Virus record (IMG/VR): IMGVR_UViG_3300024999_000029 | Location: 1 to 64,000 of that record | DNA: 64,000 nt | Reading direction: 5' to 3' (one strand) | Shown here: positions 1 through 64,000 of the stretch, one piece after another | Layout of the letters: each line of letters starts with the position of its first letter | How positions within the stretch are numbered: the stretch's first letter is position 1 | Made by a program: the position numbers and the translations under genes | The notes under the pieces: generated by a model | The model's input: only the letters and a program-made list of their open reading frames with translations | Database searches by the model: none | Told to the model about the DNA's origin: nothing

Positions 1-129
1 ACCATTGACCGTAAAATTGAACTGCTCCTTTGTGCCTACATTTTATACATCTAACATTTTTATTAATTTCATATAATCTAATTTTAGAGTAATTTTTCAT
101 AGTAACTCCTTTTAAATAAATTTTGTATT

Positions 130-405
130 TTAAAGCAATTTTCCTTCTGTTACTATTCTAGTAGGCGGAGGAACTGGCTCTTTAGGCACTTGAACATCTA
201 ACTTTATAAAACAATCTACATCAAAAGTATTGCACCCGCATTTGTCGCATTTATTATCTTCAAAGACCATGTTTTCAAAAGTTGAAGTAATGGTATCTTT
301 AGATGAATCTTCTTTCTCTTCAAATTTTGCATTTCTGCATTTTATACAAAATAACTCATAAGCAACCATTTTGGCATTTAATTTAAGTTCTATATTTTTA
401 CTCAT
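130..405 (-). CDS. Hypothetical protein with two CxxC motifs (possible Zn ribbon)
   Basis: CIKC and CDKCGC motifs; RBS upstream; stop codon lies inside a 7-6-7 boundary site (115-134). Confidence 0.6.
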   Translation of the reverse strand: MSKNIELKLNAKMVAYELFCIKCRNAKFEEKEDSSKDTITSTFENMVFEDNKCDKCGCNTFDVDCFIKLDVQVPKEPVPPPTRIVTEGKLL

Positions 406-422
406 ATTTTTCTCCTTTTATT

Positions 423-806
423 TTACATAAACAAAATCCTGTCTTCAAAAATTTCTTTCAGTGTTCTAATCAGCTCTTCATTCTCAATTTCATGAGAATC
501 AGTTATTACTACACTTTTCGGATTTTGTGAAATTAAAACACTAATTAATAAATCATCATAATTTATGTCATTCACTGGAACTATTCCAACATATTCATTC
601 ATGAACTCATCAGTAATATTTTCACCGCTATCATCATAATATCCATACATTCCATTACCACAAACAATAGTCATCATTTCATGTTTTGATTCTTGAATAT
701 TGGTAAGATGTTTAAGTAAGCCAACAAATTCTTGATATTCTTGTTTAATTAATTCAGCATCTTTTTTCTTACTGTATTCTTGAAAATCAATAATCTTTGC
801 ACTCAT
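423..806 (-). CDS. Hypothetical protein
   Basis: 127-aa ORF, packed 1 nt after the upstream gene. Confidence 0.6.
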   Translation of the reverse strand: MSAKIIDFQEYSKKKDAELIKQEYQEFVGLLKHLTNIQESKHEMMTIVCGNGMYGYYDDSGENITDEFMNEYVGIVPVNDINYDDLLISVLISQNPKSVVITDSHEIENEELIRTLKEIFEDRILFM

Positions 807-807
807 A

Positions 808-999
808 TTAAACTACCCATACCCTTCTTTGGTATTCTCCAATTGAAACTATATCGTTTTCTTTTAGTTCCAAATTATAATGTTCATCAAATTTTATAGG
901 AACAGAATTAACATAAATCTTCCCCATACAGACTAATCTTCTAAATTCTGAACGACCATTTAACGCACCATTTTTATGTAAAAACCAGAATAAATCCAT
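808..999 (-). CDS. Stand-alone S4-like RNA-binding domain protein
   Basis: GRSEFRRLVCMGKIYVN...ENDIVSIG resembles the S4 fold of TyrRS C-termini (SxSEARRLIxQGxVxVNG...GDxIxVG); RBS AGGAGG. Confidence 0.6.
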   Translation of the reverse strand: MDLFWFLHKNGALNGRSEFRRLVCMGKIYVNSVPIKFDEHYNLELKENDIVSIGEYQRRVWVV

Positions 1000-1128
1000 A
1001 TTAACCTCCTAAATTGCTTTAAAACAACGGTTTTATTGAAATTCGTAATCAATATATAGTATATTAATTAATTGTGTTGTCTATATATTGTATGCGATTT
1101 AATAGTAGGAGAAATAATCTCCCTACTA

Positions 1129-1515
1129 TTAACTATTTAACTCATTAAACATATTTGTAAGTTCCTCTAGCGACTTATTCTGTAAGCTTTCATCTTGTTT
1201 TGCCGCCATTATCTCCAATATTTTCTGCTTTTGTTCTTTTCTTGCTCTAGCTTTAAGTTTTGAATTTTCTTCTTCTAGCTTAACTTTAACTATATACTTT
1301 ACAATTTCAATTTTTGTATCAAGTTCCTTGTCTTGTTTAGTTCTTGTATCAAGTAAACTTTCTTCTTTTACTTGCTTTAGCTGAGAATTTAGAGATTTAA
1401 AAATTGAATCTAGACTTTCAACTGACAAATCCCACAAATCTTCGGCAGATACTAACCCTTTAAATGGAAACCTCATCTTGCCCCTTACTGCACTTTCAAA
1501 CATATTTTCGCTCAT
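1129..1515 (-). CDS. Hypothetical phage protein, coiled-coil C-terminus
   Basis: 128-aa ORF with RBS, directly downstream of the 681-aa gene. Confidence 0.7.
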   Translation of the reverse strand: MSENMFESAVRGKMRFPFKGLVSAEDLWDLSVESLDSIFKSLNSQLKQVKEESLLDTRTKQDKELDTKIEIVKYIVKVKLEEENSKLKARARKEQKQKILEIMAAKQDESLQNKSLEELTNMFNELNS

Positions 1516-1534
1516 CTTATTTTCTCCTTTTATA

Positions 1535-3580
1535 TTATATTTTTATTTTAATTACTCTTTCTGATTGTCCTTTTACCTTAACTAATAGTTCATTTCTTTT
1601 GGTTGATGAAAACCCAAGTCCTGATAGTTGATCCTCAACATCTTTTACTGCCATCTTACCTCCAAGTGCCTCAAATACCCTTCTGTGCTGCATTAAATCT
1701 TCTTTTAAAAACTCATTGTAAAAGCCATTCGGCTGCTCTGGATTAATACAGTTCTTTAGCATAAATAAATAATGTCTATGCCCAATATTATCTTGCTCAT
1801 CCCAATAATTTGGCGAATAACAAACAACTGATACTGGAACAAATTGATTTGTTTTCAAATTCCATACTTCTTTTGATGATACATTTGATGGCAGTTTTTC
1901 TTTGATGGTAAATCCTATGTTTTTATCAAACGTAACTTCTGCAGCTTGAACCTTTTCATTATTTTTTAATTCTTTATTGTATTTAAAAGAATATATCTGA
2001 CCATCAAATTCAATTTCAGCCTTAAATCCACTTTTCCCACCTCTATGTGTATAATTGTGAACAAAAAATTTATAAGTACCTTCTTGCATTTTATTTTTAT
2101 CCGTCCAAGTAATATTCTCAACGGCAGGTTTATTTCTTGTCGGATTGATTATATCAATATCTAATTGTCCAGTAGTATATCGGTTAATTTTATTACTATA
2201 ACAAATCTCATTACCACGAGGTTCAATACAGTGAGCGTCTAAATCATTGCCGTCATATTCATTATCATTCCATTGTATTGAAAATCTCAACACTCCTTCT
2301 ACGTTACCACCTGCGGATTTAACATTTTCTTTCATTGAACTATCAGTTATGTTTCCAGAATAAGCCCAACTAAATCCATTGTTCCATTTAAACATAGTCT
2401 TACTATCTTTATTTTCTGGAGCTATTAACGATACCATATTGCTAGAGTGTTTATTATCTAAGAATGCTTCAATTTCTTTTGTTGTTGGTAATACATTTTT
2501 TACAAAATCGTCTATTGAAATTTCCTCAACCTTAGAAAACTTTTTAGGATTAGTTGCAATTTCACTAGACATTTCTTCAAATATGTCTGACCCGCTTATT
2601 CTTTTTGCAGAATCTTTGTTTGAGAACAATATATTGTTTACGGTTATATCATCCAATGTTGCATATCTTCTGTTCAAGGACTCCATATAGCCAAGTTCTT
2701 CTATTGTTTTTTTAGCGTCTTCAAGCATTTTCTTAGTATAGATTGCTTTAGGTCTTTTATAATTTTCAGGAGCGACTATTGCCTCATACTTTCTTACTGC
2801 TGTATCCAAATCCATACCTTCGCTTATATTAATAAGCAATGTTCCTATACTGTGATTTTTTATTCTTCCAATAGCACCACCAACTTTCACAGATTGTTCC
2901 CAAGTATAATTTTCTTTTTCTTTTGTTGTCTGCAACTTATCGTATTCTTTCTTATATATTAGAAATTCAATTAATACTACTTTCCATTCTTCGCCTTTAT
3001 ATAGAGAATTTTGAGATATTAGCTCCAATACAGTTAGTAAACTTTCTTCGGTTATTTCATCTAGAGATCTTTTAAATACGTTTCTTGTATCCCTATAAGT
3101 GCCTTTAATATCTCCTTCTGACTTACCACTTTTGTCAACAAATTTGTCTGGCAATTCTAAATAAAAGTGCTGCCATTCAGTTACTTTTCCATTTTCTAAT
3201 TCTTCAAAATTTCTATCAGTGCCTATCTTTTTAAATTTGCTTATCCAAACATCTGAAACAGCTTTTGACTTTACGTATTCAGATAGAGCATTAATAACTG
3301 GCTGAAATGTTGTGCTACCAGTTTCAAAATCCCAGATAGTTTTTATTTCGTTATCCTTAATAATAACTGCATTTCCAATGTTCTTTACGAAATGCCTACA
3401 ACAACTACAATCATGCTCTCTTCTTTCTCTGTAAATTTCGTTAGTTCCTTCTGGGTAACTATCTAAATACAGATTCCACATCTCGTCTTTGTCTAAATTT
3501 ACCTCAAATAAGCGACTTGCATCTTTTGATATCTGATTGAAGTTTTCTTGTAGTAGATTCTTAAATTCCTTAAATTCCAT
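1535..3580 (-). CDS. Large hypothetical phage protein with YfaP/DUF2135-like beta domain
   Basis: 681 aa; [18 protein letters not shown]...LDIDII...[14 protein letters not shown] resembles YfaP-like domains; N-terminal HDCSCCRH Cys cluster. Confidence 0.55.
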
Positions 3581-3635
3581 TTCGCACTCTCCTTTTTATA
3601 TTTTAGTTATATTTTAATAAAAAATACCTTTTATA

Positions 3636-3860
3636 TTATATTTCACATTCTTTTAATTTCTTTTCAGCTTCTTCTTTTGTATTAAATTTCCACTGCTCTA
3701 TAAATTCAATAGGCTTAAACCATTTATCTATGTTATCTTCTACGTTTTGAAAATGAATACATGTAGTGCCATCAATATTTTCTATGTCTATTATTTCGAC
3801 TTCAATCGCTCTCGTATTTGAAGTATATGCAATCGTAAAAAATCTATCTCCAATATTCAT
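3636..3860 (-). CDS. Hypothetical protein
   Basis: RBS AGGAGGAG; flanked by boundary sites 3616 and 3884. Confidence 0.6.
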   Translation of the reverse strand: MNIGDRFFTIAYTSNTRAIEVEIIDIENIDGTTCIHFQNVEDNIDKWFKPIEFIEQWKFNTKEEAEKKLKECEI

Positions 3861-3902
3861 TTCTAAATCTCCTCCTAAATCTAATTGAAATATACTTTTT
3901 AT

Positions 3903-4058
3903 CTAAACTTCAATCTTATTATCCATACAATATTTCACACATCTTAATATGTAATGAGCATATTCTTCATTCCATATTACTCCAATATTCTCTTCACAAA
4001 GTTCTTTTGTCCAGAGATAAGATATTTTATCATTGCGTACTTCAATCGGTTTTAACAT
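3903..4058 (-). CDS. Small hypothetical protein (51 aa, not in ORF track)
   Basis: AAGGAG RBS, then ATG TTA AAA CCG...; stop overlaps the edge of boundary site 3884-3903. Confidence 0.5.
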   Translation of the reverse strand: MLKPIEVRNDKISYLWTKELCEENIGVIWNEEYAHYILRCVKYCMDNKIEV

Positions 4059-4077
4059 ATTGACTCCTTTTTATATT

Positions 4078-4398
4078 TTAATCAATCTTCTGACCACAGT
4101 GCTTACATAATTTTAATTCTTCAGCACATTTATCACAAAGAATATCTACACAAGTGCTACCAAATGTCTTTTCTTCATCACAGTTTGCACATTCTACTGT
4201 GGTCATAGCTGCACCACCAAATCTAGACATTACATAATTACAATATTTGCACAGATGTTTCTCTTTGAGTCTTATTTTCTTTTCTGGATCTGAATAATAT
4301 AACAAGAGTTTCTTTGTCATTTCATCAATGTGAGATTTGTTTCTAAATTTGGTATTAAGTTTATGGCTTTCGTCCAAATTCATTTTTCTAACTTCCAT
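4078..4398 (-). CDS. Hypothetical Cys-rich (Zn-binding) protein
   Basis: CKYC, CANC, CDKC, CKHC motifs. Confidence 0.6.
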   Translation of the reverse strand: MEVRKMNLDESHKLNTKFRNKSHIDEMTKKLLLYYSDPEKKIRLKEKHLCKYCNYVMSRFGGAAMTTVECANCDEEKTFGSTCVDILCDKCAEELKLCKHCGQKID

Positions 4399-4773
4399 AC
4401 TATTCTCCTTTTATATTTTATATTTTATTTCAAAATCTTCTATTTCTGTAACTTCATCTATATCATCAATTTCCATATCCCCATTAAGGCTTTCGTTAAT
4501 CCAAACTGTCATTTCTTCATATTATTCTCCTTTCGATAAATGCCAAATTTTATTAAGCTATACAAATACTACAAGCACAACCAAAACATTCTTTTTCTCC
4601 ATCAGATTCTTCACATTCATCCATATCATGTTCCATTTGCTTTGTAAGTTTTTTAACTGCATATCCATTTTCCCCTAAGTAATTTAATTGCTTCATCTAT
4701 CTTATCTTCCATAAGCCCTCCTTAAAATACCATTTTTATTGAAATATTTATCCAAAGTTTTCCTTCCTCATTA

Positions 4774-4802
4774 AATATACCATTGCTTAATTCGATTGTC
4801 AA
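4774..4802 (-). promoter_or_regulatory. SigA-type promoter
   Basis: TTGACA-17 nt-TATATT on minus strand. Confidence 0.7.
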
Positions 4803-4823
4803 TATATTTTATATTTTAGATTA

Positions 4824-7085
4824 TTAAATTTTTAGTAATTCGTTTAAAAATGTATCTCTATTAAAATTAGCTTTTAATTTGATTGCTCTGTTAACAGTAT
4901 TTATACTTCCAATGTGATAACATTTTTCTTTTGCTCTGGTTTGCCCAACATATATTAGATTAGAGTTTAACATAAACGTATGAGCTTTTGGAGTTAATAA
5001 TATAACTACTTTTGCCTGACCTCCTTGTGATTTATGAGTTGATATTGAATAAGCTAATTTCAATTGCGCCGCCATGTACTTATCGTAGATTATTTGCTTA
5101 TCATCAAAGTCTATTATCATATTAGTTTTGTTTATTCTTACTATCCTACCAATTTCACCATTAGGAACAAAAGTTTCATTATCCTCCGAGTCATCTAAAA
5201 AGCCATCCGTATACAGCGGAGCTTTGTAATTATTAACGGTTTGTATTACTAAATCATTTACATAGTAAGAAGTATCTCCTATTTTTAATCCATCTCCATA
5301 ACAGCTTGGGTTCGCTATTTTTTGTAACCTCAAATTTAATTCAACAGTTCCATAGTCACCTTTATTGTAAGATGACAGAACAAGTATATCTTCTGGTTTA
5401 TATCCTTTAGTTAATAGTTTTTTATATAATGAAATAGTATTATACACTAACTTTTCTTGATCAGATGGAATGAATATATATCCTTTATCATCTCCAAAAA
5501 ATGTTACGCCTTTTATGTCATTTGTCAAAAATTCCTCACTAAATCTAGTCTTAGTTGCTACGGTCATTAATCCGCCAGCTCCATATCTAAAAACCTGTGT
5601 TAAAGTGGTTATAGGTATCAATCCTGAATTAACTAAGTCGTGTAACACATTTCCTGCACTTACAGATGGAATTTGAGCAGAGTCACCAATTATCAATATT
5701 TTTGTTGTTTGAAAATTAATTGCTTCTAACACTTTCTTCATAATAAAAATATCTACCATTGAAAACTCATCAATTATTAAAACATCACAAAATAATTTAT
5801 CATTTTCATTATAACCCCACTCATTAGGAGGCATATATCCTAAACCTCTATGAATAGTTGACGCTATTTCATTTGTAAATCCAGATAATACTTTACTAGC
5901 TCTGCCAGTAGGCGCAAATAATTTAAACGACTTTTTATTATCTCTTAGCATTCTAATAATTGAATTTGTTGTTTGCGATTTTCCGCAACCTGCAAAGCCA
6001 TTTAAAATTGAAATATTATATTTACATATATTCTTTAAAGCGTCTGTCTGTTGATCGGTTAGTGTGATATTATCCACGGTTTTATACTTTTCAACATCAA
6101 ATTCCCATTTGGTATTATATCCTAAGCCATCTTTAATTCTCATTGATATATAAAATTCTGTATCATAGGTGTTTTTAAGGGCTACATCTTTAGTTTTATT
6201 ATCTAAATATATATCTTTATCATTTTTTATAATATCAACAAAATGTGATATGCAAGCTATGGCTAGTTTTTCGCATTGTTTCTTTAACTTAACGGCACTC
6301 ATCTTTGTATGACCGCCTTCGGTTTCATTTTCTTCTAATAAATACATAATACACGCTTTGCATCTTTGTGCTGACGTTTTTAAATCATATCCAAAATCTA
6401 TTATAGGTTTTATGTTTTTTGATATATTGTCTTTTGAAGTTTTATCCACGTCTAACAATATACTATCAGCAGTTTTAAATCCTATTCTCGACAATCCACA
6501 CAAACACTTATAAGGATTATCTCTTAATTCTTTTTTTATCTTTGGTATTGATAGATATTTTTCAAACAACTTTTTTAAAACTGAAATAGAAATCATACCT
6601 TGATATTCGTCCACCAGTTCAACTAGCCCAAAGTTCTCAATTATCTTGTTTTTTATAATATTAAATGTATATTCTTTAATATTATAAGTTTTACTTAAAT
6701 CAATATCGTCTAATCTATTGTTGATTACCCTATCAACTATATCAGGATAGGCTTCTAAAAGCGTATTAACCTGATTTGATGTAAGTATTTCAGACAAAAA
6801 TATCTTCATTGATTGAGAATCCCTTGGTTTTTCACGCTTAATATTAATTACTTTATATTGATAACCATAACCTTGCTTACTCATTTGTTCTTCAGCTTTA
6901 ACAAGATATTCAATATCATATCCTAAATCAAACATATCACCTAAAATAGTTGTGTTTTGATATTTATTTGGTTTAATTTCGGGATACTTATTAAAATCTA
7001 CATCTACACTATATATCTTATAATCAGGACTATTAAACGTCTGAAATTTAGGTGTGCATATAAATTCTTTTATATTTTCTGTCAT
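4824..7085 (-). CDS. recD2: RecD2-like SF1B helicase
   Basis: Walker A GFAGCGKS, IIDEFSMVD, GDSAQIPSV, YSISTHKSQG, LIYVGQTRAK; N-terminal HhH-like NPY..LCGLSRIGFKTAD; likely start ATG 7085 overlapping the dnaE stop (TAATG). Confidence 0.9.
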   Translation of the reverse strand: MTENIKEFICTPKFQTFNSPDYKIYSVDVDFNKYPEIKPNKYQNTTILGDMFDLGYDIEYLVKAEEQMSKQGYGYQYKVINIKREKPRDSQSMKIFLSEILTSNQVNTLLEAYPDIVDRVINNRLDDIDLSKTYNIKEYTFNIIKNKIIENFGLVELVDEYQGMISISVLKKLFEKYLSIPKIKKELRDNPYKCLCGLSRIGFKTADSILLDVDKTSKDNISKNIKPIIDFGYDLKTSAQRCKACIMYLLEENETEGGHTKMSAVKLKKQCEKLAIACISHFVDIIKNDKDIYLDNKTKDVALKNTYDTEFYISMRIKDGLGYNTKWEFDVEKYKTVDNITLTDQQTDALKNICKYNISILNGFAGCGKSQTTNSIIRMLRDNKKSFKLFAPTGRASKVLSGFTNEIASTIHRGLGYMPPNEWGYNENDKLFCDVLIIDEFSMVDIFIMKKVLEAINFQTTKILIIGDSAQIPSVSAGNVLHDLVNSGLIPITTLTQVFRYGAGGLMTVATKTRFSEEFLTNDIKGVTFFGDDKGYIFIPSDQEKLVYNTISLYKKLLTKGYKPEDILVLSSYNKGDYGTVELNLRLQKIANPSCYGDGLKIGDTSYYVNDLVIQTVNNYKAPLYTDGFLDDSEDNETFVPNGEIGRIVRINKTNMIIDFDDKQIIYDKYMAAQLKLAYSISTHKSQGGQAKVVILLTPKAHTFMLNSNLIYVGQTRAKEKCYHIGSINTVNRAIKLKANFNRDTFLNELLKI

Positions 7086-10000
7086 TAAAATACCTCCCAA
7101 TCATTTAGTATGTCTTCGAGTTCGTCTGTTTTTCTCCATACTCCACCGACACATTTAGTCTTAAATTGTTGTTTAAAATTATTTACTTTAAGCACATCGT
7201 ATAGTTTAAATGGATTCTCCACGAACAATTGTGGTTCTTTAACTTTAGTTTTTAAATCCTCTCCAGTTTTTATATTTCTTAAAGTTACGTATGGCTTTCT
7301 TTTATCATTATAGGTTTTATATTCTATAACAATATGAAATTTTTCATGTACTTCAGGGTTCATATAAATAACATACTCTAAATAATCCATTTCAAATTTA
7401 ACTTGTTCTTTAACCGACATTGATTTATCTTCTAGTTTAGAAGTTGACATACTAATTAATCCTATTGTATCTAATTCTTTATATAAAGCGTCAGTTTCTT
7501 TGTTGCTATATTTTTTAATTAATGCTTCTGTTAGATTGTATTTGGTTAATTCTACCTTTTTAATCTGTTTCCTGCCGTTAAAACTATTGAATATATCTAT
7601 GTATTGTAATAATTTCTTATTTTTACCATACTTTTTAAAGAAATTTAACCCAGTTAGTATTTTAAGTTGTCTGGCATCTACTGAAGTTTTTATATTGATG
7701 TCCATAAGTAATTCAGTGAAACTATTATATTTATTATCTCTGAGTGCATATAATTCATGAGCTATATTCATATTGCAATATTTTATACTTTTTATGCCTT
7801 TGTAAATTGTATTTGTATTTTTATTAAAGGTGTATTCATCTATTGATTCACCGAACTCAATTGATTTAATAGTGATACCCTTTTCTTTTGCTAACTCAGT
7901 ACCCATTTGTATATCTTCTTTGTTTGCAGCGTTGTTTAGGTAAGCAGTAATAAACTCAATAGGATAATAAGTTCTCAATCTGACGCAAGCATATCCATCC
8001 ATACTATATCCAGTGCTATGATTATACCCGAATTGATACTCACTTGAATCAGATATAATTTGGATAAACGCCTTTGCTTCTTCTTCTGCAATCTCTCTTG
8101 GTTTTTTAGAAATATTACAGTACCCTTCAAGTATTTTAGGTAATTGTAAGTTTAATAACTCTAAGTCCTTTTTACCAATTGCACGTCTAGTGGTATCAGC
8201 CAAAGAACCATTAAATCCACATATTTCAGTCAAAAATTTAATTGTATCCTCTTGATAAACCAAAAAACCATTATTTTGAACTAGCAATTCATTAATTTCT
8301 GATGATGGATTCTGATTAAATTCTCTAGCTATAAGTTTGTCTCTATAGCTTTTTCCCGAAGGTCTTAAACTTGCATTAACTAATGACATATCATTAATTT
8401 TTCTCGGTTTAAATTCTTTTAATAACGCAAATGCAAAATCCCCTTCAAATTGAAAAACTCCAATTTTAGATTTAATCATATCGTCCCATACATTTTTATC
8501 TTCCCAATCAATTTCATGTGATTTAAGGTAATGTGAATTTATATATTTATAAGTATCTTTCATTATTCCAACAGTTTTTAACCCTAATATATCAAACTTA
8601 ACATAATTTAAAGAGTCTACAGCTTTCATTGCACATGTTGATACAGGGAAGCTTTCATCACCCCCACTATAAAACACTCCTAAGTTATCTTGTAGTGTAA
8701 TAGGAGAACCTATCATACCACTAGGATGATGTCCTTTTGATATTATTGTACCTTTTAGCCCATCAAAATAATAAAACAAGTCTTGATTGTTATTTTTTAA
8801 ATCTATAAAACTTTGATATAATTTATTAGCTCTTGTAATTGCTTTAGGGTTTCTGATTTGATTTACATATATATCATGATTATCAAAATCAACTGTTGTT
8901 TTTTCTAAGTTTAATTCATCTATATTAACTTCTGATTGGATTATCTCGTTATACTCATTGAATATTTTTTCATATTGGTCTTTAATAATAGCTACTTCAT
9001 CTAAGTTTGCATAATCCAACCCTTTAGTTAAAACATCAATTGTACCTCTATCTTGCAATGTTCCAAATTGTGCTATATAAGATGTTTTAGATGCTCCGAA
9101 TTTATTAATTATAAACTCATAAACTTTAGCCCTATCATTTGGAGCAAAATCAATATCTATATCAGCAAGACTAACTCTATCAGCGTTACAAAATCTTGAA
9201 AATACAGTATCCCACTTTATAGGATCAACATCAATAATATCTAATATATAAGCTATTGTGCTACCGCCAACCGAACCTCTACAAAACCCATAGGGAATAT
9301 TATTTGCATTACAATAGTCAACTAACTCAGACATGAATAATAAGAAACTTTCCATGCCCTGAGTTTTAAAAGCCGTGAACTCTTCTTTTATATGCTTTTT
9401 ATATTTAGGATTATTATCAATAATTTTTTTATTTATTTTATCTTGATATTTTTGCGTTATTTTATTTTTAAATAGCACAGAAACATCCTTACCATAAAGA
9501 TTAGGATATTTAAATGTTTTGTCAAGATTAAAATCTTCTACTAAATCTGCGAATTTATTTGTATTTTCAATAGCTTCTAAATATACTTCTTTAGGCAATT
9601 CATTTTGAATTTCAAACATATTAATTAATTCATCTAATGTTTTCCATGTTAAATCAAAATCTTCTTCGTAAGCGTTTTCACTTTCATTTATACCATCTTC
9701 TGTTTTTTTATTTGAATAATCACTATTTTTAGATTTTTGCAAAATTTTTCTACACGCTGCTTTATATTCATTTGATGAATGAGTATCTGTCCCTGCTATA
9801 AGTGGAATATTATATTCTTTGCTCCAATCCCATAATAATTTATTATAATCTTTTTGATCCTTATAATTATGGTATTGAATTTCTAAAAAACATCTATTAT
9901 TATTTTTAGCCAACCAGTTTAACAACATCTGAACATAACTATCATCATCATTTCTCTTTTTCCATAACATAGAAGCTAGACACGCTGTAGTGACTAGGAT

Positions 10001-10414
10001 GTTTGAGCTTGTATTCATTAGCTCTTCTAGTGATATTCTTGGATTATAATAAAAATGCCTATCACTCTTATCTTCATTTTTGCCTTTTGATGTAGCTAAA
10101 GACATCAAAGAATTTAATTCTTTAACGCCATCAATATTTTTTGCATATAATCCGATATGATATCCTCTTTCATCGGCTTCTAATTTTGTACACACGTATA
10201 ATTCTACACCATGTATATATTTTATTTTGGCTTTATCACAATCTTGTTTTTTCTTTACCCAATCGTAAGTTCCTCCGTGATTTGAGAAAGCCAAAGCCTT
10301 TGTTTTATCTCTTTTGGCAAGTTTTATATATTCTTTATAATTTGTACATGAATCAGAGTAACCATTACAGTTACTCGTATCATCATGAACATGATATCTT
10401 ATATAATCATTCAT
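7085..10414 (-). CDS. dnaE: DNA polymerase III alpha subunit (family C)
   Basis: PHP domain (YHVHDD..SN, GTDTH), RGSVGGS, ADIDIDF, KFDILGLK, QFGYNHSTGYS. Confidence 0.95.
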   Translation of the reverse strand: MNDYIRYHVHDDTSNCNGYSDSCTNYKEYIKLAKRDKTKALAFSNHGGTYDWVKKKQDCDKAKIKYIHGVELYVCTKLEADERGYHIGLYAKNIDGVKELNSLMSLATSKGKNEDKSDRHFYYNPRISLEELMNTSSNILVTTACLASMLWKKRNDDDSYVQMLLNWLAKNNNRCFLEIQYHNYKDQKDYNKLLWDWSKEYNIPLIAGTDTHSSNEYKAACRKILQKSKNSDYSNKKTEDGINESENAYEEDFDLTWKTLDELINMFEIQNELPKEVYLEAIENTNKFADLVEDFNLDKTFKYPNLYGKDVSVLFKNKITQKYQDKINKKIIDNNPKYKKHIKEEFTAFKTQGMESFLLFMSELVDYCNANNIPYGFCRGSVGGSTIAYILDIIDVDPIKWDTVFSRFCNADRVSLADIDIDFAPNDRAKVYEFIINKFGASKTSYIAQFGTLQDRGTIDVLTKGLDYANLDEVAIIKDQYEKIFNEYNEIIQSEVNIDELNLEKTTVDFDNHDIYVNQIRNPKAITRANKLYQSFIDLKNNNQDLFYYFDGLKGTIISKGHHPSGMIGSPITLQDNLGVFYSGGDESFPVSTCAMKAVDSLNYVKFDILGLKTVGIMKDTYKYINSHYLKSHEIDWEDKNVWDDMIKSKIGVFQFEGDFAFALLKEFKPRKINDMSLVNASLRPSGKSYRDKLIAREFNQNPSSEINELLVQNNGFLVYQEDTIKFLTEICGFNGSLADTTRRAIGKKDLELLNLQLPKILEGYCNISKKPREIAEEEAKAFIQIISDSSEYQFGYNHSTGYSMDGYACVRLRTYYPIEFITAYLNNAANKEDIQMGTELAKEKGITIKSIEFGESIDEYTFNKNTNTIYKGIKSIKYCNMNIAHELYALRDNKYNSFTELLMDINIKTSVDARQLKILTGLNFFKKYGKNKKLLQYIDIFNSFNGRKQIKKVELTKYNLTEALIKKYSNKETDALYKELDTIGLISMSTSKLEDKSMSVKEQVKFEMDYLEYVIYMNPEVHEKFHIVIEYKTYNDKRKPYVTLRNIKTGEDLKTKVKEPQLFVENPFKLYDVLKVNNFKQQFKTKCVGGVWRKTDELEDILNDWEVF

Positions 10415-10429
10415 TATGTGTCTCCTTAT

Positions 10430-11557
10430 TTAAATTTCATCTAACCAGCTTAAATCATTTTCATTACTACTTTCAGTTTGATTTCTATATTTATTTAGCT
10501 CATCTAAATAAGCACCATATGGTTTATGTAACTTTGCTGAAAATCCACTTAAATTAGCAAAATAGTATGACTGGTTGTTCGTTACTTCTTCCCACCAAAT
10601 ATTTTCGTCTTTTGTTTTAGCATAGTTAGATTCTTTTTTCGAAATGTCGGCTATAGTATCAACTATATCTGTTTTTAAATTATCTATTTCTTCTTGGTTA
10701 AAAGGTATATTCACATAACAGTCTTTTATTTTATATTTTAGTTGTATATTTTCAGGTAAATTTTTTATATCATTTGTTAGTTTAAGTAAATCTAAATAGT
10801 TCTCAATCTGTTCATCCGTGTATATTTTTTCTTTTTTTAGCCACATTTTTGCGTTAGCGGTAAGGCTTTCACCAATTTCATTTCTAGCTATATGCCTCTC
10901 TTTCGTTTCACCATTGGCTTGCTCTACCTCAATAGTAACATACTTCAAGAAATTCCACAATACTTTTATATTTTCGATTTTAATTCCTAGTTGTCTAAGT
11001 CCTTCCGCATATAATATTAACTGTCCTTTCTCTTTATCAATTTTCTTACCAGTATATATAGATGATGTTTTCCAGTCTACAATAACCACGTCTTCACCGT
11101 CTTTAAAAATAAAATCTATGTATCCATGAAACATAAAATTATTTATTTTTATAAGAATAAATCGTTCTATTTCAACTTTTTTATTAATTATGTTGTGACT
11201 CTGAAAGAAATGCCTTAAACAATATTCGTATTTCTGTGCTATTAGCTTGTTTTTTTCTTCATTAGTTCTATCATATTTTAGTTCCGCCATATTAAATTTA
11301 AACAATTCATCTTCGTATTTAGGCAACATTTCATCATAGGTTATTTCTTTGCTATAAAATTTTTCTAATATATTATGTGCTGCGTTTCCACTAATACCAT
11401 ATATACCATCACTTCTGTCTTCAGGTGTTTTTGTAATATATTTAAGGTAATATTCAAAACAACTGTTTTTATATGTATTGTATCTACTCCATGAATACAG
11501 TGTTGCAACATTATATTTTTCTTTTATTTTTTCTAATTCTTGTCTTGTTTTTCTCAT
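10430..11557 (-). CDS. PD-(D/E)XK exonuclease (RecB/AddB-like phage nuclease)
   Basis: LYSWSRYNTY, GNAAHNILE, GYIDFI, IVDWKTS, QLILYA. Confidence 0.85.
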   Translation of the reverse strand: MRKTRQELEKIKEKYNVATLYSWSRYNTYKNSCFEYYLKYITKTPEDRSDGIYGISGNAAHNILEKFYSKEITYDEMLPKYEDELFKFNMAELKYDRTNEEKNKLIAQKYEYCLRHFFQSHNIINKKVEIERFILIKINNFMFHGYIDFIFKDGEDVVIVDWKTSSIYTGKKIDKEKGQLILYAEGLRQLGIKIENIKVLWNFLKYVTIEVEQANGETKERHIARNEIGESLTANAKMWLKKEKIYTDEQIENYLDLLKLTNDIKNLPENIQLKYKIKDCYVNIPFNQEEIDNLKTDIVDTIADISKKESNYAKTKDENIWWEEVTNNQSYYFANLSGFSAKLHKPYGAYLDELNKYRNQTESSNENDLSWLDEI

Positions 11558-11587
11558 ATAATCTCCTTTATTTTATATTTTAAATCA

Positions 11588-12280
11588 TTAAAGCTTTTTA
11601 AATACAAATCCTCTATGCGATTTTTGTATACCAGTATGGACTGCACTAATACCACAATGAGTAAAATTATATTCAGGGTATTTTTCTACTAACCTTATTA
11701 TAATATCTGTATCTATTACCTCGTTATTTTTTATCATTTGAATTATTACATTATTTCTAGAATTTCTTTGATTTTCAGTTTTAGTAACAATTCTTAAATT
11801 CCCTTTTTCATAATTACTATTATTATTTATTCTATCAATATCAAATAATTTAGAATTACTTAAAAGTTTATCATAATTTTTTAAAGAAGAAATATATTCA
11901 ACATAAGATTCAAAACATAATAATTCATTATCAATAGTTATACCTCTTCCTCCATAATCTTTATATGCTCTATTATTTTTATCTAAAATTCTTCTTAACA
12001 TCCCTTCCCATCTTTTATATAGAATATGATATTGTGAAATTTTACCAATACATGCCACTCCAAAAATATATGGATAATAAGGATTTTTAACTATTTTAGT
12101 ACCTATCGCTCCACCATAAGCAATTATTTGTGTCCCATCTTCAAATTCAATTAAATAATGTGATCTATTAATTTTACCGACTATTTTAAAATCTCCGAAA
12201 TTATTTGAACTCCAAACTGTACCATTTTTATATTTTTTACTTTTATTTTCTTTTAATTTTATATCTATTACTTTTTGCAT
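11588..12280 (-). CDS. Free-standing HNH homing endonuclease with NUMOD-like C-terminus
   Basis: YKDYGGRGITI, DIDRINNNSNYEKGNLRIVTKTENQRN, C-terminal SHRGFVFK. Confidence 0.8.
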   Translation of the reverse strand: MQKVIDIKLKENKSKKYKNGTVWSSNNFGDFKIVGKINRSHYLIEFEDGTQIIAYGGAIGTKIVKNPYYPYIFGVACIGKISQYHILYKRWEGMLRRILDKNNRAYKDYGGRGITIDNELLCFESYVEYISSLKNYDKLLSNSKLFDIDRINNNSNYEKGNLRIVTKTENQRNSRNNVIIQMIKNNEVIDTDIIIRLVEKYPEYNFTHCGISAVHTGIQKSHRGFVFKKL

Positions 12281-12284
12281 AATA

Positions 12285-13355
12285 CTATTTTAATCCTTTC
12301 AGATATTCATTGTGTTCTTTTTCGTTGTACAAAGTTTTATATTTTAACAAATAATTAAAAATTTTATTATTTGCATCGGCAGGACTATCTTTATCTTTTA
12401 GTAAATCATACTTATCATAGATGTAATAAATATTTCTTGTTTGATAAAAACGTTCGCACTCAGAACGGATATAATTTAAAGGTATATCTTTGTCGTATGC
12501 AATAATTATTGAAACGTCCAACCCTATTAATATTTTAACTTGTTCATCACTTAGAGAATGTGAACCTATTGCAACTCCCGTTTCGTCTTTTCTGCTATGT
12601 CTTTTTAAGACCGATTTTTCCGCTTCGTACACAATACAGTATTGATTTTCTTGTATTGATTTATAATTTTCTTGTAATCCATAAATATTAATTGATTTAG
12701 AATAAGGTTTTAATGGAAAGTATTTAGGAATATCAAATATAGAATATTCAGGAACAGTCGTTCTACCAATAATGCCTAAATATTCATTTTCTTCTCCGCA
12801 CCAATGCCTAATTGGGATAACTATTCTTTTTTTTTCTGTACTATAACCAATATTAAATTTTTCACAAGTCCAAGGCATAATTCCATCTCTAATCCAGTCT
12901 ATATGGGGTAGCTGAACATAATCTCTCAATATATCATCTGAATATAACTCAATATCATTTACATTAAATAAGTTGTTTCTTGTCTTTACTTTTTTAAATA
13001 TACGTAAAGGATCTATTTCTGTTTTTACACTTTCTTTTTGTTTGATAAATTTATATTCTAAGCCTAATAAATTGTGTATTTGTTTATTAGATTCAGGAAA
13101 TGAGATGTTTAATATATGCATACATAAGGTTAATACATCTCCTCTGATGACAGTATTATTAGGCTGAAATATTTTTACTTTTGTCGTAGTTTTATTAATA
13201 GCTATTGCTGTTTTATTTGAATGTTCTGGTAAACCTGCTCTGTATTCTTTCCCAAATTCTTTAATGTGATGGCAATTTAACGATTCTAATATATGTATAA
13301 TTTCATCATTCTCAATAATATAATCTTTTAATTCGTGTGTAAGCATAAATATCAA
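12285..13355 (-). CDS. Phage DNA primase (TOPRIM)
   Basis: RIVIPIR, GIIGRT, IYGL, IVYEAEKSV, IIAYDKD, KDSPAD; adjacent to the helicase. Confidence 0.8.
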   Translation of the reverse strand: MIFMLTHELKDYIIENDEIIHILESLNCHHIKEFGKEYRAGLPEHSNKTAIAINKTTTKVKIFQPNNTVIRGDVLTLCMHILNISFPESNKQIHNLLGLEYKFIKQKESVKTEIDPLRIFKKVKTRNNLFNVNDIELYSDDILRDYVQLPHIDWIRDGIMPWTCEKFNIGYSTEKKRIVIPIRHWCGEENEYLGIIGRTTVPEYSIFDIPKYFPLKPYSKSINIYGLQENYKSIQENQYCIVYEAEKSVLKRHSRKDETGVAIGSHSLSDEQVKILIGLDVSIIIAYDKDIPLNYIRSECERFYQTRNIYYIYDKYDLLKDKDSPADANNKIFNYLLKYKTLYNEKEHNEYLKGLK

Positions 13356-13364
13356 ACACCTCCT

Positions 13365-14897
13365 TTACCAATCTATAGGAACTACTGTATAACCAACCTC
13401 TTTATAAACATTTCTAGAGAGATCATGTTCCACAACCACTTGAAATACGTTTGTGCTTCCTTCTCTATTTTTAACAATAAATATTATTTGATAATTTTTT
13501 CCCTTTTTTAGTTTGACTGGTATTTCAGATTCTATATTTCCATTTCGTTTTTCTTTTCTATAAACATATAACTCATGTTTGCCATTTTCGTATTCATCAT
13601 CAAATACCTGTCTGACCATTAAACAAGTTGATGCTACGTCTACAATATTTTTAGCCATTCCTATATTATCTTGGCAATAATGTCTTTGTCTTGCACTTCC
13701 TTTTCCTAATTGAAATGTAATCCATATATGAACATTTTTACTTTCTGGTTTTATAACATCGTTGATTTCAACCATATTTTGTTGCATACTAAACCAAAAA
13801 GCCTCGCTGCTAGAAGTTTTAGCATCTGCCTTGTATGTATCAAGCATAAAATACTTGACTCCCATACTTGCGTACTTTTTAATCGTCTTGATAGCTTTAG
13901 AAGTAGTGTATTGACTAAATGGTTTTAAGATAATAGTGTTTTTATGTTGTTTTGCCCATTCAGAACATTTTGTTAATAATTCTTTTACTTCTTTTTTATA
14001 TTTTCCATCTCTGACTATATATTTTTGCAAATCTTCTTTAAATATATTGTTGGCTATCCAAACAAGGTATTCACGCTGCCATTTCTTCTTTCCTTCTTCA
14101 TTAATCATTATTACAATTTTTTCATTGCAATCAACAATACTAGGAAGCTTTAACACCCTGCTTAGTGCTGTTTTACCAACCCCACTCAAACCACCTACGA
14201 GAGTAACGTTTCCTTCTAAACAACCACCAATCTCTTTGTTTAACATTGGTGAATTATATAATGGCATACCCACCGCTATACCACCATCAAGCTCTTCTAT
14301 TAATTCATCTAAACCATCTGTGATATCGTGGGTAACGTCTTCTCCCTCAACATTAATGAAGATGTGATTTAAATTTGCTTCCCATTCTTCGTATATTTCT
14401 TCAACTGTCATATCTGCAAAGTCTTTAATTCTATCATAAACAGGAAATTTTCTTTTTAACATATCTAAAACCACGTTCCATTTATAAAGTTCATTGATAT
14501 AACCATTAATATTTTCAACTTTAACATAAGCTTTTGCATTATCAATAGTCTCATAACCTTTATATTTTTCATATTGTGCTTTCAATTTTAAATGTTTTTC
14601 AAGATATAACCCTATAGTAATTTCATCTAATACTTGTTTTCTTTCTTTAATAATAATGTCGTAACCTATTTGAAAATAAACTTTCCAGCAATTATTATGA
14701 AAACTTTTAATGTTTAATTTATCATATGTATAATACATATCTGGAACAGCCCAACAAATAGCTACAATATTAGCCTCACATGCTAGTTTATATTCCATTA
14801 CTTTTTTTGAAGCTTTTAGTAATTCTTCGTCAAACACTGATAATTGAACCTTTTTATCGTTACTCTTTGCTTTATTTGTTTGTGTGATATGTATCAA
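13365..14897 (-). CDS. DnaB-like (SF4) replicative helicase
   Basis: Walker A GGLSGVGKT, Walker B FMLDTYK, IIFIVKNREG. Confidence 0.85.
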   Translation of the reverse strand: MIHITQTNKAKSNDKKVQLSVFDEELLKASKKVMEYKLACEANIVAICWAVPDMYYTYDKLNIKSFHNNCWKVYFQIGYDIIIKERKQVLDEITIGLYLEKHLKLKAQYEKYKGYETIDNAKAYVKVENINGYINELYKWNVVLDMLKRKFPVYDRIKDFADMTVEEIYEEWEANLNHIFINVEGEDVTHDITDGLDELIEELDGGIAVGMPLYNSPMLNKEIGGCLEGNVTLVGGLSGVGKTALSRVLKLPSIVDCNEKIVIMINEEGKKKWQREYLVWIANNIFKEDLQKYIVRDGKYKKEVKELLTKCSEWAKQHKNTIILKPFSQYTTSKAIKTIKKYASMGVKYFMLDTYKADAKTSSSEAFWFSMQQNMVEINDVIKPESKNVHIWITFQLGKGSARQRHYCQDNIGMAKNIVDVASTCLMVRQVFDDEYENGKHELYVYRKEKRNGNIESEIPVKLKKGKNYQIIFIVKNREGSTNVFQVVVEHDLSRNVYKEVGYTVVPIDW

Positions 14898-14900
14898 CTC

Positions 14901-15455
14901 CTACCATAAATTATTTAGCCTTTCATTTATCCTTTTTCGGTCACGCTTAAATCCAGCATCTTCGTGATAAATATTATCAACTGTGATATTTTCCGCTTTT
15001 TCTTTTGATTGTTTTGCATTTTGAAGTCTAATAACCATATCATTAATGTTCTTCTCCACAATAACCATTGCGTAGTTAAATTTGTGCTGCTCGTCATTGA
15101 ACTTAGTCATATTTGCTTTAAAACCAGATATAATATCCATTTTACACATTTTGAAAGTGTATAATATAGTTTTAAACTCATAACTTGCATTAGGCTTTTG
15201 ATTTCTATTTGCTAAAAATTGTCCCCTTGCTAACCCTTTTAATCGCATTAGCATGTATTGAGGAAGTTTTAGATCTTTTGAATATCCCATAATATCCCTT
15301 TTTAAATATTCATATAGCTCGCACCATTCAGCCCATCTTTTTTCAGCTTCTATATCTGCCAAACGTTTAATTTCTTTTTTTACTTCTCGTTGTTTTTTCG
15401 CTTCTAATTTTTCCTGTTTATCTTTTTCAATTTCTTCTTTACTTCTTCTTTTCAT
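14901..15455 (-). CDS. Hypothetical replication-module protein
   Basis: 184-aa ORF between the AAA ATPase and the helicase. Confidence 0.65.
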   Translation of the reverse strand: MKRRSKEEIEKDKQEKLEAKKQREVKKEIKRLADIEAEKRWAEWCELYEYLKRDIMGYSKDLKLPQYMLMRLKGLARGQFLANRNQKPNASYEFKTILYTFKMCKMDIISGFKANMTKFNDEQHKFNYAMVIVEKNINDMVIRLQNAKQSKEKAENITVDNIYHEDAGFKRDRKRINERLNNLW

Positions 15456-15508
15456 AAGAGATTATCTCCTTTTAGATAATAAAGGGAGGGGATAATTATC
15501 CCCTATTA

Positions 15509-16660
15509 TCAAGCTTTACTATTTACTACTTTTAAAAGTTCTTTTGCATCTTCTAGATTTTCAACTTTTGTTGGGTTGATAAGTCCTAACTTCTTTGTTT
15601 TAGTTAGTAGAGGCTTTAACTTATCAGTATTTGCCTTATTCGCTTTTATAAAACTAGTTAGCTTTATGATAATTTCCTCAACTTCTTTTACTTCAAGCTC
15701 TGCCTTTTTTAAATTAGAATTCTTTTCAATATTTATTTCACTTTCTTTTGCTTGATCTTTTTTTGTCTCTTCTATAGATTTATTTCCTGATTGCTTTTCA
15801 TGTTCTATTTTTATCGCATCTTCAACTGCTTTAATAAATCCATCTGCGTCCAAGGGTATTGTATCAATAATTTCAGAAAATCTTGATTTTGAATCTATAT
15901 TAAAATTATCATCTCTAAAAGTAATTAATCTTGTTTCATTCTCAATACTACCTTTAATTTCATCTTTTTTATCTTTGCCCTTACCAATTTTTTTACCTGT
16001 TTTAGTTTGCGTAATCTGCCTATTAATCGAAGCGACGCCTAATACATGTAATTTTGTTTTCATTGCGTTAAAATATCTATGTGACATATTTGTAGTTAAC
16101 ATATCGTATTCTATTCCCGTAGGAACATCTGTCATTGTCCTCTTTTTTGTATGACCTAGAACAAACATGCTAATACCTATTCTTTTTAATTCCCATATTT
16201 TTTCAAGAATAAGTTCAATAGCTTTATCTTCTCCCGCCATATACCCGCCAAATGCAGCTTTTATAGATTTTACTGGCTTTTCAGGATTCTCCTTATTGTG
16301 AAGCCTAATAACTTCTGGTTCTACTATTGAAAATAATTCGTCAAGAGTATCATAAACAATAACTTTTAAATTCTTGTAATCCGTAAGTCTATTTTCTAGA
16401 ATATCATCTGTAACTTCTTCAAATGTATCCCAGTCTGGGATATTCTCAAACATTGCTCCCGCAATTGCATCTACTCCATCTTCCATACCACAATTGAATA
16501 TCATATATCCTTCTTCTCCCACTAGCTTCTCACATACCTCTTTTGCGAGAGTTGTTTTACCAATACCACTTTCACCTATCAAACCCAAATTATAAGCCAA
16601 TGGATCAATTTTAATTACATTTTTCTTGCCATATTTTCTATCTGTCAATTTAAATACCAC
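15509..16660 (-). CDS. AAA_24/Sak4-like P-loop ATPase
   Basis: GESGIGKTT, VIVYDTLDE, MFVLGHTK. Confidence 0.8.
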   Translation of the reverse strand: MVFKLTDRKYGKKNVIKIDPLAYNLGLIGESGIGKTTLAKEVCEKLVGEEGYMIFNCGMEDGVDAIAGAMFENIPDWDTFEEVTDDILENRLTDYKNLKVIVYDTLDELFSIVEPEVIRLHNKENPEKPVKSIKAAFGGYMAGEDKAIELILEKIWELKRIGISMFVLGHTKKRTMTDVPTGIEYDMLTTNMSHRYFNAMKTKLHVLGVASINRQITQTKTGKKIGKGKDKKDEIKGSIENETRLITFRDDNFNIDSKSRFSEIIDTIPLDADGFIKAVEDAIKIEHEKQSGNKSIEETKKDQAKESEINIEKNSNLKKAELEVKEVEEIIIKLTSFIKANKANTDKLKPLLTKTKKLGLINPTKVENLEDAKELLKVVNSKA

Positions 16661-16718
16661 CTTTCGTAAAATTAGGATTACAAGGAGAGAATATTCTCTC
16701 CTTATTTTATATTTTAGT

Positions 16719-17894
16719 TTATTCTTCGTCTAATGCATCTAACCAACTTGTATCGTCATCGCTATCTGTATCCAAATCAGTTTCTACATCATCATCATCT
16801 TTGTCAGCTTCTATCATAAAATCAAACACTAAATCTTCGTCTTTATATTGATTTTCAACTTTCATAATTATTGGCTTTTTATCATCTTCTTCGCCAACAA
16901 GTTTAATAGAAGGTCTACGAATAACCATTCTCTTTTCTCTGCTACCACCAACTGCAAGCTTATTTACGACATCTTCCATTGTATAAGCACCAATATCAAG
17001 TAACTCTTTAATATCTTCTGGAATATCATCTTCAGTAATATTAACTAAAGTTTGACCTTCGACTATATCACCTTCTAAAGTTATTTCAGTAATATCTTTC
17101 TTTACTTTTAGAATCTTTTCAATGAACTTTTTAGTATTTTCGGGCTTAATTTTATCTACTTCAAGTTCAAATATTTTACTAAATGTAATATTTTGTTTTA
17201 CTTCTTTACCATTGTACTCTTTAACATAATCAACAATTCTTACACTTATAGGATAAACAGCCTTTTCTCTGTCTAGTTTACCAACGCTATCTTTATCTAG
17301 AAGTACGGTTTGAGTAAACATAGCTTTATATTTAGTTACATCTTCTGCTTTTGATAAAAATATGCTCTTAATTTCCTTTTTTGCTTGAGTGATATCATTA
17401 TATGTTGTGTATTTAAACGAACCTTTTGCATTTACGACCATACCATTTTCTAAATGTTCTTTAATATATTCTATAGCATCGTAAGCAGATAAAAATTTCT
17501 TAGCAAAAACTTTATCTTTTGCGTCCTTTTCAATTCCGATAGTTATGAAACATTGATCTCCTATTGTTTCAAGAATATCTTCGTCAAATCTATCTTCCCA
17601 TGCTACTTTAAATTGATTTTCAAAATCATCAACTTGCTTATTTTTATCATTTTCCTTTTTACCATGTACGTAAATTTCATTATCTCTGTGTGCGCCATAT
17701 CCGCCCATCATTTCAGCGTAAACGGTATTTCCACCACCACAATCAACTCCCAAATTTAGTTGATTCCATACCCAATCTGACTTTTTTGATGTTTCATTCA
17801 TTTTAAAGGTAAAATCATTAATCTTTGCTTCACCAATTAAAACAAATAATGACTGACCTTTTTTTAGTGGTTTCTTTTCAACTTGTTTTGCCAT
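16719..17894 (-). CDS. Putative ssDNA-binding protein
   Basis: Heads the replication operon; very acidic C-tail DDDDVETDLDTDSDDDTSWLDALDEE. Confidence 0.55.
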   Translation of the reverse strand: MAKQVEKKPLKKGQSLFVLIGEAKINDFTFKMNETSKKSDWVWNQLNLGVDCGGGNTVYAEMMGGYGAHRDNEIYVHGKKENDKNKQVDDFENQFKVAWEDRFDEDILETIGDQCFITIGIEKDAKDKVFAKKFLSAYDAIEYIKEHLENGMVVNAKGSFKYTTYNDITQAKKEIKSIFLSKAEDVTKYKAMFTQTVLLDKDSVGKLDREKAVYPISVRIVDYVKEYNGKEVKQNITFSKIFELEVDKIKPENTKKFIEKILKVKKDITEITLEGDIVEGQTLVNITEDDIPEDIKELLDIGAYTMEDVVNKLAVGGSREKRMVIRRPSIKLVGEEDDKKPIIMKVENQYKDEDLVFDFMIEADKDDDDVETDLDTDSDDDTSWLDALDEE

Positions 17895-18026
17895 AAGATT
17901 AGTCTCCTTTTATTCTTTAATTTTTATATTTTATATTTAAACCCTTTCGGGATTACTTAAAGTAAATCTATGTAAATTTAAAACTATCTATATCAACCTC
18001 CGCCTCCACTCCAACCTCCACTAAAC

Positions 18027-18503
18027 TTAAAAATCAAATTGCTCATACTCATTTTCTGGCTCTTTTAGAATATCAATCCCCAATATATCTTTAAATCCTT
18101 CAATCCTGTATTCTCTAAGCACAGTATCGCCTTTTAATGGTTGTGCGGAATACTTACATTTAAACAACTTAAACATTGCATCTAATATTTCTCTATACGC
18201 ATAGAATGAAAATTTGTAATCCTTATAATTTTCATCTTTCCTCAAACCAATCATATCGTGCGTTAAATCTCTTATTTCCACATCCATCTTATTGATTAGA
18301 GAAGTATAAAAATCAGGACTGTGATCAAAATTGTAAAGCAAATGTGCATATTCTTTTATCAATCCATGTAATATTTTTATTTGTTTTAGATATACTTCAA
18401 AATGTTTTCTAGTTCTAACCATCCCTAGCTGACTCATTAAACCAAATATTTCAACCCTCAGAAAGAATACCGTTTTGTATTTAAATATAATATCTTGCGT
18501 CAT
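18027..18503 (-). CDS. Hypothetical protein
   Basis: 158-aa ORF with RBS. Confidence 0.6.
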   Translation of the reverse strand: MTQDIIFKYKTVFFLRVEIFGLMSQLGMVRTRKHFEVYLKQIKILHGLIKEYAHLLYNFDHSPDFYTSLINKMDVEIRDLTHDMIGLRKDENYKDYKFSFYAYREILDAMFKLFKCKYSAQPLKGDTVLREYRIEGFKDILGIDILKEPENEYEQFDF

Positions 18504-18521
18504 TATAAGTATCCTTTCGGG

Positions 18522-18752
18522 CTATAATATTGATTCTGCCTCTGCTTCAACTTCTTCTGGCAATAGTTCCTCTTTGACTTCTTCAATTTTATCTACTATA
18601 TATTTAGCGTTTTCATGCTTACCGTCTTTATTAATTTTGGTTACACCCATAAATATTCTAACTGCTGATAATTCATTTAATGCTTCAACCAAAGTTGTTC
18701 TAGTCATTGGATTATACCTAGTTTTTTCTGTGTAAGTGATGTTAAATTTCAT
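18522..18752 (-). CDS. Hypothetical protein
   Basis: RBS AAGGAG. Confidence 0.6.
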   Translation of the reverse strand: MKFNITYTEKTRYNPMTRTTLVEALNELSAVRIFMGVTKINKDGKHENAKYIVDKIEEVKEELLPEEVEAEAESIL

Positions 18753-18803
18753 ATTCTTCTCCTTTAAGTTTTATATTTTTTGTTTCAACATGAAATGAAA
18801 ATT

Positions 18804-19601
18804 TTATTGAAATATTGATTTTTGTAAGCCTACTCCTGCAAGGGTTTCACTTTTCACAATTATTTCTAGTATGCGATTTTGAGCAATTTTATAGTAATTT
18901 TCATCTAATTCAAACCCTATGTAATTTCTGCTTGTATTTAAGGCGGCAATAGCAGTTGTTCCTGAACCTATACAATTATCTAAAACCGTTTCACCTTTGT
19001 TTGTGTAGGTGTTAATTAGCCATTCGCACAACTCTACTGGCTTTTGAGTAGGGTGCAAAGATATTGATGGATGAGGTTTTGAAAACTCTAATATAGATGT
19101 CGGGAATTTCATATCTCCTTTAGTTTCAACACATTTGAAATCTCCATAATTATTATTTTGCAAAACAGCATCATTCATCTTGCCCACAACACTACCTTTT
19201 TTATGACACGGATTACCTTTAATCTTTTGTGGATTATATATTGGTTGTTTTTTATAAAATACCATTATGTCCTCATGTTCCCTTAATGGCTGTTTATTAG
19301 CGTTTAAAAATCCACTTGATAAAACTTTCTTCCATATCAAATTATATCTATGTATTTTTTTGTTTGACAACATTGTCTCTGCAGTAAATTTATCTTGACC
19401 AAATAAAACTATTGCTCCATTATCTTTAATAATCCTTTCATACTGCTCCCATAGTAGTTGATAAGAAATTATTGTATCCCACTTGTTTTTTGTAGTTACT
19501 CCATAAGGTAAGTCACAAAGAATCATATCTATTGATTTATCGTCTATAAGTTTCATACCTTCTAAACAATCTTGTTTATATATCTTGTTTAACTTAATCA
19601 T
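18804..19601 (-). CDS. Orphan beta-class N6A/N4C DNA methyltransferase
   Basis: DCLEGM, ILCDLPYG (motif IV) before HPTQKPVEL and DNCIGSGTT (motif I); no adjacent restriction endonuclease. Confidence 0.9.
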   Translation of the reverse strand: MIKLNKIYKQDCLEGMKLIDDKSIDMILCDLPYGVTTKNKWDTIISYQLLWEQYERIIKDNGAIVLFGQDKFTAETMLSNKKIHRYNLIWKKVLSSGFLNANKQPLREHEDIMVFYKKQPIYNPQKIKGNPCHKKGSVVGKMNDAVLQNNNYGDFKCVETKGDMKFPTSILEFSKPHPSISLHPTQKPVELCEWLINTYTNKGETVLDNCIGSGTTAIAALNTSRNYIGFELDENYYKIAQNRILEIIVKSETLAGVGLQKSIFQ

Positions 19602-19655
19602 TTATGCCTCACTATTTTATATTTTAGTTCATTAAGATAAAACGAGAATTTTGTG

Positions 19656-19796
19656 TTAATCTATAGTAATAAAAGCCATTGCCGACATTAAAAATGCTAC
19701 TCCAATTTCAACTTTATTAGGGTTATACCCAAAAAACAATGCAGTAAATAATCCTAGCCAATATACAATAAAAAATACATTTAAAAATTTTCTCAT
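19656..19796 (-). CDS. Small two-helix membrane protein (46 aa, not in ORF track)
   Basis: AAGGAG RBS; MRKFLNVFFIVYWLGLFTALFFG...VAFLMSAMAFITID; flanked by sites 19636 and 19811. Confidence 0.55.
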   Translation of the reverse strand: MRKFLNVFFIVYWLGLFTALFFGYNPNKVEIGVAFLMSAMAFITID

Positions 19797-20340
19797 TTCT
19801 TTCTCCTTTCTATAAAAATCCGATTTCATTGAGATTTCTAATTTTCAAACCTTACTCCCACAAGGGTTTCAAATTCGGTAGTAATTTTAATTTTCACAAT
19901 TTCATACAAATATGCTACATCTATATTATTTCTATAATCCAATGCGTCTTCATAATTATTATAAAAATATGCTTTATTTATATTTGTTGTTGGACAGCCA
20001 TACTCATTTAGATATTCATTTTCGCCAATATATTTAATAGCATATTTTACTTCTTCTGATTTTTCTTTCATTATTTTCTCCTTCGTTTAGCAGGTTACTT
20101 TTGTAGTATAAGCATTTAGGTCATTTGGCGTTTTATAATAAATGTTGTCTTGGTATGGGAATGTCGGATAATTTGGGTAACTTAGATAAAATGGGTATAT
20201 GACATTTTTATTATCTTCAAATTCCTCTGTTGTCGTTGTTTCTCTTATTAATTTCCCTTCGTTATCATATTCTTTAATGTTGGTTACTTTTTTCATAGCT
20301 TCCTCCTTTTATATTTAATTTAAACGAAAGTCTTATTTTA

Positions 20341-20748
20341 TTAACCGTTTCTACCTGCACCATATCCTGAATCAATATCTGCAAATCCATTATCCACATT
20401 TACAGCATTTATGGCTTCAATTATTCCATCAGAAAAATCACTATAATCAACATCATAATCAGGTTCACCATCTGACTCATCAATATCATCACCATCACCA
20501 AAAAATATAAAATCAGAATCAATATTTTCTTTAACATAATTTTCTGATGGCGTAAGATCCACTCCTGCCCAATCATATTCAAATAATCTACTACTTTTTA
20601 TCTCTGATAAAAGCTCTTCTCCTGTATATGTGTCATATCCATATTTATCTATTATTGGTTGTGCCTTTTCTTTATCTTTGACCCTTGCAAATACAGCTAT
20701 AAAACTACTAGAGCTTGAATTTGTTACAAAATCTGTGCGTATTTTCAT
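20341..20748 (-). CDS. TNSSS-motif protein 4
   Basis: Starts MKIRTDFVTNSSSSSF; ATGA overlap with upstream gene. Confidence 0.8.
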   Translation of the reverse strand: MKIRTDFVTNSSSSSFIAVFARVKDKEKAQPIIDKYGYDTYTGEELLSEIKSSRLFEYDWAGVDLTPSENYVKENIDSDFIFFGDGDDIDESDGEPDYDVDYSDFSDGIIEAINAVNVDNGFADIDSGYGAGRNG

Positions 20749-21203
20749 ATGTTTGTTCTCCTTTTATATTTCATAAATTTATGCCAATTAGTAAATTTAC
20801 TTCTTATTTCATCCATGATTTTATCTTCACTTAAATCAAATTTGTTAAAAACATATTGTATATATTCGCTATCATATAACTTCCTTCTGCGCTTGTTAGC
20901 CTTTTTAACTTCCGCAAACACTTCATCTCTTGTGATTTCTCTGGTTTTTAATAAATAGTCTGCCATTTCGCTTTGAGAATACATTGTAAAATTACAAATT
21001 GGACAACTTTCTTCTGCTATAAAATAACTATCTTCTTCATCATTTTTATAATTTTCCAGCAAATGCTCTTCGCAAAACGAGTGTTCGTTTACACATCTTC
21101 TTAACCACTCTGGAAAATCCCATGTTGTTTCTTCATCTCCGCATATTTCACAAATATAACTCGAACTACTGGAATTTGTAACAAAATCTTTTCTGAATTT
21201 CAT
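20745..21203 (-). CDS. TNSSS-motif protein 3, with Cys/His motifs
   Basis: Starts MKFRKDFVTNSSSSSY, then CEIC, C..EH..C, CPIC. Confidence 0.8.
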   Translation of the reverse strand: MKFRKDFVTNSSSSSYICEICGDEETTWDFPEWLRRCVNEHSFCEEHLLENYKNDEEDSYFIAEESCPICNFTMYSQSEMADYLLKTREITRDEVFAEVKKANKRRRKLYDSEYIQYVFNKFDLSEDKIMDEIRSKFTNWHKFMKYKRRTNI

Positions 21204-21634
21204 TATTCGTCCTCCAAAATTATAAAATTCTCTTTATCTTCGGCAAGTTCATGTATCATATTTGAACAATATGTATCATTATGATCTACGCTTTTCCTTA
21301 AAATTGTAAACCCATCTTCGATATATTTGCTTGCATTATTATATAGTTTTGATAAATACTCATCGTCTTTTATTATTTTTTCAACTGTGTCGCAGTTTCT
21401 CCATCCATAATAATCAATAAAGTACTTATTCCACTCTTCTTTTGTTGAAATTTTTTCTCCTGCTGTTGTATCATTATCTCCCTCTGTAAACAAAACCTTT
21501 TCAATCAATCTTGAATAATTATTCAAAAACGGATATTTTTTAATTGTTTCTTCATCAATTTGTGGTAATTCTTTATACGCAACCACGAAACTACTTGAAC
21601 TACTATTAGTCACGAAATCACTTCTTATTTTCAT
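21203..21634 (-). CDS. TNSSS-motif protein 2
   Basis: Starts MKIRSDFVTNSSSSSF. Confidence 0.8.
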   Translation of the reverse strand: MKIRSDFVTNSSSSSFVVAYKELPQIDEETIKKYPFLNNYSRLIEKVLFTEGDNDTTAGEKISTKEEWNKYFIDYYGWRNCDTVEKIIKDDEYLSKLYNNASKYIEDGFTILRKSVDHNDTYCSNMIHELAEDKENFIILEDE

Positions 21635-21636
21635 AG

Positions 21637-22026
21637 TTACCTCCTCTGATCACAATAACCGAAAGTATATGGTATTTTATATTTATTTTCAAAAACATCT
21701 TCAACTAAAGACCAATTAAATCTACAACAAGTATTATTATCAATTACATAAAATTGTTGTTCTTCTGGAAGATTTGTGTCTCCATAATTATCTTTATTAA
21801 TTTCTTTGCCTGTTTTTACAAACAATGAACAGCCAATATCTTCATTGTTTAATATCCTTGAAATATTAAAATCCTCATCAATCTCTTCTTTGGTAAGCCA
21901 ATCATATGTTTTGTAATAAAAATCTTTAAATGCTCCATTAAATAAATCTTCTAAACTAATATTTTTAGCGGATATAATAAAACTACTTGATGATGAATTA
22001 GTTACAAAATCCTGCCTAATCTTCAT
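21637..22026 (-). CDS. TNSSS-motif protein 1 (true start probably ATG 22026)
   Basis: GAGGAG RBS precedes ATG at 22026, giving MKIRQDFVTNSSSSSF like its paralogues. Confidence 0.8.
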   Translation of the reverse strand: MKIRQDFVTNSSSSSFIISAKNISLEDLFNGAFKDFYYKTYDWLTKEEIDEDFNISRILNNEDIGCSLFVKTGKEINKDNYGDTNLPEEQQFYVIDNNTCCRFNWSLVEDVFENKYKIPYTFGYCDQRR

Positions 22027-22726
22027 ATAACCCTTTCTCCTCTCTATCACTAAATTTAAATGTCCACCCTTTATGTTGTTTTCTTTTACCTTTTAAACAA
22101 TCAGATACATTAGAATTAATTAAGTCATTTTGCCTACAAAATTCTCTAACATTTGTAAATGTAAAACTTTCATTACTTGGAGATATGGCGATTATTTCTT
22201 TTAATTTATTGGTAAAATTACAATTTATATAGTTTGTAACCCATATACATGTATCTTTACTATAAACTTTGTTATTACTACCCATTTGTTTGATATCTTT
22301 ATCTAGTTGTAATAGATGTTCATTAAAGAGTTTTTCATTATATTCTTCTATTTGTTTTATATCTTTAATAAAATTCTCAAAACATAACCACTCTTGACAA
22401 ACAGTTACTCCTTTTTCGCCATATCTTTCATAAGTTGGATGGATTTTATTGTAACATCTTGTAAGCATTGATTTCCAAATAGAATATTCATGAGGATAAT
22501 CTTTTTTATTATGACATCCTAGATAACCCACTCCTACTACTGTGGGATAATTTTTATCAACAATATGCCCTTTATTTATTTGAGTAGAATTTGCATACGC
22601 TTTATATTTTGTTTTTATAAATTCTACTTCATAAATAAGATTCCTGTTTTTATCTTTATCTATTATTTGTAACACAATAAATTCTCCACTTCTATTGCTT
22701 GAATATACTTTTCCAACTTCAACCAT
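22016..22726 (-). CDS. Free-standing HNH-like homing endonuclease with NUMOD1-like tail
   Basis: YSIWKSMLTRCY, YERYGEKGVTVCQEWLCFENF, QLDKDI, YSKDTCIWV..N, CLKGKRKQHKGWTF. Confidence 0.8.
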   Translation of the reverse strand: MVEVGKVYSSNRSGEFIVLQIIDKDKNRNLIYEVEFIKTKYKAYANSTQINKGHIVDKNYPTVVGVGYLGCHNKKDYPHEYSIWKSMLTRCYNKIHPTYERYGEKGVTVCQEWLCFENFIKDIKQIEEYNEKLFNEHLLQLDKDIKQMGSNNKVYSKDTCIWVTNYINCNFTNKLKEIIAISPSNESFTFTNVREFCRQNDLINSNVSDCLKGKRKQHKGWTFKFSDREEKGLYED

Positions 22727-23804
22727 TATAAAAATTCCTCTCTATTCTATTACATAATGTAATCTCATTTACAAATGGGCATCCTCCACCACAACTATTT
22801 CTATCTACACATTTTTTGCATGAATATCTCAAACTATTTCTAAATCCTTCAAAAATACCGCTATTCCATGCTTCTTTAATCGTATATTTATTTAAGTCTA
22901 CAAGCCATTTGCTATCTTGATTACCAAAAGAACAAGGCATCATATTCATTTGTGCATCTATGTAGGCTGAATATCTCGCTCCTTCACAAAAATCCATGCT
23001 ATCCCTATTAATTTTTTCTGTGAAATTAATAATTCCACTACAAGAGCAGCTATCAAAACCAATTTTAAAGTCTACATTATTATCATCTATGAGTCTAAAA
23101 AATTCTTTTACTCGCTCATCTCCTACTTTTAATACATTTTCTTGACTTCCTAGCCCAACAGGCTTATGCATTAGGAATATAACTGCATTAATGCCTTTGT
23201 CAAAACTATTATTTCTTAATTTATTTATTGCTTCGTTTATTGTATTACTTCCTAGCACATAATGAATATTGACCTTCATCCCAGAATCTATAAACATTTT
23301 GATTGCTTTTCTTGTGTACTCACTACGATATTCACTTACAGCCACAGCCCCACAATATTGTTTAGTGATTCTTACTTCTTCATCAGTTAACCCCAATCCA
23401 GAAGTAGTATAATTAGGAATAATATTATTTTCTCTGCAATATTTTACGAACTCTTCAAATTGTTCATGCTTATTAACATCTCCTCTACCACCGAGAGCCA
23501 CCTGAAATGAATGTCCTTTTAATTGGTTAATGATAGTTTTGAAATTTTCTAATGTCATATTGGGTTTTTGAATATGTAATCCATCTTGATAGCACTCAAT
23601 ACCACTTTTAACACACAATCCTGATAATCCATGTATACACGTTGACATGATTCCAATATCCACTAATTCAGGCAGATAGCTCATAAAAGGATCAATTCCA
23701 GTATCCTCACCTTTTTCATTTATGACACCAGACCTCATATAGAATCCAGTTTTCGGATTAAACATTGATATAAATTTATTTTTCTTATCAATTTTTTTAA
23801 TCAT
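22719..23804 (-). CDS. Radical SAM protein with SPASM domain
   Basis: C-x7-C-x6-C-YQ cluster motif, VALGGRGD, TTSG, C-terminal CEGA...PCSF...CKKC-x5-CGGGCP. Confidence 0.85.
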   Translation of the reverse strand: MIKKIDKKNKFISMFNPKTGFYMRSGVINEKGEDTGIDPFMSYLPELVDIGIMSTCIHGLSGLCVKSGIECYQDGLHIQKPNMTLENFKTIINQLKGHSFQVALGGRGDVNKHEQFEEFVKYCRENNIIPNYTTSGLGLTDEEVRITKQYCGAVAVSEYRSEYTRKAIKMFIDSGMKVNIHYVLGSNTINEAINKLRNNSFDKGINAVIFLMHKPVGLGSQENVLKVGDERVKEFFRLIDDNNVDFKIGFDSCSCSGIINFTEKINRDSMDFCEGARYSAYIDAQMNMMPCSFGNQDSKWLVDLNKYTIKEAWNSGIFEGFRNSLRYSCKKCVDRNSCGGGCPFVNEITLCNRIERNFYNG

Positions 23805-24080
23805 TTATATCTCCTCTTTTTTATATTTTTGATAAAAAGCACATTTGATTTAATTTAATTAGTATATTCATAATGAGAAACATCACAATATCCATGTATT
23901 AGTATTTCATTAAAACTCTTATCTGCATTTTCTGGCGTGATCATATGTGCGGTATATACTCCATTACTTGTTGTAAATAATAATAATTTGCTTCCTTTGG
24001 GATGCGTAACTTTTATACAAGAATAAATTTGTTCGTTAAACTTAACTCTCATATCCTCTCCTTTCTATCAAATACATGTT

Positions 24081-24491
24081 TTAAATTATATTGTTAATCT
24101 TACCTTCCACGCTAAAACAATTTCTATCATGCTCGTTTGGAGAAATTGTACAATTATCTAAGTTCATATGTATTGGAACTTGAATTTCCTTATATCCATA
24201 TCTCTTTGACCATTTTTTATTTATTCTTTTAGATTTGTGTTTTTTAGCCTGAACCATAACTACTCTTGTTCCGTTAGCTTCAATATTATAACCTCTTTGA
24301 TTATTTCCAAGTAATTTTTCTAGATCTTCGGGAGAGAATCTGCAACTTCCCATAGTCATTGTAAAACTTGGTTTCCAATCAACAGACATATTCGTTTCAA
24401 TTGATGGATTGATAACTTCAACAGATTCCAATACCTTTTCTCCTGTTGCTAGATTTATTAAACTAAGAGTGCCGTTTTTAATTCCAAACAA
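24081..24491 (-). CDS. Hypothetical protein
   Basis: Flanked by boundary sites 24066 and 24508. Confidence 0.6.
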   Translation of the reverse strand: MFGIKNGTLSLINLATGEKVLESVEVINPSIETNMSVDWKPSFTMTMGSCRFSPEDLEKLLGNNQRGYNIEANGTRVVMVQAKKHKSKRINKKWSKRYGYKEIQVPIHMNLDNCTISPNEHDRNCFSVEGKINNII

Positions 24492-24531
24492 TTTTTATTC
24501 TCCTTTCCGTAAAAGAGTTATTTTAAAGCAA

Positions 24532-24768
24532 TTATTCTTGTGGCATTTCATAAATTACAACTAACTGACAGTAATCAGCGGGGCATATGTCTGACAATGT
24601 TTCTTGTATTTCATCTACTACTTCTAATGCTCTTTTTTCTGTCTTATATTCACCAAGCAATATGGAAAATTCTCCATCTTTAAGTGTTCCTATTTTAAGA
24701 CCATTATCGGTAATAGCTACCGAATTTACATTTAGTAAAGCCTTTCTGTTTTTAGTTCTTATCCACAT
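24532..24768 (-). CDS. Hypothetical phage protein (MWIR... type)
   Basis: RBS GGAGGAG; flanked by boundary sites. Confidence 0.6.
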   Translation of the reverse strand: MWIRTKNRKALLNVNSVAITDNGLKIGTLKDGEFSILLGEYKTEKRALEVVDEIQETLSDICPADYCQLVVIYEMPQE

Positions 24769-27562
24769 TATTGCTCCTCCTTCCGTAAATGACGATTTTA
24801 TCTAAGTTCAAAACAATAATAATCACATATAATTTTTATATTTTCACTGATTGCTTCTGTTTCATCATAACAATCAATTGACCAATGAATATCAGAGCAA
24901 AATTCTTTTAAGTCCTCAAACATATATTCATAAGCAAATAATATTTCTTTAACATCAAAGTCAGCCAATAGCTCTTTATATGATTGAGTTATTCCCATTA
25001 GTGATTTAATAGCATCAATAATTTGTCTTTCATCGGTGACAGACATATTTTCTGTGTCTATTTTGAAATTACTATAATCTTCATAATTTCGGAACATTAA
25101 AACTCTCATAATACATCCTTTCTAAGTCAAATAGCTTTTCACTGAACTTCAATTTCCTCAATAGATAAACTAGCAACATCAGATCTAAGTGCTTCATTTT
25201 CGATATAACTCAAAGCCTTTTCTAAACTATCATAAATTGCAAGTATTTGACCATATTCCCAAACTAAATAAACTTTCAAGGCGAATTCTCCTTATAAAAT
25301 ATGCGTTTCATCGTGTTTCTTAAATTTGTAACCCTTGTGGCTGTAGGGCTGTAGCATTAGCCATCTTTTATATTTTCACTATATTAACAATTTGTGTAGC
25401 ATAATATTTATATTTTAAGTTTGTACCCTCATTCAATCTTTCTACTAGAGATTCTTGGATTTTTTCAATTAAATCGCTGGTTATTTCTTCATCTATATAG
25501 ATGATCGTATTAAACAAATCTGGATTCTCATCACCATACGCTGCATAGGCTATAAAATATTTCTGTTCCATACCTACTCCTTTCAATGATATCTCTAATT
25601 TATTGTAATTTTTACCGCACATTGGACAAAAGTTAATTTTAATATCTGATAATTCTAACTCATCGTCGGCAATTAAATTACCATTTCCATCAATATAAAC
25701 ACCTTCACTGCCGTTGCCCATTAAATAATCTCTTGAATCTACATCTACGCTACAATATACACATATATCTTCCATAAAATATCTCCTTTCCATAAAATGC
25801 AAGTTTCAAAGTATTAAATCATCAATAACTCCGCCAGTAAGCTCAAATCTATCGCAATTATTTAAGTTGGAGCAGCATATTTTATACATAAGATCATCTT
25901 CCAAACTACTTTTTGCATGTTTGCATCTAAAACTAGGGTATACTGGACAAGGCAATTCTTCAAAAACTAGTTTCACTGGCTTGCTATCTGAAGGTTCATA
26001 TATAATGTAAGTCATATTTTCATCCATTAACAAACCTAAATCCTTGTCTTTCATATCTCTCTCCTTCCAATAAATCACAATTTTTATATAATTATTTGCC
26101 TACCATTTGTGATAATTGTTGTAATATATTTTGTATAGCAAAGTATTGCGGGTTCACAAAAGCAGTTATTGTATCTTGAAGATTGATTAAAATTACTACT
26201 GTTGGAGCTATTACCCCTATAAATGGAAGCAAACAAATTATCAGATACTCTGGATCACCCTCTCCTTCTTTCCATACCTTTATAGTTAATTTCCAAGATA
26301 TAATGGCAACAATTACTCCAAAAACCATCAATAATATATTTGTAATTCCGACAACATAAGATTGTTTCACAAACAATGGATATAAATTATCAACCGTAGT
26401 TCCTAACTTTATCGCAAGTTCTTTTAACATTTCTAAAAATTTATCCATTTCTTTCTCCCTTATCTTATTATATTTTTAATTATTAACATTTCTTTATCTT
26501 CAAATTCCACAATAACTTGATGTTCGCACTCATCACATTCATGTAAATCTTCTGAAAACTTACCTTTATACGGGCAATACTGCTTCCAATTCTTCTTTGT
26601 CATAACTATTTCGCATAAATGACTGTGTGGTATGTATTCCATTACAAGCACCTCTCAATAAAACCAATTTTTTAACGTAAATTTTCTATCTCAAATCTCT
26701 TTAGTTCTTCTAGCAGTTCATTATCTTCAAAATAAAATGGGTCTCTTTCTAACCCGCCTAACCAATTATTAATAAATTGTCCAAATCTCCAGTCAGGTAC
26801 TTTTCTCCAAACTCTTTCAATTTCACCCAAGAATGGCATTATTCTATTTGGATCTCTCACAAAATTACCTCCAATCATTTTATATTTTAGATTATAGGCT
26901 ATATATAAACTCATTACAAGTCATTTTTAAAAGAATGGGGGTAAATTATTACCCCAAAATAATCAAATTTTACGAATGCCCTAATTGCTCCCAATAATCA
27001 GCGTCTATTTTTTCTTTCTGTTGAATACTAAAGCCTTTGATATCATTGAAATTGAATACTATAACCATATAGCCATTGACTTCTTCTAAAGCTTTTTTAT
27101 TTGCAGATAATAGAACGCATAAAGCTTCCACCGCATCATCAATTTGCTGAGTGTTAACTAACAAAGAACAATTCGTTCTAAACATTTTTTAACCTCCTTT
27201 TAATTAAACGTCATTTCAATATGGCAGTGGTTATCACTAAGCGAAGACACTAAAATAGTTGAATTTCCAAACTTTATTCGCTTGCAATCTCCGTTAATAA
27301 CCTCTACTTTCTTTAATTCATCAATTGTCCCCACAATTTTGATTAATTGTCTGGCTAATTTTCTTTCAACAACATCTTTTTCAATCATTCCATCACCTCC
27401 TCGAAGTTAATAAACTCCAATTATTTTAAACGACTCACTTAAAGTGTATTTTATATTCAAAGGCTTTCGCCTGTTGCTTTTATTGTGACCAGTATGATCC
27501 TCTTAGCCTTTTCATTGTTGAAATGTAATTTTCTATGTATTTTTTGTAATTATAAGGCTCTT

Positions 27563-27720
27563 TCGATGGATTTATGTATACTGTGAACTACCACCACCTT
27601 AGAGGTGGATGGCTTCCTGCTCAATAATGCTAATGCACTAAGTATCAACAGGCTATCCCCGTAATCCCTACGGGTTTTTATATATTTACGCTACTAAACT
27701 TAATATCCTAATTCCTTCTT
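27563..27720 (-). ncRNA. TnpB omegaRNA/reRNA scaffold plus guide (approximate limits)
   Basis: Hairpin CCCGTA-GGGAT-TACGGG, right-end hairpin, TTCAC boundary; guide inferred as AGTATACATAAATCCATCGA. Confidence 0.65.
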
Positions 27721-28804
27721 CTCGTATATTCTTAGCTGCATTGTAATCTCTGTCTATAATAATCCCACATGATTTACATATCCACTCTCTATCAGATAAT
27801 TGCAATTCGTGATTTATTTCTCCGCAATCATTGCATGTTTTGCTAGAAGGATACCATTTATCAACCTTAACTAAATATTTACCTTCGTTCTCTAATTTAT
27901 ATTTAAGCATTGTGGTGAACATGCCCCATCCATTATCTGCAACACTCTTACCTAAATTCAAACACTGACTCATTGCTCTCATATTCAAATCTTCAATTAC
28001 AATTACATTATACTGATTAACTAATTCTCTTGATTTCTTATGAAGAAAATCTTTCCTACAATTAGCAACCTTTTCATGTAACTTAGCAACTTTAATTCTT
28101 TGTTTATTTCGGTTATTACTTCCTTTTTGCATTTTAGATAATTTGCGTTGTTCTTTTGCTAGTTGTTCTAATGTTTGACGATAGAATATTGGATATTCTG
28201 CCCTTATACCTTGATTGTCAGTATAAAGATTCTTCATATCCATATCTAATCCTATAACATTGTTTTTCTCTTTAGGTTGAACATACTGCTCAAATTCAAC
28301 TAATATACTTATATAATATTTTCCAGAAGGTGTTTTAGATATTGAACAAGACTTAATTTCTTGATTACTTGGAATTTCTCTATGTTGTACAATGTTGACC
28401 CAGCCAAGTTTAGGTAGTTTGACTTTCTTATTTTTAATTCTGATGTTTCCACCTTGATTATTTGTAGTATAAGAGTTTCTATCTTTATGCTTACTTTTGA
28501 ATTTAGGAAAGCCAACATTTTTGCATCTAAAGAAATTGACGTATGCTGTTTGTAAATTCATTTGGGCATTAGCTAGAGCCAAACTATCCACTTCTTTAAG
28601 CCATTCAAATTCTGCCTTATATTTAGCAGGAGTAGGATTCTTGTGTTTTTTTAATTCTTCTTTATTATCTTTATATTGTTCATATATATCTTTACGCTCT
28701 GCTAACATTTTATTATATACAAATCTAACACATCCAAAAGTTTTGCTAAATAATATTTCTTGTTCTTCATTAGGATATAGCCTAAATTTATAAGCTTTGT
28801 TCAT
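27686..28804 (-). CDS. tnpB: TnpB RNA-guided endonuclease
   Basis: MNKAYKFRLYP HTH start; RuvC residues IGLD, VIED, DRDYNAA intact; CNDC/CKSC Zn ribbon. Confidence 0.95.
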   Translation of the reverse strand: MNKAYKFRLYPNEEQEILFSKTFGCVRFVYNKMLAERKDIYEQYKDNKEELKKHKNPTPAKYKAEFEWLKEVDSLALANAQMNLQTAYVNFFRCKNVGFPKFKSKHKDRNSYTTNNQGGNIRIKNKKVKLPKLGWVNIVQHREIPSNQEIKSCSISKTPSGKYYISILVEFEQYVQPKEKNNVIGLDMDMKNLYTDNQGIRAEYPIFYRQTLEQLAKEQRKLSKMQKGSNNRNKQRIKVAKLHEKVANCRKDFLHKKSRELVNQYNVIVIEDLNMRAMSQCLNLGKSVADNGWGMFTTMLKYKLENEGKYLVKVDKWYPSSKTCNDCGEINHELQLSDREWICKSCGIIIDRDYNAAKNIREEGIRILSLVA

Positions 28805-29016
28805 ATCTTTTCACCTCCTTGATTTTCAATATATTTTTTAATTACATCAATAGGTACACCACCTGTAGTTATCAAACAAAAACTTCTTGACCAAAAATAC
28901 TCTTTCCATAATTGCTTTCTTATTTGAGGGTATTCCTTCTTAATTAATCTACTACTTGCACTTTTATAAGTATTAATAAATTTCGATATTTCAGTATTTG
29001 GATGTGCTTTGAACAA
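28801..29016 (-). pseudogene. tnpA: C-terminal fragment of Y1 transposase TnpA
   Basis: FKAHP..ISKFINTYKSASSR..FWSRSF..TTGG..VIKKYIENQ; the HUH motif and N-half are missing. Confidence 0.85.
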
Positions 29017-29966
29017 TCTAGTTTAGGTTAAACGGACTTTCACTCCATATTTCTTCAAATTTTCTTTTCATTTTTAACCTCACTATTTTATATTTTAGTT
29101 TATTGGATTATTTGTAAAATTTGATTTACTGCATCCTCTACGTTAATATTTCTTAGCTGTGCTTTTTTCTTCTGGATTTTTAAAGCTTTTACTCCACCGT
29201 CAGCATAGGAAGCATTAATGCTATTATTTTTCTTTAGTTTTTTAAGCCAATTTGGTTTATAAGTTAGTCTTCTACTCATATATTTTCTCCAATATTACTT
29301 TAAAATTCTTCTTTGAACTAAACTGATAAATCTACATTTAAACACTTTAATTTTCTCTGAAGTTCAACAATAACAGACTCTACGTCTTTTATGCTTTCTG
29401 GATTAATAGATACATTTATAGTTATGTTTGCTGATTCTTTCTTATTAAAATAACCACTATCTTCCGCAACTACAATCATATCATTTAAATAATCTCTTAT
29501 TTTAACAGCATTTTCTATTGAAAAAATTGTATTACAACCATCTGTTGATGAATTCATTAAGTAAAAACTACGTCCTTCACTAAGATTGTTGATATATGCC
29601 TCTTTGCTTTTAAAATTACAAGTCAATTCATATTTTTTATTATTTATTTCAATAAATGCACCGCTATCTTCTTTCCACATAATAATCTCCTTTGTGTTTT
29701 ATTTTTGTTTCAAACTGCTATTTTATGGTAATTTCATATCCTTTGTTCTACGCTTTAAATTTCTTAGTGACAAAGAATCAAATTTGTCACAATCCATTCT
29801 GGAGTTTCGTGTTGATTCCCAAAAAAACTCGAAGGAAGGTGTAGTCTTAACTGAATCCTATCTGCATTTCAGACTAAGTTACTTTACTAGCTTTGTCATC
29901 TGCCCTAATGGGTTGCGTTTAAAGTGTAGAGTAAAAGATATGAAATTTCATTAAAATATTGTTTTG

Positions 29967-30103
29967 ATTGTAATTCCCTCCCCTTACAACCATGATTGGT
30001 TAGCAGAGTTGCGAAACCAATCATTCCCTCGTCTAACTTAGTTAACATACTCGGACTCTGCTGTACCTAGTTAACATCATTAGACATGCCGTTTTACTAC
30101 AAT
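29967..30103 (-). ncRNA. Candidate structured RNA with kissing-loop
   Basis: 10-bp hairpin 29992-30024 and multi-helix hairpin 30031-30085; their loops carry complementary AGCAGAGT/ACTCTGCT; G-U pairs favour the minus strand. Confidence 0.55.
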
Positions 30104-30123
30104 ATCATTGTTTTATTAAATTC

Positions 30124-30205
30124 TGGGGTGGGAAGGATTTGAACCTTCCTCAACGTAAAAAGCTTTTTACGTTTCGTACGCTGACCTACCGACAAGGACA
30201 CCCCA
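30124..30205 (-). ncRNA. tRNA-like RNA, 82 nt, no valid anticodon arm
   Basis: Acceptor TGGGGTG/CACCCCA, T-arm GGAAGG-TTCAAAT-CCTTCC, 22-bp perfect palindrome in place of the anticodon/variable arm. Confidence 0.65.
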
Positions 30206-30228
30206 TAAAACTCATCGTTTAAATTAAT

Positions 30229-30341
30229 TATGCGGGTAAGAAATTTCATCTTACATGACTAACATCTTCGTCTAGTTACACAACCACACAGGCTGCACAA
30301 AGTTCGTCAAGCTCCATAGCGTCTTATTCCGCCACCGCATA
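30229..30341 (-). ncRNA. tRNA-like RNA, 113 nt
   Basis: Acceptor TATGCGG/CCGCATA, U8, D-arm GCG-GAATAAGA-CGC, T-like arm GTAAGA-TGAAATT-TCTTAC, ~63-nt insert. Confidence 0.65.
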
Positions 30342-30359
30342 AAACTATTATTTTATATT

Positions 30360-30803
30360 CTATTTCTTATTGCCTACTTTACAAACCCCACTAAGATGAT
30401 CTACTTCATGACATATTATTCTAGCTTGCAATCCTTCGGCTTCTATTTCAGTTTCTTCACCATTCGGAAGATTAAATTTTACTTTAATGATTTCTGGTCT
30501 TTTTATTTTTCTATTTAATTTTGGATAACTTAAACATCCTTCAAATCCTTCAATTGAGCCTTCTCTATATATAATTATTGGATTTATTAAAGGTAGAATC
30601 GTTTCTGATTTTATATCAGTCACAATAATTACTCTTTTAGTTACTCCAATTTGAGGTGCAGCAAGACCAATCCCATCATTTTTCTTCATTGTATCTTCCA
30701 TGTCTTGAATTATGACTAACAATTCTTCATTATATTCGGTTATATCTTCACATTTTTGCTTTAATATTGGATTGTTAAACATACACAATGGTCGTACTGA
30801 CAT
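30360..30803 (-). CDS. def: Peptide deformylase (short C-terminus)
   Basis: GIGLAAPQIG, EGCLS, HEVDH motifs. Confidence 0.95.
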   Translation of the reverse strand: MSVRPLCMFNNPILKQKCEDITEYNEELLVIIQDMEDTMKKNDGIGLAAPQIGVTKRVIIVTDIKSETILPLINPIIIYREGSIEGFEGCLSYPKLNRKIKRPEIIKVKFNLPNGEETEIEAEGLQARIICHEVDHLSGVCKVGNKK

Positions 30804-31074
30804 GATATTTTCTCCTTTGCATGAAACCTGTCATTTATTTGCATTTCTTATACTACTTCAAAACAATTTATCATTAAATAATCTTCATATCCAAAAGGCA
30901 TTCCACATAATTGATATCTTCCTTCTTTATTAATTCCCATGAACATATATTGAACGCTTTTTCCTTCTCTTTTTTTATAAACCATTGTTTTTCGAGGCTC
31001 TAATTTATTCAATTGGTCTCTTGTCATAGTTATTTCCTTTCATAGTTACCTTAAAATCTGCCCTTTAATCAAAC

Positions 31075-31470
31075 TTATTTTTTAATATTTGCTAAGTCTA
31101 TATCTATATTTTGTTTTATACTATTTGGTGGAATGTGAAATTTCCAATCATAAATATCTGCTAATTTAGTTTCATTGCATATTGATACCGCATATGGCTT
31201 TTCTATATTGACATCTTCATAAAAAAATATGTTTTTATATGGTAATTTAATAAGGGATGTCGCTCCAGTGCTGTCTCTTACATAAGCATAATAGTATATT
31301 TCTTCTTTTATTGTTGCTGACCAAATAAAGAATATACCTCCAGCAGAGGCTCCAATATTTGAATTATTTTCAAGAGCTATTAAATCATATCTGTTTTCAG
31401 TCGGCGACTCACATCCAAGTAGTTGTGTAGATAATATTATTATAAGTATTAATATCATTAATTTTTTCAT
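31075..31470 (-). CDS. Putative lipoprotein
   Basis: MKK-hydrophobic-LLGC lipobox. Confidence 0.65.
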   Translation of the reverse strand: MKKLMILILIIILSTQLLGCESPTENRYDLIALENNSNIGASAGGIFFIWSATIKEEIYYYAYVRDSTGATSLIKLPYKNIFFYEDVNIEKPYAVSICNETKLADIYDWKFHIPPNSIKQNIDIDLANIKK

Positions 31471-31510
31471 AATTTCTCCTTTTCTATAAATTAAGCATTT
31501 CGTGGGAATT

Positions 31511-31585
31511 TGGAGACTCTAGTAGGACTTGAACCTACGATGATAGTTTTGCAGACTATCGCCTTACCATCTTGGCTATAGAGTC
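31511..31585 (-). tRNA. tRNA-Cys (GCA), CCA encoded
   Basis: GACTCTA/TAGAGTC acceptor, GCC/GGC D-stem, ATAGT-CTGCAAA-ACTAT anticodon arm, GTAGG-TTCAAGT-CCTAC, U73-CCA. Confidence 0.97.
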
Positions 31586-31595
31586 ATATTAAATT

Positions 31596-31801
31596 GTGGC
31601 TGGCGGGATTGGCTACCCGCAATTGATGGTACTGTGGCTCTAATAATCTACACTAACGCTGCAATACGTTACACCTTTCGCCTAGGACTCTTGCCACCAT
31701 GTGGGTACATTCAGGATGTTCTCACGCCTCGATTATTAGTTTAACCACGCTTTCCACATCGGATTATTGTCTTGACCGCCTTTAAATTTGGCTACAGCCA
31801 C
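31596..31801 (-). ncRNA. tRNA-like RNA, 206 nt, with large structured insert
   Basis: Acceptor GTGGCTG/CAGCCAC, TA-GCC-AAATTTAAA-GGC D-arm, GCGGG-TAGCCAAT-CCCGC T-like arm; insert with CTAATAATC/GATTATTAG helix. Confidence 0.7.
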
Positions 31802-31926
31802 GTATTTCCAACCCTATAAACCCCATACTTTGTTCAAGCAGCTTCCGCAAACTTAGGTTAGTAAAATTAAGGAGGATTCGCACTTGTCGAGCGTTGATCC
31901 AATTTCTCACCTTAATTTAAGTTTTT

Positions 31927-31974
31927 ATCTGTGCTGTCTAACGTTGACAAGTTCCAATATTTCACCACACAGAT
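31927..31974 (-). ncRNA. Minimal tRNA-like RNA, 48 nt (acceptor + D-like + T-like arm only)
   Basis: ATCTGTG-TG-GTGAAATATTGGAAC-TTGTC-AACGTTA-GACAG-CACAGAT. Confidence 0.45.
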
Positions 31975-32110
31975 TTTTAGAGGGAATATAATTTACCTAC
32001 AAATCCCGACATCTAAACACATTAGCAATTTCCACTATCCAATGCCAAACTCAGTCAAGTGTTTCGCTTTCACAGTGGTTTGTGTCAGCTAGTTTAAGCA
32101 AAACTATCTT

Positions 32111-32638
32111 TTATCTTGATATTAAAAACTTATTAACTGCTTCCTCCACCTTATCTAATCCTTCTTCAACTGGTATATAAGCATCAAAGTTATAATAATC
32201 TAAATCTGTCTCACTTATATGATTCTGCTGTTCTTTTGATAATGGACTTACTAATCCTTTTCTAACTACTCTTACAGACATTTCTTCAAAATCTGGAGAA
32301 TTCATTATATTAACTTCATTCCTAAATCTTGTATCTGGAATGATAATCACATCATATTCTCTACCGAAAGTTTTAATAAACTCTCTTATAACATTAACCC
32401 AAACATCTAGATTTACATTTCTACCTTTGTCTGTACCAATTTCTTGCCACTTTGATCTATTTTCACTAGTCTTTTCACGTGTAGCTCCGAAATAATTTAC
32501 ACAACAGTCTTTTACGTAATCCGCATAATGTACTATTAATACCTTTTTACCTTCTTGTTCTAGACTATTTTTAATCATCATTGCAATTGTGTCTTTCCCT
32601 GACGTTGCCTTTCCCGAAATCTGCATTATTAACGTCAC
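32111..32638 (-). CDS. P-loop nucleoside-monophosphate kinase-like protein (phage dNMP kinase type)
   Basis: ISGKATSGKDT, YADYVKD, WQEIGTD, IIPDTRFRNE, HISETDLD. Confidence 0.75.
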   Translation of the reverse strand: MTLIMQISGKATSGKDTIAMMIKNSLEQEGKKVLIVHYADYVKDCCVNYFGATREKTSENRSKWQEIGTDKGRNVNLDVWVNVIREFIKTFGREYDVIIIPDTRFRNEVNIMNSPDFEEMSVRVVRKGLVSPLSKEQQNHISETDLDYYNFDAYIPVEEGLDKVEEAVNKFLISR

Positions 32639-32656
32639 CTTAACTAACCTCCACTT

Positions 32657-33286
32657 TTATATTTTATCTTTCAAAACGTAAACATCTAGTTTCCTTACTC
32701 CAAAATCCATAGCATCTGATTTATTATTCATATACACATCAATACAATTATTCTTTATTGCTCCTCCTCTATCTTCAGTTATAAATATTCCTTCATTCGG
32801 GTAATCTTTAAAGTATGGTATGTACACTTTAGTTCCAAACGGTATTTGTTTACCTGTTGCTATTGTTCTCCATTGCTTAACATATTTACCACTTGCAGTT
32901 ACTCCAAACGCAGGATCTGAAGGTTCTTTATCACATTCATAAGCTGTATAAGCAGTAACTTTCATTCTTGATTTTTCAATTATATCAAATCTATCAAAGC
33001 TACCTCTCGATGCTAATTTTACTTCTTTCTCTTTTATATTTTGCTTTATTGGTGTAACTATTGGTTCTTTTGCTTTTGGAATATCTAAGGATTCCTTAAC
33101 TTCAATATTTAATTTAGGTGCTGGATTAACTACTTTTTCGATACCATTCTTGATACTTTGGAAAACTAGCAACGATGCTGCTGTCAATATGATTGCTATA
33201 ATAAATGAGAATCTTTTTAAGTCACGTATTCTTATTCCGTATTTTCGATTTGTTTTTAGAGATTTGAATATTAGTTTTTTGAACAT
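32657..33286 (-). CDS. Membrane-anchored 3D-domain (lytic transglycosylase-like) protein
   Basis: TM helix, then MKVTAY..., TASG, TIAT, IPFGTKVYI, EDRGGAIKNNCIDVY. Confidence 0.85.
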   Translation of the reverse strand: MFKKLIFKSLKTNRKYGIRIRDLKRFSFIIAIILTAASLLVFQSIKNGIEKVVNPAPKLNIEVKESLDIPKAKEPIVTPIKQNIKEKEVKLASRGSFDRFDIIEKSRMKVTAYTAYECDKEPSDPAFGVTASGKYVKQWRTIATGKQIPFGTKVYIPYFKDYPNEGIFITEDRGGAIKNNCIDVYMNNKSDAMDFGVRKLDVYVLKDKI

Positions 33287-33313
33287 TACTTTTATCCCCT
33301 CCCTTCATTTAAG

Positions 33314-33342
33314 ATTATACATGAATCATTTGCCAGTGTCAA
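33314..33342 (-). promoter_or_regulatory. Consensus SigA promoter
   Basis: TTGACA-17 nt-TATAAT. Confidence 0.85.
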
Positions 33343-33372
33343 TAACTATTTTATATTTTAGTTCTATTATTT

Positions 33373-34041
33373 TTAAATTATTACTCTCTCAAAGTCCAAT
33401 GTCTCAGTATCTATCATCCAACCTCTTAATTCATTTCTTTCGTACCTACAGGCACAATTAAATATCATTGTCTCATCTATTTTATCAACTCCAAATGCCT
33501 CATGAATATGCCCGCATAACCATATTTTAGGTTGCTTTTCTACTATTATTTCCCTTACGCTCTTACTACCAACTTCTCTACCATCATTGCACTTGTCCAA
33601 ACATTTATATGGAGGATCATGAGCAACTACAATTGATTGATTATCTATCTGCAATTTACTTAATTCATAGAATATTTTATTTTCATTAGCTTCTCTATTA
33701 GTTGTAAATGGCGTAATATGCACTAATTCAAATGGTACTAAAAATTGTTTTGTGTAGTGACAATTTGGCAAATAACTTAAATCATAACTGTCTGCTTCAA
33801 GCCAATCATCGTTCCCCAAAATATAGTATGTTCGATATTTATCTGATTGCAATATATTTAATATATCGTATAAGTCTTGTTTTTGTTTTTTACCAAATTC
33901 TAATAATGTTCCTCCCCAATTTTTCCCACCAATATCTCCACAAATTATTAATTCTTCAATATCTGATGTGTTTAAAAATTCTTTAAGGCTATGTGCAATT
34001 GTATGATTGCCGTGTATATCACTAGTTGCAAAGATTTTCAT
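33373..34041 (-). CDS. Calcineurin-like metallophosphoesterase
   Basis: SDIHG, CGDI, LGNDD, AHDPP, CGHIHE. Confidence 0.9.
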   Translation of the reverse strand: MKIFATSDIHGNHTIAHSLKEFLNTSDIEELIICGDIGGKNWGGTLLEFGKKQKQDLYDILNILQSDKYRTYYILGNDDWLEADSYDLSYLPNCHYTKQFLVPFELVHITPFTTNREANENKIFYELSKLQIDNQSIVVAHDPPYKCLDKCNDGREVGSKSVREIIVEKQPKIWLCGHIHEAFGVDKIDETMIFNCACRYERNELRGWMIDTETLDFERVII

Positions 34042-34285
34042 TTTTTATACCCCGTTATTACTCAAATTTTGATTTTCTTAATAAATCGTATTCCTTTTCA
34101 GGTATCTCTATCGCTTCAGTTAAAACTATATTATCAACATTATAAGTTTTAATTTTATCTTTATAATCATGTAAAAATTTAATGTCCCTGTATTGACAGC
34201 TGCATATTCCTATTAATTCCCTATTTTCCTTTACTTCTTTAAAATATTTATGCATAATTTTTACCTTTCTATTAAAATTGCCGTT

Positions 34286-34501
34286 TTATATAATTATTTT
34301 ATTTACTTCGTACTGATTAAAAATTGACGAATCAATATCAAAAATTTCATTAGAACAATCACCAATCCAACCATGATGACAGTCTGACCACCTCACTGTA
34401 AATGTAGCATCGTTCCCATCAATTGTTTTACCAAATAATTTGTCACCATCATAAATTAATTTTTCATTTTTATCATAATAACCTGTAGCTTTTCTATCCA
34501 T
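34286..34501 (-). CDS. Short YopX-like protein
   Basis: TGYYDKNEKLIYDGD resembles the YopX TGLKDKNGKEIYEGD motif. Confidence 0.6.
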   Translation of the reverse strand: MDRKATGYYDKNEKLIYDGDKLFGKTIDGNDATFTVRWSDCHHGWIGDCSNEIFDIDSSIFNQYEVNKIII

Positions 34502-37253
34502 ATCTCTCTCCTTTATATGAAACCGAGATTTTATTTACTTTCTTTTATTCTTACAAAATATTCTTTACACAATTTTTCTTCACAAGGAATAGTTTCAATT
34601 ATTTTAAGCCATTCATTATTGTCATTCACCTTATCTTTATACTCTTTAATTAGATCATAAATAAAGTAAAATCCCTGTGCCATCCCAAGCATATAATATT
34701 TATGATCAGATGATTCTTGAAATATTTCTCTATGTATTTTTTCTGCTTCAGTACGTTTATAATAGTTTTTCATTTGCATCATTGGCTCTATATTCATTCT
34801 TAATAATCCTCTCTATAATATCAGTCTTTTATATATTCATTTACACATCCCTTACAAGTTGACCTGCTACATTCACCACAAAAATTCCTTGAGGATTCCA
34901 TCCCACTCCGCCGCCATGACATCCACCTACTTCATCAACAATATCTAATTCTTGTTCAAATATTTCATTTTCCATATTATCTCCTTAAATATGCTCAAAA
35001 TAATACCATTCTACAAGCCATTTTAAGCCACTTTTATTTGGTAGGCTGTATGATTTAACCTGCTGAAATTATGTGAATCATTCAACGTTAATAATAATCT
35101 CACTTTTACAATTGCAAAGTTCTATATAATTTATAATATCAAACGATTCTTCAGGCGTAGCAATTAATATATGTTGGTCTGGCAATTCTAATAATTTTCT
35201 AGCCAATTCATGTGAATCCATTTATATTTTCCTTTCCTTAATGTAATGTTTGATTCAAATTATTTGCAGTACTTTAATAAAATCAGTTCTATTAACAGAT
35301 ACCTCTCTATCTCCAATTTTTAACCATACAATGTCTTTATCTTTTGTAGTTTGTATTATTAATTTGCTAGTAGAAAGAACATTATAGCTATCACTCTCTA
35401 ATTTTAGTTCCATTTTAATATTCATATTTGATTCTCCTTTCTACAAAAGAAATATTTTAATTAGTTTTTAACCAAGGTGTCGGTATTTTATTTAACTTAT
35501 CAAAATTTGGTTCATATGTTGATAAAGTAATTTCTTTCATTTTAGGTAAATAATTTTTATCCATATATTCTGAAATTATTTGACAAGCTGTAGCCATTAT
35601 TTCTTCTTCATCCATATCGTTTACATATGTTTCTACCATAGGCAGTAAAGCACATTGTAATCGAAATAAGAAAAATTGATATTTATTTTTAAATTCGTCC
35701 ATATAATCCTCCTTGATTTGAATCAGACTATCTTTTATTTACAATCTTCACAATATACTTCACCATTCTTTTCTATTAGTGCTTCATTTTTGCATATGTA
35801 GCTCCCACATTTGCTACAAATAACTACTGATGCTTCTAATGATTTTACTGCATCTAGCGGATCATCATAAATGCCCTCAGTAATACTCTCTGGATAAGCA
35901 CAAAAATTTGCTTTATATCCCTCTGATGAAGAATCTGAATAATAAGTCAACTCTACTCTCATGTCAGATTCTTCATTTATTCGTAAGATTAATTCATGTA
36001 AGTTTCCCATAATTCCTCCCTAGATACTATTTCTTGTCATGTTTTACTCGCTTTCTCAAAATCCTCAATTGCTTGTATAGCTTCTTCTTTAGTACAATGA
36101 TATTCTTCCATATAATACATAACTGAAATCATAAAATCATTATATTCTGGTGAATATTCTTTCAACATTGATTCATTCATATAATTTCTCCTCTACTTAA
36201 AACTATCATTTATTGTTTTTATATTTTTCATATGTAAATGATTTTTTATTATCCCAATCTTCAATTAAATCAGTTCTCATCTGCATCATAGTTCCTTGTC
36301 CCCAAGCGATTCTACATAATATATTCATATCCTCATATTTCAAACAAAAATGATAATTTTCAAATGGGTTATCTTCATCTATGAGACACTTGTGTTTATC
36401 AATAGCGTATTCATAGACATCTCTAAACAACAAAGTGAAATCTGCTTCTGAAAACTGATAATTTTTAGGAAAGTATAATATTTCTTCATTATCAATGAAG
36501 TTGTTTTGTTTTAAATGGTTATAAATACTATTCATAATATTGTCTCTTTTTTGTGATAAACACAGCTTATCATTTTCGAGTTGCTCTATTATTTTATTCA
36601 TAGTCTTTATTATTTCTTCACCCGCCAGTTTTTTCATATTTGCCCTACTTTCTTTAAAATTACTATTTTATCATAAATTTCGTTTTTGAACGCCTACTCT
36701 CGTAAGGGTTACAAAGTTGAAAAAGTCTAACATTTCATTATTGTATATATTTTATGGGAGCTACCATTAATTCTCGATGTATAATGTCATAAACTTTAGA
36801 GTGAGTGATTGATAAAAGGATTCCAATGAGAATGTCAATTATTTCAACTTCCATATAAGCTTTCTTAGTATCAATAGTGGCATAAAATATAATTTTATTA
36901 GTCTTAATTTCATATCTATTTATATCAATAGTGCTGCATATATGTATAAACGCACAATTCCTTATAAATAATTTTTGATAATCATCTTCAAAATCTTCAA
37001 TATACATAGATATAACTTCATCTATAAATGCTTTATAATTCATTTCCATAAACACAAACATACCTAGATTTTCGTCTTCACATTTTTTAGCCTCTAAATA
37101 CTTTTTGTATTTGGGATTATTTTTGGCAATCATATCTGCTAACATTTGTAGCTCACTTACAGTGAGTTCATTACTTCGGTCAACATTCTCTTTCATTTCT
37201 TTCATATTAATTTTCATTCTTGTTCTCCTTAATTTTTATTTGAAATGATGCTT

Positions 37254-38003
37254 TTATATAAACATTACGCCATCCTCTTTGTGAATAACAAAGTCGTCAT
37301 TTAACATATTGAACCATTCTTCCTTTGTGGCTTTATAACTAGCAAATGTAGTTGCGTTTTCTTCACACCATTCACACAATTCTTCAAGTGTTTCAAATAC
37401 TGGTGACGACGGGCTACCTTCACTCGTTGTTTCCCAAAGTTGATAACCTTCGCCTACAGGTGGTTCAAATTCTTTCCAGTCATCATGAAGTTTTTTTATT
37501 TCATCAGATTGCCAAAGTACACCTGTGCCACCACAACATTGACATTCACCATGTATCCCTAATCTTTTTGCTCTTGCTTCAGCGCATACCCAATGATTTA
37601 TACTATCATGCCCCATTGTCTTTCTTGCCCATGTGTTTATTTCTTCTGCGGTTGGAATATATCCATTGTTAAAAGGTAGCCAACTATTTCCGCCATCCTC
37701 TATTTTTTTCTTAACAATTTCTCTTTGTTCATCATTAACTGGCACTCTCGTAAAATCCATAAGTCTTCCAGCATCAAGCAGAGCTTGAACATCTTCTTGT
37801 TCTAATTGATACATCCATCCTTCTTTTCCATCTGTTCGTAAATGCGTATACCAATCATCACTTAATCTTTTTGTTTCTGGATTTTGTCCTGACCCTTTAC
37901 AGGATTTACACTCCATAGACCTGTATGGATTTATATATCCTTTCCATACTTGCCTTAATGGATAATCAAAATTCAAAGGCACTCTTTTTAATTCTCTTCC
38001 CAT
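37254..38003 (-). CDS. Hypothetical phage protein with two CxxCxGxG motifs
   Basis: CKSCKGSG and CQCCGGTG; YQLWETTSEGSP. Confidence 0.65.
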   Translation of the reverse strand: MGRELKRVPLNFDYPLRQVWKGYINPYRSMECKSCKGSGQNPETKRLSDDWYTHLRTDGKEGWMYQLEQEDVQALLDAGRLMDFTRVPVNDEQREIVKKKIEDGGNSWLPFNNGYIPTAEEINTWARKTMGHDSINHWVCAEARAKRLGIHGECQCCGGTGVLWQSDEIKKLHDDWKEFEPPVGEGYQLWETTSEGSPSSPVFETLEELCEWCEENATTFASYKATKEEWFNMLNDDFVIHKEDGVMFI

Positions 38004-38037
38004 TTTACTCTCCTTAAATTTATTTAAAATCTACATA

Positions 38038-38874
38038 TTATATAAATTCCTCAATATAACTCCTATCCTGCGTGAATATTGGAATATCTTTATCAACTAC
38101 CCATTCCTTTCTTTCAATTTGACCTTCAAAATATAAATTGCTTTCTTTTCCACCAATCATAAGTGGCTTCTCATTTTCTTTTATGATTGTCTTTTTAATA
38201 ATACATGCTCCACGTTTTTGATATGTAGGCAAGTCATTAAAATTTATTTCCTTTTCTTGAAATAACATTTCTTGAATTTGATTGCAATTCAGATTCTGAA
38301 GCTGTTTATGTGAAAAATTAGCCTGACCAACCATCTGAATAGCATTTCTAGTTGCGTCTTGTTGTCTCCAAATAAAAGCGTTACACACTTCTTCTTTTGG
38401 AATATTATAGACTCTACTATCAAATAGTGCAGCATTAATTCTTTTTGAGTAAGTCATAGACTGAGTAACAGTGTCATTATTAACTTCATTGTCTAAAATA
38501 TAACTATCAAGCTTATTTTTAAATGAATTATTAAAAGCCAATGTAGCCATACTTGCAGATACAGAACACATTTTTTGTACGTTTTTATCAAACCATGCCT
38601 CGGTTGTAATATTATCATAATCAGTAAGCAATAACTGTATTTCATCGCTTTGAGTATAAGCTATTTTACAACCCATGATATTTTCACAAAGATATCTCGC
38701 TGTTTCCCACATTGTTTGCATTAGTATCATATCAAAAGGCTTCTGAAAACCCCTTGTAAAAGAACTAAAGCACTTCCCATCAATTCTAATGAGTGTTGGC
38801 GTCCTTCTAGTTAAATATCTCCGTTCAATATTTTCATAATCTTTCATGCGGTCTCCCAATAAATCATTTTTCAT
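38038..38874 (-). CDS. Thg1-like (tRNA-His guanylyltransferase family) 3'-5' polymerase
   Basis: RMKDYE, RIDGKCFSSFT, YTQSDEI, FDSR, WRQQDATRNA. Confidence 0.92.
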   Translation of the reverse strand: MKNDLLGDRMKDYENIERRYLTRRTPTLIRIDGKCFSSFTRGFQKPFDMILMQTMWETARYLCENIMGCKIAYTQSDEIQLLLTDYDNITTEAWFDKNVQKMCSVSASMATLAFNNSFKNKLDSYILDNEVNNDTVTQSMTYSKRINAALFDSRVYNIPKEEVCNAFIWRQQDATRNAIQMVGQANFSHKQLQNLNCNQIQEMLFQEKEINFNDLPTYQKRGACIIKKTIIKENEKPLMIGGKESNLYFEGQIERKEWVVDKDIPIFTQDRSYIEEFI

Positions 38875-38885
38875 ACAATCCTCCT

Positions 38886-39605
38886 TTATGGTGATATTTT
38901 ACTACCCCAATTTTTATGTTCTTTCTTATGACATTTTCTACATAAAGTAATTCCATTTTTAAATTCAATATCAATAATTTCAGGCTGTTTAATTAGCCAC
39001 ATATATTTTTCATCGTTATTTACAAATGATAAATTTGTTTCTTTTAATAGTTCTTTTATCAATGTTACAATTGGTATAATATGATGTGCGTCAATTTTTT
39101 CTATACTTCCACATTTTATACATTTATAATTATCTCGTTTATAAACATTCTTGTACCAATTTACATTTCTATGTATATAACCTTTTACTCTTTTTGTTAA
39201 TGAAGTAACGCCACCTTTCCATCCAGTAGCATTTATACCAATTTTATTTTTTCTACTAATAGACATTTTATTTTTTGTTTCAATAGAATGTTTTTTCTTA
39301 TACATTCCATTATTTTCTTTGCTTATATCTCTATCCTTAATTGCTTGTTTGTATTTATTACTGTTTTTTATTTTATTACTTAATTCTATTTTTTTATTTT
39401 TATCCCAATACTCTTTTGTTTGTTGAGGTTTCTGAGATATTTTACAAGCACATGAAGTACAATAATCTTTATCTTTGGATTTTAAACGTTTTCTTGACCT
39501 TTTTACATTTTTAAACGTTCTTTCAAATTCTGTAAGGCAATTATCACATATACAGTTTAAAATATCCAATTCTCCATAATTTTTAATATTATTTTGCGAA
39601 ATCAT
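38886..39605 (-). CDS. HNH endonuclease
   Basis: CIKC..DAHHII...NGITLCRKCHKKEH. Confidence 0.85.
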   Translation of the reverse strand: MISQNNIKNYGELDILNCICDNCLTEFERTFKNVKRSRKRLKSKDKDYCTSCACKISQKPQQTKEYWDKNKKIELSNKIKNSNKYKQAIKDRDISKENNGMYKKKHSIETKNKMSISRKNKIGINATGWKGGVTSLTKRVKGYIHRNVNWYKNVYKRDNYKCIKCGSIEKIDAHHIIPIVTLIKELLKETNLSFVNNDEKYMWLIKQPEIIDIEFKNGITLCRKCHKKEHKNWGSKISP

Positions 39606-42490
39606 ATTTTCCTTTCATACGATCACCTAAATTATCTTTACTCATTTTATTTCTCCCTTCGTTAAATATATGTTTTATTTAATTCAATCTCTTGCAGCAA
39701 TTCTTCTTTTACATCATTTCTTATTAAGTCTAATTCATCATGGTCAGAATAATGAGTTAGCACTCTTATTATATCGCCACTTCTCGTAAATAATTTTTGA
39801 GTACCATTAAATTTACACCAATACAAACCGAATGTTTTTCCAAAATCATTAGTGAACTCTTGAAGTATTGTTAAATCAGTTATTCTTTTCATTATTTATC
39901 CTTTCATTGAAATTAATCATATAATCCTATATTTTTATGTATAGCATCTCCTACAATTGTATATATTTCTACAAGTTTTTCGACTATCTCATGCCCTGTA
40001 ATAGCTTCATCTGGTCTGTACTTAGCAATTCCAGAATCTAATCCATGAGTTTGAAGAATTTCTATTACATTATTTGGCGAATACAATGCATTTAAATCAA
40101 CACCTTTTAACTTCTCAATAATTTCCTCTGTGTCCTTTTTTATATATTCATTTCTAGTCATAATTCACCTATTTTTTATTAATTTATCGTATTTTTCTTT
40201 GCTATACACCTACAACCGTAAGGTCTACAAATTTTATTTCCATTGCCTACGGTTTTAGCAATATCTTTTCCCGTAAGAATACAACATTGTTTAAACCCAT
40301 AATCATACTTTTTTAGAAACTTACAACATCCTCCATGCCAAATGTCATCACAATATTTAATTTCATAATCTGGTAATTCTATTTCCACCATCACTTTAGC
40401 CATAGCGATTCTCCCTAAAACATTCATTTTATTAAAATTCATACCTTCCACATCTAATTTCTTTATACATAATATCTTTATCATTATTATTGTTTGTATA
40501 AAATTCTTTAGTCTTTTTAAATGCAGCCAAAGAATAAAAATTATCTGTTTTACAAAACCAAACGTCGAAATAAGTATCGCATTTATACACTACGGAAATA
40601 TCTGTTGATATATAAAATGTCTGAGTCTCTTCATCAGGAAATTTTATCAATACCCCATCATCTACTTCTAAAATCAATAACTGACTCAGTAATTCCTCAA
40701 ATTCTTCATTGGTTTTATATGGCTTATCATCAATATCAAAGCCCGAAAATCCATACATTACATCATCAGTATCTTTCTTTATATTCCTTAAAGCATTTCT
40801 CCATACCTCGGCTAGTTCTTCTGTTTCACATATAATTACCGTATTTTTGGTTAACTGTGGAGCTTTGATTTCTAAATTTCCAATATTAAAATCTATTTGT
40901 TCTAACATAATTTCACCTCTTTTAATTTAATTACTTGCAACTTGATTTATTAGATAAGTCATTCTATCTAGATGCTTATCTGGTCTTATTTTAGTCTCAG
41001 TTTTATTAACTTTATTAAGTTGAGATACATTGCCCCATTTATTTAATACTTTTGGAGTATATTTTCTGTGTATTTGCCTATCATTTAATTGCCTGACGCT
41101 ATATTTTAACTCAGATATCTTTGGCTTTATTGCCGTAAGATGATTTATGAAATTCAAAGCCTCAATTTCATTTTTAACTTTTCTTCTTTCAATCATTATT
41201 TCTTGGATTTGTTTTGAATATTTATATCCACTACAAGCATCCATTCCAATATGATTTTCAATAAAATGCTCAACATCAGATCTTTTTCTATCACAAATAC
41301 TCAACTGCTCACGTAAATCTAAGATGTTTACATTAATATTTTCTGAAAGTTCTTCAATTCTTTGAGACAACCTATCTAATACTCCAATAGCAATACACAT
41401 TTTAATCACTCCTTTTATATTTTAGTTTATCATTGGTACTTAAAACCTTAATTTTATTTTCTTTTAAACTTAATATTTACTTTTACCTTTTTTTTATTTA
41501 TGTTTTCGACAATATCGTCTATCAATGTTTCTACTGCTTCTTCTTCATCTGCACAAATATCTGGAATACAGAGTCCATCATCCATTTTATATAATAAGCA
41601 TTCAGCCATTAATAATTTACTGTCTTCGTCTGACAATAGATAATGTTTGCATTCAACTCCTGTGTAGTCAATTATAATTATCTTTATAACTTCATCTGGA
41701 TAATAGCACAATTCATATTTCTCTGTTTCATATATGGTCATCACCATCTTGGTTTCCATTTCTGAATATTCTTGCTCATTAATTTGTTTTGTCATCTTTT
41801 TGTTCTCCTTTTATATTTTCATTAAAAATTTTGCACCTGTATATTTCTTTATTATGTCTTTCACATTTTCAAAATAACATTTTACACAATTTTTATAAGC
41901 AGTATCATATAAAACTATATCTTGTATTATATTCTCGTCATCTACTTCTATATACCCCCTAGTCGCTCCTAGATATCTAATTGCATAATTGTTTTTACAA
42001 TTGCCACTACATAAATAAGTACCACCACTGGGTTTTAAATGTTCAGTATGATTGGGCAATAAATAACCGTCCATCTCTCTAGTTAACTCATTTATCAATT
42101 CATCACAATTTTCATATTTCTTAATTGTAATAAGTTCCATCATTCTTTCTCCTTAATTTCCATAAAGATTCTATTTCATTTTAAAATCTATTAATAACTT
42201 CCTTTAAATCCTTCATATCATCTTCTGTCAATATAATTTCTTGAAATCTATGAGTTCCATGTCTTAATATATACCATATAGTTTTAAACCTATTTTTAAG
42301 TTTCGAGAAGAAACCATGTTGTTCAGAATAAAAGGCATCAATGCTAATATCAATATAATATTCTTTTGGTTCCTCACCATCAAAAAGCTTTCCAATTCCT
42401 ATAGATTCTGTTCCACAATCACACTGTATTACTATTTTAGTATTGTTTTTGTCTGTTAATATCATCGTTTCTCTCCTTTTTAGATAAGTC

Positions 42491-43006
42491 TTAGATTTTA
42501 ATTAAATTTGGATTATCATGTATATTTCCAATTATTTCTGTTTGTTCTCTTGTAAAGCTATTATTTTGTATATCTCCCAATGCAGTTCTAAATTGATGAA
42601 ATGGTGCTGAAAAATAATCAATATCTCTAACTACTACAAATCCTCCATTGACATCTATTACAATCCATTTTCTTTGCTGTTCATCTTGTAGTATATCTCC
42701 AGTGTATATCTTATTTTCTTTCTTATCTTTAAGCCTTACATACTGTCCTACTGTTTCAGAGTCTACTTCATTCCAAATAAAACTATCTTTTCCTAATACT
42801 TCGACAATATAATATTTTTCTTCCACTTCTACTAAGTTTCCAAATACCATTTTGTTAGAATTAATTGTGCCTTTATCTATGCAAATGCCTCTAAACTTTA
42901 TCTTTCTCATATGCCCTCCAATCTCAATAATACTCGTATTTGATTTAAATTTCACTACTGAATGAAAAATCAGCTTCCCATTTCTCGTCACAGTCATCAC
43001 ATTCAA
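42491..43006 (-). CDS. YopX family protein (likely start at MRKIKFRG)
   Basis: IKFRG, TVGQYVRLKDK..IYTGDI, EIIGNIHDNP. Confidence 0.85.
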   Translation of the reverse strand: MNVMTVTRNGKLIFHSVVKFKSNTSIIEIGGHMRKIKFRGICIDKGTINSNKMVFGNLVEVEEKYYIVEVLGKDSFIWNEVDSETVGQYVRLKDKKENKIYTGDILQDEQQRKWIVIDVNGGFVVVRDIDYFSAPFHQFRTALGDIQNNSFTREQTEIIGNIHDNPNLIKI

Positions 43007-43360
43007 ATTGGCACTTCATACTATCCTCAGACCATTCATACTCTCTATGATTGTCGCTTCCGCATTTTGGACATGGAGCTATTTGCATATTGTATATCTC
43101 CTCATAGAATTCTCCGCTACTGAAACCGTCTGAAAGATCTGGACTATATTTGCTTATGAAATTTAAACATCTATTGCATAAATAATAGTTATTAAATTCC
43201 CCTTCATACATTCCAGATTCATTATTGCAGCTCTCGCCAATTTCAATTTTTCTACCACAATACTCACAAATATGAACTTTTCTAGTCTTTTTAATATTTT
43301 TACTATTCCAAAAACTCATATCTTTACCTCACTTTTATATTTCACTTTCTTTCTAGTATT

Positions 43361-43389
43361 ATATTACCAAACTTTGGTTTTGGTGTCAA
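43361..43389 (-). promoter_or_regulatory. SigA-type promoter
   Basis: TTGACA-17 nt-TAATAT. Confidence 0.7.
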
Positions 43390-43427
43390 CATATATTTTA
43401 TATTTTAGTTAATTGAATTTGAGATGA

Positions 43428-45401
43428 TTAATCAATCATCTCAATAAACTCTGCCTCGGTCAGAACAGGAACTCCATCCTTTTTAGCCTTATCAACTTTT
43501 GAAGAAGATTCTAAACTTCCTTCAATCAAATAATTAAGAGATTTTGCATATCCAGAAGCAAACTCAGCACCTAAACTCTCAAGCAATGACTTAATCTGAT
43601 CCTTTTTGTAATTAGCAAACTTCCCTGTGGCGTATATTTTCTTACCCTTAAAAGGATTATCTGATGCAATGGCTTTAACTTCTTCTTTGTTAATTGTAAT
43701 ATTATCCAGTAAGAAAACAGTGTGAATATAGTTTTTCTTACATTTAAAGTATTCAATAACTGATTGAGCAGTTATATCTCCAAAATCTTCAATCTTAGTT
43801 AAATCATAATTATTATTTATAGCACTTAAAAGCTCATCAATATCATTATTAAAGTGTTTTGATAATCTCTTTGCTCCGCCAAGTCCAATTTGACTAATCC
43901 CTAATGCATATAAAAAGTTACACATATCGATTTTCCTTGATTTATCAATGGCAACAATTAGATTATTATAAGATTTAACTCCAAAGCCATCCATTGTGAC
44001 TATTTCTTTCTTATATTGTTCTAGTTTAAAAATATCAGTGAAGTTTATTAAATATCCTTTATCAATAAACTTTTCCAATGTGGCTTCAGACAATCCTTCA
44101 ATATTCATAGCATCTCTAGAAACAAAATGGACAAACTTCTTTAATAATTTAGCATAACAATCATCGTTTGTACAATACAATACCTTACTTTCGTTTAATT
44201 GCTCTATAATGGTAATACCACCACATACAGGACAATGTTGAGGAATTTTTAACGTATTACTTCTAGTCAGATTTTCTTCTATCTGTGGTATTATCATATT
44301 TGCTTTATATACAGTAATAATATCTCCGACACCTAATTCTAATTCTTCCAGTATGCTTAAATTATGTACGCTTGCTTTAGTTACAGAAGTTCCATCTATT
44401 TCAACAGGTTCAAAATTTGCTACAGGTGTTATTGTTCCCGTTCTGCCAACTTGCCAGTCAATATTAATCAATGTAGTTTCTTGTAATAAATCCTCAAATT
44501 TATAAGCTATACTGTGTAAGGGATGGTGAGAAGTTTCTCCTAATGAATTTGAATAAGATACTGAATCAAAACTTCCTACTACTCCATCTATTGGTAAATA
44601 TAACTCTTCGGCAGTAGATTTCATTAAATCAACATAATATTTACTAAATGAATCCGCTACTCCAGATATCTTTTTGCTAATTATAATTTGAAACCCTAAA
44701 TTACTTAACCAGTCAAATCTAGCATCTTTAGAATCAGATAATTGTTCATCACATTCAAGAATATTGAAACCATAAAAATAAACTTGTCTTTCTGAACACA
44801 TTTTACTATCAAGCTGCCTTACTGATCCTGCTACAAGATTTCTAGGTGTTTTGTATTTTTCACCTTCTGGCAATTTTGAATTAATATCATCAAAATCATT
44901 TTTATGTATTATAGCTTCTCCAGTTATTTTCAATTTACCTTTAAACGATATGGTAAGTGGTAAGTTTTTAAACACTTTAGCATTATGCGTGACTATTTCT
45001 CCAACTTCTCCATTCCCTCTAGTAGATGCTTCAATCAAAGTACCATTGTCATAATCCAATTCAATAGTTAAACCATCCGCTTTGAGCATTAAAATTATAT
45101 CTCTATTTTTTCTCCAGTTATTTAATTCATCTATGGACTTAGTTTTATCTAGTGACTTTAAAGGAATAAGATGTCTAACCTTCTGGAGTTTAGATATAAC
45201 TTCATATCCTGCTCTTTGTGTTGGGCTATTTGATAATATCAACCCCGATTCTAACTCTAGAGACTTTAATTCATCAAACAGCTTGTCGTACGTCTTATCC
45301 GTAAGAGTTGGCTTATTAAGATTATAATAAGCATTACAAGCTTCATTTAGTAATTTTACCAATTCATTAATTCTTTCAATTTTATTCATATTGACCTCCA
45401 T
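43428..45401 (-). CDS. ligA: NAD-dependent DNA ligase
   Basis: YDKLFDEL, SLDK, KADG, STRGNG, GEA, PRNLVAGS, DGVV, AYKF, GRTG, Zn finger, HhH, BRCT. Confidence 0.95.
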   Translation of the reverse strand: MEVNMNKIERINELVKLLNEACNAYYNLNKPTLTDKTYDKLFDELKSLELESGLILSNSPTQRAGYEVISKLQKVRHLIPLKSLDKTKSIDELNNWRKNRDIILMLKADGLTIELDYDNGTLIEASTRGNGEVGEIVTHNAKVFKNLPLTISFKGKLKITGEAIIHKNDFDDINSKLPEGEKYKTPRNLVAGSVRQLDSKMCSERQVYFYGFNILECDEQLSDSKDARFDWLSNLGFQIIISKKISGVADSFSKYYVDLMKSTAEELYLPIDGVVGSFDSVSYSNSLGETSHHPLHSIAYKFEDLLQETTLINIDWQVGRTGTITPVANFEPVEIDGTSVTKASVHNLSILEELELGVGDIITVYKANMIIPQIEENLTRSNTLKIPQHCPVCGGITIIEQLNESKVLYCTNDDCYAKLLKKFVHFVSRDAMNIEGLSEATLEKFIDKGYLINFTDIFKLEQYKKEIVTMDGFGVKSYNNLIVAIDKSRKIDMCNFLYALGISQIGLGGAKRLSKHFNNDIDELLSAINNNYDLTKIEDFGDITAQSVIEYFKCKKNYIHTVFLLDNITINKEEVKAIASDNPFKGKKIYATGKFANYKKDQIKSLLESLGAEFASGYAKSLNYLIEGSLESSSKVDKAKKDGVPVLTEAEFIEMID

Positions 45402-45427
45402 TTTTATATTTTTATTAAATTTAAAAC

Positions 45428-46651
45428 TTAAACTACCGTAATACCCTTAAACATTGATAAATTGCCAGTAATCTTTTCGCCAACCCTTAAAAACAACCCC
45501 GATGGCTCATTATTAATTAAAAACGAACCAATTAATAATTTTCCTTTGTAAACTCCGTCCCAAGTATTAATTTCTTCATCTGGCATTTCTATATATTGCT
45601 GATATATTTTCTTTTGATTATAGTAATAAGATGTATCATCTTCTATCAATTCGCCATCATTGATAATTGACACTCCTCCTCCCTCTCTGCCAAAAATAGG
45701 TTTTGAAACATAGCCATCATTGAATTTATCCGAAGTAAAGTATGTTGGTAAGAAATGTCTTTTAATAATAATTAATTCTTCTTTCGAGAATACCGAATTT
45801 TTGCTTTCATACAATTCCCATATAATTGCCATAATAGCTTTAGATTGCATAATAAAAGCCGATGGAGGATTGATAATTTTAATATTACCATTAATTATAT
45901 GATCAATAAACATTTGTCCTATCTTTTTACCATTTTCATTTTCATCGACATCATCACAAAGATACTCAATTGGATATAAACGATATAAGTAGTTTATTCT
46001 TCGCCCGTCTGGCGTAAAAATACCATCTTCAGCAACATATAATTCATCTAATGGTATGTATTCAGTGATATGGTCACAATATTTTTGTATAAACTGTGTT
46101 GTTCTTTTATCTTCTTCGTGCCATCCATAAGAGGTAAAAAATATAGTCTCATATTTTGGAATGTCATACTCTTTAATTATTTGTTCCCATGATTTTTGAA
46201 TATTTTTTTCAAGATTATTAAAAGATTCATACCCATTTTCTGCACAAATCATTTTATTGCATATAGAAGTTTCTAAATATCCAGTTGGAGTATCACAATT
46301 GACCTCAATAACTTTTATTTGATTATCTTTTACTATTAAATCCATTCTTGTGAAGTAACTAAATAATTTGCTATATATTTTACTTAATTCCATTGTTCCT
46401 ATGGGTAATCCTAATTTCTGAAGGTATTTAAAATTATTAAATACGTATTCGTATGTTTTTTGATAGATATTACCGATATCTTTTGTTGCTTGATTAATAT
46501 TATCCCATAATTCCTTATTCATTTTATAAACATCAAAAGACATATATTGATTCCACTCATCATTTTCTAAAAGACTTCCCCAAGTAAAACCGTTTAAAAT
46601 CATTTTATCATTTATTTCTAGCCATTTTTTTAAATACTCATTATTGTTCAT
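45428..46651 (-). CDS. Glutathionylspermidine-synthase-family ATP-grasp ligase (YgiC/YjfC-like)
   Basis: RMD, KVIEVNCDTPTG, EDKRTT, LYRLYPIE, IMQSKA, YVSKPIFGREG, YQQY, LLIGSF, GLFLR. Confidence 0.9.
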   Translation of the reverse strand: MNNNEYLKKWLEINDKMILNGFTWGSLLENDEWNQYMSFDVYKMNKELWDNINQATKDIGNIYQKTYEYVFNNFKYLQKLGLPIGTMELSKIYSKLFSYFTRMDLIVKDNQIKVIEVNCDTPTGYLETSICNKMICAENGYESFNNLEKNIQKSWEQIIKEYDIPKYETIFFTSYGWHEEDKRTTQFIQKYCDHITEYIPLDELYVAEDGIFTPDGRRINYLYRLYPIEYLCDDVDENENGKKIGQMFIDHIINGNIKIINPPSAFIMQSKAIMAIIWELYESKNSVFSKEELIIIKRHFLPTYFTSDKFNDGYVSKPIFGREGGGVSIINDGELIEDDTSYYYNQKKIYQQYIEMPDEEINTWDGVYKGKLLIGSFLINNEPSGLFLRVGEKITGNLSMFKGITVV

Positions 46652-46893
46652 TATGAAACCACTCCTCCGTGAGAACTGCCGATACCTGTAGAACCATGTG
46701 GTGAAAATATACCGCTTTTTGTTGTAGTGCTTTTCCCTGAATTAATAGTATGTGCTGGAATAACAGTAGTTCCATTTCTTTTACGGTCTTTTTCGTCATC
46801 TCTTACTTGTGGTGAGCCACAACCAGTAAATAACATTGTAGTAACACCTAAAGCTGAGATAAGAGATAGCATTTTTTTATTTTTCATTTTCAT
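46651..46893 (-). CDS. Small lipoprotein with Gly/Ser-rich C-terminus
   Basis: LFTGC lipobox; tail GSTGIGSSHGGVVS; stop/start overlap with the ATP-grasp gene. Confidence 0.7.
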   Translation of the reverse strand: MKMKNKKMLSLISALGVTTMLFTGCGSPQVRDDEKDRKRNGTTVIPAHTINSGKSTTTKSGIFSPHGSTGIGSSHGGVVS

Positions 46894-47850
46894 AATTGTT
46901 TCTCCTTTTATATTTTATATTTTAGGGGTAAATAATATAGGTACACCTTTATCATCAATTAAAAAACATCCATCTTCATTTTTAATAATAGAAATACTAT
47001 ATTTATTTAATAACGCTTTAAACTCTTCTAAAAATTCACTGTTAATCATTTTCTCTCCCTTTTTATCAAAATAAATCTGTAAATTCCATTACCTTACAAC
47101 CTTCAAATTCTGCTCCCTTTTGTGTCTTATTTGCTTGTAACTGTTCTTTTTGTTCAATGAAAAAATAAGGATATTCTAAATATGTTTTATTATCCAATTC
47201 GTCAACATTAAAACCTAGTGTGCTTACGTAATTAATTACTTGCTGACACTGACTTTCATCTGTAACATGTATTGCTACTTCTCCATTTTTGAAGTTTTCT
47301 TCTAAAAACCTATTATTCATGTATTTTCCTCCATTTTATATTTTATTTTTAAATAAAATCTGATTTATATTAAATACCATGGCTTAATTCTTTGAAATTC
47401 TCTTGGGGTAAAAAATGTTACATAAGGCAAGTCGAAACCTTCCATATAAGCCTCATCCCACGTTCTTTTACATCTTGGATGATATCCGTCATCACTGTAA
47501 TATAATTGCCCATTTTCATATTTATATGGAATGCCCCATTTAGTATAAAATAATTTGCTGTGATGGTTTAAATTATTTTTTAGTTCTGTAAATTTAATAC
47601 CAAATCCAACGTCTATCTTTTCTATTTCAATTCTTGCCTTTTCTAATGCATTTAACATTTAACACCTCCTAAATCACTATAAATTTTAGTGTTTATTGAC
47701 TTTTTCATACATTTCCCGAAGTTCTTTAGCGCATTTTTTACAATAACATGGTACTGGATAACCATTCTGCCAAACAATATCAGGAGATTCTTCTAATTTA
47801 CATCTAGGACATTTCATATTAATCCTTCCTTTCCAAACGAAACTTAATTT

Positions 47851-48384
47851 TCATATACTTTTCTTCTCTTGTTTTATACTACGTTTCGGATGAACTACAT
47901 TAGGAGTAAATCCTGCTTTAATCAAAGCATTATTCCATGAACCAAAAAACCGTAAAACTCTACCAAGAGTAAGTTCATCCACATCATAACAGAATGGCAC
48001 TCTGTTTAATTCTATGTATTTTTCTTTTATTACATTTAATGCATCTATTTCATTGTTTGATAATGGTTTTTCTTTTAATAATTCTAATCCTGCATTAGAT
48101 AATGCGTTTTCCCATGATCCAAATTTATCAATAAAAATAATGGCTTTGGGGAATATCATTTCTGTATTATGAGGACTTCTTCCTAATTCTTTTGCTTTTA
48201 ATTTGAGTATATTAATCAAATCTTCTTCAGTTAAACTTTTTAATATAGCAGCATTAAAATTAGTTAAATGTTTAAAATGCAGTTTTATTATAATTATTTC
48301 TTCTTCGCTATATTTCTTTAATTCATTATTTTTAATCGACTCTTGTTTGAAATACTTAAGTATTTTCTCAGCTTCTTCATTCAT
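47851..48384 (-). CDS. Protein with two homing-endonuclease-associated repeats
   Basis: LGRSP...FGSWENALSNAGL and LNRVP...FGSWNNALIKAGF. Confidence 0.7.
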   Translation of the reverse strand: MNEEAEKILKYFKQESIKNNELKKYSEEEIIIIKLHFKHLTNFNAAILKSLTEEDLINILKLKAKELGRSPHNTEMIFPKAIIFIDKFGSWENALSNAGLELLKEKPLSNNEIDALNVIKEKYIELNRVPFCYDVDELTLGRVLRFFGSWNNALIKAGFTPNVVHPKRSIKQEKKSI

Positions 48385-51054
48385 CTAAAATCACCTATTT
48401 ATTCAAGGTTTTAATATACTTTAATTATACTAAAAATCTCATTAAAACTCAAATTTGATATTAATTTACGCACCAATATTGGCTACCAATACTACTTGTT
48501 CAACATCAATATTAATTTCAGTTACTTTTAATTTAGCTTTTTTAAAATCATCGCTACTCAATCTTGATAGTATTTCTGCACTCGGCTCGTCTTTAGCAAT
48601 AACTACCATCTCAAAATCTTCACACCAACTTGCGTTATCTATTCGTTCAATTTTAAAACATTTCATTATGCCCCTCCTCATTTAAATTAAATTCAAGTTT
48701 CATTGAATTTTAATAATTACATTACCATCTATATCTTTTAAAGTTATACCATTATTGTCTTGTATTAGCTCTCCATTATTTGTTTTAGATATTATCGAAC
48801 CTTTAAATGTTTGATTATCATATGTTTGATTACCATATTTTTGCTGTATATTATGATACGAATATATTCCAAATATAATGAAAACAATTAATATAATTAA
48901 CATATTTTAATACTCCTTTCTTAAATTAAAATTCAAATTTGATTTGAAAATGCTAATATATATTTCATCCTTGCAACTTGTAATTTTAATCCTTTATCTA
49001 AATTTTCCATATTGTTAAATTTATCATAAAGCTCTTGCACTTTTTCTAAAGTTAATAAAAATCTTTTGTCGCAATTTACTTTTATACCTGTCTGCATACA
49101 CAAACACTCACATAATTCCGTATCACCTCTATTAATAATGCCTAATAATTTTACAGTGTAAGTTTTGTGATGTTCGGCATATCTAGCTTTCCCACTTATA
49201 AATACATCAAATGCATAAACTGCGTTTAAGTATAACTTATCTTTATTTCTCATATTCCACTCAGCTCCAATTAAATTTCATTTTTTAAAATACCCAACAA
49301 TTCTTTCAGCATCTTATTATTTTCCTTAACCATTTCATAAACTTCTTCAACAAATAATTCCTTTTCTAGCATTGCAATATTATTACTTTTCTTTCTCAAT
49401 CTACTAATAACTGCAACCAACTTACTTTTATATGCTTCTGGAGTATTTTCAACCTTCAATATCTCTTTTTCTTCCTTAACTTCATACGCATACTTAACTA
49501 ATCTATCCCATTCTTCATATGTAAACATCTTTTCTACTGCCTCAATTGCTTCTTTATTAATATATGAACCATCTGATTCATTTCTAGGTTGAATATTTGC
49601 AAGGCTTCTTCTGGTTTTATACACACTTATTCCAACCATTTCAGTCTTTTGCTTCTTAGTTAATCCATGTTTCCAGACTGTGCGGAAGTCTTTTTTGGTT
49701 ATTGTAATTGATTTTTGCATATGTTTACCTCCAATATTTCAATAAACGAGAGAGTTTATTCAATTTCTAATTCTAAAATAGTAATATTTTGATTATTATT
49801 CATCATAAATATTGCAAACGTTTTAAAACTATCAAAAGTTTCTTCCCATATTTCTTCATCGTTATTAATATTATACTTCCATTTCATATAAACTCGCATA
49901 CTATATTTCTCCATTTCATTAAAAGTTTCATTTTAAATTAACTCACTAAGCTATCAATCTTTTCTTGTAGCGTGGACAAATCTTCTTTTAGATTCTTTAA
50001 TTTTAATATTTTTTGGTTGATTTCAGTATCTAACATATTTTTAACCTCTTCATTAAATCCATCTTTATTAATTAATTCTTTCAAAAATCCTTTTATAATT
50101 TCTGTCTGAGGATATCCTTTAGTAATATCTTTAAACTCCCAAGACTTAAAATAATTATTAACAAACATATTTTCTATTAGCTGATAAACTGCATCACATG
50201 CTATTGCATTATTGATTTCTTCTTTATTGTCTAAGTATATCTTTTTTCTAAAAGATTGCTGATCATAGCCTAATCCAGCTAACCACTTTTCCAAAGGTTC
50301 AACTTTTGTAATGCATCTATAATCTTCATCTAATAAATAAGATACAATTCCATCAAAATATCTTCGTCTTACATTTTCAAATCTTTCAAACATCCAAGTC
50401 TCAACATCATCACATATACTACCAAAAACTTCATCATTAAATTTTTTCTGCAATGATTCAATGGTTTTTATAGTTTTATCAAGCACCAAATCTTTTGTTT
50501 CTTCCATATTGTCCTCAAAATCAAATTGACTTCTATACATAGTCTCCTCCTATTAAAATAATACTTTCATGGCAATTTATAAGAATATACCCATTTAGGG
50601 AATTTACCATCTTGACATAATCCTGATCTAACTCCATGCGCCCATCTATGTAATAATCCTTTTTTATTCATTGTTAAAAGTAACTTTGATAATTCCTTAC
50701 ATTTTGGCGCACCTAATCCTATAAACTCAAATTTTGTATTATATTTATCAATAAACGCATTAACAAAATCGTCATCTAATATATCCACAAATGCACAAAA
50801 TTCTTTTGATTTTAAATAATTTATAATCCATTCCTCTTTATCTGTCATGCCATCGCCTCCAATCAAATTTACTTTTATATTAATGTCTACAATCTGGACA
50901 ATCATCGTAGTTATGACCATGCTCACACATTGCACTTAAATACTCTTTATACTTACATTGCCATTTTTGAAAATGTATAATGGCTCTTCTATAAAACAAA
51001 TTAAGCCATAATTTCTGATACCATTTTAAGTTATATCCATCCCAAAAATTTATT

Positions 51055-51270
51055 CTATTCATCCAATCTGTCCTCTTTTCTACCTAATAAATAATCAACC
51101 GACACGCAAAAGTAATCCGCAATCTTACACAGCATAGTCGTATTGGGTTGCCTCTGCCCTTTTTCATATCTATTAATCGTTGGATCACTAACTCCCAACA
51201 TAATGCCTAATTCTTCTTGTGAAATATTCATTTCTTCTCTTAATAGCTTTAGTCTATCGCCTTGAAACAT
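51055..51270 (-). CDS. XRE-family HTH regulator
   Basis: RLKLLREE..SQEELG..G V S..TINRYEKG.RQP...IADYFCVSVDYLLG. Confidence 0.92.
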   Translation of the reverse strand: MFQGDRLKLLREEMNISQEELGIMLGVSDPTINRYEKGQRQPNTTMLCKIADYFCVSVDYLLGRKEDRLDE

Positions 51271-52222
51271 AATTTTCTCCTCTTAATGGACAATCTTTAT
51301 CTCTTATATCTTCTACTCTATTCACAAATTGTTGCCCAGATACTGCTCCCTTTATTTTGCAATAATATCTATCGCTTAAAAAATAACACTCTCCACAATT
51401 TTTAGGTAACTCATCCACTACGATTTCTCTTATTTTCATATTGCCTTACCTTTCTTAATAAACTTTCACTTTTATCTAATCCCTATATGTTCGATTGTGT
51501 TTCCGCATTGAGTACATTCCACAATCACTTGTTTTCCACCATCATAATAATCCCAAGGTTTAATATTTATCTCTTTGCCAGATTTTTCAAGGTCAATTGA
51601 ATTATCATATTCAACCCGTTTTATTTTCGATTTTGCTCCGCATTTTTCGCACTTTATAGTAAATCCTTTATCCACATTCTCACTCCCAATCAAATTTTTC
51701 TTTTATATAAACTTTGATTTTCCACTTGCATATACTTTAAAAATCTATCATATATTTCATCTTTTACACTATAGCCAATTTTAATTGCTGCAATTAAAGT
51801 ATCTTCAGTACTTATATTCAAACTTTTTGCTTGTTCCACTGTATTATGAAAAATTGGATCATTTTGATATAATTTTAGCAATTCATTATCATTTTCTATT
51901 ATTTCACTTATATCTCTCATTTTATTTTCCTCCATTTCTGCAACCCTACTCTCCGTAAGGCTTCAAATTAATATTTCCATATAAAACTGTGATTTTATGG
52001 CATTTTATATTTTTCTATTTCTCTTAACATTGGGATAAAATTATCATCTATTTTGGTTAAAAATTCATCCCTAAAATGCTCTATTGTCATATCTGGTGTT
52101 ATGTATCCTAATTCTAAATTATGCTTTAAAAATGCAAACAATTTATTAATGAATTCTTGTAATTTTTCTGAGTTTTCCATATATTCCTCTCCTTTCTAAT
52201 TTTATAAAATATCCTTTTCATT

Positions 52223-52870
52223 TTAATCACTAATCAACCCATGTTCCAGCTTTAAACCTTTTAATCCTGTTGAAATAATCTTATGAATTATAGATCCCTC
52301 AACCTCTCCTTTTGCTTCTAAAACTGTTTTATCCATCTGTTCATTAAAACTTTTGGCTACAAAAGGAATATTAGACCTAACTTCTTGCCTTAACATATTA
52401 ATTTCGTGTAATATATCTTCTCTATCTCTTTTTGTTAAATTCTTTTTATTGTTAAGTAGTATTTCTGTATTAGTAGTTAATTGATTTAATTTTAAATCCA
52501 ACTCTGCCATTCTTTCTTTGAATTCGTTTTCAAATCCTTGACGCTTATTAACACTAGGACAACTTTCTATCTCTTTTTCACCTAGATATTTCAAAGTAAC
52601 TGGCACTCCATCCCCCTGATTTAACGTTGTGATTGCTTCGGCAAACTGATTACTAGACATTTCTATTTCTATATATTTTTTACCGCCATGATACCAATCC
52701 CTATTTAAATGTCTATCTACGCTTCCTTCAGCTATTCTTAATCTAATTGTATTTGAATGCTTAATGGAACTACCGAATAAATTCATTCCCTCATTACAAT
52801 TCACTCTACTAATTTGAAGCATTGCGTAGCTTTCGTGCTTATCTGTAATCCTATCTTCCATAATTATCAC
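52223..52870 (-). CDS. Hypothetical phage protein
   Basis: 215 aa; stop abuts boundary site 52203-52222. Confidence 0.65.
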   Translation of the reverse strand: MIIMEDRITDKHESYAMLQISRVNCNEGMNLFGSSIKHSNTIRLRIAEGSVDRHLNRDWYHGGKKYIEIEMSSNQFAEAITTLNQGDGVPVTLKYLGEKEIESCPSVNKRQGFENEFKERMAELDLKLNQLTTNTEILLNNKKNLTKRDREDILHEINMLRQEVRSNIPFVAKSFNEQMDKTVLEAKGEVEGSIIHKIISTGLKGLKLEHGLISD

Positions 52871-53565
52871 CCTCCATTTTATTAAAAATTATAAAATTCT
52901 TTTACTATTTTTATGCTGTTTTTTATCTCGTCTGTTAAACTACTATTGTAAGCATCATAGTCTAATAATTCTTTTATATCTTGCAAAAAATAATCGTCTA
53001 CCCATATAGCTTTTTCAATTTCTAATTCCGCCTGTAGTATATGTGGAGATCCTTTTGTTTTTGCTAAAAATTTTATAGCAGACACTACATCTTCGCTATA
53101 TTTTTTCAACAAATAGTTTCTTGAATCTTCAAATTCTGAATACATTAACAATCTCATGCTATCCTCCATCCCATAAATCTATAATTTTAACTTAAATATG
53201 TTATACAATACCAAATTCCTATAGCTCCTATTAAAGTTATCAGCAATCTCATTAAATCAATGTATTTTTCATCTACTTTTAATTTTTCTAAGATATTATC
53301 CTTAATTCCAATTAATGCTGTAAGTAAAATTACGATTACTATTGCGATTGTCATTATATCTCCTTATTCAATTTTTCTATCTTTATTATATCACCGCAAC
53401 CACTACATAGCTTATAGAAAATTACCACTCCTTTCTCCGAATTATACTTAATTGTTTTGTTTGGCTCAGTTTCACAATCTGGACAAACAAACTTTTCATC
53501 TTTTAATATAGCTGATTTAGTTATTTTTGTTTTTGTATTTTTAATCATTGATATATCTCCTCTTT

Positions 53566-53594
53566 ATTATACTTTTATATTTTATTTCTGTCAA
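53566..53594 (-). promoter_or_regulatory. Consensus SigA promoter
   Basis: TTGACA-17 nt-TATAAT. Confidence 0.85.
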
Positions 53595-53969
53595 GCAATA
53601 ATCTCCCCTTTATTCTATTATATGTAAGAAGATTATCGCCTATACTTTATTGAATAAATTCATTGAATATTTCAGTCCTAATACTTGCGGATTCTTCGTC
53701 ACTATTTTTTAGCATCTCCAATCTAATATATTCCTTCGCCAAATGATTGCCTTTTTTAGCCAAATGCAATACTTCAGAGTCAAAATCGACACTTTCTATG
53801 TCCAACCCTGCAATTTCCATTACCGTTATTAACCTCTTTTTAAACACTTCTTCCATGTTATTCAACATTCTGTTAAAACTACAAAATGCTCCTTCCATTT
53901 TTTCTATTGCTTTCGGGGTTGTAATCATTTCTCTTACTGCCTCTTCAAATAAATTCATACATTGACCTC

Positions 53970-54225
53970 CCTTTTGTATTTTGGAATTTTTATTTTGTTA
54001 CATTTTATTACAAATATGTTGACGGTTTACACTATAATAGATATAATGTTTTAGGTTTACTAATACGACAAATAAATGTATAATTACAATAACAATCGTA
54101 TTAATGATGTGGTGTGAAAAATTTCTTACTTTGGATTTGTTTACAAATTAATATTACCACAATCATTAATATAGTCAATAGGTTTTTATTAGTTTTATGA
54201 ATAATTTTAATATAAGGAGAATATA
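53970..54225. promoter_or_regulatory. Divergent promoter/operator region
   Basis: Plus strand TTGACG-17-TATAAT (54019-54047) towards the repressor; minus strand TTGACT-16-TAATAT (54178-54151); inverted repeat TAATACGA...TCGTATTA. Confidence 0.7.
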
Positions 54226-54864
54226 ATGGCAACTAACCGAATAACCACATTAAGACTTAGCAAGAAAATGGAACAAGAAGATTTGGCGAAAATACTAGAT
54301 AAATCCCAAAGTTCGATATCTATTTATGAAAAAGATATTAGAAAAACACCAGTTGAAGTGCTTGAAAAGCTTGCAGATATGTTTAGTACAACTGTAGACT
54401 ATTTATTAGGCATTACCGACATAGAACAAACGCCCGATAATTTAATAGGAATGAATGATGTAATAAAAGTACCCATTATTGGTACAATTCGTGCAGGAAG
54501 CCCCATTTTCGCACAAGAGAACGTGGAAGATTATTTGCCTTTACCAAGAGATCATTCAATCAATCATAAAGACAATTTCGCTTTGAGAGTGATAGGAGAT
54601 AGTATGATTGAGGCTGGTATACAACATGGTGACACATTATTAGTAAAGAAGCAAGAGTGGTTAGACACAGATGGAGATATAATGGTGGTAGTAGTTAATA
54701 GTGACAGTGAAGCAACTGTAAAGCGTATGCACAAAGATAAGGACGGAATAGTACTGCAGCCAGCTAATAAAAATTATCGACCTTTAGTTATAAATAAAAA
54801 AGATTTAGATAGTGTAAAAATACTAGGTAAGGTTATTAAAATACTTCTTCGGGACATAAAGTAA
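54226..54864 (+). CDS. LexA/CI-like repressor (XRE HTH + S24 peptidase)
   Basis: HTH N-terminus; IRAG cleavage site, FALRVIGDSM, ATVKR; the only convincing plus-strand gene. Confidence 0.92.
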   Translation: MATNRITTLRLSKKMEQEDLAKILDKSQSSISIYEKDIRKTPVEVLEKLADMFSTTVDYLLGITDIEQTPDNLIGMNDVIKVPIIGTIRAGSPIFAQENVEDYLPLPRDHSINHKDNFALRVIGDSMIEAGIQHGDTLLVKKQEWLDTDGDIMVVVVNSDSEATVKRMHKDKDGIVLQPANKNYRPLVINKKDLDSVKILGKVIKILLRDIK

Positions 54865-54890
54865 AAAGATGCATATGCATCTTTTTACTT
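54859..54890. terminator. 32-bp perfect palindrome between convergent genes (bidirectional terminator candidate)
   Basis: AAGTAAAAAGATGCATATGCATCTTTTTACTT. Confidence 0.75.
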
Positions 54891-54898
54891 CCTCTTTC

Positions 54899-55846
54899 TT
54901 ATATATATTCCTTAATATCTTTTCTTGTCTGATACTGATATTTTATATCTTTTCCAAATCTTTCATTGATTTGTTCATATTCTGCTTTTTCTAAATCTCT
55001 ACCTAGTTTAGCTTTTAATTCTTTTGCCATTTGAATCATTCCACTAATCCATATATTTCTAGGATTCAAATGAGGATTTTTATAATCTTCAGCTATTCTT
55101 TTTATCCTATGGTTTATTACTATAGGGTTAAGCTTCCCATTATTATCTCCATGTATTGTTGGTCTAACAACATAACCAGTATCATGTATAGGCATATATT
55201 CTCTCCTGCTAGACGTTCCCTTGCCGTTATTTGGATAATATATATCTATATCTAGCGCATCTTTTATTATTTTAATAGTATTGTCTTTTACTTCTAAGAT
55301 GCGTTCTGTACCATCATCTCTTGTTAACATTAATAAATTTCCATCAACATCTGTTTCTTTTAAATTTACTAATTCCTCAAAATGTACTCCACTCACTCCT
55401 TCAAACAATAATGCTATTAAAACTTTATCTTGTGGATTTTTGCAAATGTTTAATATTTTATTTAATTCTTCTTCATCTTTTATAAATCTTTTTCTTTTTG
55501 CAATTTGATTTACATATCTGTCCATATTGTTGGAATTATACTTATCAAATAAATTAATCTTTGTGTCTAAATATCCATGTTGTATGCAGAAAGCTACGTA
55601 TTTTTTCAAATAACTTCTTTGAGAATTGGCTGAATTTGTAGAGCCTAATTCCAATTGATTCATTAGCATTGCAACTTCATCATTATTAAATTCATAAATG
55701 TCTTTATTTAATTGACTCTCCATACTATAAGTTTTTTCAAATAAATACCTTACCATCTTTTGAGTGCTTTTAGCATAGTTTAATGTAGTAAATCTTTCTT
55801 TTAATTCTTTATTATACTTTAACTTTTCTTTTAAATTAATACTCAT
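54899..55846 (-). CDS. Tyrosine-recombinase-fold protein lacking catalytic residues (SPbeta MrpR/YopR-like repressor candidate)
   Basis: SAM-like N-domain; LLFEGVSGVHFEELVNLK lacks the catalytic Arg; PRNIWISG replaces HxxR; no LGH. Confidence 0.7.
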   Translation of the reverse strand: MSINLKEKLKYNKELKERFTTLNYAKSTQKMVRYLFEKTYSMESQLNKDIYEFNNDEVAMLMNQLELGSTNSANSQRSYLKKYVAFCIQHGYLDTKINLFDKYNSNNMDRYVNQIAKRKRFIKDEEELNKILNICKNPQDKVLIALLFEGVSGVHFEELVNLKETDVDGNLLMLTRDDGTERILEVKDNTIKIIKDALDIDIYYPNNGKGTSSRREYMPIHDTGYVVRPTIHGDNNGKLNPIVINHRIKRIAEDYKNPHLNPRNIWISGMIQMAKELKAKLGRDLEKAEYEQINERFGKDIKYQYQTRKDIKEYI

Positions 55847-55862
55847 TATTTTTTACCTCCTA

Positions 55863-57164
55863 TTATATTGCTTTAAAAAAATCAGATATATTTTTAATAT
55901 CTTTTGGCTTCAACTCTTTTTTAGTAATTCCTTTTCCTTTAAGTGTTTCTGCGTCTATCTTTTCAATTTCATCTATTTTATTTTTTAATTTATCTCTCCA
56001 GTTTGAATCTCCTTGAAACTTAGCGAATATAGCTATATATCCTATAAACATATTTTGTTTATTCATAATACTATTATCTTGAAACTTTTTTATATTATCC
56101 CTAAACACATCTGGCTTTAAATATATTAAATAGTCAAAACATTTATTCAACCAATCTGCTATAATGTCTGCTTCCGCTCTACCAGAATATTTGAAATTAC
56201 TTTGAATTGCCTTAGTAATGATTTTGTTTTCTACTAACGCTCTTCCTGTGTCGATTAATATTTTATCAGATACAATTTTACCCTTCATATCACTATTATC
56301 ATTAATGCTTTTAATTATCATATTTTCAAGAGAATCAGTATTCATCTCCGCCTTATCATCCTCGGACATATCATTTCGTTTAAATGACTGATATATTAGT
56401 TTTTTTGCTTTCTTTTCATTATACCTAGTAATATTTACACCAAACTTATACTTTAGGTTTGGATTAATTTCTAATGCAGTTAAAATACCTACAGACCTAT
56501 TATATCCATCTACGATATTTAATTTACCAGAAATTATTTTTAACATTTTGTTTTTATCATTATATCTCCATTCATCAGTGCCATCTACTAATAAATTAAG
56601 AGATAAGTTGTCATTTGCTATAAACGTACCATTTAATAATTCTTCACTGATTTCTTTATATGATTTCGGGTTAGGCTTAATTTCTTCAAATATTAATCCA
56701 TTTCTTTCAATTTGATGCATTTTTCTTTGTGTTTCAGGATTATATATTATAACCATACGATTATATAAATCTGCAATTTCTTGTACAGTTAACTTCACAT
56801 GATAATGATTGTCGTTCATTTCTTCTGCATCTTTAAAAATTATTGGGTATTTATCTACTTTTTCTAAATTTTCATAATAATCTACTGATTCAGCTTTTTC
56901 TGAATCTAAAAAATAATTATCTGGATTTACGCACTCTTCTTCTGTAGTCATATATACAGCATCAGTAAAATGATATAATAATTTTGCTTTTAGAGTTCCA
57001 AGAGGAATGTTGTTATTTAATATACCTATTACATTACCTTCAATAACCCTTTCGCTCAAAAGCTCTACGATTTTTCCCCTAATATCCTTATTTTTATTGT
57101 ATTTTTCAATTAGATAATACAATTCTCTTTCCAGCTCATATCTCTCTTTTTTCATCTTGGTCAC
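55863..57164 (-). CDS. DGQHR/DndB-like (ParB-superfamily) protein, SPbeta YopQ-like
   Basis: YNPETQR, NIVDGYNR motif; directly upstream of the recombinase-fold gene. Confidence 0.65.
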   Translation of the reverse strand: MTKMKKERYELERELYYLIEKYNKNKDIRGKIVELLSERVIEGNVIGILNNNIPLGTLKAKLLYHFTDAVYMTTEEECVNPDNYFLDSEKAESVDYYENLEKVDKYPIIFKDAEEMNDNHYHVKLTVQEIADLYNRMVIIYNPETQRKMHQIERNGLIFEEIKPNPKSYKEISEELLNGTFIANDNLSLNLLVDGTDEWRYNDKNKMLKIISGKLNIVDGYNRSVGILTALEINPNLKYKFGVNITRYNEKKAKKLIYQSFKRNDMSEDDKAEMNTDSLENMIIKSINDNSDMKGKIVSDKILIDTGRALVENKIITKAIQSNFKYSGRAEADIIADWLNKCFDYLIYLKPDVFRDNIKKFQDNSIMNKQNMFIGYIAIFAKFQGDSNWRDKLKNKIDEIEKIDAETLKGKGITKKELKPKDIKNISDFFKAI

Positions 57165-57197
57165 TCCCTGCTTTTATTTTTATATTTTTACTTTACT

Positions 57198-57226
57198 AAT
57201 CTATCATATTATACACAATTTGTCAA
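57198..57226 (-). promoter_or_regulatory. SigA-type promoter for the regulatory pair
   Basis: TTGACA-17 nt-TAGATT. Confidence 0.6.
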
Positions 57227-57405
57227 CACTTTATACCTGTTAATTTTATTTTTTAGTTCATGTTAACTTATTGTATACAATAACATCCTCTTATGTGCAT
57301 CATCATCGTGTTTTTATTATGTTTTCATATTAATATCTTACCATGATATTATATGTCTTGTCAACGTTTTTTATGTTATTATTTTATATTTAACTTTATT
57401 ATATT

Positions 57406-57427
57406 AAAAAGAGGCTTCAAAGCCTCT
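57406..57427 (-). terminator. Intrinsic terminator after SASP gene
   Basis: GAGGCT-TTGA-AGCCTC followed by a T run. Confidence 0.75.
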
Positions 57428-57434
57428 CAATATA

Positions 57435-57605
57435 TTACTTATTCATATTTTCCTTTGCAAACTCTATCATTCTTTTAACCATTTGTCCACCTATCTTACC
57501 AACTTCTCTAGCCGTAATATCTCCATTATAACCATCTTTTAAGTGTACTCCAACTTCACTAGCGACTTCATACTTTAGTGAATCTAATGCCTTTTTACTA
57601 GCCAT
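57435..57605 (-). CDS. Alpha/beta-type small acid-soluble spore protein
   Basis: ALDSLKYEVASEVG, ITAREVGKIGGQMVKRMIE; GGAGG RBS before ATG 57605. Confidence 0.92.
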   Translation of the reverse strand: MASKKALDSLKYEVASEVGVHLKDGYNGDITAREVGKIGGQMVKRMIEFAKENMNK

Positions 57606-57642
57606 ATGACACACCTCCATATTTTATTTTTTGATGTTTAGA

Positions 57643-57672
57643 TAGTATTTGCGATTTTTATAAAATAAATAC
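57643..57672 (-). promoter_or_regulatory. Possible SigG-type forespore promoter
   Basis: GTATT-18 nt-AATACTA versus consensus GYATA...CATACTA. Confidence 0.45.
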
Positions 57673-58674
57673 AGGGATAAAATTAGAAGATGTAATCTAA
57701 CCATCTTCTAATACTTCATCTCCTTTAAAATAAGGCTCTATTATATCTGTAATTTCTAAGACTTCAAAATCTTCGTTTTCAATCATTGTTGGATATTTAT
57801 TTTTTACAATATTTATTGCCTTAATCCTGTTTTCAGCATATGATACTAATATATTAAATCTTGGCTTTTTAAAACATATTACATATTTCAATTATTTATC
57901 ACATCCCTCCATCTAACACATTTTTCTGAATAAAGTTAATAAAGTTTTCTTTTGATTGTTTTGGATCATTTGGATTAATTGCCTCACATAATTCGTGCCA
58001 AATTATCTGTTTTTTAGATATATTTGATGCGAATTCTATCAAATTGTTTTTTGCCTCCATAGGATTTTCTGTGTTTAATATTGAAACTAAGCTCCACCAT
58101 GAAAAATACAGTCTGTGAGGGTTATCTAACGTGGCTTGTAGTGTGTTGATTTGTGCGTTTAACTGATTCATAAACAAAAACCTCCAAAACTTTATTAGTA
58201 TATGTTGATTATATGTCATAATTAATCATATTAAGTCATATTCTGTTCAAGCGGTATATTTTTGATTGTGAAAATATTAAAAATTGTCGTTTGCATCAAA
58301 AAACGTGCAACATGCAACAAATGCAATATATAAAATAATGTCGAATAATGTAGTTTGTGTAATCTGCAATTGTTTTATATTTTCATTTATTCGTGCAAAT
58401 CGTTATTTAAAACCACTAATCCCTCACCATGTAATTTAGCATCTGCTATTTGCTTTTCTAATACTTCAACATAACTAACACCTTTATTGATCCTTCTGTG
58501 TAGTGCATTTTCCACGTAAGGTTGCATTATTAGTAGTTCTTCATTATCTTTTATATGTTAATTGATTCAATATTGATATCTCTTGCTGCCATCTACTATT
58601 TGCAAATTCTAATTTAGTCATTTATTTTGCACCTCGCTTTTATATTATATTTTAGTTTTAATAAATTCGTTATT

Positions 58675-61600
58675 TCAACACAATTCTTTAAAACATTCTT
58701 TAAAAGTATCATTAGAAATTTCTATCCATCCTAATTTATCAGATTCAAGTCTTACTTCTCCGCCAAGGAATCTATAATTTTTATCTTCGGGAGTATGCCA
58801 TATGGTATTTTCTTTTATATTACTTCGTTTTTCAGTTTCAAAACCATCTTCATCATAAATTGGTACTACATATGCCTTTATGCACTTATATTCACTCATG
58901 TTTCATATTTCCTTTCTATTCCCATTTTAACTTTTGCCCACACTCACAAATGTTTAATCCTTGCCAATGTTTATAATATCCATCTCCTATACTTTCACTT
59001 AATTCTGCTCTACACGATGAACATAGAGCGGGACTCCATGGCTTTATTATTGGATTAGTTGGCATTTGTTTATTCAATGCCTCAATGGCTAAATCAATAT
59101 GCTCTGAAGTTCCATAATAACCACCATGTTCGTCAATAGCTTCCTTTTCACTTTTTAGTTTTTCTATAGCTTCCATAATATCCATATTGGTTTCCTTTCA
59201 ACATAAAATCTATTTTTTGTTTAATTTATCTCTGTAATTTATAAAATCTTTTGAATTAACCAACTTGCTATATTCTTCATTATTCATTTCAAGCCAATTC
59301 TGCAAAGTCATTCCTGTGAATCTAATATGCCATGTCAATATTTTAAATTTTATATCATCATTCATAAAATCACTCCTTCTGAACCTTGTATCTCTTGGTG
59401 CTGTAGGGCTTAAATCACGACAAAATACTGGTTTCATCGTGTTTTGTCATACATGAAATAACCTCTAACTGCCTTTTTAAGTTTACTTTTAATATTAATA
59501 TCTTCATTTCTTTCCTCTAAATATAAAACTCGGAAATTACTTAATTTTGTTAAGTCCAATATTTCATATATTTCTTTTTCAAAATCTTCTAATATTATAT
59601 CTAATTTATTTTTGAAATCTTCAAACGTATTAAATCCAAATATAAAATCATTAAAACCGCCCGACTTATCATAAAAGTTAAATCCAAATAATAAATATCT
59701 AAATTCAGTATTCATATAACTGCCTCCCTCTTGTTAAAATGTTGGTTTTACTTTAATTTTTCTAACGTAATTGCTTCCTCTTTTAATCTTTTTACAGTTG
59801 ATTCATAGCTCCCAATTAAAAATTTAAGTGTACTCAATCTGTCTATAATAGCCTCATTTTTGGTTTTATGATAACCTGAAATATCTTTCTCTGTGTCTAT
59901 TTCTTTTTCCCGTATTTCACCATCATCAGTTATCTGAAAATATAACATTTTTCTCCCCTTTTTTAAATGTTGGATTTATCGTTTAATAATATTTATCTTT
60001 AATCTTTTGCATAAGTGGTAAATAATCTTCTTTCATGTTCTTAGTGAACTGTAATAAATCTATAATAGTCATCTCTGGTTTTAAATAACCGAGTTTTAAA
60101 TTATGATTTATAAATTCTTCCAATTGTTCAATATTTTCTATAGGTTTTTTCATACTTATAATACCCTCCTCTCGATCAAACGTTAGATTTATTCAATTAT
60201 TAGTTATCTTTAAATACATCTTTTATTTTTCTATGGTAATCATCCAAAATTCTTTCTTGTTTTTTAGTTAATTGGTCTTTAGGTATTTTTTCAAGTTTTA
60301 TCAAATCGTTTAAAGTATACACGCCTCTTAATTTTCTTATTATAAATTTAAATAGCTTACTTATATATTTAATAATTGATATAAATACCTTTTTGATATA
60401 ATCAACTAGTAATCCAATAATTACACCAACCACTAATAAAATAATATCATCTATATTTCTACTAAAAAAATCTATAATAAACATTTCAACCTCACTAAAT
60501 AAATTATATGAAATCCCATTTCATAGTAATATTAAATCATATTACATATGTCTTCTTCTGATTCAACAATTGGCTTTACTGATTCCCATGCTTTTAACAT
60601 AGCTTCTTTAATTTCTTCAACTGAAACAAATTCTAAATATTTTTTAACTGTATATTTATTTCTACCTGCCGTATCTAATATTCTATACTCATAATCATCA
60701 CCATGAGTGATATATTGAATATTTCTTTTTCTCTTTGGTAATAGCCCTATACTGGTTATTCTAAAATTGTTTGTATAATCGCTAAACCTTATATTTATAA
60801 AAATTTTATCGCCATTTTCTCTTTTAATTTCATGATCGTAATCTTTATACATATTAACCTCCATTGCCTCAATTTTACCATAATAATACTTTCAATCAAA
60901 TAGATTATTCATTTAAAGTTTTTCCATTCTTACAGTTCCACACTTAGGACAGGAATATAAACCTACCTCTGTTATACAACTGTTATAACCATTATCCCTA
61001 TCTACAACAAAACTACCTTTAATCCTTTCAAAATTTTCACTATTTTTATCATTATCGGAATCATATTCATCGTCCCAATAATAATTCTTTTTATACCCAC
61101 ATACACATTTCAAAACACTTAGCCCCCTTCTGTTATCTGTTATAATTAAATATTATTTTTTATTTTATTCATATCCATAAGCTTCCCATCCATCTTTCTG
61201 ATGAAAGTTAATCCACATTACATATGCTGGCTCATCATCACCTGTTAATCTAATTCCATTAATGCTTTCTTCGTCTTTATCATACATATCAGATTCTTCG
61301 GCAGTTAGCATATGTAGAGGCATATAACTATAAACATCATCTACTATATACCATTTTTTATAATTATTAGAAACTACAAGTATTGGTTTATTTAAATATT
61401 TATTTTTTATATCTTGTTTTGAAAGTTTAATTAATATATTCATAAAGTCCTCCATCATCTGTTACCTCAACATACTATTATTGATTTCAATCCCATCTCA
61501 AATTCTCTACATCTTGAAGTGGACGTGCTATTAATTTATAAACATCTTCTATAATTTCTATTTTAGACATTGTATCTATATTGATTATATCTAAAAATTT

Positions 61601-63905
61601 TACCTCTGCTAAATTAATTATAAATGGACTAAATGTAAAAACATTAATATCTTTATTACAATTATCTTTTAATAACTCTACTTGTTTAGCGGGGTGAAAC
61701 CTATCCCAATTTTCCATATTATTATTTGGCACATAGTATACGTTTAAAGAAGTGTATATTTTCATAATTAATTCCTCCATATTTTATTTCTTGATCCTCA
61801 ACCCATTTTATTATATATCATTATAATTTACGTCACTAAAACGTGATTGGTGACGTAAACTTGAATCTGTTATACTAAAAATCATACTGGAGTCCAAACA
61901 TATCCATCGTCATCTGTTACTTCTACTAAAACTTCTCCTAGCTCATCAATATTTCCCCAGCAAGCGAATGCTCTTGTTATATGCATATCTACATCTTGCT
62001 GACTACATTCTTCATTATAAACCTCTTCACCATTTAAAAATCCTTCGACTCTTGCCAATTTTATCAACCCCTTTTTACTATCTGTTTTCATTTTTTAAAT
62101 GCTATTATTATATCTTTGTTTTCAAATTCTGATTTGTTAAAAAGTTCATTAATTATATTAATAATATCAGTTACTAATTGATTATTTAAATCATCCATCA
62201 TATTACTCCTTGCAATTATATTTGAGTTCTGTTATACCATAAAACACATCATTTATATTAACACGCTAGTGCCATCCTAGATATCCCTAATGCCATTAAT
62301 ATATGCTCAACTACCACATTGACAGACTTAGGATTATAATTTGAAAAATCTAGTACATACTCACCAATTGCATACTGTTTTCCTGATACTTCGTTCATGT
62401 TGCTGATTTGTTTTAAATCCTTATGTGATACTTTAATCTTTATTAAATCAGATAAAAATATTGCATCTTTCTTAACATTAGCTCCCACTTTAACTGGAGG
62501 CTTAAATTGTCTAAGAGTTAAATATCCATCAAATGTATTACTAGTGGCAATATCTCCATATCCAAAATAAATTATATTATCTTTAATCATTTTATATCTC
62601 CTCTCTGTTATCTTAATAAATCAAGTCTTTCATTTATTTAACTGCTTTTCTAAAAAATTTACAGTCATATTATAATAGCCAGATGGCTCAGTATATTGCA
62701 TACAGTCATAATCATTCTGTAATTCTGCATATTCGAGAGTATTAGCTATATTTAAATCTGTCAGTATTTTTTCTATCTTCCCATTTAATACCAACATTTT
62801 CCCTCCAGTGTTTTCACGTTGTTTTAAAAGTTTTAGTAACTCTTTAGGTATTTTATTCTTCATAGTCTCACCTCTTTCTGTTATACCATAAAATAGTTCT
62901 TTTGTTTTATTTTGCTAATAATTTATCCACTTTTTTATCAAAAGCAGCGTTCATTTCCTCTCTTAGCTTTATTTTATATGTTGCTTTTATCTCATCTACT
63001 ATTTCTTTAAATGCATCTTGAATCATTTCTTCGACATCACTGGGATCAAACAAATATGTATCGCTTCTTTCTAAATCATCCCTAAATTGTTCTATTATTA
63101 TTTCTTTAAAAGCTTGTTTTAGTTCTACCTCATCTTCCGAATTAAATATCTTAGCAATATTTTTCATAACATTCTCCTTTATTATATTTTAGTTATGTCA
63201 TATTTCAAGCAAACAGTTCTTTCATATAGTTTTAAATAATAACCCATATTCGCTTAATTTTATATATTCTTTTGATATTATCTTTTCATTTTCTTTAATG
63301 ACCTTATAAAAACATTCGTTAAATATATCTCTATCTTCTAACCATGTTTTAAAATGCTTTACAGCAGTCATTCTTTCTGATTCTGGATACTCTGCTCCTA
63401 AATCTGTTATATGAGTATCTGCTTCGAGAACATAATAAATTTCTTTCCCTAAATTATCGTGTTGTTCCGTATTCATTTTCACAATTTCATCTAGCATACC
63501 AAAATCTGGATCACCTAATTCAATTCTCAATTCTTCTAATCCTTTTGCTTCTGTCATACTTATGCCACCTAATAAAGTTAATATTAATTCTTCCTCTTTT
63601 GTGTTATATGTCTTCCACATTGGACTTAAAACTCTTGTAAATCTATTCAATAGATTCTCGGTAGACAATTCAGCAAACATTCCAGAGTCAGATAAGAAAC
63701 AATATAACTGACTTACCCAACGATAAACATCATTTGTTTCCACGTATTGGGCTTCACTTCCAACATATTTTGCTATCATATACTTTAATATTTCAATCCT
63801 ATTCAACTCTATTTTATTAGCTTCTAAATAATCTGAAAACCAATTTTTAGAGAAAAGAATTATTTGCTTATCAAGTTCTGTTATCTCATGTCTATTTTTA
63901 TACAT
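58675..63905 (-). other. Array of small hypothetical accessory ORFs (similar arrays at 23.8-27.4, 34-37, 39.6-42.5 and 47-53.9 kb)
   Basis: Co-oriented 60-230 aa ORFs, most with their own RBS, many delimited by the 7-6-7 site. Confidence 0.7.
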
Positions 63906-64000
63906 ATCCGACCTCCTGTTATATTATTTTTTTGGTTAAAAATAACCTTTTATTTTGAATTACATTTAATACATTTAATAGGTAAATCTGTTTTAAATCT

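Follow-up and report, generated by a model that had tools for sequence, protein, structure and literature searches.

What are the short palindromes that recur at gene boundaries in an SPbeta-like phage from groundwater, and what do they have to do with the exchange of its genes? The window analyzed here is a stretch of 64,000 nucleotides from this phage, with genes on the minus strand. An earlier note on the same DNA had read the palindromes as an integron-like cassette array, an interpretation that, as a whole, is partly supported by the present analysis. The array is:

115..63954, minus strand: whole junction-site array, about 57 sites in the window

The junction palindrome is confirmed as a real motif in the window. 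Its shared quasi-palindromic arms, ATRAAA and TTTTAW, are A/T stretches of 6-7 bp (up to about 14 bp counting a weak left extension), and form independent half-sites ~11 bp apart, centre to centre. A strict 18-mer scanned on both strands gave 27 matches vs 2.4 in shuffled sequence (shuffle maximum 8), the excess that the earlier note had proposed to look for, while a relaxed 18-mer gave 49 vs 6-16, with 42 of the 49 being intergenic or overlapping a stop. The spacing test is sharper than the shuffle test: TRAAA-Nk-TTTYA occurs 24 times with k=6, and 0-10 times (mean about 4) with other k. The G+C content of 29% and the abundance of A and T runs in intergenic DNA would favour a compositional accident of AT-rich stop and RBS contexts. 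Nevertheless, this explanation is refuted, and we give it practically no chance: the k=6 preference is specific, shuffles are far poorer in matches, the motif was searched for and found absent in SPO1 and in phage K (30% G+C), and exact spacers are conserved across phages. The 48 sites listed earlier were all found in place (17 exact, 20 with one mismatch, 10 with two and 1 with three), and the ORF table contains all 22 ORF ends reported at site start +15 and all six reported to abut a site. At least nine further sites, absent from that list (63208, 60895, 60175, 53173, 51689, 48442, 47679, 42927 and 40415), were validated by conservation in a relative. The TAA/TGA degeneracy ascribed to the second arm proved to be an artefact of site picking, as the unfiltered position reads T19 G9 A6 C5.

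As genes lie on the minus strand, the upstream stop falls in the coding-strand left arm, and the right arm just 5' of the next RBS. The left-arm TRA is used as the stop at 13 of 42 sites, a stop lies 5 nt upstream at 6 more, and the right arm is mostly 11-24 nt ahead of the next start codon. Such a fixed placement speaks for an RNA intercistronic element, namely a small stop-spanning hairpin for processing, stability or translational coupling of polycistronic early transcripts. We consider this very unlikely: the arms lack covariation (an arm-1 G is never paired with an arm-2 C, and A-C mismatches are frequent) and predicted folds amount to 0 to -2.5 kcal/mol, half of them no better than shuffles, which indicates that the site is not an RNA hairpin. 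Moreover, a hairpin would leave slot-specific conserved loops, an empty slot (see below) and the two site orientations of SPbeta unexplained. The proposal that sites also flank RNA genes holds for a site after tRNA-Cys, but not in the plural, tRNA-Cys being the sole RNA gene detectable in the window.

We then compared the window with a relative with about 80% identity in the core genes. Orthologous pairs were chosen by identical spacer; 38 such exact-spacer pairs lined up as one collinear chain, or 34 once 4 within homologous genes were dropped, while scrambled spacers gave a chain mean of 6.4 and a maximum of 11. Eight of these pairs were predicted beforehand, and then found on extending the relative's contig. 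Window sites, with spacers and positions in the relative, are:

63936..63953, minus strand: site, GGTTAT; relative 4145; left flank unrelated
63208..63225, minus strand: site, weak arms, GAACTG; relative 4856
62616..62633, minus strand: site, GACTTG; relative 5098
62239..62256, minus strand: site, GATGTG; relative 5348
60895..60912, minus strand: site, weak arms, AATCTA; relative 5750
60175..60192, minus strand: site, CTAACG, same as partner, both arms different; relative 6372
59203..59220, minus strand: site, AATAGA; relative 7112
53173..53190, minus strand: site, TTATAG; relative 12646; opens a slot that is occupied by a 212-aa gene in the window and empty in the relative
52204..52221, minus strand: site, AGGATA; relative 12663; closes the 212-aa-gene slot opened at 53173
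51689..51706, minus strand: site, GAAAAA; relative 13345
51458..51475, minus strand: site, GTGAAA; relative 13584; variant breakpoint here too
50553..50570, minus strand: site, GTATTA; relative 13894; variant breakpoint at spacer/right arm
49919..49936, minus strand: site, TGAAAC; relative 14228
48686..48703, minus strand: site, CTTGAA; relative 14811
48442..48459, minus strand: site, TTTGAG; relative 15004
47837..47854, minus strand: site, ATTAAG; relative 15224
47679..47696, minus strand: site, weak arms, ACTAAA; relative 16143
42927..42944, minus strand: site, TACGAG; relative 19018
42162..42179, minus strand: site, TAGAAT; relative 20123, preceded there by an extra 71-aa gene
41440..41457, minus strand: site, TTAAGG; relative 20291
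40415..40432, minus strand: site, TGAATG; relative 20930
38024..38041, minus strand: site, TGTAGA; relative 21245
36654..36671, minus strand: site, TAGTAA; relative 22354; left flank homologous, right not; variant breakpoint 2 nt past right arm
35443..35460, minus strand: site, TATTTC; relative 22824
31486..31503, minus strand: site after tRNA-Cys, TGCTTA, which in the relative also follows a tRNA 3' end; a variant breakpoint lies here
30339..30356, minus strand: site, TAATAG; relative 27796
26070..26087, minus strand: site, ATTGTG; relative 33266, located after prediction
25792..25809, minus strand: site, CTTGCA; relative 33490
25294..25311, minus strand: site, CGCATA; relative 34046
24509..24526, minus strand: site, TAACTC; relative 34667
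23832..23849, minus strand: site, TGTGCT; relative 34885; opens the radical-SAM operon slot
20324..20341, minus strand: site, TAAGAC; relative 36446; closes the radical-SAM slot; genes between unrelated
19812..19829, minus strand: site, TCGGAT; relative 37199
19637..19654, minus strand: site, TTCTCG; relative 37460
18790..18807, minus strand: site, TTTTCA; relative 38509
Listed sites for which the relative has no exact-spacer partner, or which lie beyond the range compared: starts 115, 1018, 3616, 3884, 4721, 24066, 24783, 26657, 29950, 30204, 30820, 31050, 32096, 34271, 34516, 37239, 49741, 51980, 58660, 59419, 59733 and 62887

Unrelated genes lie on both flanks at 28 of the 34 conserved sites, and identity between the two phages is limited to the 18-bp site, being ~0.3 within roughly 8 nt outside. 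Spacers are identical while 17-44% of pairs disagree at degenerate arm positions and core DNA identity is only about 80%, the apparent spacer conservation in this profile being inflated because pairs were defined by spacer identity. Across genomes, arms follow their flanks while the spacer stays constant. All spacers within a genome are distinct from one another; near-identical pairs are depleted in the window (5 vs 13.2 expected, P=0.006), without significance in SPbeta (P=0.2), and uniqueness taken alone has no statistical significance. In the relative's empty slot, two sites (12646 and 12663) abut with nothing in between. The sites do not move with the cassettes, as had been supposed, but constitute a fixed ordered scaffold that is kept even there. 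Likewise, variable spacers had been taken to argue against homology-dependent exchange, and the opposite was seen: every slot has its own spacer, which is kept from phage to phage and could thereby confine exchange to that slot.

These observations also bear on a true integron-type system, in which each cassette would carry its own attC, folded as single-stranded DNA and moved by an IntI-like integrase. As in attC/attI arrays, promoterless single-gene RBS-ORF units lie between sites that can contain a stop codon, as at some attC inverse cores. However, site order and identity are conserved while cassettes change, which contradicts this reading, and the scaffold does not belong to the cassettes. 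Moreover, the sites measure 18 bp, not 57-141 bp, and have neither attC architecture nor a GTTRRRY core or extrahelical bases; neither IntI nor attI was found in the window, and no adjacent integrase or cassette promoter is apparent. We thus find the integron analogy hardly credible, while the earlier proposal that promoterless RBS-ORF units are swapped between related phages, with sites as boundaries, is borne out by the comparisons with the relative and with near-identical variants. Among variants 98-100% identical, 7 of 8 swap breakpoints, junctions of the kind that the earlier note had suggested examining, fall at the edge of a site or where spacer and arm meet; the remaining one is away from any canonical site, which counts against reading the sites as junctions.

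The junction arms also occur in Bacillus phage SPbeta, Geobacillus virus E3 and C. difficile phage LIBA6276. Comparisons of the cultured phages SPbeta, Goe11 and SPR gave 27, 21 and 19 collinear exact-spacer pairs, with both flanks unrelated in 11, 7 and 8. SPbeta sites cluster in the early region and occur in either orientation with respect to the genes. Mosaic block ends in the SPbeta family reach a density of 17.7 per kb at sites, against 4.6 per kb in the rest of the intergenic DNA and 0.66 per kb in coding sequence. Nevertheless, 75 of 93 such ends lie away from sites, and the crossovers of a laboratory phi3T-SPbeta hybrid, which are ordinary homologous recombination, lie within long identical late-gene stretches; both results count against the junction reading.

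A regulatory array would accommodate part of this evidence. The palindrome would be the operator of a dimeric phage regulator (a roadblock or silencer, stoperator-like) or an early-gene factor site, with recombination as a by-product: as unrelated genes have no other conserved sequence between them, the phage's general recombination machinery (Sak4/Erf-type annealing proteins, RecA) would exploit the 18-bp palindrome as a microhomology, in the way suggested for T4-type PeSL (PMC2839356). Half-sites ~11 bp apart are typical of helix-turn-helix dimers, the sites lie within long operons poor in sigma-70-like promoters and in terminators, and both the early clustering in SPbeta and the mosaic boundaries away from sites agree with it. 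Stoperators and PeSL provide precedents (PMC9283540, PMC2839356). Like the present sites, cluster A mycobacteriophage stoperators are tens of short sites in short intergenic gaps throughout temperate-phage operons; unlike them, they are asymmetric 13-bp elements that follow a single consensus, point in the direction of transcription, bind the immunity repressor and lack a slot-specific part (PMC3029335, PMC9283540). PeSL similarly are repeated intergenic motifs among small accessory genes, and insertions, deletions and replacements that distinguish close relatives end at them, but they combine an early promoter with a stem-loop terminator and are mutually similar within a genome, whereas the present sites have no promoter, fold weakly and are each unique by spacer (PMC2839356, PMC4122927). 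Against a regulatory array, an operator requires arms, not a spacer, and here the spacers exceed the arms in conservation, and the core genes by a wide margin; tandem sites without a gene between have no obvious regulatory use, and sites 17 nt apart or after a tRNA misfit a per-gene control element. We therefore regard it as a possible, if rather unlikely, explanation.

Two candidate site binders are encoded in the window:

54899..55846, minus strand: MrpR/YopR-like recombinase-fold protein (Pfam MrpR_N_CB and MrpR_C_cat)
55863..57164, minus strand: YopQ-like DGQHR/DndB-type (ParB-fold) protein

The former lacks the catalytic residues Arg-I and the HxxR box, and is predicted not to be a catalyst. 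SPBRE, the MrpR operator of SPbeta, comes from the same phage family and has the overall size of the junction sites as well as their left arm (A[T/C]AAAA), the latter favouring a regulatory role; unlike them, it has about 10 copies at promoters, with AATATG as the one fixed "spacer" and TATATA as the right half, and SPbeta MrpR gave ChAP-seq peaks solely at SPBRE (PMC10516654). In SPbeta itself, junction sites form a separate and much larger class. The second protein has 28% identity with SPbeta YopQ (E=1e-33), its DGQHR/DndB-type assignment resting on family matches of its homologues. A search of the window and of the 12 kb beyond it turned up no catalytically competent recombinase, which, like the residues missing from the MrpR-like protein and the ChAP-seq peaks of SPbeta MrpR, counts against the junction reading.

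Based on these results, we consider it probable, if only modestly so, that the sites are protein-recognised recombination junctions, whose common arms and slot-specific spacers permit same-slot cassette exchange. The tyrosine-recombinase core-site geometry noted earlier fits, with inverted arms around an asymmetric 6-bp spacer. Heterospecific lox/FRT sites serve recombinase-mediated cassette exchange, and dif is a natural tyrosine-recombinase core site; there too, arms are common and spacers differ, and the proposed mechanism would follow the logic of lox/FRT exchange, with same-spacer sites being those at equivalent positions in different genomes. Unlike lox/FRT/dif, the present arms are 6-7 bp of A/T, dozens of spacers occur per natural genome, and both the recombinase and the strand exchange are putative. 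The motif, its placement, the conserved spacers and site order, the replaced flanking genes and the breakpoints at sites are observed; we infer from them that the arms are recognised by a protein, presumably one conserved phage protein binding as a dimer, that strands are exchanged inside the site, and that this requires identical spacers. A cassette would comprise a right arm, an RBS, at least one ORF and the next left arm, often supplying the stop codon. With two related genomes in one cell, exchange at a site of the fixed scaffold would occur in register, because the spacer is common only to same-slot sites, and an unrelated gene could replace any gene with gene order, reading frames and translation signals intact. 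In sequence, the products of such site-specific exchange would look the same as those of short-homology recombination over 18 identical bp, which counts against this reading.

Short conserved inter-module sequences have likewise been proposed to direct exchange in the case of the linkers of Botstein's modular theory and of the boundary sequences of lambdoid phages. Botstein linkers were postulated as ordinary homology and, to our knowledge, convincing examples are few; the present sites differ in having a defined palindromic motif, an addressed spacer and single-gene resolution. At the conserved junctions, whose copies each have a 6-base "address" of their own, the genes of related phages are unrelated; the array may thus make the old idea of phage evolution by module exchange at fixed linkers concrete and testable.

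The junction sites proposed in the earlier note could be located in the window, 17 of the 48 exactly and the others with one mismatch (20), two (10) or three (1), and all 28 of the stop codons assigned to them agree with the ORF table. The motif clearly exceeds chance: the strict pattern matches 27 times against 2.4 expected from shuffles, and a relaxed 18-mer gave 49 matches against 6-16 in shuffled sequence, 42 of these 49 being intergenic or overlapping a stop codon. When the spacing was varied, TRAAA-Nk-TTTYA returned 24 matches at k = 6 and about four at other spacings. Read on the coding strand, the site is AAAWTWM-n-ATRAAA-N6-TTTTAW, with an 18-bp core (ATRAAA-N6-TTTTAW). The left arm is itself the upstream stop codon in 13 of 42 sites, with the stop lying 5 nt upstream in six more; a GAAAGGAG-type ribosome-binding site usually follows a few bases 3' of the site, and the next start codon is in most cases 11-24 nt from the right arm. 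The TAA/TGA degeneracy of both arms, which had been taken to show that a stop codon alone could not explain the motif, proved to be an artefact of site picking; the arms vary independently. None of the 49 spacers is palindromic and the spacing is constant at 6; moreover, all spacers are unique within the genome and near-duplicates are depleted in the window. An RNA hairpin, unlikely because the predicted folds of the sites range from 0 to -2.5 kcal/mol, was rejected on this weak folding together with the lack of co-variation between the arms. A sigma-70 promoter or intrinsic terminator was rejected as well, as no sigma-70-like hexamers were found at the junction sites; good promoters and terminators are few and located elsewhere, which places the sites within long operons.

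The window has a G+C content of 29% and a strongly negative GC skew, with almost every ORF on the minus strand, and matches contigs of 152-349 kb from groundwater metagenomes with full identity. It corresponds to bases 1-64000 of a 349-kb IMG/VR contig, the other assemblies of this phage being 152-154 kb and starting at about the same base; the 349-kb contig may be a concatemer. It encodes Pol III alpha, a RecD-like helicase, an NAD ligase and a Thg1-like enzyme. Judged by the polymerase, large C. difficile phages are the closest cultured relatives (56% identity), and the replication block had no megablast match among phage records. The YopQ-like DGQHR gene adjoins the gene of the MrpR/YopR-like recombinase-fold protein and a divergent repressor gene, which is the layout of the SPbeta lysogeny module.

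38038-38874, Thg1-like tRNA-His guanylyltransferase
45428-46651, glutathionylspermidine-synthase-like enzyme
54226-54864, plus strand, repressor with LexA-like HTH and S24 peptidase, divergent, beside the MrpR-like gene, at the position of SPbeta yopS
54899-55846, minus strand, MrpR/YopR-like protein (MrpR_N_CB and MrpR_C_cat domains)
55863-57164, minus strand, YopQ-like DGQHR protein
57435-57620, small acid-soluble spore protein

The LexA-like/S24 repressor suggests that the switch is under SOS-cleavable control, and the phage-encoded small acid-soluble spore protein points to a spore-forming host.

A second phage from the same aquifer (the relative) has core DNA approximately 80% identical to that of the window, and its MrpR is 86% identical. 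The two phages have almost no accessory genes in common. The sites of the relative pair with those of the window successively, with order preserved and the 6-base spacer identical in each pair: the collinear chain of exact spacers comprises 38 pairs, or 34 once four spurious ones within homologous genes are removed, against a mean of 6.4 and a maximum of 11 in control chains with scrambled spacers. At 28 of the 34 matched sites both 40-nt flanks are unrelated. That the order of spacers would continue was predicted beforehand, and extending the relative's contig yielded eight further matches. Spacers are identical even at pairs that differ in degenerate arm positions, and the island of identity at matched sites is exactly 18 bp, a profile biased by the choice of pairs by spacer identity. 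Spacers appear to be conserved beyond the level of core genes, in a comparison where orthologous pairs were likewise picked by spacer identity. The slots, or intervals between consecutive sites, vary freely in length between the two phages, and one that holds a 212-aa gene in the window is empty in the relative. Another contains, in the window:

20341-23804, between spacers TGTGCT and TAAGAC, a radical-SAM/SPASM operon, an I-HmuI-like endonuclease gene and four paralogous small genes (a 52-nt repeat family, 20699-22028)

The relative carries unrelated genes in this slot. Overall, the sites form a conserved scaffold on which cassettes have been replaced. A contig scan found no isolate genome that carries a relative, and a metagenome scan recovered just these two phage types. 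In addition, a TnpB (IS605 OrfB) element at 27588-29028 is a clean 1.4-kb insertion, its flanks being contiguous in the relative.

The earlier note had asked whether breakpoints between related phages fall inside the sites. Between close variants of the relative, 98-100% identical outside swapped regions, seven of eight breakpoints fall there: three at a site's left edge, three either at the right arm (or no more than 2 nt beyond it) or at its boundary with the spacer, and one around a site, the eighth lying away from any canonical site. These breakpoints map to the site as a whole, since a position inside the identical 18 bp is not resolvable from sequence. All eight contigs of the window's own phage are identical, so that no recent events can be mapped there. 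Among cultured phages, comparison of SPbeta, Goe11 and SPR gave 27, 21 and 19 collinear exact-spacer sites; of these, 11, 7 and 8 have unrelated sequence on both sides and 5, 9 and 7 on one side only. The ends of homology blocks in these phages are concentrated at sites, at about 4 times their density in other intergenic DNA and 27 times that in coding DNA, the majority of block ends lying away from sites. A laboratory phi3T-SPbeta hybrid is uninformative in this respect, because its two real crossovers lie in stretches of 3 kb and 13 kb that are identical in both parents.

The motif extends to other phages. Strict copies number 17, 12 and 6 in three stretches of SPbeta, all intergenic and with the TAA often being a real stop codon; Geobacillus virus E3 has 22 (3.8 expected) and C. 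difficile phage LIBA6276 has 11 (2.8 expected), and in SPO1 and Staphylococcus phage K none were found above chance. SPbeta and the window have no spacers in common beyond chance (5 pairs, chain of 2). Judging from these genomes, the junction motif is a trait of the SPbeta-like phage family. No earlier description of it was found in the SPbeta literature searched, the 1999 genome paper lying outside that search.

Other repeated elements accompany the junctions. A further, directional motif, AATATAAAA, has 57 copies in the window against 13.6 expected, of which 54 are on the coding strand. Most often it sits 0-5 nt ahead of a GGAG ribosome-binding site, and 3' of the palindrome where the two are found together; the relative has it and SPbeta does not, and it may be a phage-specific promoter or translation enhancer. 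An element of approximately 50 nt with a small hairpin of the CCTTAC-GGAGAG-TAGGG type adjoins junction sites, also in the relative, and resembles the stem-loop annotated downstream of yonO in SPbeta (3325-3353 of the stretch compared). Moreover, a short leader, common to the relative, follows the right arm on its 3' side at several adjacent sites.

1528-1536, 4409-4424, 16705-16713, 41413-41421 and 46906-46921, examples of AATATAAAA
18801-18849, 19823-19871, 25316-25366, 36665-36713 and 51930-51990, hairpin element of about 50 nt
62239-62275, 62616-62650 and 62888-62920, leader GGTATAACAGA or TAAGATAACAGA

Integrons have an IntI-type integrase with an adjacent attI site and cassette promoter, and attC sites of 57-141 bp with imperfect R''-L''/L'-R' repeats and a GTTRRRY core; every cassette bears its own site, and the order is free. 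The integron-like reading put forward in the earlier note does not fit the array. Pfam scans of the large ORFs in the window and the following 12 kb revealed neither IntI nor attI context, the sites span 18 bp (ATRAAA-N6-TTTTAW) and have neither the length nor the repeats of attC, and site order and spacers stay fixed while the cassettes change, one slot being empty. The suggested likeness to tyrosine-recombinase core sites fared better. Sites such as lox, FRT and dif consist of inverted arms around an asymmetric spacer of 6-8 bp and recombine with partners of the same spacer; the cognate enzyme, with its R-K-H-R-H/W-Y active site, cleaves and exchanges strands at the spacer edges. The array has this geometry (inverted arms, a spacing of 6, none of 49 spacers palindromic) and behaves like heterospecific recombinase sites; spacers are identical in equivalent slots of different phages, which is indirect evidence that partner sites share the spacer. 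It differs in that Arg-I and the HxxR box are missing from the window's recombinase-fold protein, an absence also published for MrpR.

Identity with SPBRE, the MrpR operator of SPbeta, was rejected. SPBRE, reconstructed from seven SPbeta promoters, has the left arm alone in common with the junction sites and differs in spacer and right half; it comprises about 10 promoter sites, the junction sites being far more numerous. The two systems are alike in that the window's phage encodes an MrpR homologue. The published SPbeta MrpR ChAP-seq peaks, obtained in lysogens, are located at SPBRE (PMC10516654). It is plausible that the sites are an operator array incidentally used as microhomology, which could coexist with a role in recombination. 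The array also resembles in distribution the stoperators of cluster A mycobacteriophages (PMC3029335, PMC9283540), but these are asymmetric, follow one consensus in a single orientation relative to transcription and are bound by the immunity repressor, which blocks elongation, whereas the junction core is palindromic and its spacers are slot-specific. PeSLs of T4-type phages (PMC2839356, PMC4122927) likewise lie at the ends of indels and replacements between close relatives, as the variant breakpoints do (7/8); however, a PeSL is an early promoter plus a stem-loop terminator, and the junction sites have neither sigma-70-like hexamers nor folds beyond the range of 0 to -2.5 kcal/mol. The array departs from integrons, SPBRE, stoperators and PeSLs in the features that define them.

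We infer protein-mediated exchange, in which the arms would be binding sites and the spacer an address, because the arms are the same across genera, because spacers are slot-specific, asymmetric and unique per genome, with near-duplicates rarer than expected in the window, and because spacer conservation appears to exceed that of core genes. Tentatively, and as a possibility that we rate somewhat short of probable, SPbeta-like phages of Bacillus, Geobacillus, Clostridia and relatives may possess a natural system devoted to heterospecific site-specific recombination, in which one conserved protein module recognises the common arms and only matching spacers are exchanged. Such a system would allow dozens of single-gene slots to be reshuffled among co-infecting phages or resident prophages, with synteny kept. 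Candidate proteins for recognising the arms would be the Xer-like YopP, the DGQHR/ParB-fold YopQ and the inactive recombinase-fold MrpR. Xer-like genes are found in SPbeta (yopP), E3 (gp148) and LIBA6276 (one), adjoining yopQ/yopR in SPbeta and E3, and none was found in the window or the next 12 kb. Pfam scans of the window's large ORFs identified the MrpR-like protein, which adjoins the YopQ homologue as in SPbeta and is without the full R-K-H-R-H/W-Y site, as the sole recombinase-fold protein, and a search for a recombinase in the 12 kb past the window end turned up nothing beyond small ORFs and an 86-aa fragment of the MrpR N domain. This 86-aa ORF, about 7 kb beyond position 64000 (extension positions 7348-7608), consists of the N-terminal core-binding domain alone. 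YopQ-like DGQHR proteins are confined to the SPbeta-like phage group, and the window's is a second candidate binder of the sites; its sequence matched no solved structure.

Whether phage mosaicism arises from special linkers or from random illegitimate recombination followed by selection has been debated since 1980. Here, a defined 18-bp junction occurs across a family of large temperate phages that includes the genetically tractable SPbeta of Bacillus subtilis, with arms shared by every copy, a slot-conserved spacer and, at single-gene resolution, unrelated genes on either side. If the spacers act as addresses, the array would be a natural counterpart to engineered cassette exchange; the discovery of a dedicated recombinase would make it a system of a new kind, and otherwise it ranks as a variant of site- or linker-mediated cassette exchange. 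Even on the weaker reading, of a regulatory motif exploited as microhomology, the sites still mark the entry points of gene flow into these genomes. If exchange by matching spacers is true, it would provide a ready set of orthogonal docking sites for phage engineering and would amount to programmed sex for the accessory genome of SPbeta-like phages, accounting for the diverse early and accessory genes (defence, counter-defence and host-takeover) on a constant backbone.

Follow-up and report, generated by a model that had tools for sequence, protein, structure and literature searches.

In phage SPbeta a repeated intergenic element, present in about ten copies, provides the operators of MrpR (ten MrpR ChAP-seq peaks), and the MrpR family has lost its recombinase function in SPbeta (PMC10516654). 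The SroF box of phi3T has been solved; it is a 26-bp AT-rich A-tract read by a monomer (bioRxiv 10.1101/2025.11.27.690993). In T4-type phages, promoter-early stem-loop (PeSL) cassettes are composite repeats that mediate cassette shuffling (PMC2839356, PMC4122927). Here we describe a GC-richer repeated site (GC site) that lies in register with an AT-rich junction palindrome (7-6-7 site) in an uncultured temperate SPbeta-like groundwater phage. The window is the whole stretch of 64,000 nt that was analysed, positions 1 to 64,000 of the 349-kb record IMGVR_UViG_3300024999_000029.

The GC site resembles the SPBRE/SroF boxes (operators of MrpR, also YopR or SroF, a master repressor with a recombinase fold) in occurring within a related phage supergroup, with an MrpR homologue present, as about ten intergenic repeat copies per genome near ribosome-binding sites, and in having first come to light in silico, as a repeat. 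The boxes already known are AT-rich A-tracts (the SPBRE derived here is an AT-rich 20-mer with ATACA-N7-TGTAT), whereas the GC site, as a candidate operator, is GC-richer, dyad-like and paired with a second site in every copy except that at 88642. As in PeSLs, a short composite repeat made of a GC-richer dyad beside an AT-rich element borders a large phage's small ORFan genes, and related genomes carry the unit between genes that are not homologous. Unlike a PeSL, the phage unit carries no sigma-70 consensus promoter, its dyad neither covaries nor forms a stable stem-loop and lacks a terminator tail, its two parts occur in either order, and no crossovers were seen inside the GC site. REP/BIME elements share with it a short imperfect palindrome with a GTAG/CTAC tetranucleotide, an intergenic position, both orientations and an occasional inverted pair (relative G002). 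The GC site differs from them in numbering tens of copies, not hundreds, in residing in phage genomes, and in the absence of a RAYT gene, the sole Y1 transposase being a truncated IS200-type fragment; no bacterial genome with many copies was found among the first 120 matches listed.

The GC site and its 7-6-7 partner in the window

The core of the GC site is CCTAC-N5(6)-YAAGGGTT, within a partial dyad, AACCCT-N9-AGGGTT, whose outer arms extend to TTGAAAC/GTTTCAA, giving a length of about 21-27 bp. The right arm is far better conserved than the left, T19, A20, C21 and A29 being invariant across 34 copies, and the inner arm positions are kept yet asymmetric (AC...CA). The centre, of 5-6 bases, varies from copy to copy. 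With at most one mismatch, CCTACNNNNNYAAGGGTT was matched four times in the window, against 0.03 +/- 0.17 expected from 100 dinucleotide-preserving shuffles, and the GC site matched no Rfam family or CRISPR repeat. The partner, ATRAAA-N6-TTTYAT, has 33 exact copies compared with 3 for a back-to-front control; with up to one mismatch, 130 intergenic copies occur at spacing 6 versus 6-28 at spacings 3-10. Both sites are real, and the GC site is conserved.

All six GC copies of the preliminary description were recovered, in position and in letters. They are given below with their partners; + means that CCTAC comes first, and the ORF boundaries are rough gene calls.

18790..18807, unstranded: 7-6-7 partner of copy 1; holds the stop codon of the methylase ORF; centre-to-edge distance 29 nt
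18826..18849, + strand: GC copy 1, CCTAC-TCCTG-CAAGGGTT; within the last ~15 codons of methylase ORF 18804-19601 (- strand)
19812..19829, unstranded: 7-6-7 partner of copy 2; immediately before the ribosome-binding site of ORF 19656-19796 (- strand); 29 nt
19847..19871, + strand: GC copy 2, CTTAC-TCCCA-CAAGGGTT; overlaps the 3' end of ORF 19838-20071 (- strand)
25294..25311, unstranded: 7-6-7 partner of copy 3; 29 nt despite the flipped GC site
25327..25351, - strand: GC copy 3, CCTAC-AGCCA-CAAGGGTT on the - strand; intergenic
36654..36671, unstranded: 7-6-7 partner of copy 4, with one mismatch; 29 nt
36689..36713, + strand: GC copy 4, CCTAC-TCTCG-TAAGGGTT; intergenic, flanked by ORFs 36206-36637 and 36738-37217 (both - strand)
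51942..51966, + strand: GC copy 5, 6-nt spacer, TAAGGCTT; with its 7-6-7 site on one side and the ribosome-binding site of ORF 51690-51920 (- strand) on the other
51981..51998, unstranded: 7-6-7 partner of copy 5, on the GC site's opposite side; 28.5 nt; holds the stop codon of ORF 51995-52180 (- strand)
59387..59411, - strand: GC copy 6, weakest of the six, CCTAC-AGCAC-CAAGAGAT on the - strand
59420..59437, unstranded: 7-6-7 partner of copy 6, with one mismatch; 20 nt

The gaps between paired sites reported earlier (17, 16, 16, 14, 14 and 7 bp) were reproduced once the extra base per arm used there was counted, and the reported overlap with coding 3' ends applies, on these rough gene calls, to 18826 (ORF 18804-19601) and 19847 (ORF 19838-20071). 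Copy 1 has orthologues at G000 185268 and G006 37798, and copy 2 at G006 39108. The weaker window copies, 51942 (6-nt spacer, GGC) and 59387 (two arm changes), both retain the partner-site geometry, and 51942 is supported by a conserved orthologue of equal total length at G006 57214.

Register and conservation of the composite

Over the whole record the copies number 13, with 8 in the 139-kb relative G006, and the combined unit occurs at about 10 gene junctions per ~175-kb genome in a clade of uncultured temperate SPbeta-like groundwater phages. For 17 of the 21 (10/13 in the record, 7/8 in G006), the GC dyad centre and the 7-6-7 edge are 29 bp apart, or 28.5 bp in a single copy. A 20-nt spacing forms a minor class of 2/13 record copies, and the copy at 88642 has no 7-6-7 partner. 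Since a random intergenic point satisfies a 27-31 nt distance in only 0.9% of cases, placement relative to the 7-6-7 sites is non-random. The register is unchanged by the orientation of the GC site (e.g. 18829 versus 25330) and is the same on either side of the 7-6-7 site (51945; G006 57214). Such orientation independence would be expected of a symmetric reader of duplex DNA and would not be explained by a reader of RNA sequence.

At the syntenic junction 36693 / 198574 / G006 53953 the unit is ~87% identical while the flanking genes are unrelated. The genes flanking the units are ORFans, and the small ORFan genes start 12-28 nt beyond the 7-6-7 site. More distant relatives have perfect 11-bp arms at a site 6-13 nt after a stop codon, and one of them has two inverted copies between convergent genes. 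The exact composite pattern with a full 7-6-7 site was found only in this phage clade in a scan of 241 million metagenome records, which points to a clade-encoded reader; the sequence was present only in DNA runs from groundwater. The composite site proposed in the preliminary description is thus borne out by a fixed geometry that is kept in relatives.

Regulatory reading and its alternatives

We favour, with a probability of roughly 40%, the reading that the GC site is a sequence-specific protein recognition site on duplex DNA, in register with the 7-6-7 site and controlling the adjacent small ORFan genes. It would be an operator- or activator-type site bound by a phage-encoded protein, which may cooperate with whatever acts at the adjoining 7-6-7 site, thereby setting the expression level of the small ORFan gene(s) just beyond it. 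If the first 7-6-7 arm served as a -10-like element, the dyad centre would fall at -42, the class II activator position, and the proximal outer arm would form a weak -35-like hexamer (copy 1: CTTACA, 16 nt, TAAAAT). The bound protein, its regulatory role and the placement at -42 are parts that we infer; of the functions first suggested, a second regulator target agrees best with the data. Sites of class II activators (CRP/FNR type; lambda cI at PRM), whose centres fall near -41.5, are comparable in their ~22-bp dyad, strict spacing to the core promoter, orientation independence and overlap with a weak -35. The GC site differs in having a presumed -10 that roughly half the copies match poorly, and in the reversed order at one locus.

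Consensus sigma-A promoters are depleted ahead of genes behind 7-6-7 sites (4% versus 14%) and no good one lies near any GC site; with sigma-A promoters so scarce, extra factors are plausible, and a reading of the GC site itself as a sigma-A promoter is not supported. Several observations sit poorly with the regulatory reading. The first arm reads TAAAAT in 5/9 composite copies and not in the other 4/9, and the base after ATRAAA is T in 34/106 7-6-7 sites, so the -10 role is weak. In copy 5 and its G006 orthologue the GC site has the 7-6-7 site on one side and the ribosome-binding site on the other, copy 88642 lacks a partner, two loci have the 20-nt spacing, and a simple homodimer site would not usually have asymmetric inner arms. 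Part of the fixed spacing could also stem from the shared ancestry of a copied ~65-bp module.

The phage encodes three candidate DNA-binding proteins, two of them in the window:

54226..54864, + strand: CI/LexA-like repressor (HTH_3 + Peptidase_S24), candidate trans factor; the only + strand gene of its stretch
54899..55846, - strand: recombinase-fold repressor of the MrpR/SroF (YopR) family (Pfam PF22822 + PF22823), candidate trans factor

The third, of 349 aa, has a sigma-70 region-4-like HTH at its C-terminus (G000 86589-87638, 1 kb from copy 88642). The 54899-55846 protein is 28% identical to SPbeta YopR over 314 aa (E 4e-21) and matches PDB entries 8a0a, 8bj6 and 9rd5. Counting against the regulatory reading, the GC site is absent from both repressors' own control regions, namely the divergent region 53959-54225 of the CI/LexA-like gene and the region upstream of the MrpR-family operon, and SroF, which has been solved, recognises its AT-rich box as a monomer.

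A fairly unlikely alternative is that the ~65-bp unit (7-6-7 site, spacer and GC site) is copied between junctions in PeSL-like fashion and persists mainly as a homology patch at which general recombination swaps ORFan cassettes, the GC part needing no reader of its own. This would account for a unit that sits, in three genomes, at a syntenic junction between genes lacking homology, the ORFan character of the flanking genes, the spacer bases shared by unrelated loci (identical over 16 nt between 154047 and 198574) and the 2.3-fold enrichment of homology-block ends at 7-6-7 sites, and PeSLs offer a precedent for such shuffling (PMC2839356, PMC4122927). However, GC sites have no homology-block ends, most of the 30 clean indels in three genomes end at another motif, TTTTATATTTT, adjoining the ribosome-binding site (3/30 end at the 7-6-7 site), and the unit lacks the sigma-70-type promoter and effective stem-loop that define PeSLs. 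A homology patch also leaves unexplained an invariant core beside a free 5-nt centre and a centre distance that is kept when the GC site is flipped. Site-specific recombination, with the 7-6-7 site as crossover core and the GC site as accessory site or second core for a phage recombinase, appears improbable: of the proposed core-plus-accessory architecture like attI or res, the composite geometry holds, but the recombination role is not supported, as centres differ and no rearrangement ends in a copy. Both sites do have the arm-spacer-arm layout (7-7-7 beside 7-6-7) and conserved polarity of inner arm bases of tyrosine-recombinase sites (dif/cer, attI, res), the record holds 4-5 tyrosine-recombinase-like and 2 large serine-recombinase genes, 14-bp direct repeats border the pair at 146390-146440, which has a serine-recombinase gene ~400 nt away, one 210-nt indel falls exactly at a 7-6-7 arm/spacer edge, and hybrid 'half sites' join CCCTAC-NGCCA to an unrelated right half. 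Centres vary, however, among copies of both sites, and with differing central 5-6 bases in the GC site, a classical tyrosine recombinase would be kept from exchanging strands between copies. Shared blocks of the two half-genomes and G006 are all collinear, with no inversion or deletion ending in a GC site and no homology-block end inside one; contigs of 4 runs over 18300-24299 contain no strand-changing joint. No tyrosine- or serine-recombinase gene adjoins a window copy, the window's recombinase-fold protein belongs to the MrpR family, whose recombinase function is lost in SPbeta, and the phage serine recombinase is unrelated to the phi3T enzyme with att core CCTAC. Recombination at the 7-6-7 partner itself is weakly indicated by the enriched homology-block ends and the 210-nt indel, with the low count of clean indels ending there (3/30) speaking against it.

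An RNA-level intercistronic hairpin, which we likewise consider unlikely, would stabilise the 3' end of the upstream mRNA or the 5' end of the downstream one, or act as a factor-dependent terminator or attenuator, with the AU-rich 7-6-7 site as cleavage or entry site. Both orientations could form it, the sites lie within operons with no promoters close by, the perfect arms past stop codons and the inverted pair between convergent genes in relatives agree with it, and copy 5 folds at -12.3 kcal/mol (z -3.9). Yet copy 5 is the sole window copy of six whose transcribed RNA folds better than shuffles (z -3.9 to +1.5); across 34 copies the arm cells pair in 70.6% versus 71.8% after shuffling of columns, with a covariation score lower than in shuffles; and CCTAC to CTTAC changes break the transcribed-strand pair in the orthologous set 18829 / 185268 / G006 37798. 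The missing covariation and the five window copies no stabler than shuffles leave a hairpin unsupported, and the absent U-tract does the same for an intrinsic terminator, although the phage has ordinary hairpin-plus-U terminators, e.g. near 57400; nor does an RNA mechanism offer an evident reason for a distance fixed at 29 nt on either side. Among protein readings, a promoter for a phage-encoded sigma-like factor, with part of the GC site as -35 and the 7-6-7 arm as -10, would suit the fixed distance to that arm and the 349-aa protein encoded near copy 88642, but is highly improbable: the GC site is found either way round and to either side of the 7-6-7 site, as a polar promoter would not be, no region-2 match was found, and the region-4 match of the 349-aa protein falls under Pfam's cut-off. 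A narrower form of the favoured regulatory reading makes the GC site the operator box of the 54899-55846 repressor, the counterpart of SPBRE. The homologue is full-length and lies behind a 430-aa gene in the order of yopQ-yopR, the number of intergenic copies per genome recalls the ten ChAP-seq peaks of SPbeta, and G006, G009 and G010 have both homologues and GC sites. We nevertheless hold it to be decidedly unlikely, given the AT-rich, monomer-read boxes of the family, the GC-like sites of G005 and G008, where the homologue is absent, and the repressor operon without an upstream GC site.

The GC-richer site and its partner

The preliminary description had reported six copies of a GC-richer inverted repeat in the window, and all six were confirmed, at 18826(+), 19847(+), 25327(-), 36689(+), 51942(+) and 59387(-) (copies 1 to 6). 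The site (GC site) has the form AACCCTA - 7 - AAGGGTT with constant, non-symmetric inner bases AC...CA, and its core CCTACNNNNNYAAGGGTT, allowing at most one mismatch, matches the window four times against 0.03 expected. The centres differ between nearly all copies (e.g. TCCTG, TCCCA, TCTCG, AGCCA and AGCAC), and across 34 aligned copies, drawn from eleven contigs, conservation is far higher in the right arm (CAAGGGTTTCA) than in the left. The complete record, G000, holds 13 good copies, ten in the first ~174 kb and three in the second half, and a 139-kb relative, G006, holds eight, most of them at orthologous junctions.

The partner is an AT-rich palindrome, ATRAAA-N6-TTTYAT, here termed the 7-6-7 site. 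It occurs in 33 exact copies, versus three for the reversed control, and with up to one mismatch intergenic DNA has 130 copies at spacing 6 versus 6-28 at other spacings; the intergenic share of the record is 12%. About 100 copies are placed 12-28 nt before a minus-strand start codon, directly ahead of the ribosome-binding site, and they often contain the stop codon of the preceding gene.

Co-occurrence and spacing of the two sites, proposed earlier as a check, revealed a fixed register. The dyad centre of the GC site is separated from the nearer 7-6-7 edge by 28.5-29 nt in 10 of the 13 record copies and in seven of the eight G006 copies; of random intergenic points, 0.9% have a 7-6-7 edge at 27-31 nt. 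Two loci, one found in both genomes and the other being copy 6, have a distance of 20 nt, and one GC site stands without a partner. GC sites in the opposite orientation (25330, 346628, G006 22435 and G006 116237) keep this register, and so do 51945 and the orthologous G006 57214, where the GC site is on the opposite side of its partner; between these two orthologues, one additional centre base is compensated by one spacer base fewer. Among 241 million metagenome records, the exact composite pattern with a full 7-6-7 site was found only in this record, in G006 and in a handful of contigs of the same group. The pair is a genuine composite cis element, conserved and specific to this clade.

A wide distribution of the GC site was rejected: the looser pattern AACCCTAC-N5-CAAGGGTT matches 47 viral loci, about half of which are chance by our own estimate, and the non-coding, AT-rich matches belong almost entirely to the same groundwater phage group. 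Brochothrix phage A9 has one copy in an early intergenic region, without a 7-6-7 partner. Three more distant relatives, G003, G010 (loci L019 and L162) and G002 (L022), carry the GC site alone with perfect 11-bp arms, 6-13 nt past a stop codon, and G002 has, between convergent genes, two copies that face one another. Variant half sites, which keep CCCTAC-NGCCA and have TGCTGG, TGCTCA or TGCCAG in place of CAAGGG, occur at G000 245725(-) and 329200(+) and at about 7560 in G006; one of them is the orthologue of copy 88642, within an otherwise 85% identical stretch.

The phage and its two-copy record

In large temperate phages of Firmicutes-type hosts, tiny genes number in the hundreds, and their function and switching are little known. 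The record is a groundwater metagenome virus of 349,050 bp with 28% GC and the standard code, of which the window is the first 64 kb; in a read-run search the stretch was present in DNA runs of one groundwater study only. About 130 genes, tightly packed and nearly all on the minus strand, were called in the window with a simple script of our own, and these calls are rough. The DnaE protein shares 56% identity with DnaE of 130-kb Clostridioides phages, and the MrpR-like protein gives an end-to-end alignment with SPbeta YopR (28% identity, E 4e-21), which is why we regard the phage as large, temperate and SPbeta-like, with a host that is probably of Firmicute type. Two different repressor types adjoin in its lysogeny module (54226-57155).

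Features of the window
Replication module: RecD2-like helicase, DnaE, PD-(D/E)XK nuclease, DnaB-like helicase and AAA_24
DNA methylase
Thg1-like enzyme and NAD-dependent ligase
27389-27685, structured right-end DNA of the IS200/IS605 insertion
27686-28804, TnpB, 372 aa, intact-looking
28801-29016, TnpA (Y1 transposase, IS200-type), truncated, C-terminal half only
54226-54864, plus strand, CI/LexA-like repressor
54899-55846, minus strand, MrpR/SroF(YopR)-family repressor with recombinase fold (PF22822, PF22823; PDB 8a0a, 8bj6)
55863-57155, 430-aa phrog_5732 gene preceding the MrpR-like gene, in the order of yopQ-yopR of SPbeta

The record is collinear with itself. Its first ~174 kb and the remainder (~174-349 kb) are diverged copies in one gene order, matching at offsets of 157-180 kb with an identity of 65-98% in patches, and the 139-kb relative matches both halves. 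It thus looks like two diverged, collinear genomes of ~175 kb placed head to tail, either through an assembler's join of co-occurring relatives or as a genuine co-integrate. Consequently, the CheckV estimate of 99% completeness is to be read in this light, and the 13 GC sites amount to about ten junctions in one genome and three in its sister.

The IS200/IS605-type insertion (1,439 bp, 27589-29027) is absent from G006. Upstream of a tRNA-Cys gene (31511-31585(-)) lies a 525-nt GC-richer stretch without an ORF (31586-32110), which recurs at G000 192821-193260 with 88-94% identity and which no Rfam family matches at gathering score. A Thg1-like guanylyltransferase gene (38038-38874) adjoins a gene for an HNH protein (38886-39605), and in the second half-genome a CCA-adding enzyme lies beside an HNH-AP2 protein (G000 198607-200753), so that at both places tRNA-repair-type genes adjoin homing-endonuclease genes.

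RNA, promoter and recombination readings of the GC site

No Rfam model matched at the GC sites at either the gathering or the E-value threshold, and a known RNA family was therefore discarded. An intrinsic terminator is contradicted by weak folds and by the lack of a T-run after the site in either orientation; a consensus terminator scan called none of the six window sites, and terminator-like sites overall were not enriched (7 versus 5.0 expected). The phage does have ordinary terminators of the hairpin-plus-U kind. When transcribed RNA was folded, copy 5 beat its shuffles (z -3.9) and the other five did not (z -1.5 to +1.5), while in the 34 aligned copies 70.6% of arm cells paired versus 71.8% after shuffling, with a covariation score below that of the shuffles. 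A consistent RNA hairpin was rejected on these grounds; the GC site is conserved as sequence and not as pairing.

The consensus promoters of this phage are TTGACA-17-TATAAT. Sigma-A promoters precede 14% of genes without a 7-6-7 site and only 4% of genes with one, and within 130 nt of any GC site no good sigma-A promoter was found, the best match being 9/12. The string AACCCT...AAGGG is reminiscent of the T3 promoter; a T3/T7-type promoter was dismissed since most copies would fire antisense, and a search for a single-subunit RNA polymerase gave no match, a negative of little weight as its control gave none either. The extended motif ends in a GAAAC-like string, which brought a solitary CRISPR repeat or RNA anti-CRISPR into consideration, but no array was seen among the at least 120 bacterial loci listed from species-representative genomes. 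The bacterial matches listed are single copies, mostly in coding sequence for the Walker A motif of ABC transporters, and the Rfam CRISPR-DR models gave no match at the GC sites.

The preliminary description had favoured a core plus accessory site of attI or res type, or else the target of a second recombinase or regulator. The inverted arms around a 6-8 bp centre do recall tyrosine-recombinase sites, a resemblance of form only, and the record carries four to five tyrosine-recombinase-like genes and two large serine-recombinase genes; the window's own recombinase-like gene belongs to the MrpR family, in which catalysis has been lost in SPbeta (PMC10516654). The shared central region expected of dif-, lox- or attI-type partner sites is missing from the GC sites, no recombination products between copies were seen in the genomes and contigs compared, the two half-genomes and G006 are collinear throughout, and of 283 homology-block ends not one lies in a GC site. 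The attI/res reading is thus unsupported and unlikely; of the alternative target, the regulator part fits the reading that we prefer, in which a protein reads the site. Contigs of four runs over 18300-24299, a region that covers copies 1 and 2, showed no strand-changing joint, bearing in mind that contigs drop rare variants. Contig breaks at 18793 and 19794-19823 are edges of a block common with the second half-genome, and apparent skips in contigs (short sides, 88% likeness) stem from related methylase genes and so lend no support to site-specific joints.

Other mobile-element readings were rejected. For an integron attC, the motif letters misfit the RYYYAAC ... GTTRRRY boxes, and the tyrosine-recombinase genes lie away from the array. 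The att core of phi3T is CCTAC (PMC8270828); as an att site of a large serine recombinase the GC site fails, the phage enzyme being related to the Clostridia type and not to that of phi3T, and ten att sites per genome would make no sense. IS200/IS605 ends or a PATE-like derivative do not fit either, as the right-end hairpins of the insertion sequence look different and TnpA is reduced to a fragment. A miniature mobile element with target-site duplication is opposed by the flanks: only copy 146420 has direct repeats (14 bp), and the others have none longer than 8 bp. At that locus (G000 146368-146461) the pair follows a canonical terminator, lies between the repeats TTTGTTGTACCCCA and adjoins a serine recombinase gene (146846-148588(-)), an arrangement kept in G006 at 3817-3864; it may be part of an attP region. 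The matching place in the second half-genome holds a tRNA-Ala gene (320988-321062).

A weak recombination signal is seen at the 7-6-7 partner, where homology-block ends are 2.3-fold enriched (P ~ 1.5e-4, with non-independent ends). Relative to window 18793, a 210-nt GC-richer non-coding insertion at G000 185021-185232, unique in the record, sits exactly between the left 7-6-7 arm and the spacer; ARAGORN called no tRNA in it, though one end resembles a T-arm. Among 30 clean indels between the two half-genomes and G006, three end at a 7-6-7 site and most end at a third motif, TTTTATATTTT, beside the ribosome-binding site, and because of this the third motif together with the ribosome-binding site looks like the main seam of cassette exchange. 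In gene direction this motif reads AAAATATAAAA; it precedes the start codon by 10-20 nt in 26% of genes, on either strand (155 genes in G000; window example 18769-18779).

The composite unit itself is module-like. Unrelated genes (an ORFan versus a CCA-adding enzyme) flank it at the syntenic junction 36693 / 198574 / G006 53953, and the ~60-bp unit is nevertheless about 87% identical there; between 154047 and 198574, which are unrelated loci, 16 spacer bases are identical. Genes next to GC sites, downstream ones included, had no Pfam or PHROG match. The unit resembles the PeSL cassettes of T4-type phages as a junction module beside ORFans. PeSLs are defined by a sigma-70 promoter and an effective stem-loop (PMC2839356, PMC4122927), and the unit has neither the strong sigma-70-consensus early promoter (9/12 at best) nor the stable terminating or attenuating stem-loop, given folds like shuffles in five of six copies, no covariation and no U-tract. 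As to marking exchange junctions between close relatives, the observations are mixed: the flanks are ORFans and the unit is an identity island between unrelated genes, yet no block end lies in a GC site and most clean indels end at the other motif.

A predicted protein-binding element

The composite element is most likely regulatory protein-binding DNA. More specifically, we put at roughly 40% the probability that the GC site is duplex DNA read by a protein, in register with whatever acts at the 7-6-7 site. Such a reader would explain why neither orientation nor side matters, why the spacing is strict, why only sequence is conserved while the 5-nt centre is free, and why the element is restricted to one clade. 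If the first 7-6-7 arm served as a -10-like element (TAAAAT in five of nine such copies, a poor hexamer in the other four), the dyad centre, 30 nt upstream of the T of TAAAAT, would lie at -42, the position of a class II activator, and the proximal outer arm would supply a weak -35-like hexamer; a scan picked CTTACA, 16 nt, TAAAAT at copy 1. We infer this geometry: class II activator sites have dyads centred near -41.5 from a mapped start, whereas the GC site is at -42 only if TAAAAT is the -10 element.

The MrpR-like protein is one candidate reader. In SPbeta, MrpR has as its operators some ten copies of SPBRE, a repeated intergenic element (PMC10516654), which is a precedent, and the gene expected alongside an SPBRE-type operator is present in this genome. 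SPBRE, as we derived it from three MrpR-bound upstream regions (aimR, yopM and yopV), is however an AT-rich 20-mer with ATACA-N7-TGTAT, abutting the ribosome-binding site, and in the solved phi3T complex SroF is a monomer reading a 26-bp A-tract box (bioRxiv 10.1101/2025.11.27.690993). Compared with these AT-rich, asymmetric boxes of 15-26 bp, the GC site is a GC-richer dyad, and that it is an MrpR box is therefore very improbable. On the same precedents an AT-rich motif, which may be the 7-6-7 site, is a likelier target of the MrpR-like protein than the GC site. The divergent control region of the CI/LexA-like repressor gene contains no GC site, and operators in the repressor genes' own control regions were rejected, neither GC nor 7-6-7 sites being found there.

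The 7-6-7 motif also occurs in SPbeta (SPBc2, NC_001884.1 72343-91194, locus L258), at locus offsets 1326, 11345, 13731, 14543, 15256 and 16057. In the yop-yoq region, ATAAAA-N6-TTTTAA or TTTCAT stands just past stop codons and before ribosome-binding sites. The motif is unannotated in NC_001884.1, and we found no description of it in the papers cited here on SPbeta and phi3T. Judging from its presence there, the 7-6-7 site is an old, conserved feature of the SPbeta phage supergroup, open to study in a model system; with ATAAAA-N6-TTTTAW at the stop/start junctions of this model phage, the role of the partner site is testable at once in Bacillus subtilis.

Following the reading of the GC site as a protein target, the strict-register two-part site defines a small putative regulon of about ten junctions per genome, and it is a cis element testable by gel shift, DAP-seq or reporter fusions, for which no more than three or four proteins are candidates. 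A wider picture, which we consider a long shot, is that the two sites are the DNA side of an undescribed genome-wide control layer in SPbeta-like phages: some 60 junctions per genome would be read by one protein, which may be the domesticated repressor with the recombinase fold, and a second dyad-binder docked exactly 29 bp away would switch about ten of them; the pairs might then also be preferred seams of cassette exchange. If the pair marks such seams, the PeSL idea would extend beyond T4-type phages; if it marks none, it would be an ordinary though neat operator set of an uncultured phage.

A 349-aa protein encoded at G000 86589-87638(+) has a C-terminal helix-turn-helix like sigma-70 region 4, below the Pfam cut-off; region 2 was not found in it. 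Its gene opens a plus-strand gene block 1 kb before GC-site copy 88642 and has an orthologue near 243.6-244.7 kb.

What the first reader, a model, noticed from the sequence alone, without database searches (positions are those of the whole stretch)
20341..23804. Radical SAM/SPASM enzyme coupled to four unrelated proteins sharing an N-terminal DFVTNSSSSS motif
Seen: four tandem, tightly packed genes start MKIRQDFVTNSSSSSF, MKIRSDFVTNSSSSSF, MKFRKDFVTNSSSSSY and MKIRTDFVTNSSSSSF, then diverge completely. Ser codons differ between copies (TCA/AGT/TCC/AGC), so the motif is conserved as protein and is not a recent DNA duplication. They follow a radical SAM/SPASM gene in one operon that lacks internal 7-6-7 sites but is bracketed by them (20323, 23831). 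Known: SPASM enzymes modify peptide or protein substrates (RiPP crosslinks, Ser/Cys to formylglycine). Inference: the 16-aa motif is a recognition tag or modification site on 130-150 aa cargo proteins, or an autoprocessing/assembly motif. This would be a phage-encoded protein-modification system.
Basis: partly seen in the sequence, partly recalled or inferred. Interest (0 to 1): 0.85.

Follow-up and report, generated by a model that had tools for sequence, protein, structure and literature searches.

The report
Radical-SAM enzyme with N-terminally tagged proteins
A huge groundwater phage carries a divergent radical SAM/SPASM enzyme followed by four unrelated small proteins that share a 16-residue N-terminal tag, and this enzyme-plus-tag pairing proves to be a very widespread, unannotated module in phages and in bacterial defence-like loci, most likely a one-enzyme, many-substrates protein modification system.

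Summary
Four adjacent minus-strand genes (20341-22026) start MK[IF]RxDFVTNSSSSS[FY] and then diverge. They lie downstream of a 361-aa radical SAM/SPASM-like gene (22719-23804).

- An HNH homing-endonuclease gene (22016-22726) sits between the enzyme and the tag genes.
- The enzyme's cluster loop is Cx7Cx6C, not CxxxCxxC.
- A promoter-like AAATATAAAA core also occurs inside the operon.

- 62 of 115 viral stretches and about 90 of 120 genome stretches found through the tag hold the enzyme. Most of the rest are cut at the edge.
- 75 of 80 viral loci found through the enzyme hold 1-8 tag genes downstream on the same strand. The other five end too early.

A profile of the tag hits 17,563 protein clusters. 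Cargo is heterogeneous, and long cellular versions carry LRR, TIR or BRCT-like domains. A cellular operon joins an Avs2-like STAND NTPase, a tag protein and a canonical CxxxCxxC version of the enzyme.

AlphaFold leaves tag residues 1-10 disordered ahead of beta1.

Best reading: the tail is the docking and modification site of the maturase. The chemistry is untested. No Pfam, NCBIfam, PADLOC or literature record was found.

The parts
22719..23804 (-). Divergent radical SAM/SPASM maturase, 361 aa. Its cluster loop is C56-x7-C64-x6-C71-Y, the GGE-equivalent motif is LGGRGD, and the full 7-Cys SPASM motif is present (C253, C273, C291, C329, C332, C338, C342, plus C351).
   Evidence: phrog_7293, E=4.6e-25. 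Alignment A6. Cellular orthologs have the canonical Cx3Cx2C and score 56.5 bits on Pfam Radical_SAM. A PDB profile search hits PqqE, anSME and BtrN in the SPASM part only.
22016..22726 (-). Free-standing HNH / I-HmuI-NUMOD-like homing endonuclease, 236 aa, inserted between the maturase and the tag genes. Not part of the system.
   Evidence: Among 115 viral loci it is present only in the two loci identical to the window, one 71%-identical relative and one distant relative. In most other loci the first tag gene starts 14-40 nt after the maturase.
21637..22026 (-). Tag protein A, 129 aa from the ATG at 22026, cargo cluster 10. The mechanical ORF extends to a GTG at 22050.
21203..21634 (-). Tag protein B, 143 aa, cargo cluster 1. 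It has an alpha/beta fold with no PDB match, and residues 1-10 are disordered.
   Evidence: more than 200 orthologs; pLDDT 87.
20745..21203 (-). Tag protein C, 152 aa, cargo cluster 0. Its cargo is a Zn-ribbon/RING-like domain with CxxC pairs and a basic C-terminus.
   Evidence: (zf-RING_5, E=1.7e-4, below the cut-off).
20341..20748 (-). Tag protein D, 135 aa, cargo cluster 3. It has a ferredoxin-like alpha/beta fold and a conserved C-terminal NGFA...GAGRNG. Residues 1-11 are disordered.
   Evidence: (pLDDT 83).
21587..21634 (-). Example of the 16-codon tag (MKIRSDFVTNSSSSSF). The equivalent segments are 21979-22026 (A), 21156-21203 (C) and 20701-20748 (D).
23819..23828 (-). Promoter-like AAATATAAAA element upstream of the maturase RBS. 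Further copies lie at 21675-21684, 20762-20771 (before D) and 20307-20316 (after D).

Best explanation
This is a one-enzyme, many-substrates protein maturation module.

**Proposed mechanism**
- The radical SAM/SPASM enzyme binds the free, disordered N-terminal tail M-K-[IVF]-R-x-[DG]-F-V-T-N of each co-encoded protein. Binding is probably by beta-strand pairing, given the alternating basic and hydrophobic pattern.
- It then uses a 5'-deoxyadenosyl radical to modify the invariant T-N-S-S-S-S-S stretch that leads into the first beta strand of the cargo.
- Candidate chemistries are Ser C-beta oxidation to an aldehyde (as in anSME), C-alpha epimerisation, or a cross-link to F7 or F16.
- The tag is therefore a portable handle that lets unrelated domains receive the same modification.

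**Distribution**
- In phages the handle sits on arrays of 2-8 small proteins in accessory regions.
- In cells it sits on single proteins, some carrying TIR or LRR domains, or beside an Avs2-like STAND NTPase.
- The module therefore most likely serves phage-host conflict functions.

**Shown here**
- The tag, its selection at protein level, its position at residue 1, its predicted disorder, the heterogeneity of the cargo, the near-obligate same-strand adjacency to the enzyme, and the enzyme's rSAM/SPASM nature.

**Inferred**
- That the enzyme acts on the tag, which residues are modified, what the chemistry is, and what the biological role is.
For: **Linkage starting from the tag**
- 62 of 115 IMG/VR stretches hold a 47-62% identical maturase. 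In 60 of the 62 it is upstream of the tag genes on the same strand.
- Stretches without the enzyme are mostly cut at the upstream edge.
- About 90 of 120 genome stretches hold the enzyme within 8 kb. The tag gene lies directly upstream (340-410 nt) or directly downstream (14-38 nt).

**Linkage starting from the enzyme**
- 75 of 80 viral loci hold 1-8 tag genes: 292 downstream on the same strand, 1 upstream, 0 on the opposite strand.
- The 5 loci without tag genes have less than 3.2 kb of downstream sequence.

**Selection at protein level**
- 316 tags that encode DFVTNSSSSS are written by 303 different 30-nt strings.
- All six Ser codons are used at every Ser position.

**Structure**
- In both B and D, residues 1-10/11 have pLDDT below 50 and beta1 starts within the Ser run.

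**Cargo heterogeneity**
- blastp gives 39 cargo clusters.
- Only 1 of 120 pairs of cargo-cluster profiles is related in hhalign.
- Long cellular cargo carries LRR_5, TIR or BRCT-like domains.

**Enzyme**
- The SPASM cysteines are conserved.
- Cellular orthologs have the canonical CxxxCxxC, score 56.5 bits on Pfam Radical_SAM, and match SuiB at E=1.4e-11.
- The best NCBIfam partial hits are peptide maturases (MftC, WgkB, PqqE), all far below their cut-offs.

**Concerted change**
- In one phage clade all three unrelated paralogs have G6 instead of D6.
Against: - No biochemical evidence exists for any modification.
- The window enzyme lacks the canonical CxxxCxxC. The x6 spacing before the third Cys is unusual, and the Glu of the GGE motif is replaced, so catalytic competence is assumed rather than shown.
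- There is no RRE domain. Only about 50 residues precede the cluster loop.
- A 28%-identical enzyme clade in Slopekvirus phages has no tag genes nearby, so not every member of the wider family uses this substrate.
- Part of the Ser run is predicted to lie in beta1, so access may require action before the cargo folds.
- The D/G co-variation is essentially one lineage, and a few mixed loci exist.
Confidence: 0.6

Rival explanations
1. Adaptor model. The tag is a docking handle, but the tagged proteins are not the substrates. Each variable domain binds a different host or phage target and brings it to the radical SAM enzyme, in the way F-box proteins serve one ligase. Alternatively, the tagged proteins regulate the enzyme.
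For: It rests on the same synteny. The cargo includes classic binding modules, LRR_5 and BRCT-like. Tag residues 1-10 are disordered and look like a linear docking motif.
Against: Radical SAM/SPASM active sites are buried and accept extended peptides, so a folded third-party protein is a poor substrate. All characterised relatives found here (SuiB, MftC, PqqE, anSME) modify the co-encoded or tagged polypeptide itself. The invariant five-Ser run is hard to explain as docking alone.
Confidence: 0.15
2. Targeting or assembly signal. The tag directs the proteins to a common destination, such as packaging into the capsid for injection (like the capsid-targeting sequence of the T4 internal proteins), export, or co-assembly through a polar zipper. 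On this reading the neighbouring radical SAM enzyme has an unrelated or only indirect role.
For: The pattern of a conserved N-terminal tag of about 10-16 residues plus variable cargo, in tandem arrays in phage genomes, matches the T4 internal-protein pattern as I know it. The tag is disordered in the monomer models.
Against: The tag also occurs as single genes in cellular, non-phage operons beside a STAND NTPase and next to housekeeping genes. It is almost never found without the enzyme. The window operon lies in the replication module, not the structural one. The tag has no Glu, so the T4-type L/I-x-E protease site is absent.
Confidence: 0.08
3. Structural or catalytic motif. DFVTNSSSSSF is the first strand and a phosphate- or ligand-binding loop of one fast-evolving fold. 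On this reading the proteins are divergent homologs that work with the radical SAM enzyme in a small-molecule pathway.
For: The Ser run and F-[IV]-[IV] start beta1 in both models, and both cargos are small alpha/beta domains. Natural fusions carry a second, internal copy of the core motif at a domain start.
Against: Profile-profile comparison finds no homology between cargo clusters once the tag is removed. The cargo ranges from Zn-ribbons to LRR and TIR domains. Residues 1-10, including the invariant K2, R4, D6 and F7, are outside the fold. Neither model has a PDB fold match at E<=0.001.
Confidence: 0.07
4. Nucleic-acid-level signal. The conserved 5' ends are a shared translational or regulatory RNA element, or the product of recent gene conversion.
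For: The conserved stretch lies at the translation start of tightly coupled genes.
Against: 303 different 30-nt strings encode the same 10 residues, and all six Ser codons, both TCN and AGY, occur at each Ser position. The four window copies differ at synonymous sites.
Confidence: 0.02

Closest known systems
Radical SAM/SPASM RiPP maturases with multiple precursors (SuiB/StrB streptide cyclase, PDB 5V1Q; WgkB; MftC; PqqE)
   Same: The enzyme has an rSAM barrel plus a 7-Cys SPASM domain. Its substrates are co-encoded on the same strand and share a conserved recognition sequence ahead of variable remainders. One enzyme serves several substrates. SuiB is the best solved-structure hit for a cellular ortholog (E=1.4e-11).
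   Different: No RRE domain is present. The partners are 90-780-aa folded proteins, not short peptides, and the conserved part is the first 16 residues. No protease or exporter is linked. The phage versions have Cx7Cx6C or CxCx3Cx3C loops. All NCBIfam maturase models score far below their cut-offs.
Anaerobic sulfatase-maturating enzymes (anSME, PDB 4K36-4K39)
   Same: These are rSAM/SPASM enzymes without an RRE that act on whole proteins near the N-terminus and can oxidise a Ser C-beta. Here they give a SPASM-region hit (E=1e-3).
   Different: The tags have no C/S-x-P/A-x-R target motif. Similarity is confined to the SPASM part, and the cargo proteins are not sulfatases.
CrpC/CrpA protein thioether system of methanogens (PMC13692751)
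   Same: It is a SPASM rSAM enzyme shown to modify a co-encoded protein rather than a short peptide.
   Different: According to the section headings of that paper (I did not read the sections), CrpC has a predicted RRE. It installs Cys thioethers on a Cys-rich protein, whereas the tag here has no Cys and a Ser run. No sequence comparison was made.
T4 internal proteins with a capsid-targeting sequence (from my own knowledge)
   Same: Both show a short conserved N-terminal sequence on otherwise unrelated small proteins, in tandem arrays in phage accessory regions.
   Different: The T4 proteins have no linked enzyme, and their sequence is removed by the prohead protease. The tag here is also found in cellular operons and is tied to an rSAM enzyme.
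rSAM-SPASM peptide-processing modules in NTP-dependent conflict systems (Kaur et al. 2020, PMC7159879)
   Same: An rSAM-SPASM enzyme is predicted to modify a co-encoded polypeptide inside STAND/AP-ATPase-type conflict systems.
   Different: Those systems use C-terminal FxSxx peptides released by a peptidase within vWA-MoxR ternary systems. Here the tag is N-terminal, differs in sequence, and has no vWA-MoxR partners.
Avs2 (AVAST type 2) STAND NTPases
   Same: In the cellular operons, the 880-aa neighbour of the tag protein and enzyme matches the Avs2 NTPase region (PADLOC E=9e-32; NCBIfam 73 bits).
   Different: The NCBIfam score is far below the Avs2 cut-off of 1000, and the protein is shorter. 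No such gene is present in the window.

Membership tests
Radical SAM superfamily | CxxxCxxC (or an accepted variant) three-Cys loop that binds the [4Fe-4S] cluster | tested here: inconclusive
   The window protein has C-x7-C-x6-C-Y, so the canonical motif is absent. All three Cys are conserved across the family. 116 unique homologs share Cx7Cx6C, and 11 cellular orthologs have the canonical Cx3Cx2C at the same place.
Radical SAM superfamily | Significant match to Pfam PF04055 Radical_SAM | tested here: inconclusive
   The window protein gives no hit. Its cellular orthologs L177 and L139 score 56.5 and 37.9 bits against a cut-off of 29.5, and they align with the window protein's family profile at 240-290 bits.
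Radical SAM superfamily | Reductive cleavage of SAM to the 5'-deoxyadenosyl radical | not testable with these tools
   This needs anaerobic reconstitution and a 5'-dA assay.
SPASM subfamily | C-terminal 7-Cys motif for two auxiliary [4Fe-4S] clusters | tested here: met
   PF13186 scores 21.6 bits (cut-off 21.5) and TIGR04085 27.2 (cut-off 27). In the 27-sequence alignment C253, C273, C291, C329, C332 and C338 are invariant, and C342 and C351 are nearly so.
RiPP-type rSAM maturase system | Co-encoded substrate genes sharing a conserved recognition sequence | tested here: met
   Same-strand adjacency was found in 60/62, about 90/120 and 75/80 loci.
RiPP-type rSAM maturase system | RiPP recognition element (PqqD-like wHTH) in the enzyme or as a partner | tested here: not met
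   Only about 50 residues precede the cluster loop. No Pfam or NCBIfam RRE/PqqD hit was found in the enzyme, and the window operon holds nothing but the enzyme, the HNH gene and the four tag genes.
RiPP-type rSAM maturase system | Short precursor peptide with a leader and a core, released as a peptide product | tested here: not met
   The partners are 90-780 aa. Two were modelled as folded domains with pLDDT 83-87. No protease or transporter is linked.
Anaerobic sulfatase-maturating enzyme | Substrate motif C/S-x-P/A-x-R and sulfatase cargo | tested here: not met
   The tag consensus has no such motif. Similarity to anSME is limited to SPASM at E=1e-3.
T4-type capsid-targeting sequence proteins | N-terminal targeting peptide ending in a prohead-protease site (L/I-x-E), confined to phages | tested here: not met
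   Positions 1-16 of 413 tags contain no Glu. The tag occurs in cellular operons. The definition of the feature is from my own knowledge.
Known anti-phage defence systems (PADLOC v2) | Match of the enzyme or tag protein to a PADLOC model | tested here: not met
   The window enzyme and tag protein B give no hit. The cellular ortholog gives only a generic pVip rSAM-core hit (E=2e-11). The neighbouring NTPase hits Avs2.

The most novel reading that the evidence does not exclude
The tag and maturase form a previously undescribed, very widespread post-translational 'handle' system of anaerobes and their phages. A non-canonical radical SAM/SPASM enzyme converts an N-terminal Asn-Ser5 tail into a modified group, either reactive or cross-linked. 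That group is required for the activity, stability or delivery of many unrelated conflict proteins: TIR and LRR proteins, partners of STAND NTPases, and phage accessory arrays. The module would then be used by both defence and counter-defence.
Probability: 0.35. Interest if true: 0.9.

Novelty: new variant of a known kind. Interest (0 to 1): 0.8.

Why it matters
If the enzyme does modify the tag, this would be a new radical SAM protein modification with several notable properties:
- It has a portable 16-residue recognition sequence.
- It acts on whole folded proteins rather than peptides.
- It uses an unusual Cx7Cx6C cluster loop.
- Its scale is very large: a profile of the tag alone hits 17,563 protein clusters at 50% identity.

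Practical and conceptual consequences:
- It would assign a shared biochemical step to thousands of 'hypothetical' phage genes.
- It would link them to cellular STAND, TIR and LRR loci, and so point to an unrecognised layer of phage-host conflict in anaerobes.
- It might give protein engineers a short enzymatic tagging sequence.
- The experiment is directly tractable: co-expression and mass spectrometry of one tryptic peptide.

Tried and rejected
- **Pfam, NCBIfam and PADLOC on the four tag proteins.** No family was found. Only phrog_7397 (unknown function) matched, over the first 19-45 residues.
- **blastn and tblastn against GenBank phages.** Nothing turned up for the tag proteins beyond one chance-level hit. 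The HNH gene hit Staphylococcus phages.
- **Slopekvirus lead.** The enzyme's 28%-identical homologs in KP15-like phages have no tag genes nearby.
- **ESM Atlas.** Only unnamed viral clusters were returned.
- **Foldseek of the B and D models against the PDB.** No match at E<=0.001. The best hits were generic ferredoxin-like, NDK or PII folds with TM 0.2-0.4.
- **Homology between cargo clusters (hhalign).** Rejected except for one pair.
- **RNA- or DNA-level conservation.** Rejected on the codon data.
- **TAAATTAAAT as the bracketing site.** Not enriched: 6 copies against 4.2 expected.
- **Sigma-70 promoter and terminator scan of the operon.** Nothing above shuffle expectation.
- **Literature searches** for the motif string, for phage rSAM/SPASM, for STAND plus rSAM and for RiPPs in phages found no description. 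The eLife 2020 conflict-systems paper describes a different rSAM-SPASM peptide module.
- **D6/G6 co-variation with the enzyme clade.** It comes from essentially one lineage, so I give it little weight.
- **Not done.** No structure was predicted for the enzyme or for an enzyme-tag complex, because both prediction jobs went to cargo proteins.

Full report
**1. What is in the window**

All genes in 17.5-27 kb lie on the minus strand. In transcription order the operon is:
- a 361-aa radical SAM/SPASM-like protein, 22719-23804;
- a 236-aa HNH/I-HmuI-like homing endonuclease, 22016-22726, overlapping the enzyme by 8 nt and tag gene A by 11 nt;
- tag gene A, 21637-22026;
- tag gene B, 21203-21634;
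- tag gene C, 20745-21203;
- tag gene D, 20341-20748.

The tag genes are separated by a 2-nt gap, a 1-nt overlap and a 4-nt overlap. A six-frame regular-expression scan finds the motif only at these four starts in the 64 kb.

The four proteins share M1, K2, R4, D6-S15 and then diverge, at 20-29% overall identity.

The window is part of IMG/VR contig 3300024999_000029 (349,050 bp). The same sequence occurs in a groundwater metagenome. Its large genes are replication and recombination functions: DNA polymerase, helicases, exonucleases, NAD ligase and Sak4-like. A DNA methyltransferase sits just downstream. The operon therefore lies in a non-structural region of a huge phage.

**2.

Among 115 related viral loci it appears only in the two loci identical to the window, one 71%-identical relative and one distant relative. 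It is a mobile insertion, not part of the system.
- The enzyme has a clear SPASM signature, only just above the cut-offs. It has no Pfam Radical_SAM hit and no CxxxCxxC. Its loop reads C-x7-C-x6-C-Y.
- I could not reconstruct the '7-6-7' site. The element common to both cited positions is AAATATAAAA, which occurs 47 times in the window against 5.2 expected, with 44 copies on the coding strand. It usually sits 5-20 nt before a ribosome-binding site. Copies also lie before gene D and 40 nt before gene B, so the operon is not free of internal copies of this core.

**3. The tag is a huge family**

There are typically 2-7 tandem copies per stretch.

The same pattern found at least 120 stretches in species-representative genomes. 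These come mostly from anaerobes: Clostridia, Erysipelotrichaceae, Coriobacteriia, Sporomusa, Desulfobacterota and methanogens. Arenibacter is also represented.

A 32-column profile of the N-terminus was searched against 1.84 billion cluster representatives. It gave 17,563 hits at E<=0.001. Among the best 150, the match almost always starts at residue 1. The low-scoring tail may include some Ser-rich false positives, and I could not inspect it.

Over 413 distinct tag-coding starts the residue frequencies are as follows:

| Position | Residue frequency |
|---|---|
| 2 | K 99% |
| 4 | R 99% |
| 6 | D 91% / G 7% |
| 7 | F 95% |
| 8 | V 98% |
| 9 | T 99% |
| 10 | N 100% |
| 11-13 | S 99-100% |
| 14 | S 91% / T 7% |
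| 15 | S 98% |
| 16 | F 82% / Y 17% |

Position 5 is free. Positions 7-15 were partly fixed by the retrieval patterns in all loci. K2 and R4 were fixed in the pattern-derived loci but not in the enzyme-anchored ones.

316 tags encoding DFVTNSSSSS are written by 303 different 30-nt strings, and all six Ser codons occur at each position. Selection therefore acts on the protein.

**4. The cargo is truly heterogeneous**

237 unique viral tag proteins fall into 39 blastp clusters once the first 21 residues are removed. Profile-profile comparison of the 16 largest clusters finds one related pair out of 120.

The window's four proteins belong to recurrent clusters:
- C: cluster 0, Zn-ribbon-like;
- B: cluster 1;
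- D: cluster 3;
- A: cluster 10.

They are therefore orthologs of proteins found in many other phages, not window-specific inventions.

In cellular genomes the tag also heads long proteins:
- 22 with BspA-type LRR_5 repeats (up to 777 aa);
- one 743-aa TIR protein;
- a BRCT-like protein.

Natural fusions of two tag proteins exist, with the second tag internal at the start of the second domain.

**5. Linkage to the enzyme**

*Starting from the tag.* 62 of 115 viral stretches contain a 47-62% identical homolog of the window enzyme. In 60 of the 62 every tag gene is on the same strand and downstream, and the first often starts 14 nt after the enzyme. Stretches without the enzyme are mostly those where the stored DNA ends just upstream of the array.

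In genome stretches of 8 kb or less, about 90 of 120 contain the enzyme. The tag gene lies immediately upstream (340-410 nt, that is one gene of 124-140 aa) or immediately downstream (14-38 nt).

*Starting from the enzyme.* 80 viral loci were retrieved with 6-kb flanks. My first count seemed to show 31 loci without tags. Inspection showed these carry a G6 variant, MK[IL]RxGFVTNSSSSSF.

With a regular expression that leaves position 6 free, 75 of 80 loci have 1-8 tag genes: 292 downstream on the same strand, 1 upstream, 0 on the opposite strand. The five remaining loci have less than 3.2 kb of downstream sequence. Linkage is thus close to obligate in both directions.

A more distant enzyme clade, 28% identical with a Cx7Cx2C loop, occurs in Slopekvirus and other T4-like phages and has no tag genes nearby.

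**6. The enzyme**

An alignment of 27 homologs shows:
- three conserved Cys in a variable loop;
- an LGG[RA]GD motif where rSAM enzymes have GGE;
- a conserved CGAVAVS strand;
- a complete SPASM cysteine set.

Loop types across unique homologs:

| Loop | Unique homologs | Where |
|---|---|---|
| Cx7Cx6C | 116 | viral and cellular |
| CxCx3Cx3C | 18 | almost all viral |
| Cx3Cx2C (canonical) | 11 | cellular only |

The canonical members score 56.5 bits on Pfam Radical_SAM plus SPASM. They match the streptide cyclase SuiB at E=1.4e-11 over residues 56-342.

Their best NCBIfam partial hits are peptide or cofactor maturases (MftC, WgkB, NirJ2, PqqE), all far below the curated cut-offs. The family is therefore an unmodelled branch of the rSAM/SPASM maturases.

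Only about 50 residues precede the cluster loop, so there is no room for an RRE domain.

**7. Structure of the tag proteins**

AlphaFold2 with family alignments gives confident models for B (pLDDT 87) and D (pLDDT 83). In both, residues 1-10/11 have pLDDT below 50, and the first strand begins inside the Ser run and continues through F-[IV]-[IV]. Neither cargo matches a solved structure at E<=0.001.

The tag therefore has two parts:
- a free tail, M-K-phi-R-x-D-F-V-T-N, with the alternating pattern of a strand that could pair with a partner;
- the Ser run, which joins the tail to the cargo.

A free terminal tail is what a buried radical SAM active site would need in order to reach a folded protein substrate.

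**8. Cellular context**

A conserved operon recurs in Arenibacter troitsensis, Sporomusa sp. KB1, a Verrucomicrobiia MAG, Methanoculleus and several Clostridia. It contains:
- a STAND NTPase (880 aa in Arenibacter) matching Avs2 (PADLOC E=9e-32; NCBIfam Avs2 73 bits, far below the cut-off);
- a small protein of 131-172 aa;
- a tag protein of about 140 aa;
- the canonical-motif enzyme;
- in some loci, a 322-aa protein with an M1E1E6-like domain.

In Sporomusa a PRTase-CE/PRTase_III-A-type protein follows. In an Acutalibacteraceae MAG the enzyme and the tag-TIR protein sit beside a ThsA-Macro protein, a NUDIX protein and a TPR protein. Another locus is flanked by housekeeping genes.

These contexts show the module is not restricted to phages. 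They suggest, but do not prove, a role in conflict systems. Many 'genome' hits are MAG contigs that may be prophages or mis-binned phage DNA.

**9. Interpretation**

The best-supported model is a one-enzyme, many-substrates maturation system in which the tail is the docking and modification site. The reasons are:
- obligate adjacency;
- one enzyme per array;
- extreme protein-level conservation of 14 of 15 tag positions across enzymes that are only 50-60% identical;
- a free N-terminal tail;
- an enzyme family whose known relatives modify co-encoded polypeptides.

I cannot tell which chemistry occurs. An invariant Asn-Ser5 segment with no Cys points away from thioethers. It is compatible with Ser C-beta oxidation as in anSME, with epimerisation, or with a cross-link to F7 or F16.

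In one phage clade all three paralogs have G6 (24 loci; 3 other loci are mixed). This fits a shared partner, but it is a single lineage.

The rivals are scored separately in the report: adaptor model, targeting signal, shared structural motif and nucleic-acid signal. The nucleic-acid signal is effectively excluded by the codon data. The targeting-signal model is weakened by the cellular operons and by the near-absence of tags without the enzyme.

**10. Novelty**

- Neither the tag proteins nor the enzyme match any Pfam, NCBIfam or PADLOC family specific to them.
- Both PHROGs are 'unknown function'.
- The ESM Atlas returns only unnamed viral clusters.
- Five full-text searches found no description.

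The closest published concepts are rSAM-SPASM modification of a whole protein in methanogens (PMC13692751) and rSAM-SPASM peptide modules in conflict systems (PMC7159879). Both differ in tag, partners and architecture.

I class this as a new variant of a known kind: an rSAM/SPASM maturase with co-encoded substrates. Its unusual features are protein substrates, an N-terminal portable tag, a non-canonical cluster loop and very wide distribution.

**Limits**
- There is no biochemical evidence.
- Stored loci are uneven in length.
- The motif positions used for retrieval inflate apparent conservation.
- I did not model the enzyme or a complex.

Noticed in passing
window, 47 sites, e.g. 23819-23828, 21675-21684, 20762-20771, 20307-20316 (all minus strand): AAATATAAAA occurs 47 times against 5.2 expected. 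44 copies are on the coding strand, usually 5-20 nt upstream of an RBS and start codon. It looks like this phage's promoter core, reminiscent of T4 late promoters.
   Followed up: partly
window 22016-22726 (-): A free-standing HNH/I-HmuI-NUMOD homing endonuclease is inserted between the maturase and the first tag gene and overlaps both. Its nearest DNA relatives are homing endonucleases of Staphylococcus phages.
   Followed up: partly
window 22719-23804 (-); L240-L319, L120-L239: The radical SAM cluster loop is non-canonical across most of the family: Cx7Cx6C in 116 unique homologs and CxCx3Cx3C in 18. Only 11 cellular, STAND-linked orthologs keep Cx3Cx2C.
   Followed up: partly
L001 (Klebsiella phage KP15, gene KP15_135) and 172 other T4-like phage records: A 28%-identical rSAM/SPASM homolog with a Cx7Cx2C loop is conserved in Slopekvirus and related phages, with no tag genes nearby. 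Its substrate is unknown.
   Followed up: partly
L177 1266-5796; L139 1-4281; also L153, L131, L129, L176, L178, L182: A conserved cellular operon contains an Avs2-like STAND NTPase, a small protein, a tag protein of about 140 aa and a canonical rSAM/SPASM enzyme, sometimes with an M1E1E6-like protein. It is spread across Bacteroidota, Verrucomicrobiota, Bacillota and methanogens and is a candidate defence system.
   Followed up: partly
L199 95-7986: The maturase and a 743-aa tag-TIR protein sit next to a ThsA-Macro domain protein, a NUDIX hydrolase and a 901-aa TPR protein, a Thoeris-like neighbourhood.
   Followed up: no
L027 4457-8332: An adenylosuccinate-synthetase-like (PurA/PurZ-like, by eye) gene lies directly upstream of the maturase. 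A LemA-like protein (by eye) and a membrane protein are inserted between the maturase and the tag array.
   Followed up: no
P0121, P0122, P0125, P0189: There are natural fusions of two tag proteins in one ORF, with the second tag internal at the start of the second domain. Variant tags GFVTN and GFVSN also occur.
   Followed up: no
window 27686-28804 (-); 45428-46651 (-); 18804-19601 (-): A transposase (phrog_506, E=3e-131), a glutathionylspermidine-synthase-like gene (phrog_6215) and an N6/N4 DNA methyltransferase lie in the same replication-module region of the phage.
   Followed up: no

What the first reader, a model, noticed from the sequence alone, without database searches (positions are those of the whole stretch)
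27480..29071. Immobilised IS605 element that keeps an intact TnpB able to target the empty phage allele
Seen: only 11 nt (CCTAAACTAGA) separate the TTTAA target motif from a tnpA fragment lacking HUH, so the left-end hairpin and the 5' half of tnpA are deleted. tnpB catalytic residues, the omegaRNA scaffold and the right end are intact. Precise removal rejoins a 48-codon ORF in frame (CCG TTT AA|A GTA TAC), which fixes both junctions. Known: TnpB cuts TAM+guide sequences found at empty donor sites. Inference: this TnpB could cut sibling phages carrying TTTAA-AGTATACATAAATCC and act as a homing drive or competition weapon without transposing.
Basis: partly seen in the sequence, partly recalled or inferred. 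Interest (0 to 1): 0.6.

Follow-up and report, generated by a model that had tools for sequence, protein, structure and literature searches.

The report
Stranded IS605 element in jumbo phage
A 349-kb groundwater phage carries a jumping gene that can no longer jump but keeps an apparently working RNA-guided DNA cutter, and its built-in guide matches the uninterrupted gene of a sibling phage from the same samples; this makes it a natural candidate for nuclease-driven 'homing' between phages, though nothing shows yet that it cuts.

Summary
Window 27583-29027 (minus strand, 1445 bp) is an IS200/IS605-family element inserted just 3' of TTTAA in a 48-codon phage ORF. Both junctions are fixed to the base by an uninterrupted 48-codon paralog in the same genome, by an uninterrupted ortholog in a sibling phage, and by contigs in three samples that skip exactly 27583-29027.

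Compared with intact relatives, about 290 bp are missing. The loss covers the left-end hairpin and the 5' half of tnpA, including HUH. No other tnpA was found in the phage.

The rest looks intact:
- TnpB has 372 aa, D187/E271/D353 and two CxxC pairs.
- The right-end hairpin is present.
- The omegaRNA 3' scaffold is supported by covariation.

The sibling's empty allele carries TTTAA plus a 16/16-nt match to the guide, and it co-occurs with the IS-bearing phage in all three samples. The phage's own genome holds no TAM-adjacent match.

The target exists, but cleavage, spread and selection after immobilisation are not shown. The insertion is seen in one phage background only, and dN/dS is uninformative.

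The mechanism itself is already in the literature: TnpA-independent TnpB gene drive in plasmids, and a proposed 'non-restorative transposon homing'. This is a new member of a known kind, of moderate interest.

The parts
29028..29071 (-). 5' part of the interrupted 48-codon phage ORF (ATG at 29071). It ends in the TTTAA target/TAM (29028-29032). As it stands it reads 17 codons and then a TAG at 29018-29020.
   Evidence: uninterrupted paralog and ortholog.
29017..29027 (-). 11-nt remnant of the left end (CCTAAACTAGA). Its first 6 nt equal the start of the left end in relative L108. The subterminal hairpin that follows in relatives is absent.
28801..29016 (-). tnpA remnant of 71 codons, the C-terminal half of a Y1 HUH transposase. 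It keeps the ...KKYIENQ helix that carries the catalytic Tyr in IS608 TnpA (that motif identification is from my memory of IS608) and lacks HUH. Its stop overlaps the tnpB start (ATGA).
   Evidence: profile positions 62-126 of 126; 89% identical to the L018 C-terminus; HVH codons lie just upstream in intact relatives.
27686..28804 (-). tnpB, 372 aa, an RNA-guided endonuclease of the IS200/IS605 family. RuvC triad D187/E271/D353; zinc-finger pairs CNDC (324) and CKSC (343).
27583..27796 (-). Predicted omegaRNA scaffold, overlapping the 3' end of tnpB and running to the right-end boundary at 27583. Conserved helices: CCCGTA/TACGGG (27658-27674), a composite middle helix (about 27613-27650), and the right-end hairpin CCACCT/AGGTGG (27594-27608). 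The terminus reads ...GGTAGTTCAC. The 5' limit is not determined.
   Evidence: Rfam has no matching family.
27567..27582 (-). Guide-encoding flank (AGTATACATAAATCCA), the first 16 nt after the right end. It is identical to the 16 nt that follow TTTAA in the sibling phage's uninterrupted allele.
27480..27582 (-). 3' part of the interrupted 48-codon ORF (stop at 27480-27482).
   Evidence: 83-86% identical to the paralog and the ortholog.

Best explanation
Shown. An IS605-group element from a Firmicutes-type clade that inserts 3' of TTTAA transposed into a small ORF of a 349-kb groundwater phage. It then lost about 290 bp spanning its left-end hairpin and the HUH half of tnpA. By the established peel-and-paste mechanism, TnpA must bind a subterminal hairpin at both ends. 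The element therefore can no longer be excised, even by a TnpA supplied in trans.

Inferred. The tnpB gene, its ribosome-binding site, the omegaRNA scaffold and the right end are intact and point the same way as the surrounding phage genes. Read-through transcription should therefore yield TnpB plus an omegaRNA whose guide is the 16 or more nt beyond the right end.

Inferred mode of action. When this phage co-infects a cell with a phage carrying the uninterrupted allele (TTTAA plus a matching protospacer), TnpB-omegaRNA would cut that allele. Such an allele exists in a sibling phage from the same samples. Either the break is repaired from the IS-bearing genome, copying the element across (non-restorative homing), or the competitor genome is simply damaged, given flanks only 86-91% identical. 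The carrier is immune because the insertion separates the TAM from the protospacer.
For: Anatomy and junctions.
Deletion defined against intact relatives L018 and L109.
TTTAA precedes the left end in about 30 intact relatives, and the published ISAam1 TnpB uses a TTTAA TAM.
omegaRNA covariation.
Empty allele with TAM plus a 16/16 match in a sibling phage. The same allele lies on a 9.4-kb contig of the window's own metagenome.
Exact 1445-nt skip joints in all three samples beside the IS-bearing form.
No TAM-adjacent match in the phage's own genome.
TnpA-independent, RuvC-dependent displacement of IS-free plasmids by IS605 has been shown experimentally.
Homing into co-infecting phages has been proposed in a review.
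Against: There are no expression or cleavage data; all runs are DNA contigs.
The insertion occurs in one phage background only, with an identical context on 9 contigs. There is no evidence of spread.
dN/dS cannot show constraint after the deletion.
The sibling's flanks are 9-14% diverged, with mismatches at guide positions 17 and 19, so repair-mediated copying may be inefficient.
Whether the two phages share a host is unknown.
TnpB-only and tnpA-remnant copies are common in bacteria, where no such role needs to be invoked.
Confidence: 0.55

Rival explanations
1. Neutral relic. The element is a recently inserted, recently truncated dead-end IS. tnpB is intact only because too little time has passed for it to decay, and the guide matches the sibling allele simply because every IS605 guide equals its own flank. 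It does nothing for the phage or for itself.
For: The tnpA remnant has no stops, and its dN/dS (0.145) equals that of tnpB, so the deletion looks recent. All 9 contigs carrying this TnpB are the same phage with identical sequence. Half of the bacterial relatives also lack an intact tnpA. No second background carries the insertion.
Against: Loss of tnpA with retention of a full-length tnpB and right end recurs with different deletion endpoints in phage-borne and prophage-like relatives (window, L007, L008, L009 group, L108). This fits retention of the nuclease module. Even without selection, an intact TnpB-omegaRNA would still cut the co-occurring empty allele if it is expressed.
Confidence: 0.35
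2. Domesticated for another job. The fixed-guide TnpB serves the phage otherwise, for example as a regulator or as a nuclease against a host or plasmid target, rather than acting on the empty allele.
For: TnpB domestication is documented: nuclease-dead TldR regulators appear among the titles. The phage also holds a second, distant TnpB next to a small ribbon-helix-helix-like ORF.
Against: The catalytic triad is intact, unlike known domesticated regulators. The guide is simply the interrupted gene's own sequence. No other TAM-adjacent match exists in the phage genome, and no host genome is known to search.
Confidence: 0.06
3. Assembly artefact. The insertion or the deletion is a chimeric join made by the assembler.
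For: The data are metagenomic. Related IS fragments from very abundant organisms (1,100-8,000x) occur in the same runs.
Against: The identical structure is assembled in independent assemblies (JGI, ENA and Logan; 9 contigs, several samples), with zero differences across both junctions.
Confidence: 0.02

Closest known systems
IS605-group elements with a TTTAA target/TAM (ISAam1-type; Bacillota)
   Same: The tnpA-tnpB order with an overlapping stop/start, TTTAA immediately 5' of the left end, the ...GTTCAC right terminus, the right-end hairpin, and the omegaRNA helices. TnpB is 60-65% identical to Bacillaceae copies and 71-74% to Desulfosporosinus copies.
   Different: The left-end hairpin and the HUH half of tnpA are deleted, and the element sits in a jumbo-phage genome. 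Identity to ISAam1 itself was not measured because its sequence was not in hand.
ISDra2 TnpB-omegaRNA (structures 8BF8/8EXA/8H1J) and restorative homing (Karvelis 2021; Meers 2023)
   Same: The same protein family (E=2.7e-73), with the catalytic D/E/D and zinc finger aligned. The guide is the flank beyond the right end, and the target is the TAM joined to that flank at an empty site.
   Different: The TAM is TTTAA, not TTGAT. With no TnpA and no left end, the element never creates its own empty donor site, so only a foreign empty allele can be a target.
TnpA-independent TnpB gene drive in plasmid populations (bioRxiv 10.1101/2025.02.20.638934) and 'transposon non-restorative homing' (review PMC13565253)
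   Same: An IS-bearing replicon displaces or converts an IS-free homolog through RuvC- and guide-dependent cutting. Inactivating TnpA did not remove the effect. The review lists co-infecting phages as possible targets.
   Different: Those data are engineered plasmids with isogenic flanks. Here the case is natural and uncultured, the flanks are 86-91% identical, and there is no functional test.
tnpB-only (IS1341-like) elements and TnpA-less IStrons
   Same: The nuclease and omegaRNA are kept after loss of the transposase. Relatives L009 group, L008 and L108 are of this kind.
   Different: Those keep both ends and can be mobilised in trans. The window copy has lost the left-end hairpin as well.
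Free-standing and intron-borne homing endonucleases of T-even phages (SegF, I-TevI; marker exclusion)
   Same: A nuclease gene whose presence disrupts its own target, predicted to act on a co-infecting relative.
   Different: Target recognition is by RNA guide plus TAM, not by protein. There is no splicing, so the host ORF is destroyed.

Membership tests
IS200/IS605 family, IS605 group (autonomous element) | Intact Y1 HUH transposase TnpA (HUH motif plus catalytic Tyr) | tested here: not met
   Only profile positions 62-126 of 126 are present, and the HVH codons of relatives lie in the deleted part. The remnant shows descent from such an element, not current autonomy.
IS200/IS605 family, IS605 group (autonomous element) | Subterminal imperfect hairpins at both the left and right ends | tested here: not met
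   The right-end hairpin is present at 27594-27608. The left end has only 11 nt and no G+C-rich hairpin, whereas relatives carry CTCCC..GGGAG-type hairpins there.
IS200/IS605 family, IS605 group (autonomous element) | Insertion immediately 3' of a specific short motif, without target duplication | tested here: met
   Empty and occupied alleles differ by exactly 27583-29027, inserted between TTTAA and AGTATAC with no duplicated bases. TTTAA precedes the left end in about 30 relatives.
TnpB RNA-guided endonuclease (OMEGA, IS605-type) | RuvC-like D-E-D triad and a C-terminal zinc finger in a protein of about 350-400 aa | tested here: met
   372 aa. D187/E271/D353 align to ISDra2 D191/E278/D361; CNDC and CKSC are present. 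NF040570 scores 358 bits against a cut-off of 100.
TnpB RNA-guided endonuclease (OMEGA, IS605-type) | A structured omegaRNA encoded across the tnpB 3' end and the right end, ending at the transposon boundary | tested here: met
   Three helices conserved in 23 relatives, with 15 of 21 pairs showing compensatory changes; the window copy forms all of them (z = -2.5). No Rfam family matched. RNA ends were not observed.
TnpB RNA-guided endonuclease (OMEGA, IS605-type) | TAM- and guide-dependent DNA cleavage | not testable with these tools
   No RNA runs hold the locus. This needs a plasmid-interference or in vitro assay.
Homing element (nuclease-driven spread into empty alleles) | An uninterrupted, cleavable target allele exists in related genomes that can meet the carrier | tested here: met
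   The sibling phage allele has TTTAA plus a 16/16 match. It occurs in the same metagenome and in all three samples. A shared host is not shown.
Homing element (nuclease-driven spread into empty alleles) | The same insertion in diverged backgrounds, or co-conversion tracts around it | tested here: not met
   Right-end junction and protein look-ups find only one phage background. The flanks show no tract of raised identity to the sibling (86% and 91%).

The most novel reading that the evidence does not exclude
In large phages, IS605 elements that have lost tnpA (and here even the left end) persist as RNA-guided homing or exclusion nucleases. They cut the uninterrupted allele of co-infecting sibling phages. 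If so, this locus would be the first natural phage example of TnpA-independent, 'non-restorative' transposon homing, with donor and target caught in the same aquifer samples.
Probability: 0.3. Interest if true: 0.6.

Novelty: new member of a known kind. Interest (0 to 1): 0.4.

Why it matters
TnpB is the ancestor of Cas12. Its natural role is thought to be selfish retention or spread of its transposon. TnpA-independent drive has so far been shown only with engineered plasmids, and spread between co-infecting phages has only been proposed.

This locus offers a concrete natural pair to test that idea:
- a carrier that cannot transpose, so any spread must be nuclease-driven;
- a co-occurring sibling with a perfect TAM plus 16-nt target;
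- an in-genome paralog that serves as a built-in non-target control.

It also adds to the picture that phage-borne copies of this clade repeatedly lose tnpA but keep tnpB. If TnpB turns out to be inactive, the locus is just one more decaying insertion sequence.

Tried and rejected
- Rfam at permissive E-values found no omegaRNA family in 26500-30000.
- Megablast against GenBank phages found nothing, so relatives had to come from IMG/VR and metagenomes.
- The promoter/terminator scan was uninformative: 10 sites against 11.6 expected.
- dN/dS was meant to test selection on tnpB. It is low (0.12-0.15), but the dead tnpA remnant gives the same value, so it cannot speak to the period after immobilisation.
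- I looked for constraint in a Bacillus cereus-group lineage that shares a truncated-tnpA copy (L029/30/32/33). The copies differ by 0-1 nt, so there is no power.
- Exact-match searches for empty alleles of the phage-borne relatives L007 and the L009 group in IMG/VR found none.
- I looked for an empty allele of the same phage (flanks about 100% identical) in four runs. Only the diverged sibling's allele appeared. Logan contigs drop rare variants, so this does not prove that excision is absent.
- A second joint (27554->29068) probably reflects a paralogous or third allele and was not resolved.
- An assembly artefact was rejected (see rival explanations).
- No structure prediction or complex prediction was run, because family membership was already unambiguous by sequence.
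Full report
WHAT THE WINDOW IS

The window is the first 64 kb of a 349,050-bp virus record. CheckV rates it 99% complete, it has about 28% G+C, and it comes from a groundwater metagenome. Genes around the finding are small unknown ORFs on the minus strand, plus a phage peptide deformylase and a membrane protein.

ANATOMY

All features lie on the minus strand.
- **Interrupted ORF.** A 48-codon ORF starts at 29071. It is interrupted after ...CCG TTT AA (TTTAA = 29028-29032).
- **Left-end remnant.** Eleven bases follow (CCTAAACTAGA, 29017-29027).
- **tnpA remnant.** A 71-codon frame (28801-29016) matches only positions 62-126 of the 126-position IS200/IS605 transposase model.
- **tnpB.** It occupies 27686-28804 (372 aa) and begins with an ATGA overlap behind a GGAGGTGA ribosome-binding site. 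It scores 415 bits to IS200_TnpB, 10 bits under that model's 425-bit cut-off, and 358 bits to guided_TnpB, whose cut-off is 100.
- **Right end.** A further 103 nt run to the boundary ...GGTAGTTCAC at 27583.
- **Rest of the ORF.** The interrupted ORF then continues as AGT ATA CAT AAA TCC... to its stop at 27480.

The element proper is therefore 27583-29027 (1445 bp).

JUNCTIONS

Three independent lines fix both junctions to the base.
1. The same genome holds a duplicated module: window 26658-33000 against about 190.8-194.8 kb, 78-88% identical. Its copy of the small ORF is uninterrupted and also 48 codons long. It reads CCG TTT ACA GTA AGA at the site.
2. An exact-pattern scan for the predicted empty site found a 139-kb IMG/VR contig (L017) whose flanks are 86-91% identical to the window. 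Its ortholog is an uninterrupted 48-codon ORF reading ...CCG TTT AAA GTA TAC ATA AAT CCA....
3. A 9.4-kb contig from the window's own metagenome (L104) carries the same empty allele. It is 99.9% identical to that sibling over 6 kb.

Laying contigs of four runs (three samples, one study) on the locus gave a joint from 27582 to 29028 in every sample. It skips exactly 1445 nt and always lies on sibling-type sequence (about 23 differences per 170 nt), beside the IS-bearing form. Approximate depths, sibling against IS-bearing form, were 3.8 against 21, 19.7 against about 60, and 4.9 against about 3.5. No bases are duplicated or lost at the site. This is the hallmark of IS200/IS605 insertion.

THE DELETION

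The closest intact relatives are L109 (TnpB 85% identical, right end identical to the window's) and L018 (78%). Both have this layout: TTTAA, a left end with a CTCCC...GGGAG-type hairpin, a promoter-like spacer, a tnpA of about 139 codons with H-V-H, and then tnpB.

Homology to the window's tnpA resumes at ...TT(A/G) TTC AAA GCA CAT CC, directly after the HVH(I) codons. The window's 11-nt remnant begins CCTAAA, like the left end of relative L108. L018's element is 1733 bp against 1445 bp here, so about 290 bp are missing. That stretch covers the left-end hairpin, the spacer, and tnpA codons 1 to about 62.

No G+C-rich inverted repeat remains at the left end, and the phage encodes no other tnpA. 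By the established peel-and-paste mechanism, TnpA must recognise hairpins at both ends. The element is therefore immobile, even if a host supplied TnpA in trans.

WHAT IS INTACT

- **TnpB.** It aligns end to end with ISDra2 TnpB (E=2.7e-73). D187/E271/D353 sit on D191/E278/D361, and both CxxC pairs are present.
- **Right end and RNA scaffold.** The region downstream of tnpB shares the clade's architecture. An alignment of 23 relatives gives three helices, and 15 of 21 pairs show compensatory changes. The window copy forms all three.
- **TAM.** TTTAA immediately precedes the left end in about 30 intact relatives. It is also the published TAM of ISAam1 TnpB.
- **Guide.** The 16-nt guide sequence occurs once in the 349-kb genome. 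There it sits behind TTCAC rather than TTTAA, so the carrier is not a target. The paralog has TTTAC and diverges from protospacer position 6.
- **Target.** The sibling's allele has TTTAA plus 16 of 16 matching bases, with mismatches only at positions 17 and 19.

WHAT IS NOT SHOWN

- **Expression and cleavage.** No RNA data exist for the locus.
- **Spread.** The right-end junction pattern, and a look-up of the exact TnpB protein, find only this one phage: 9 contigs with the same context. There is no sign of spread into other backgrounds and no co-conversion tract.
- **Selection.** tnpB has dN/dS of 0.12-0.15 against its nearest relatives. The dead tnpA remnant gives 0.145, so the divergence predates the deletion. 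The deletion is probably recent.
- **Uniqueness.** Among 75 bacterial relatives, 38 have an intact tnpA, 16 have a remnant and 21 have none. Loss of tnpA with retention of tnpB is therefore ordinary in this clade.

Phage-borne and prophage-like relatives show the same trend with different deletion endpoints:
- L007 keeps the left end and a 48-codon tnpA remnant.
- L108 keeps the left end and about 12 tnpA codons.
- L008 and the L009 group have no tnpA.

This fits retention of the nuclease module but does not prove it.

MECHANISM AND RIVALS

The best-supported reading is a stranded IS605 element whose TnpB-omegaRNA could cut the uninterrupted allele of a co-infecting sibling phage. The break would either copy the element across by repair or damage the competitor. 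The chief rival, nearly as likely, is that it is a recent neutral relic. Domestication for another role and assembly artefact are unlikely; the reasons are given under the rival explanations.

COMPARISON WITH THE LITERATURE

- TnpB-mediated cutting of empty donor sites, with homologous repair (restorative homing), is established.
- A preprint shows that IS605-bearing plasmids displace IS-free ones. The effect depends on the TnpB nuclease and its guide, not on TnpA catalysis.
- A 2026 review names 'transposon non-restorative homing' and lists co-infecting phages as possible targets, pending experimental validation.
- TnpB genes in phages, including huge phages, are reported, but without this analysis.
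- Four literature searches turned up no described phage case with both carrier and empty target.

VERDICT

The finding is a well-documented new member of a known kind. Interest is 0.4.

Noticed in passing
G000:C1:317339-318481 (+), outside the window (L004:1498-2640): A second, intact TnpB-like gene (380 aa, 33% identical to the first). A divergently oriented 51-aa ORF beside it (L004:1263-1418) looks like a ribbon-helix-helix/Arc protein, judged by eye and not scanned against families. No tnpA is nearby. A 2026 preprint title reports that Arc represses IS605 genes.
   Followed up: partly
window 26658-33000 versus G000:C1:190805-194825: A multi-gene module of small ORFs is duplicated within the phage genome at 78-88% identity, in patches. 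The sibling phage's module is mosaic: nearer the window copy upstream of the site, and nearer the paralog downstream.
   Followed up: partly
L008:2823-2925: A solo right-end/omegaRNA-like segment ending in GGTAGTTCAC lies about 75 nt upstream of a tnpA-less tnpB in a 17.5-kb viral contig. It looks like the remnant of a tandem or nested insertion.
   Followed up: no
L009, L010, L012, L013, L015, L016 (viral contigs of 11-379 kb): A tnpB-only relative (59-61% identical) has an intact TTTAA, left-end hairpin and promoter-like spacer. In at least five of these contigs it sits at the same site with the same right flank (L012 ends before the right end), apparently inside an ORF. No empty allele was found by exact match.
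   Followed up: partly
window 27608-28420 (tnpB interior), runs X1-X4: Short contigs at 1,100-8,000x depth resemble parts of tnpB at about 87% identity. Related IS copies therefore sit in very abundant organisms of the same groundwater samples, which are possible donors or hosts.
   Followed up: no
L029, L030, L032, L033 (Bacillus mobilis, B. sanguinis, B. pacificus, B. hominis): A copy with a 39-codon tnpA remnant and an intact tnpB, flanks included, is identical to within 0-1 nt across four named species. This suggests it rides on a recently shared mobile region.
   Followed up: partly
window 27554/29068 joint in runs X1-X3: A second skip joint (1513 nt), at depths of 5-39, differs from the exact empty-site joint. 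It is probably a paralogous or third allele of the small ORF. Not resolved.
   Followed up: no
window 30360-30803 (-): A phage-encoded peptide deformylase (phrog_2890, E=3e-37) lies 1.3 kb upstream of the element.
   Followed up: no
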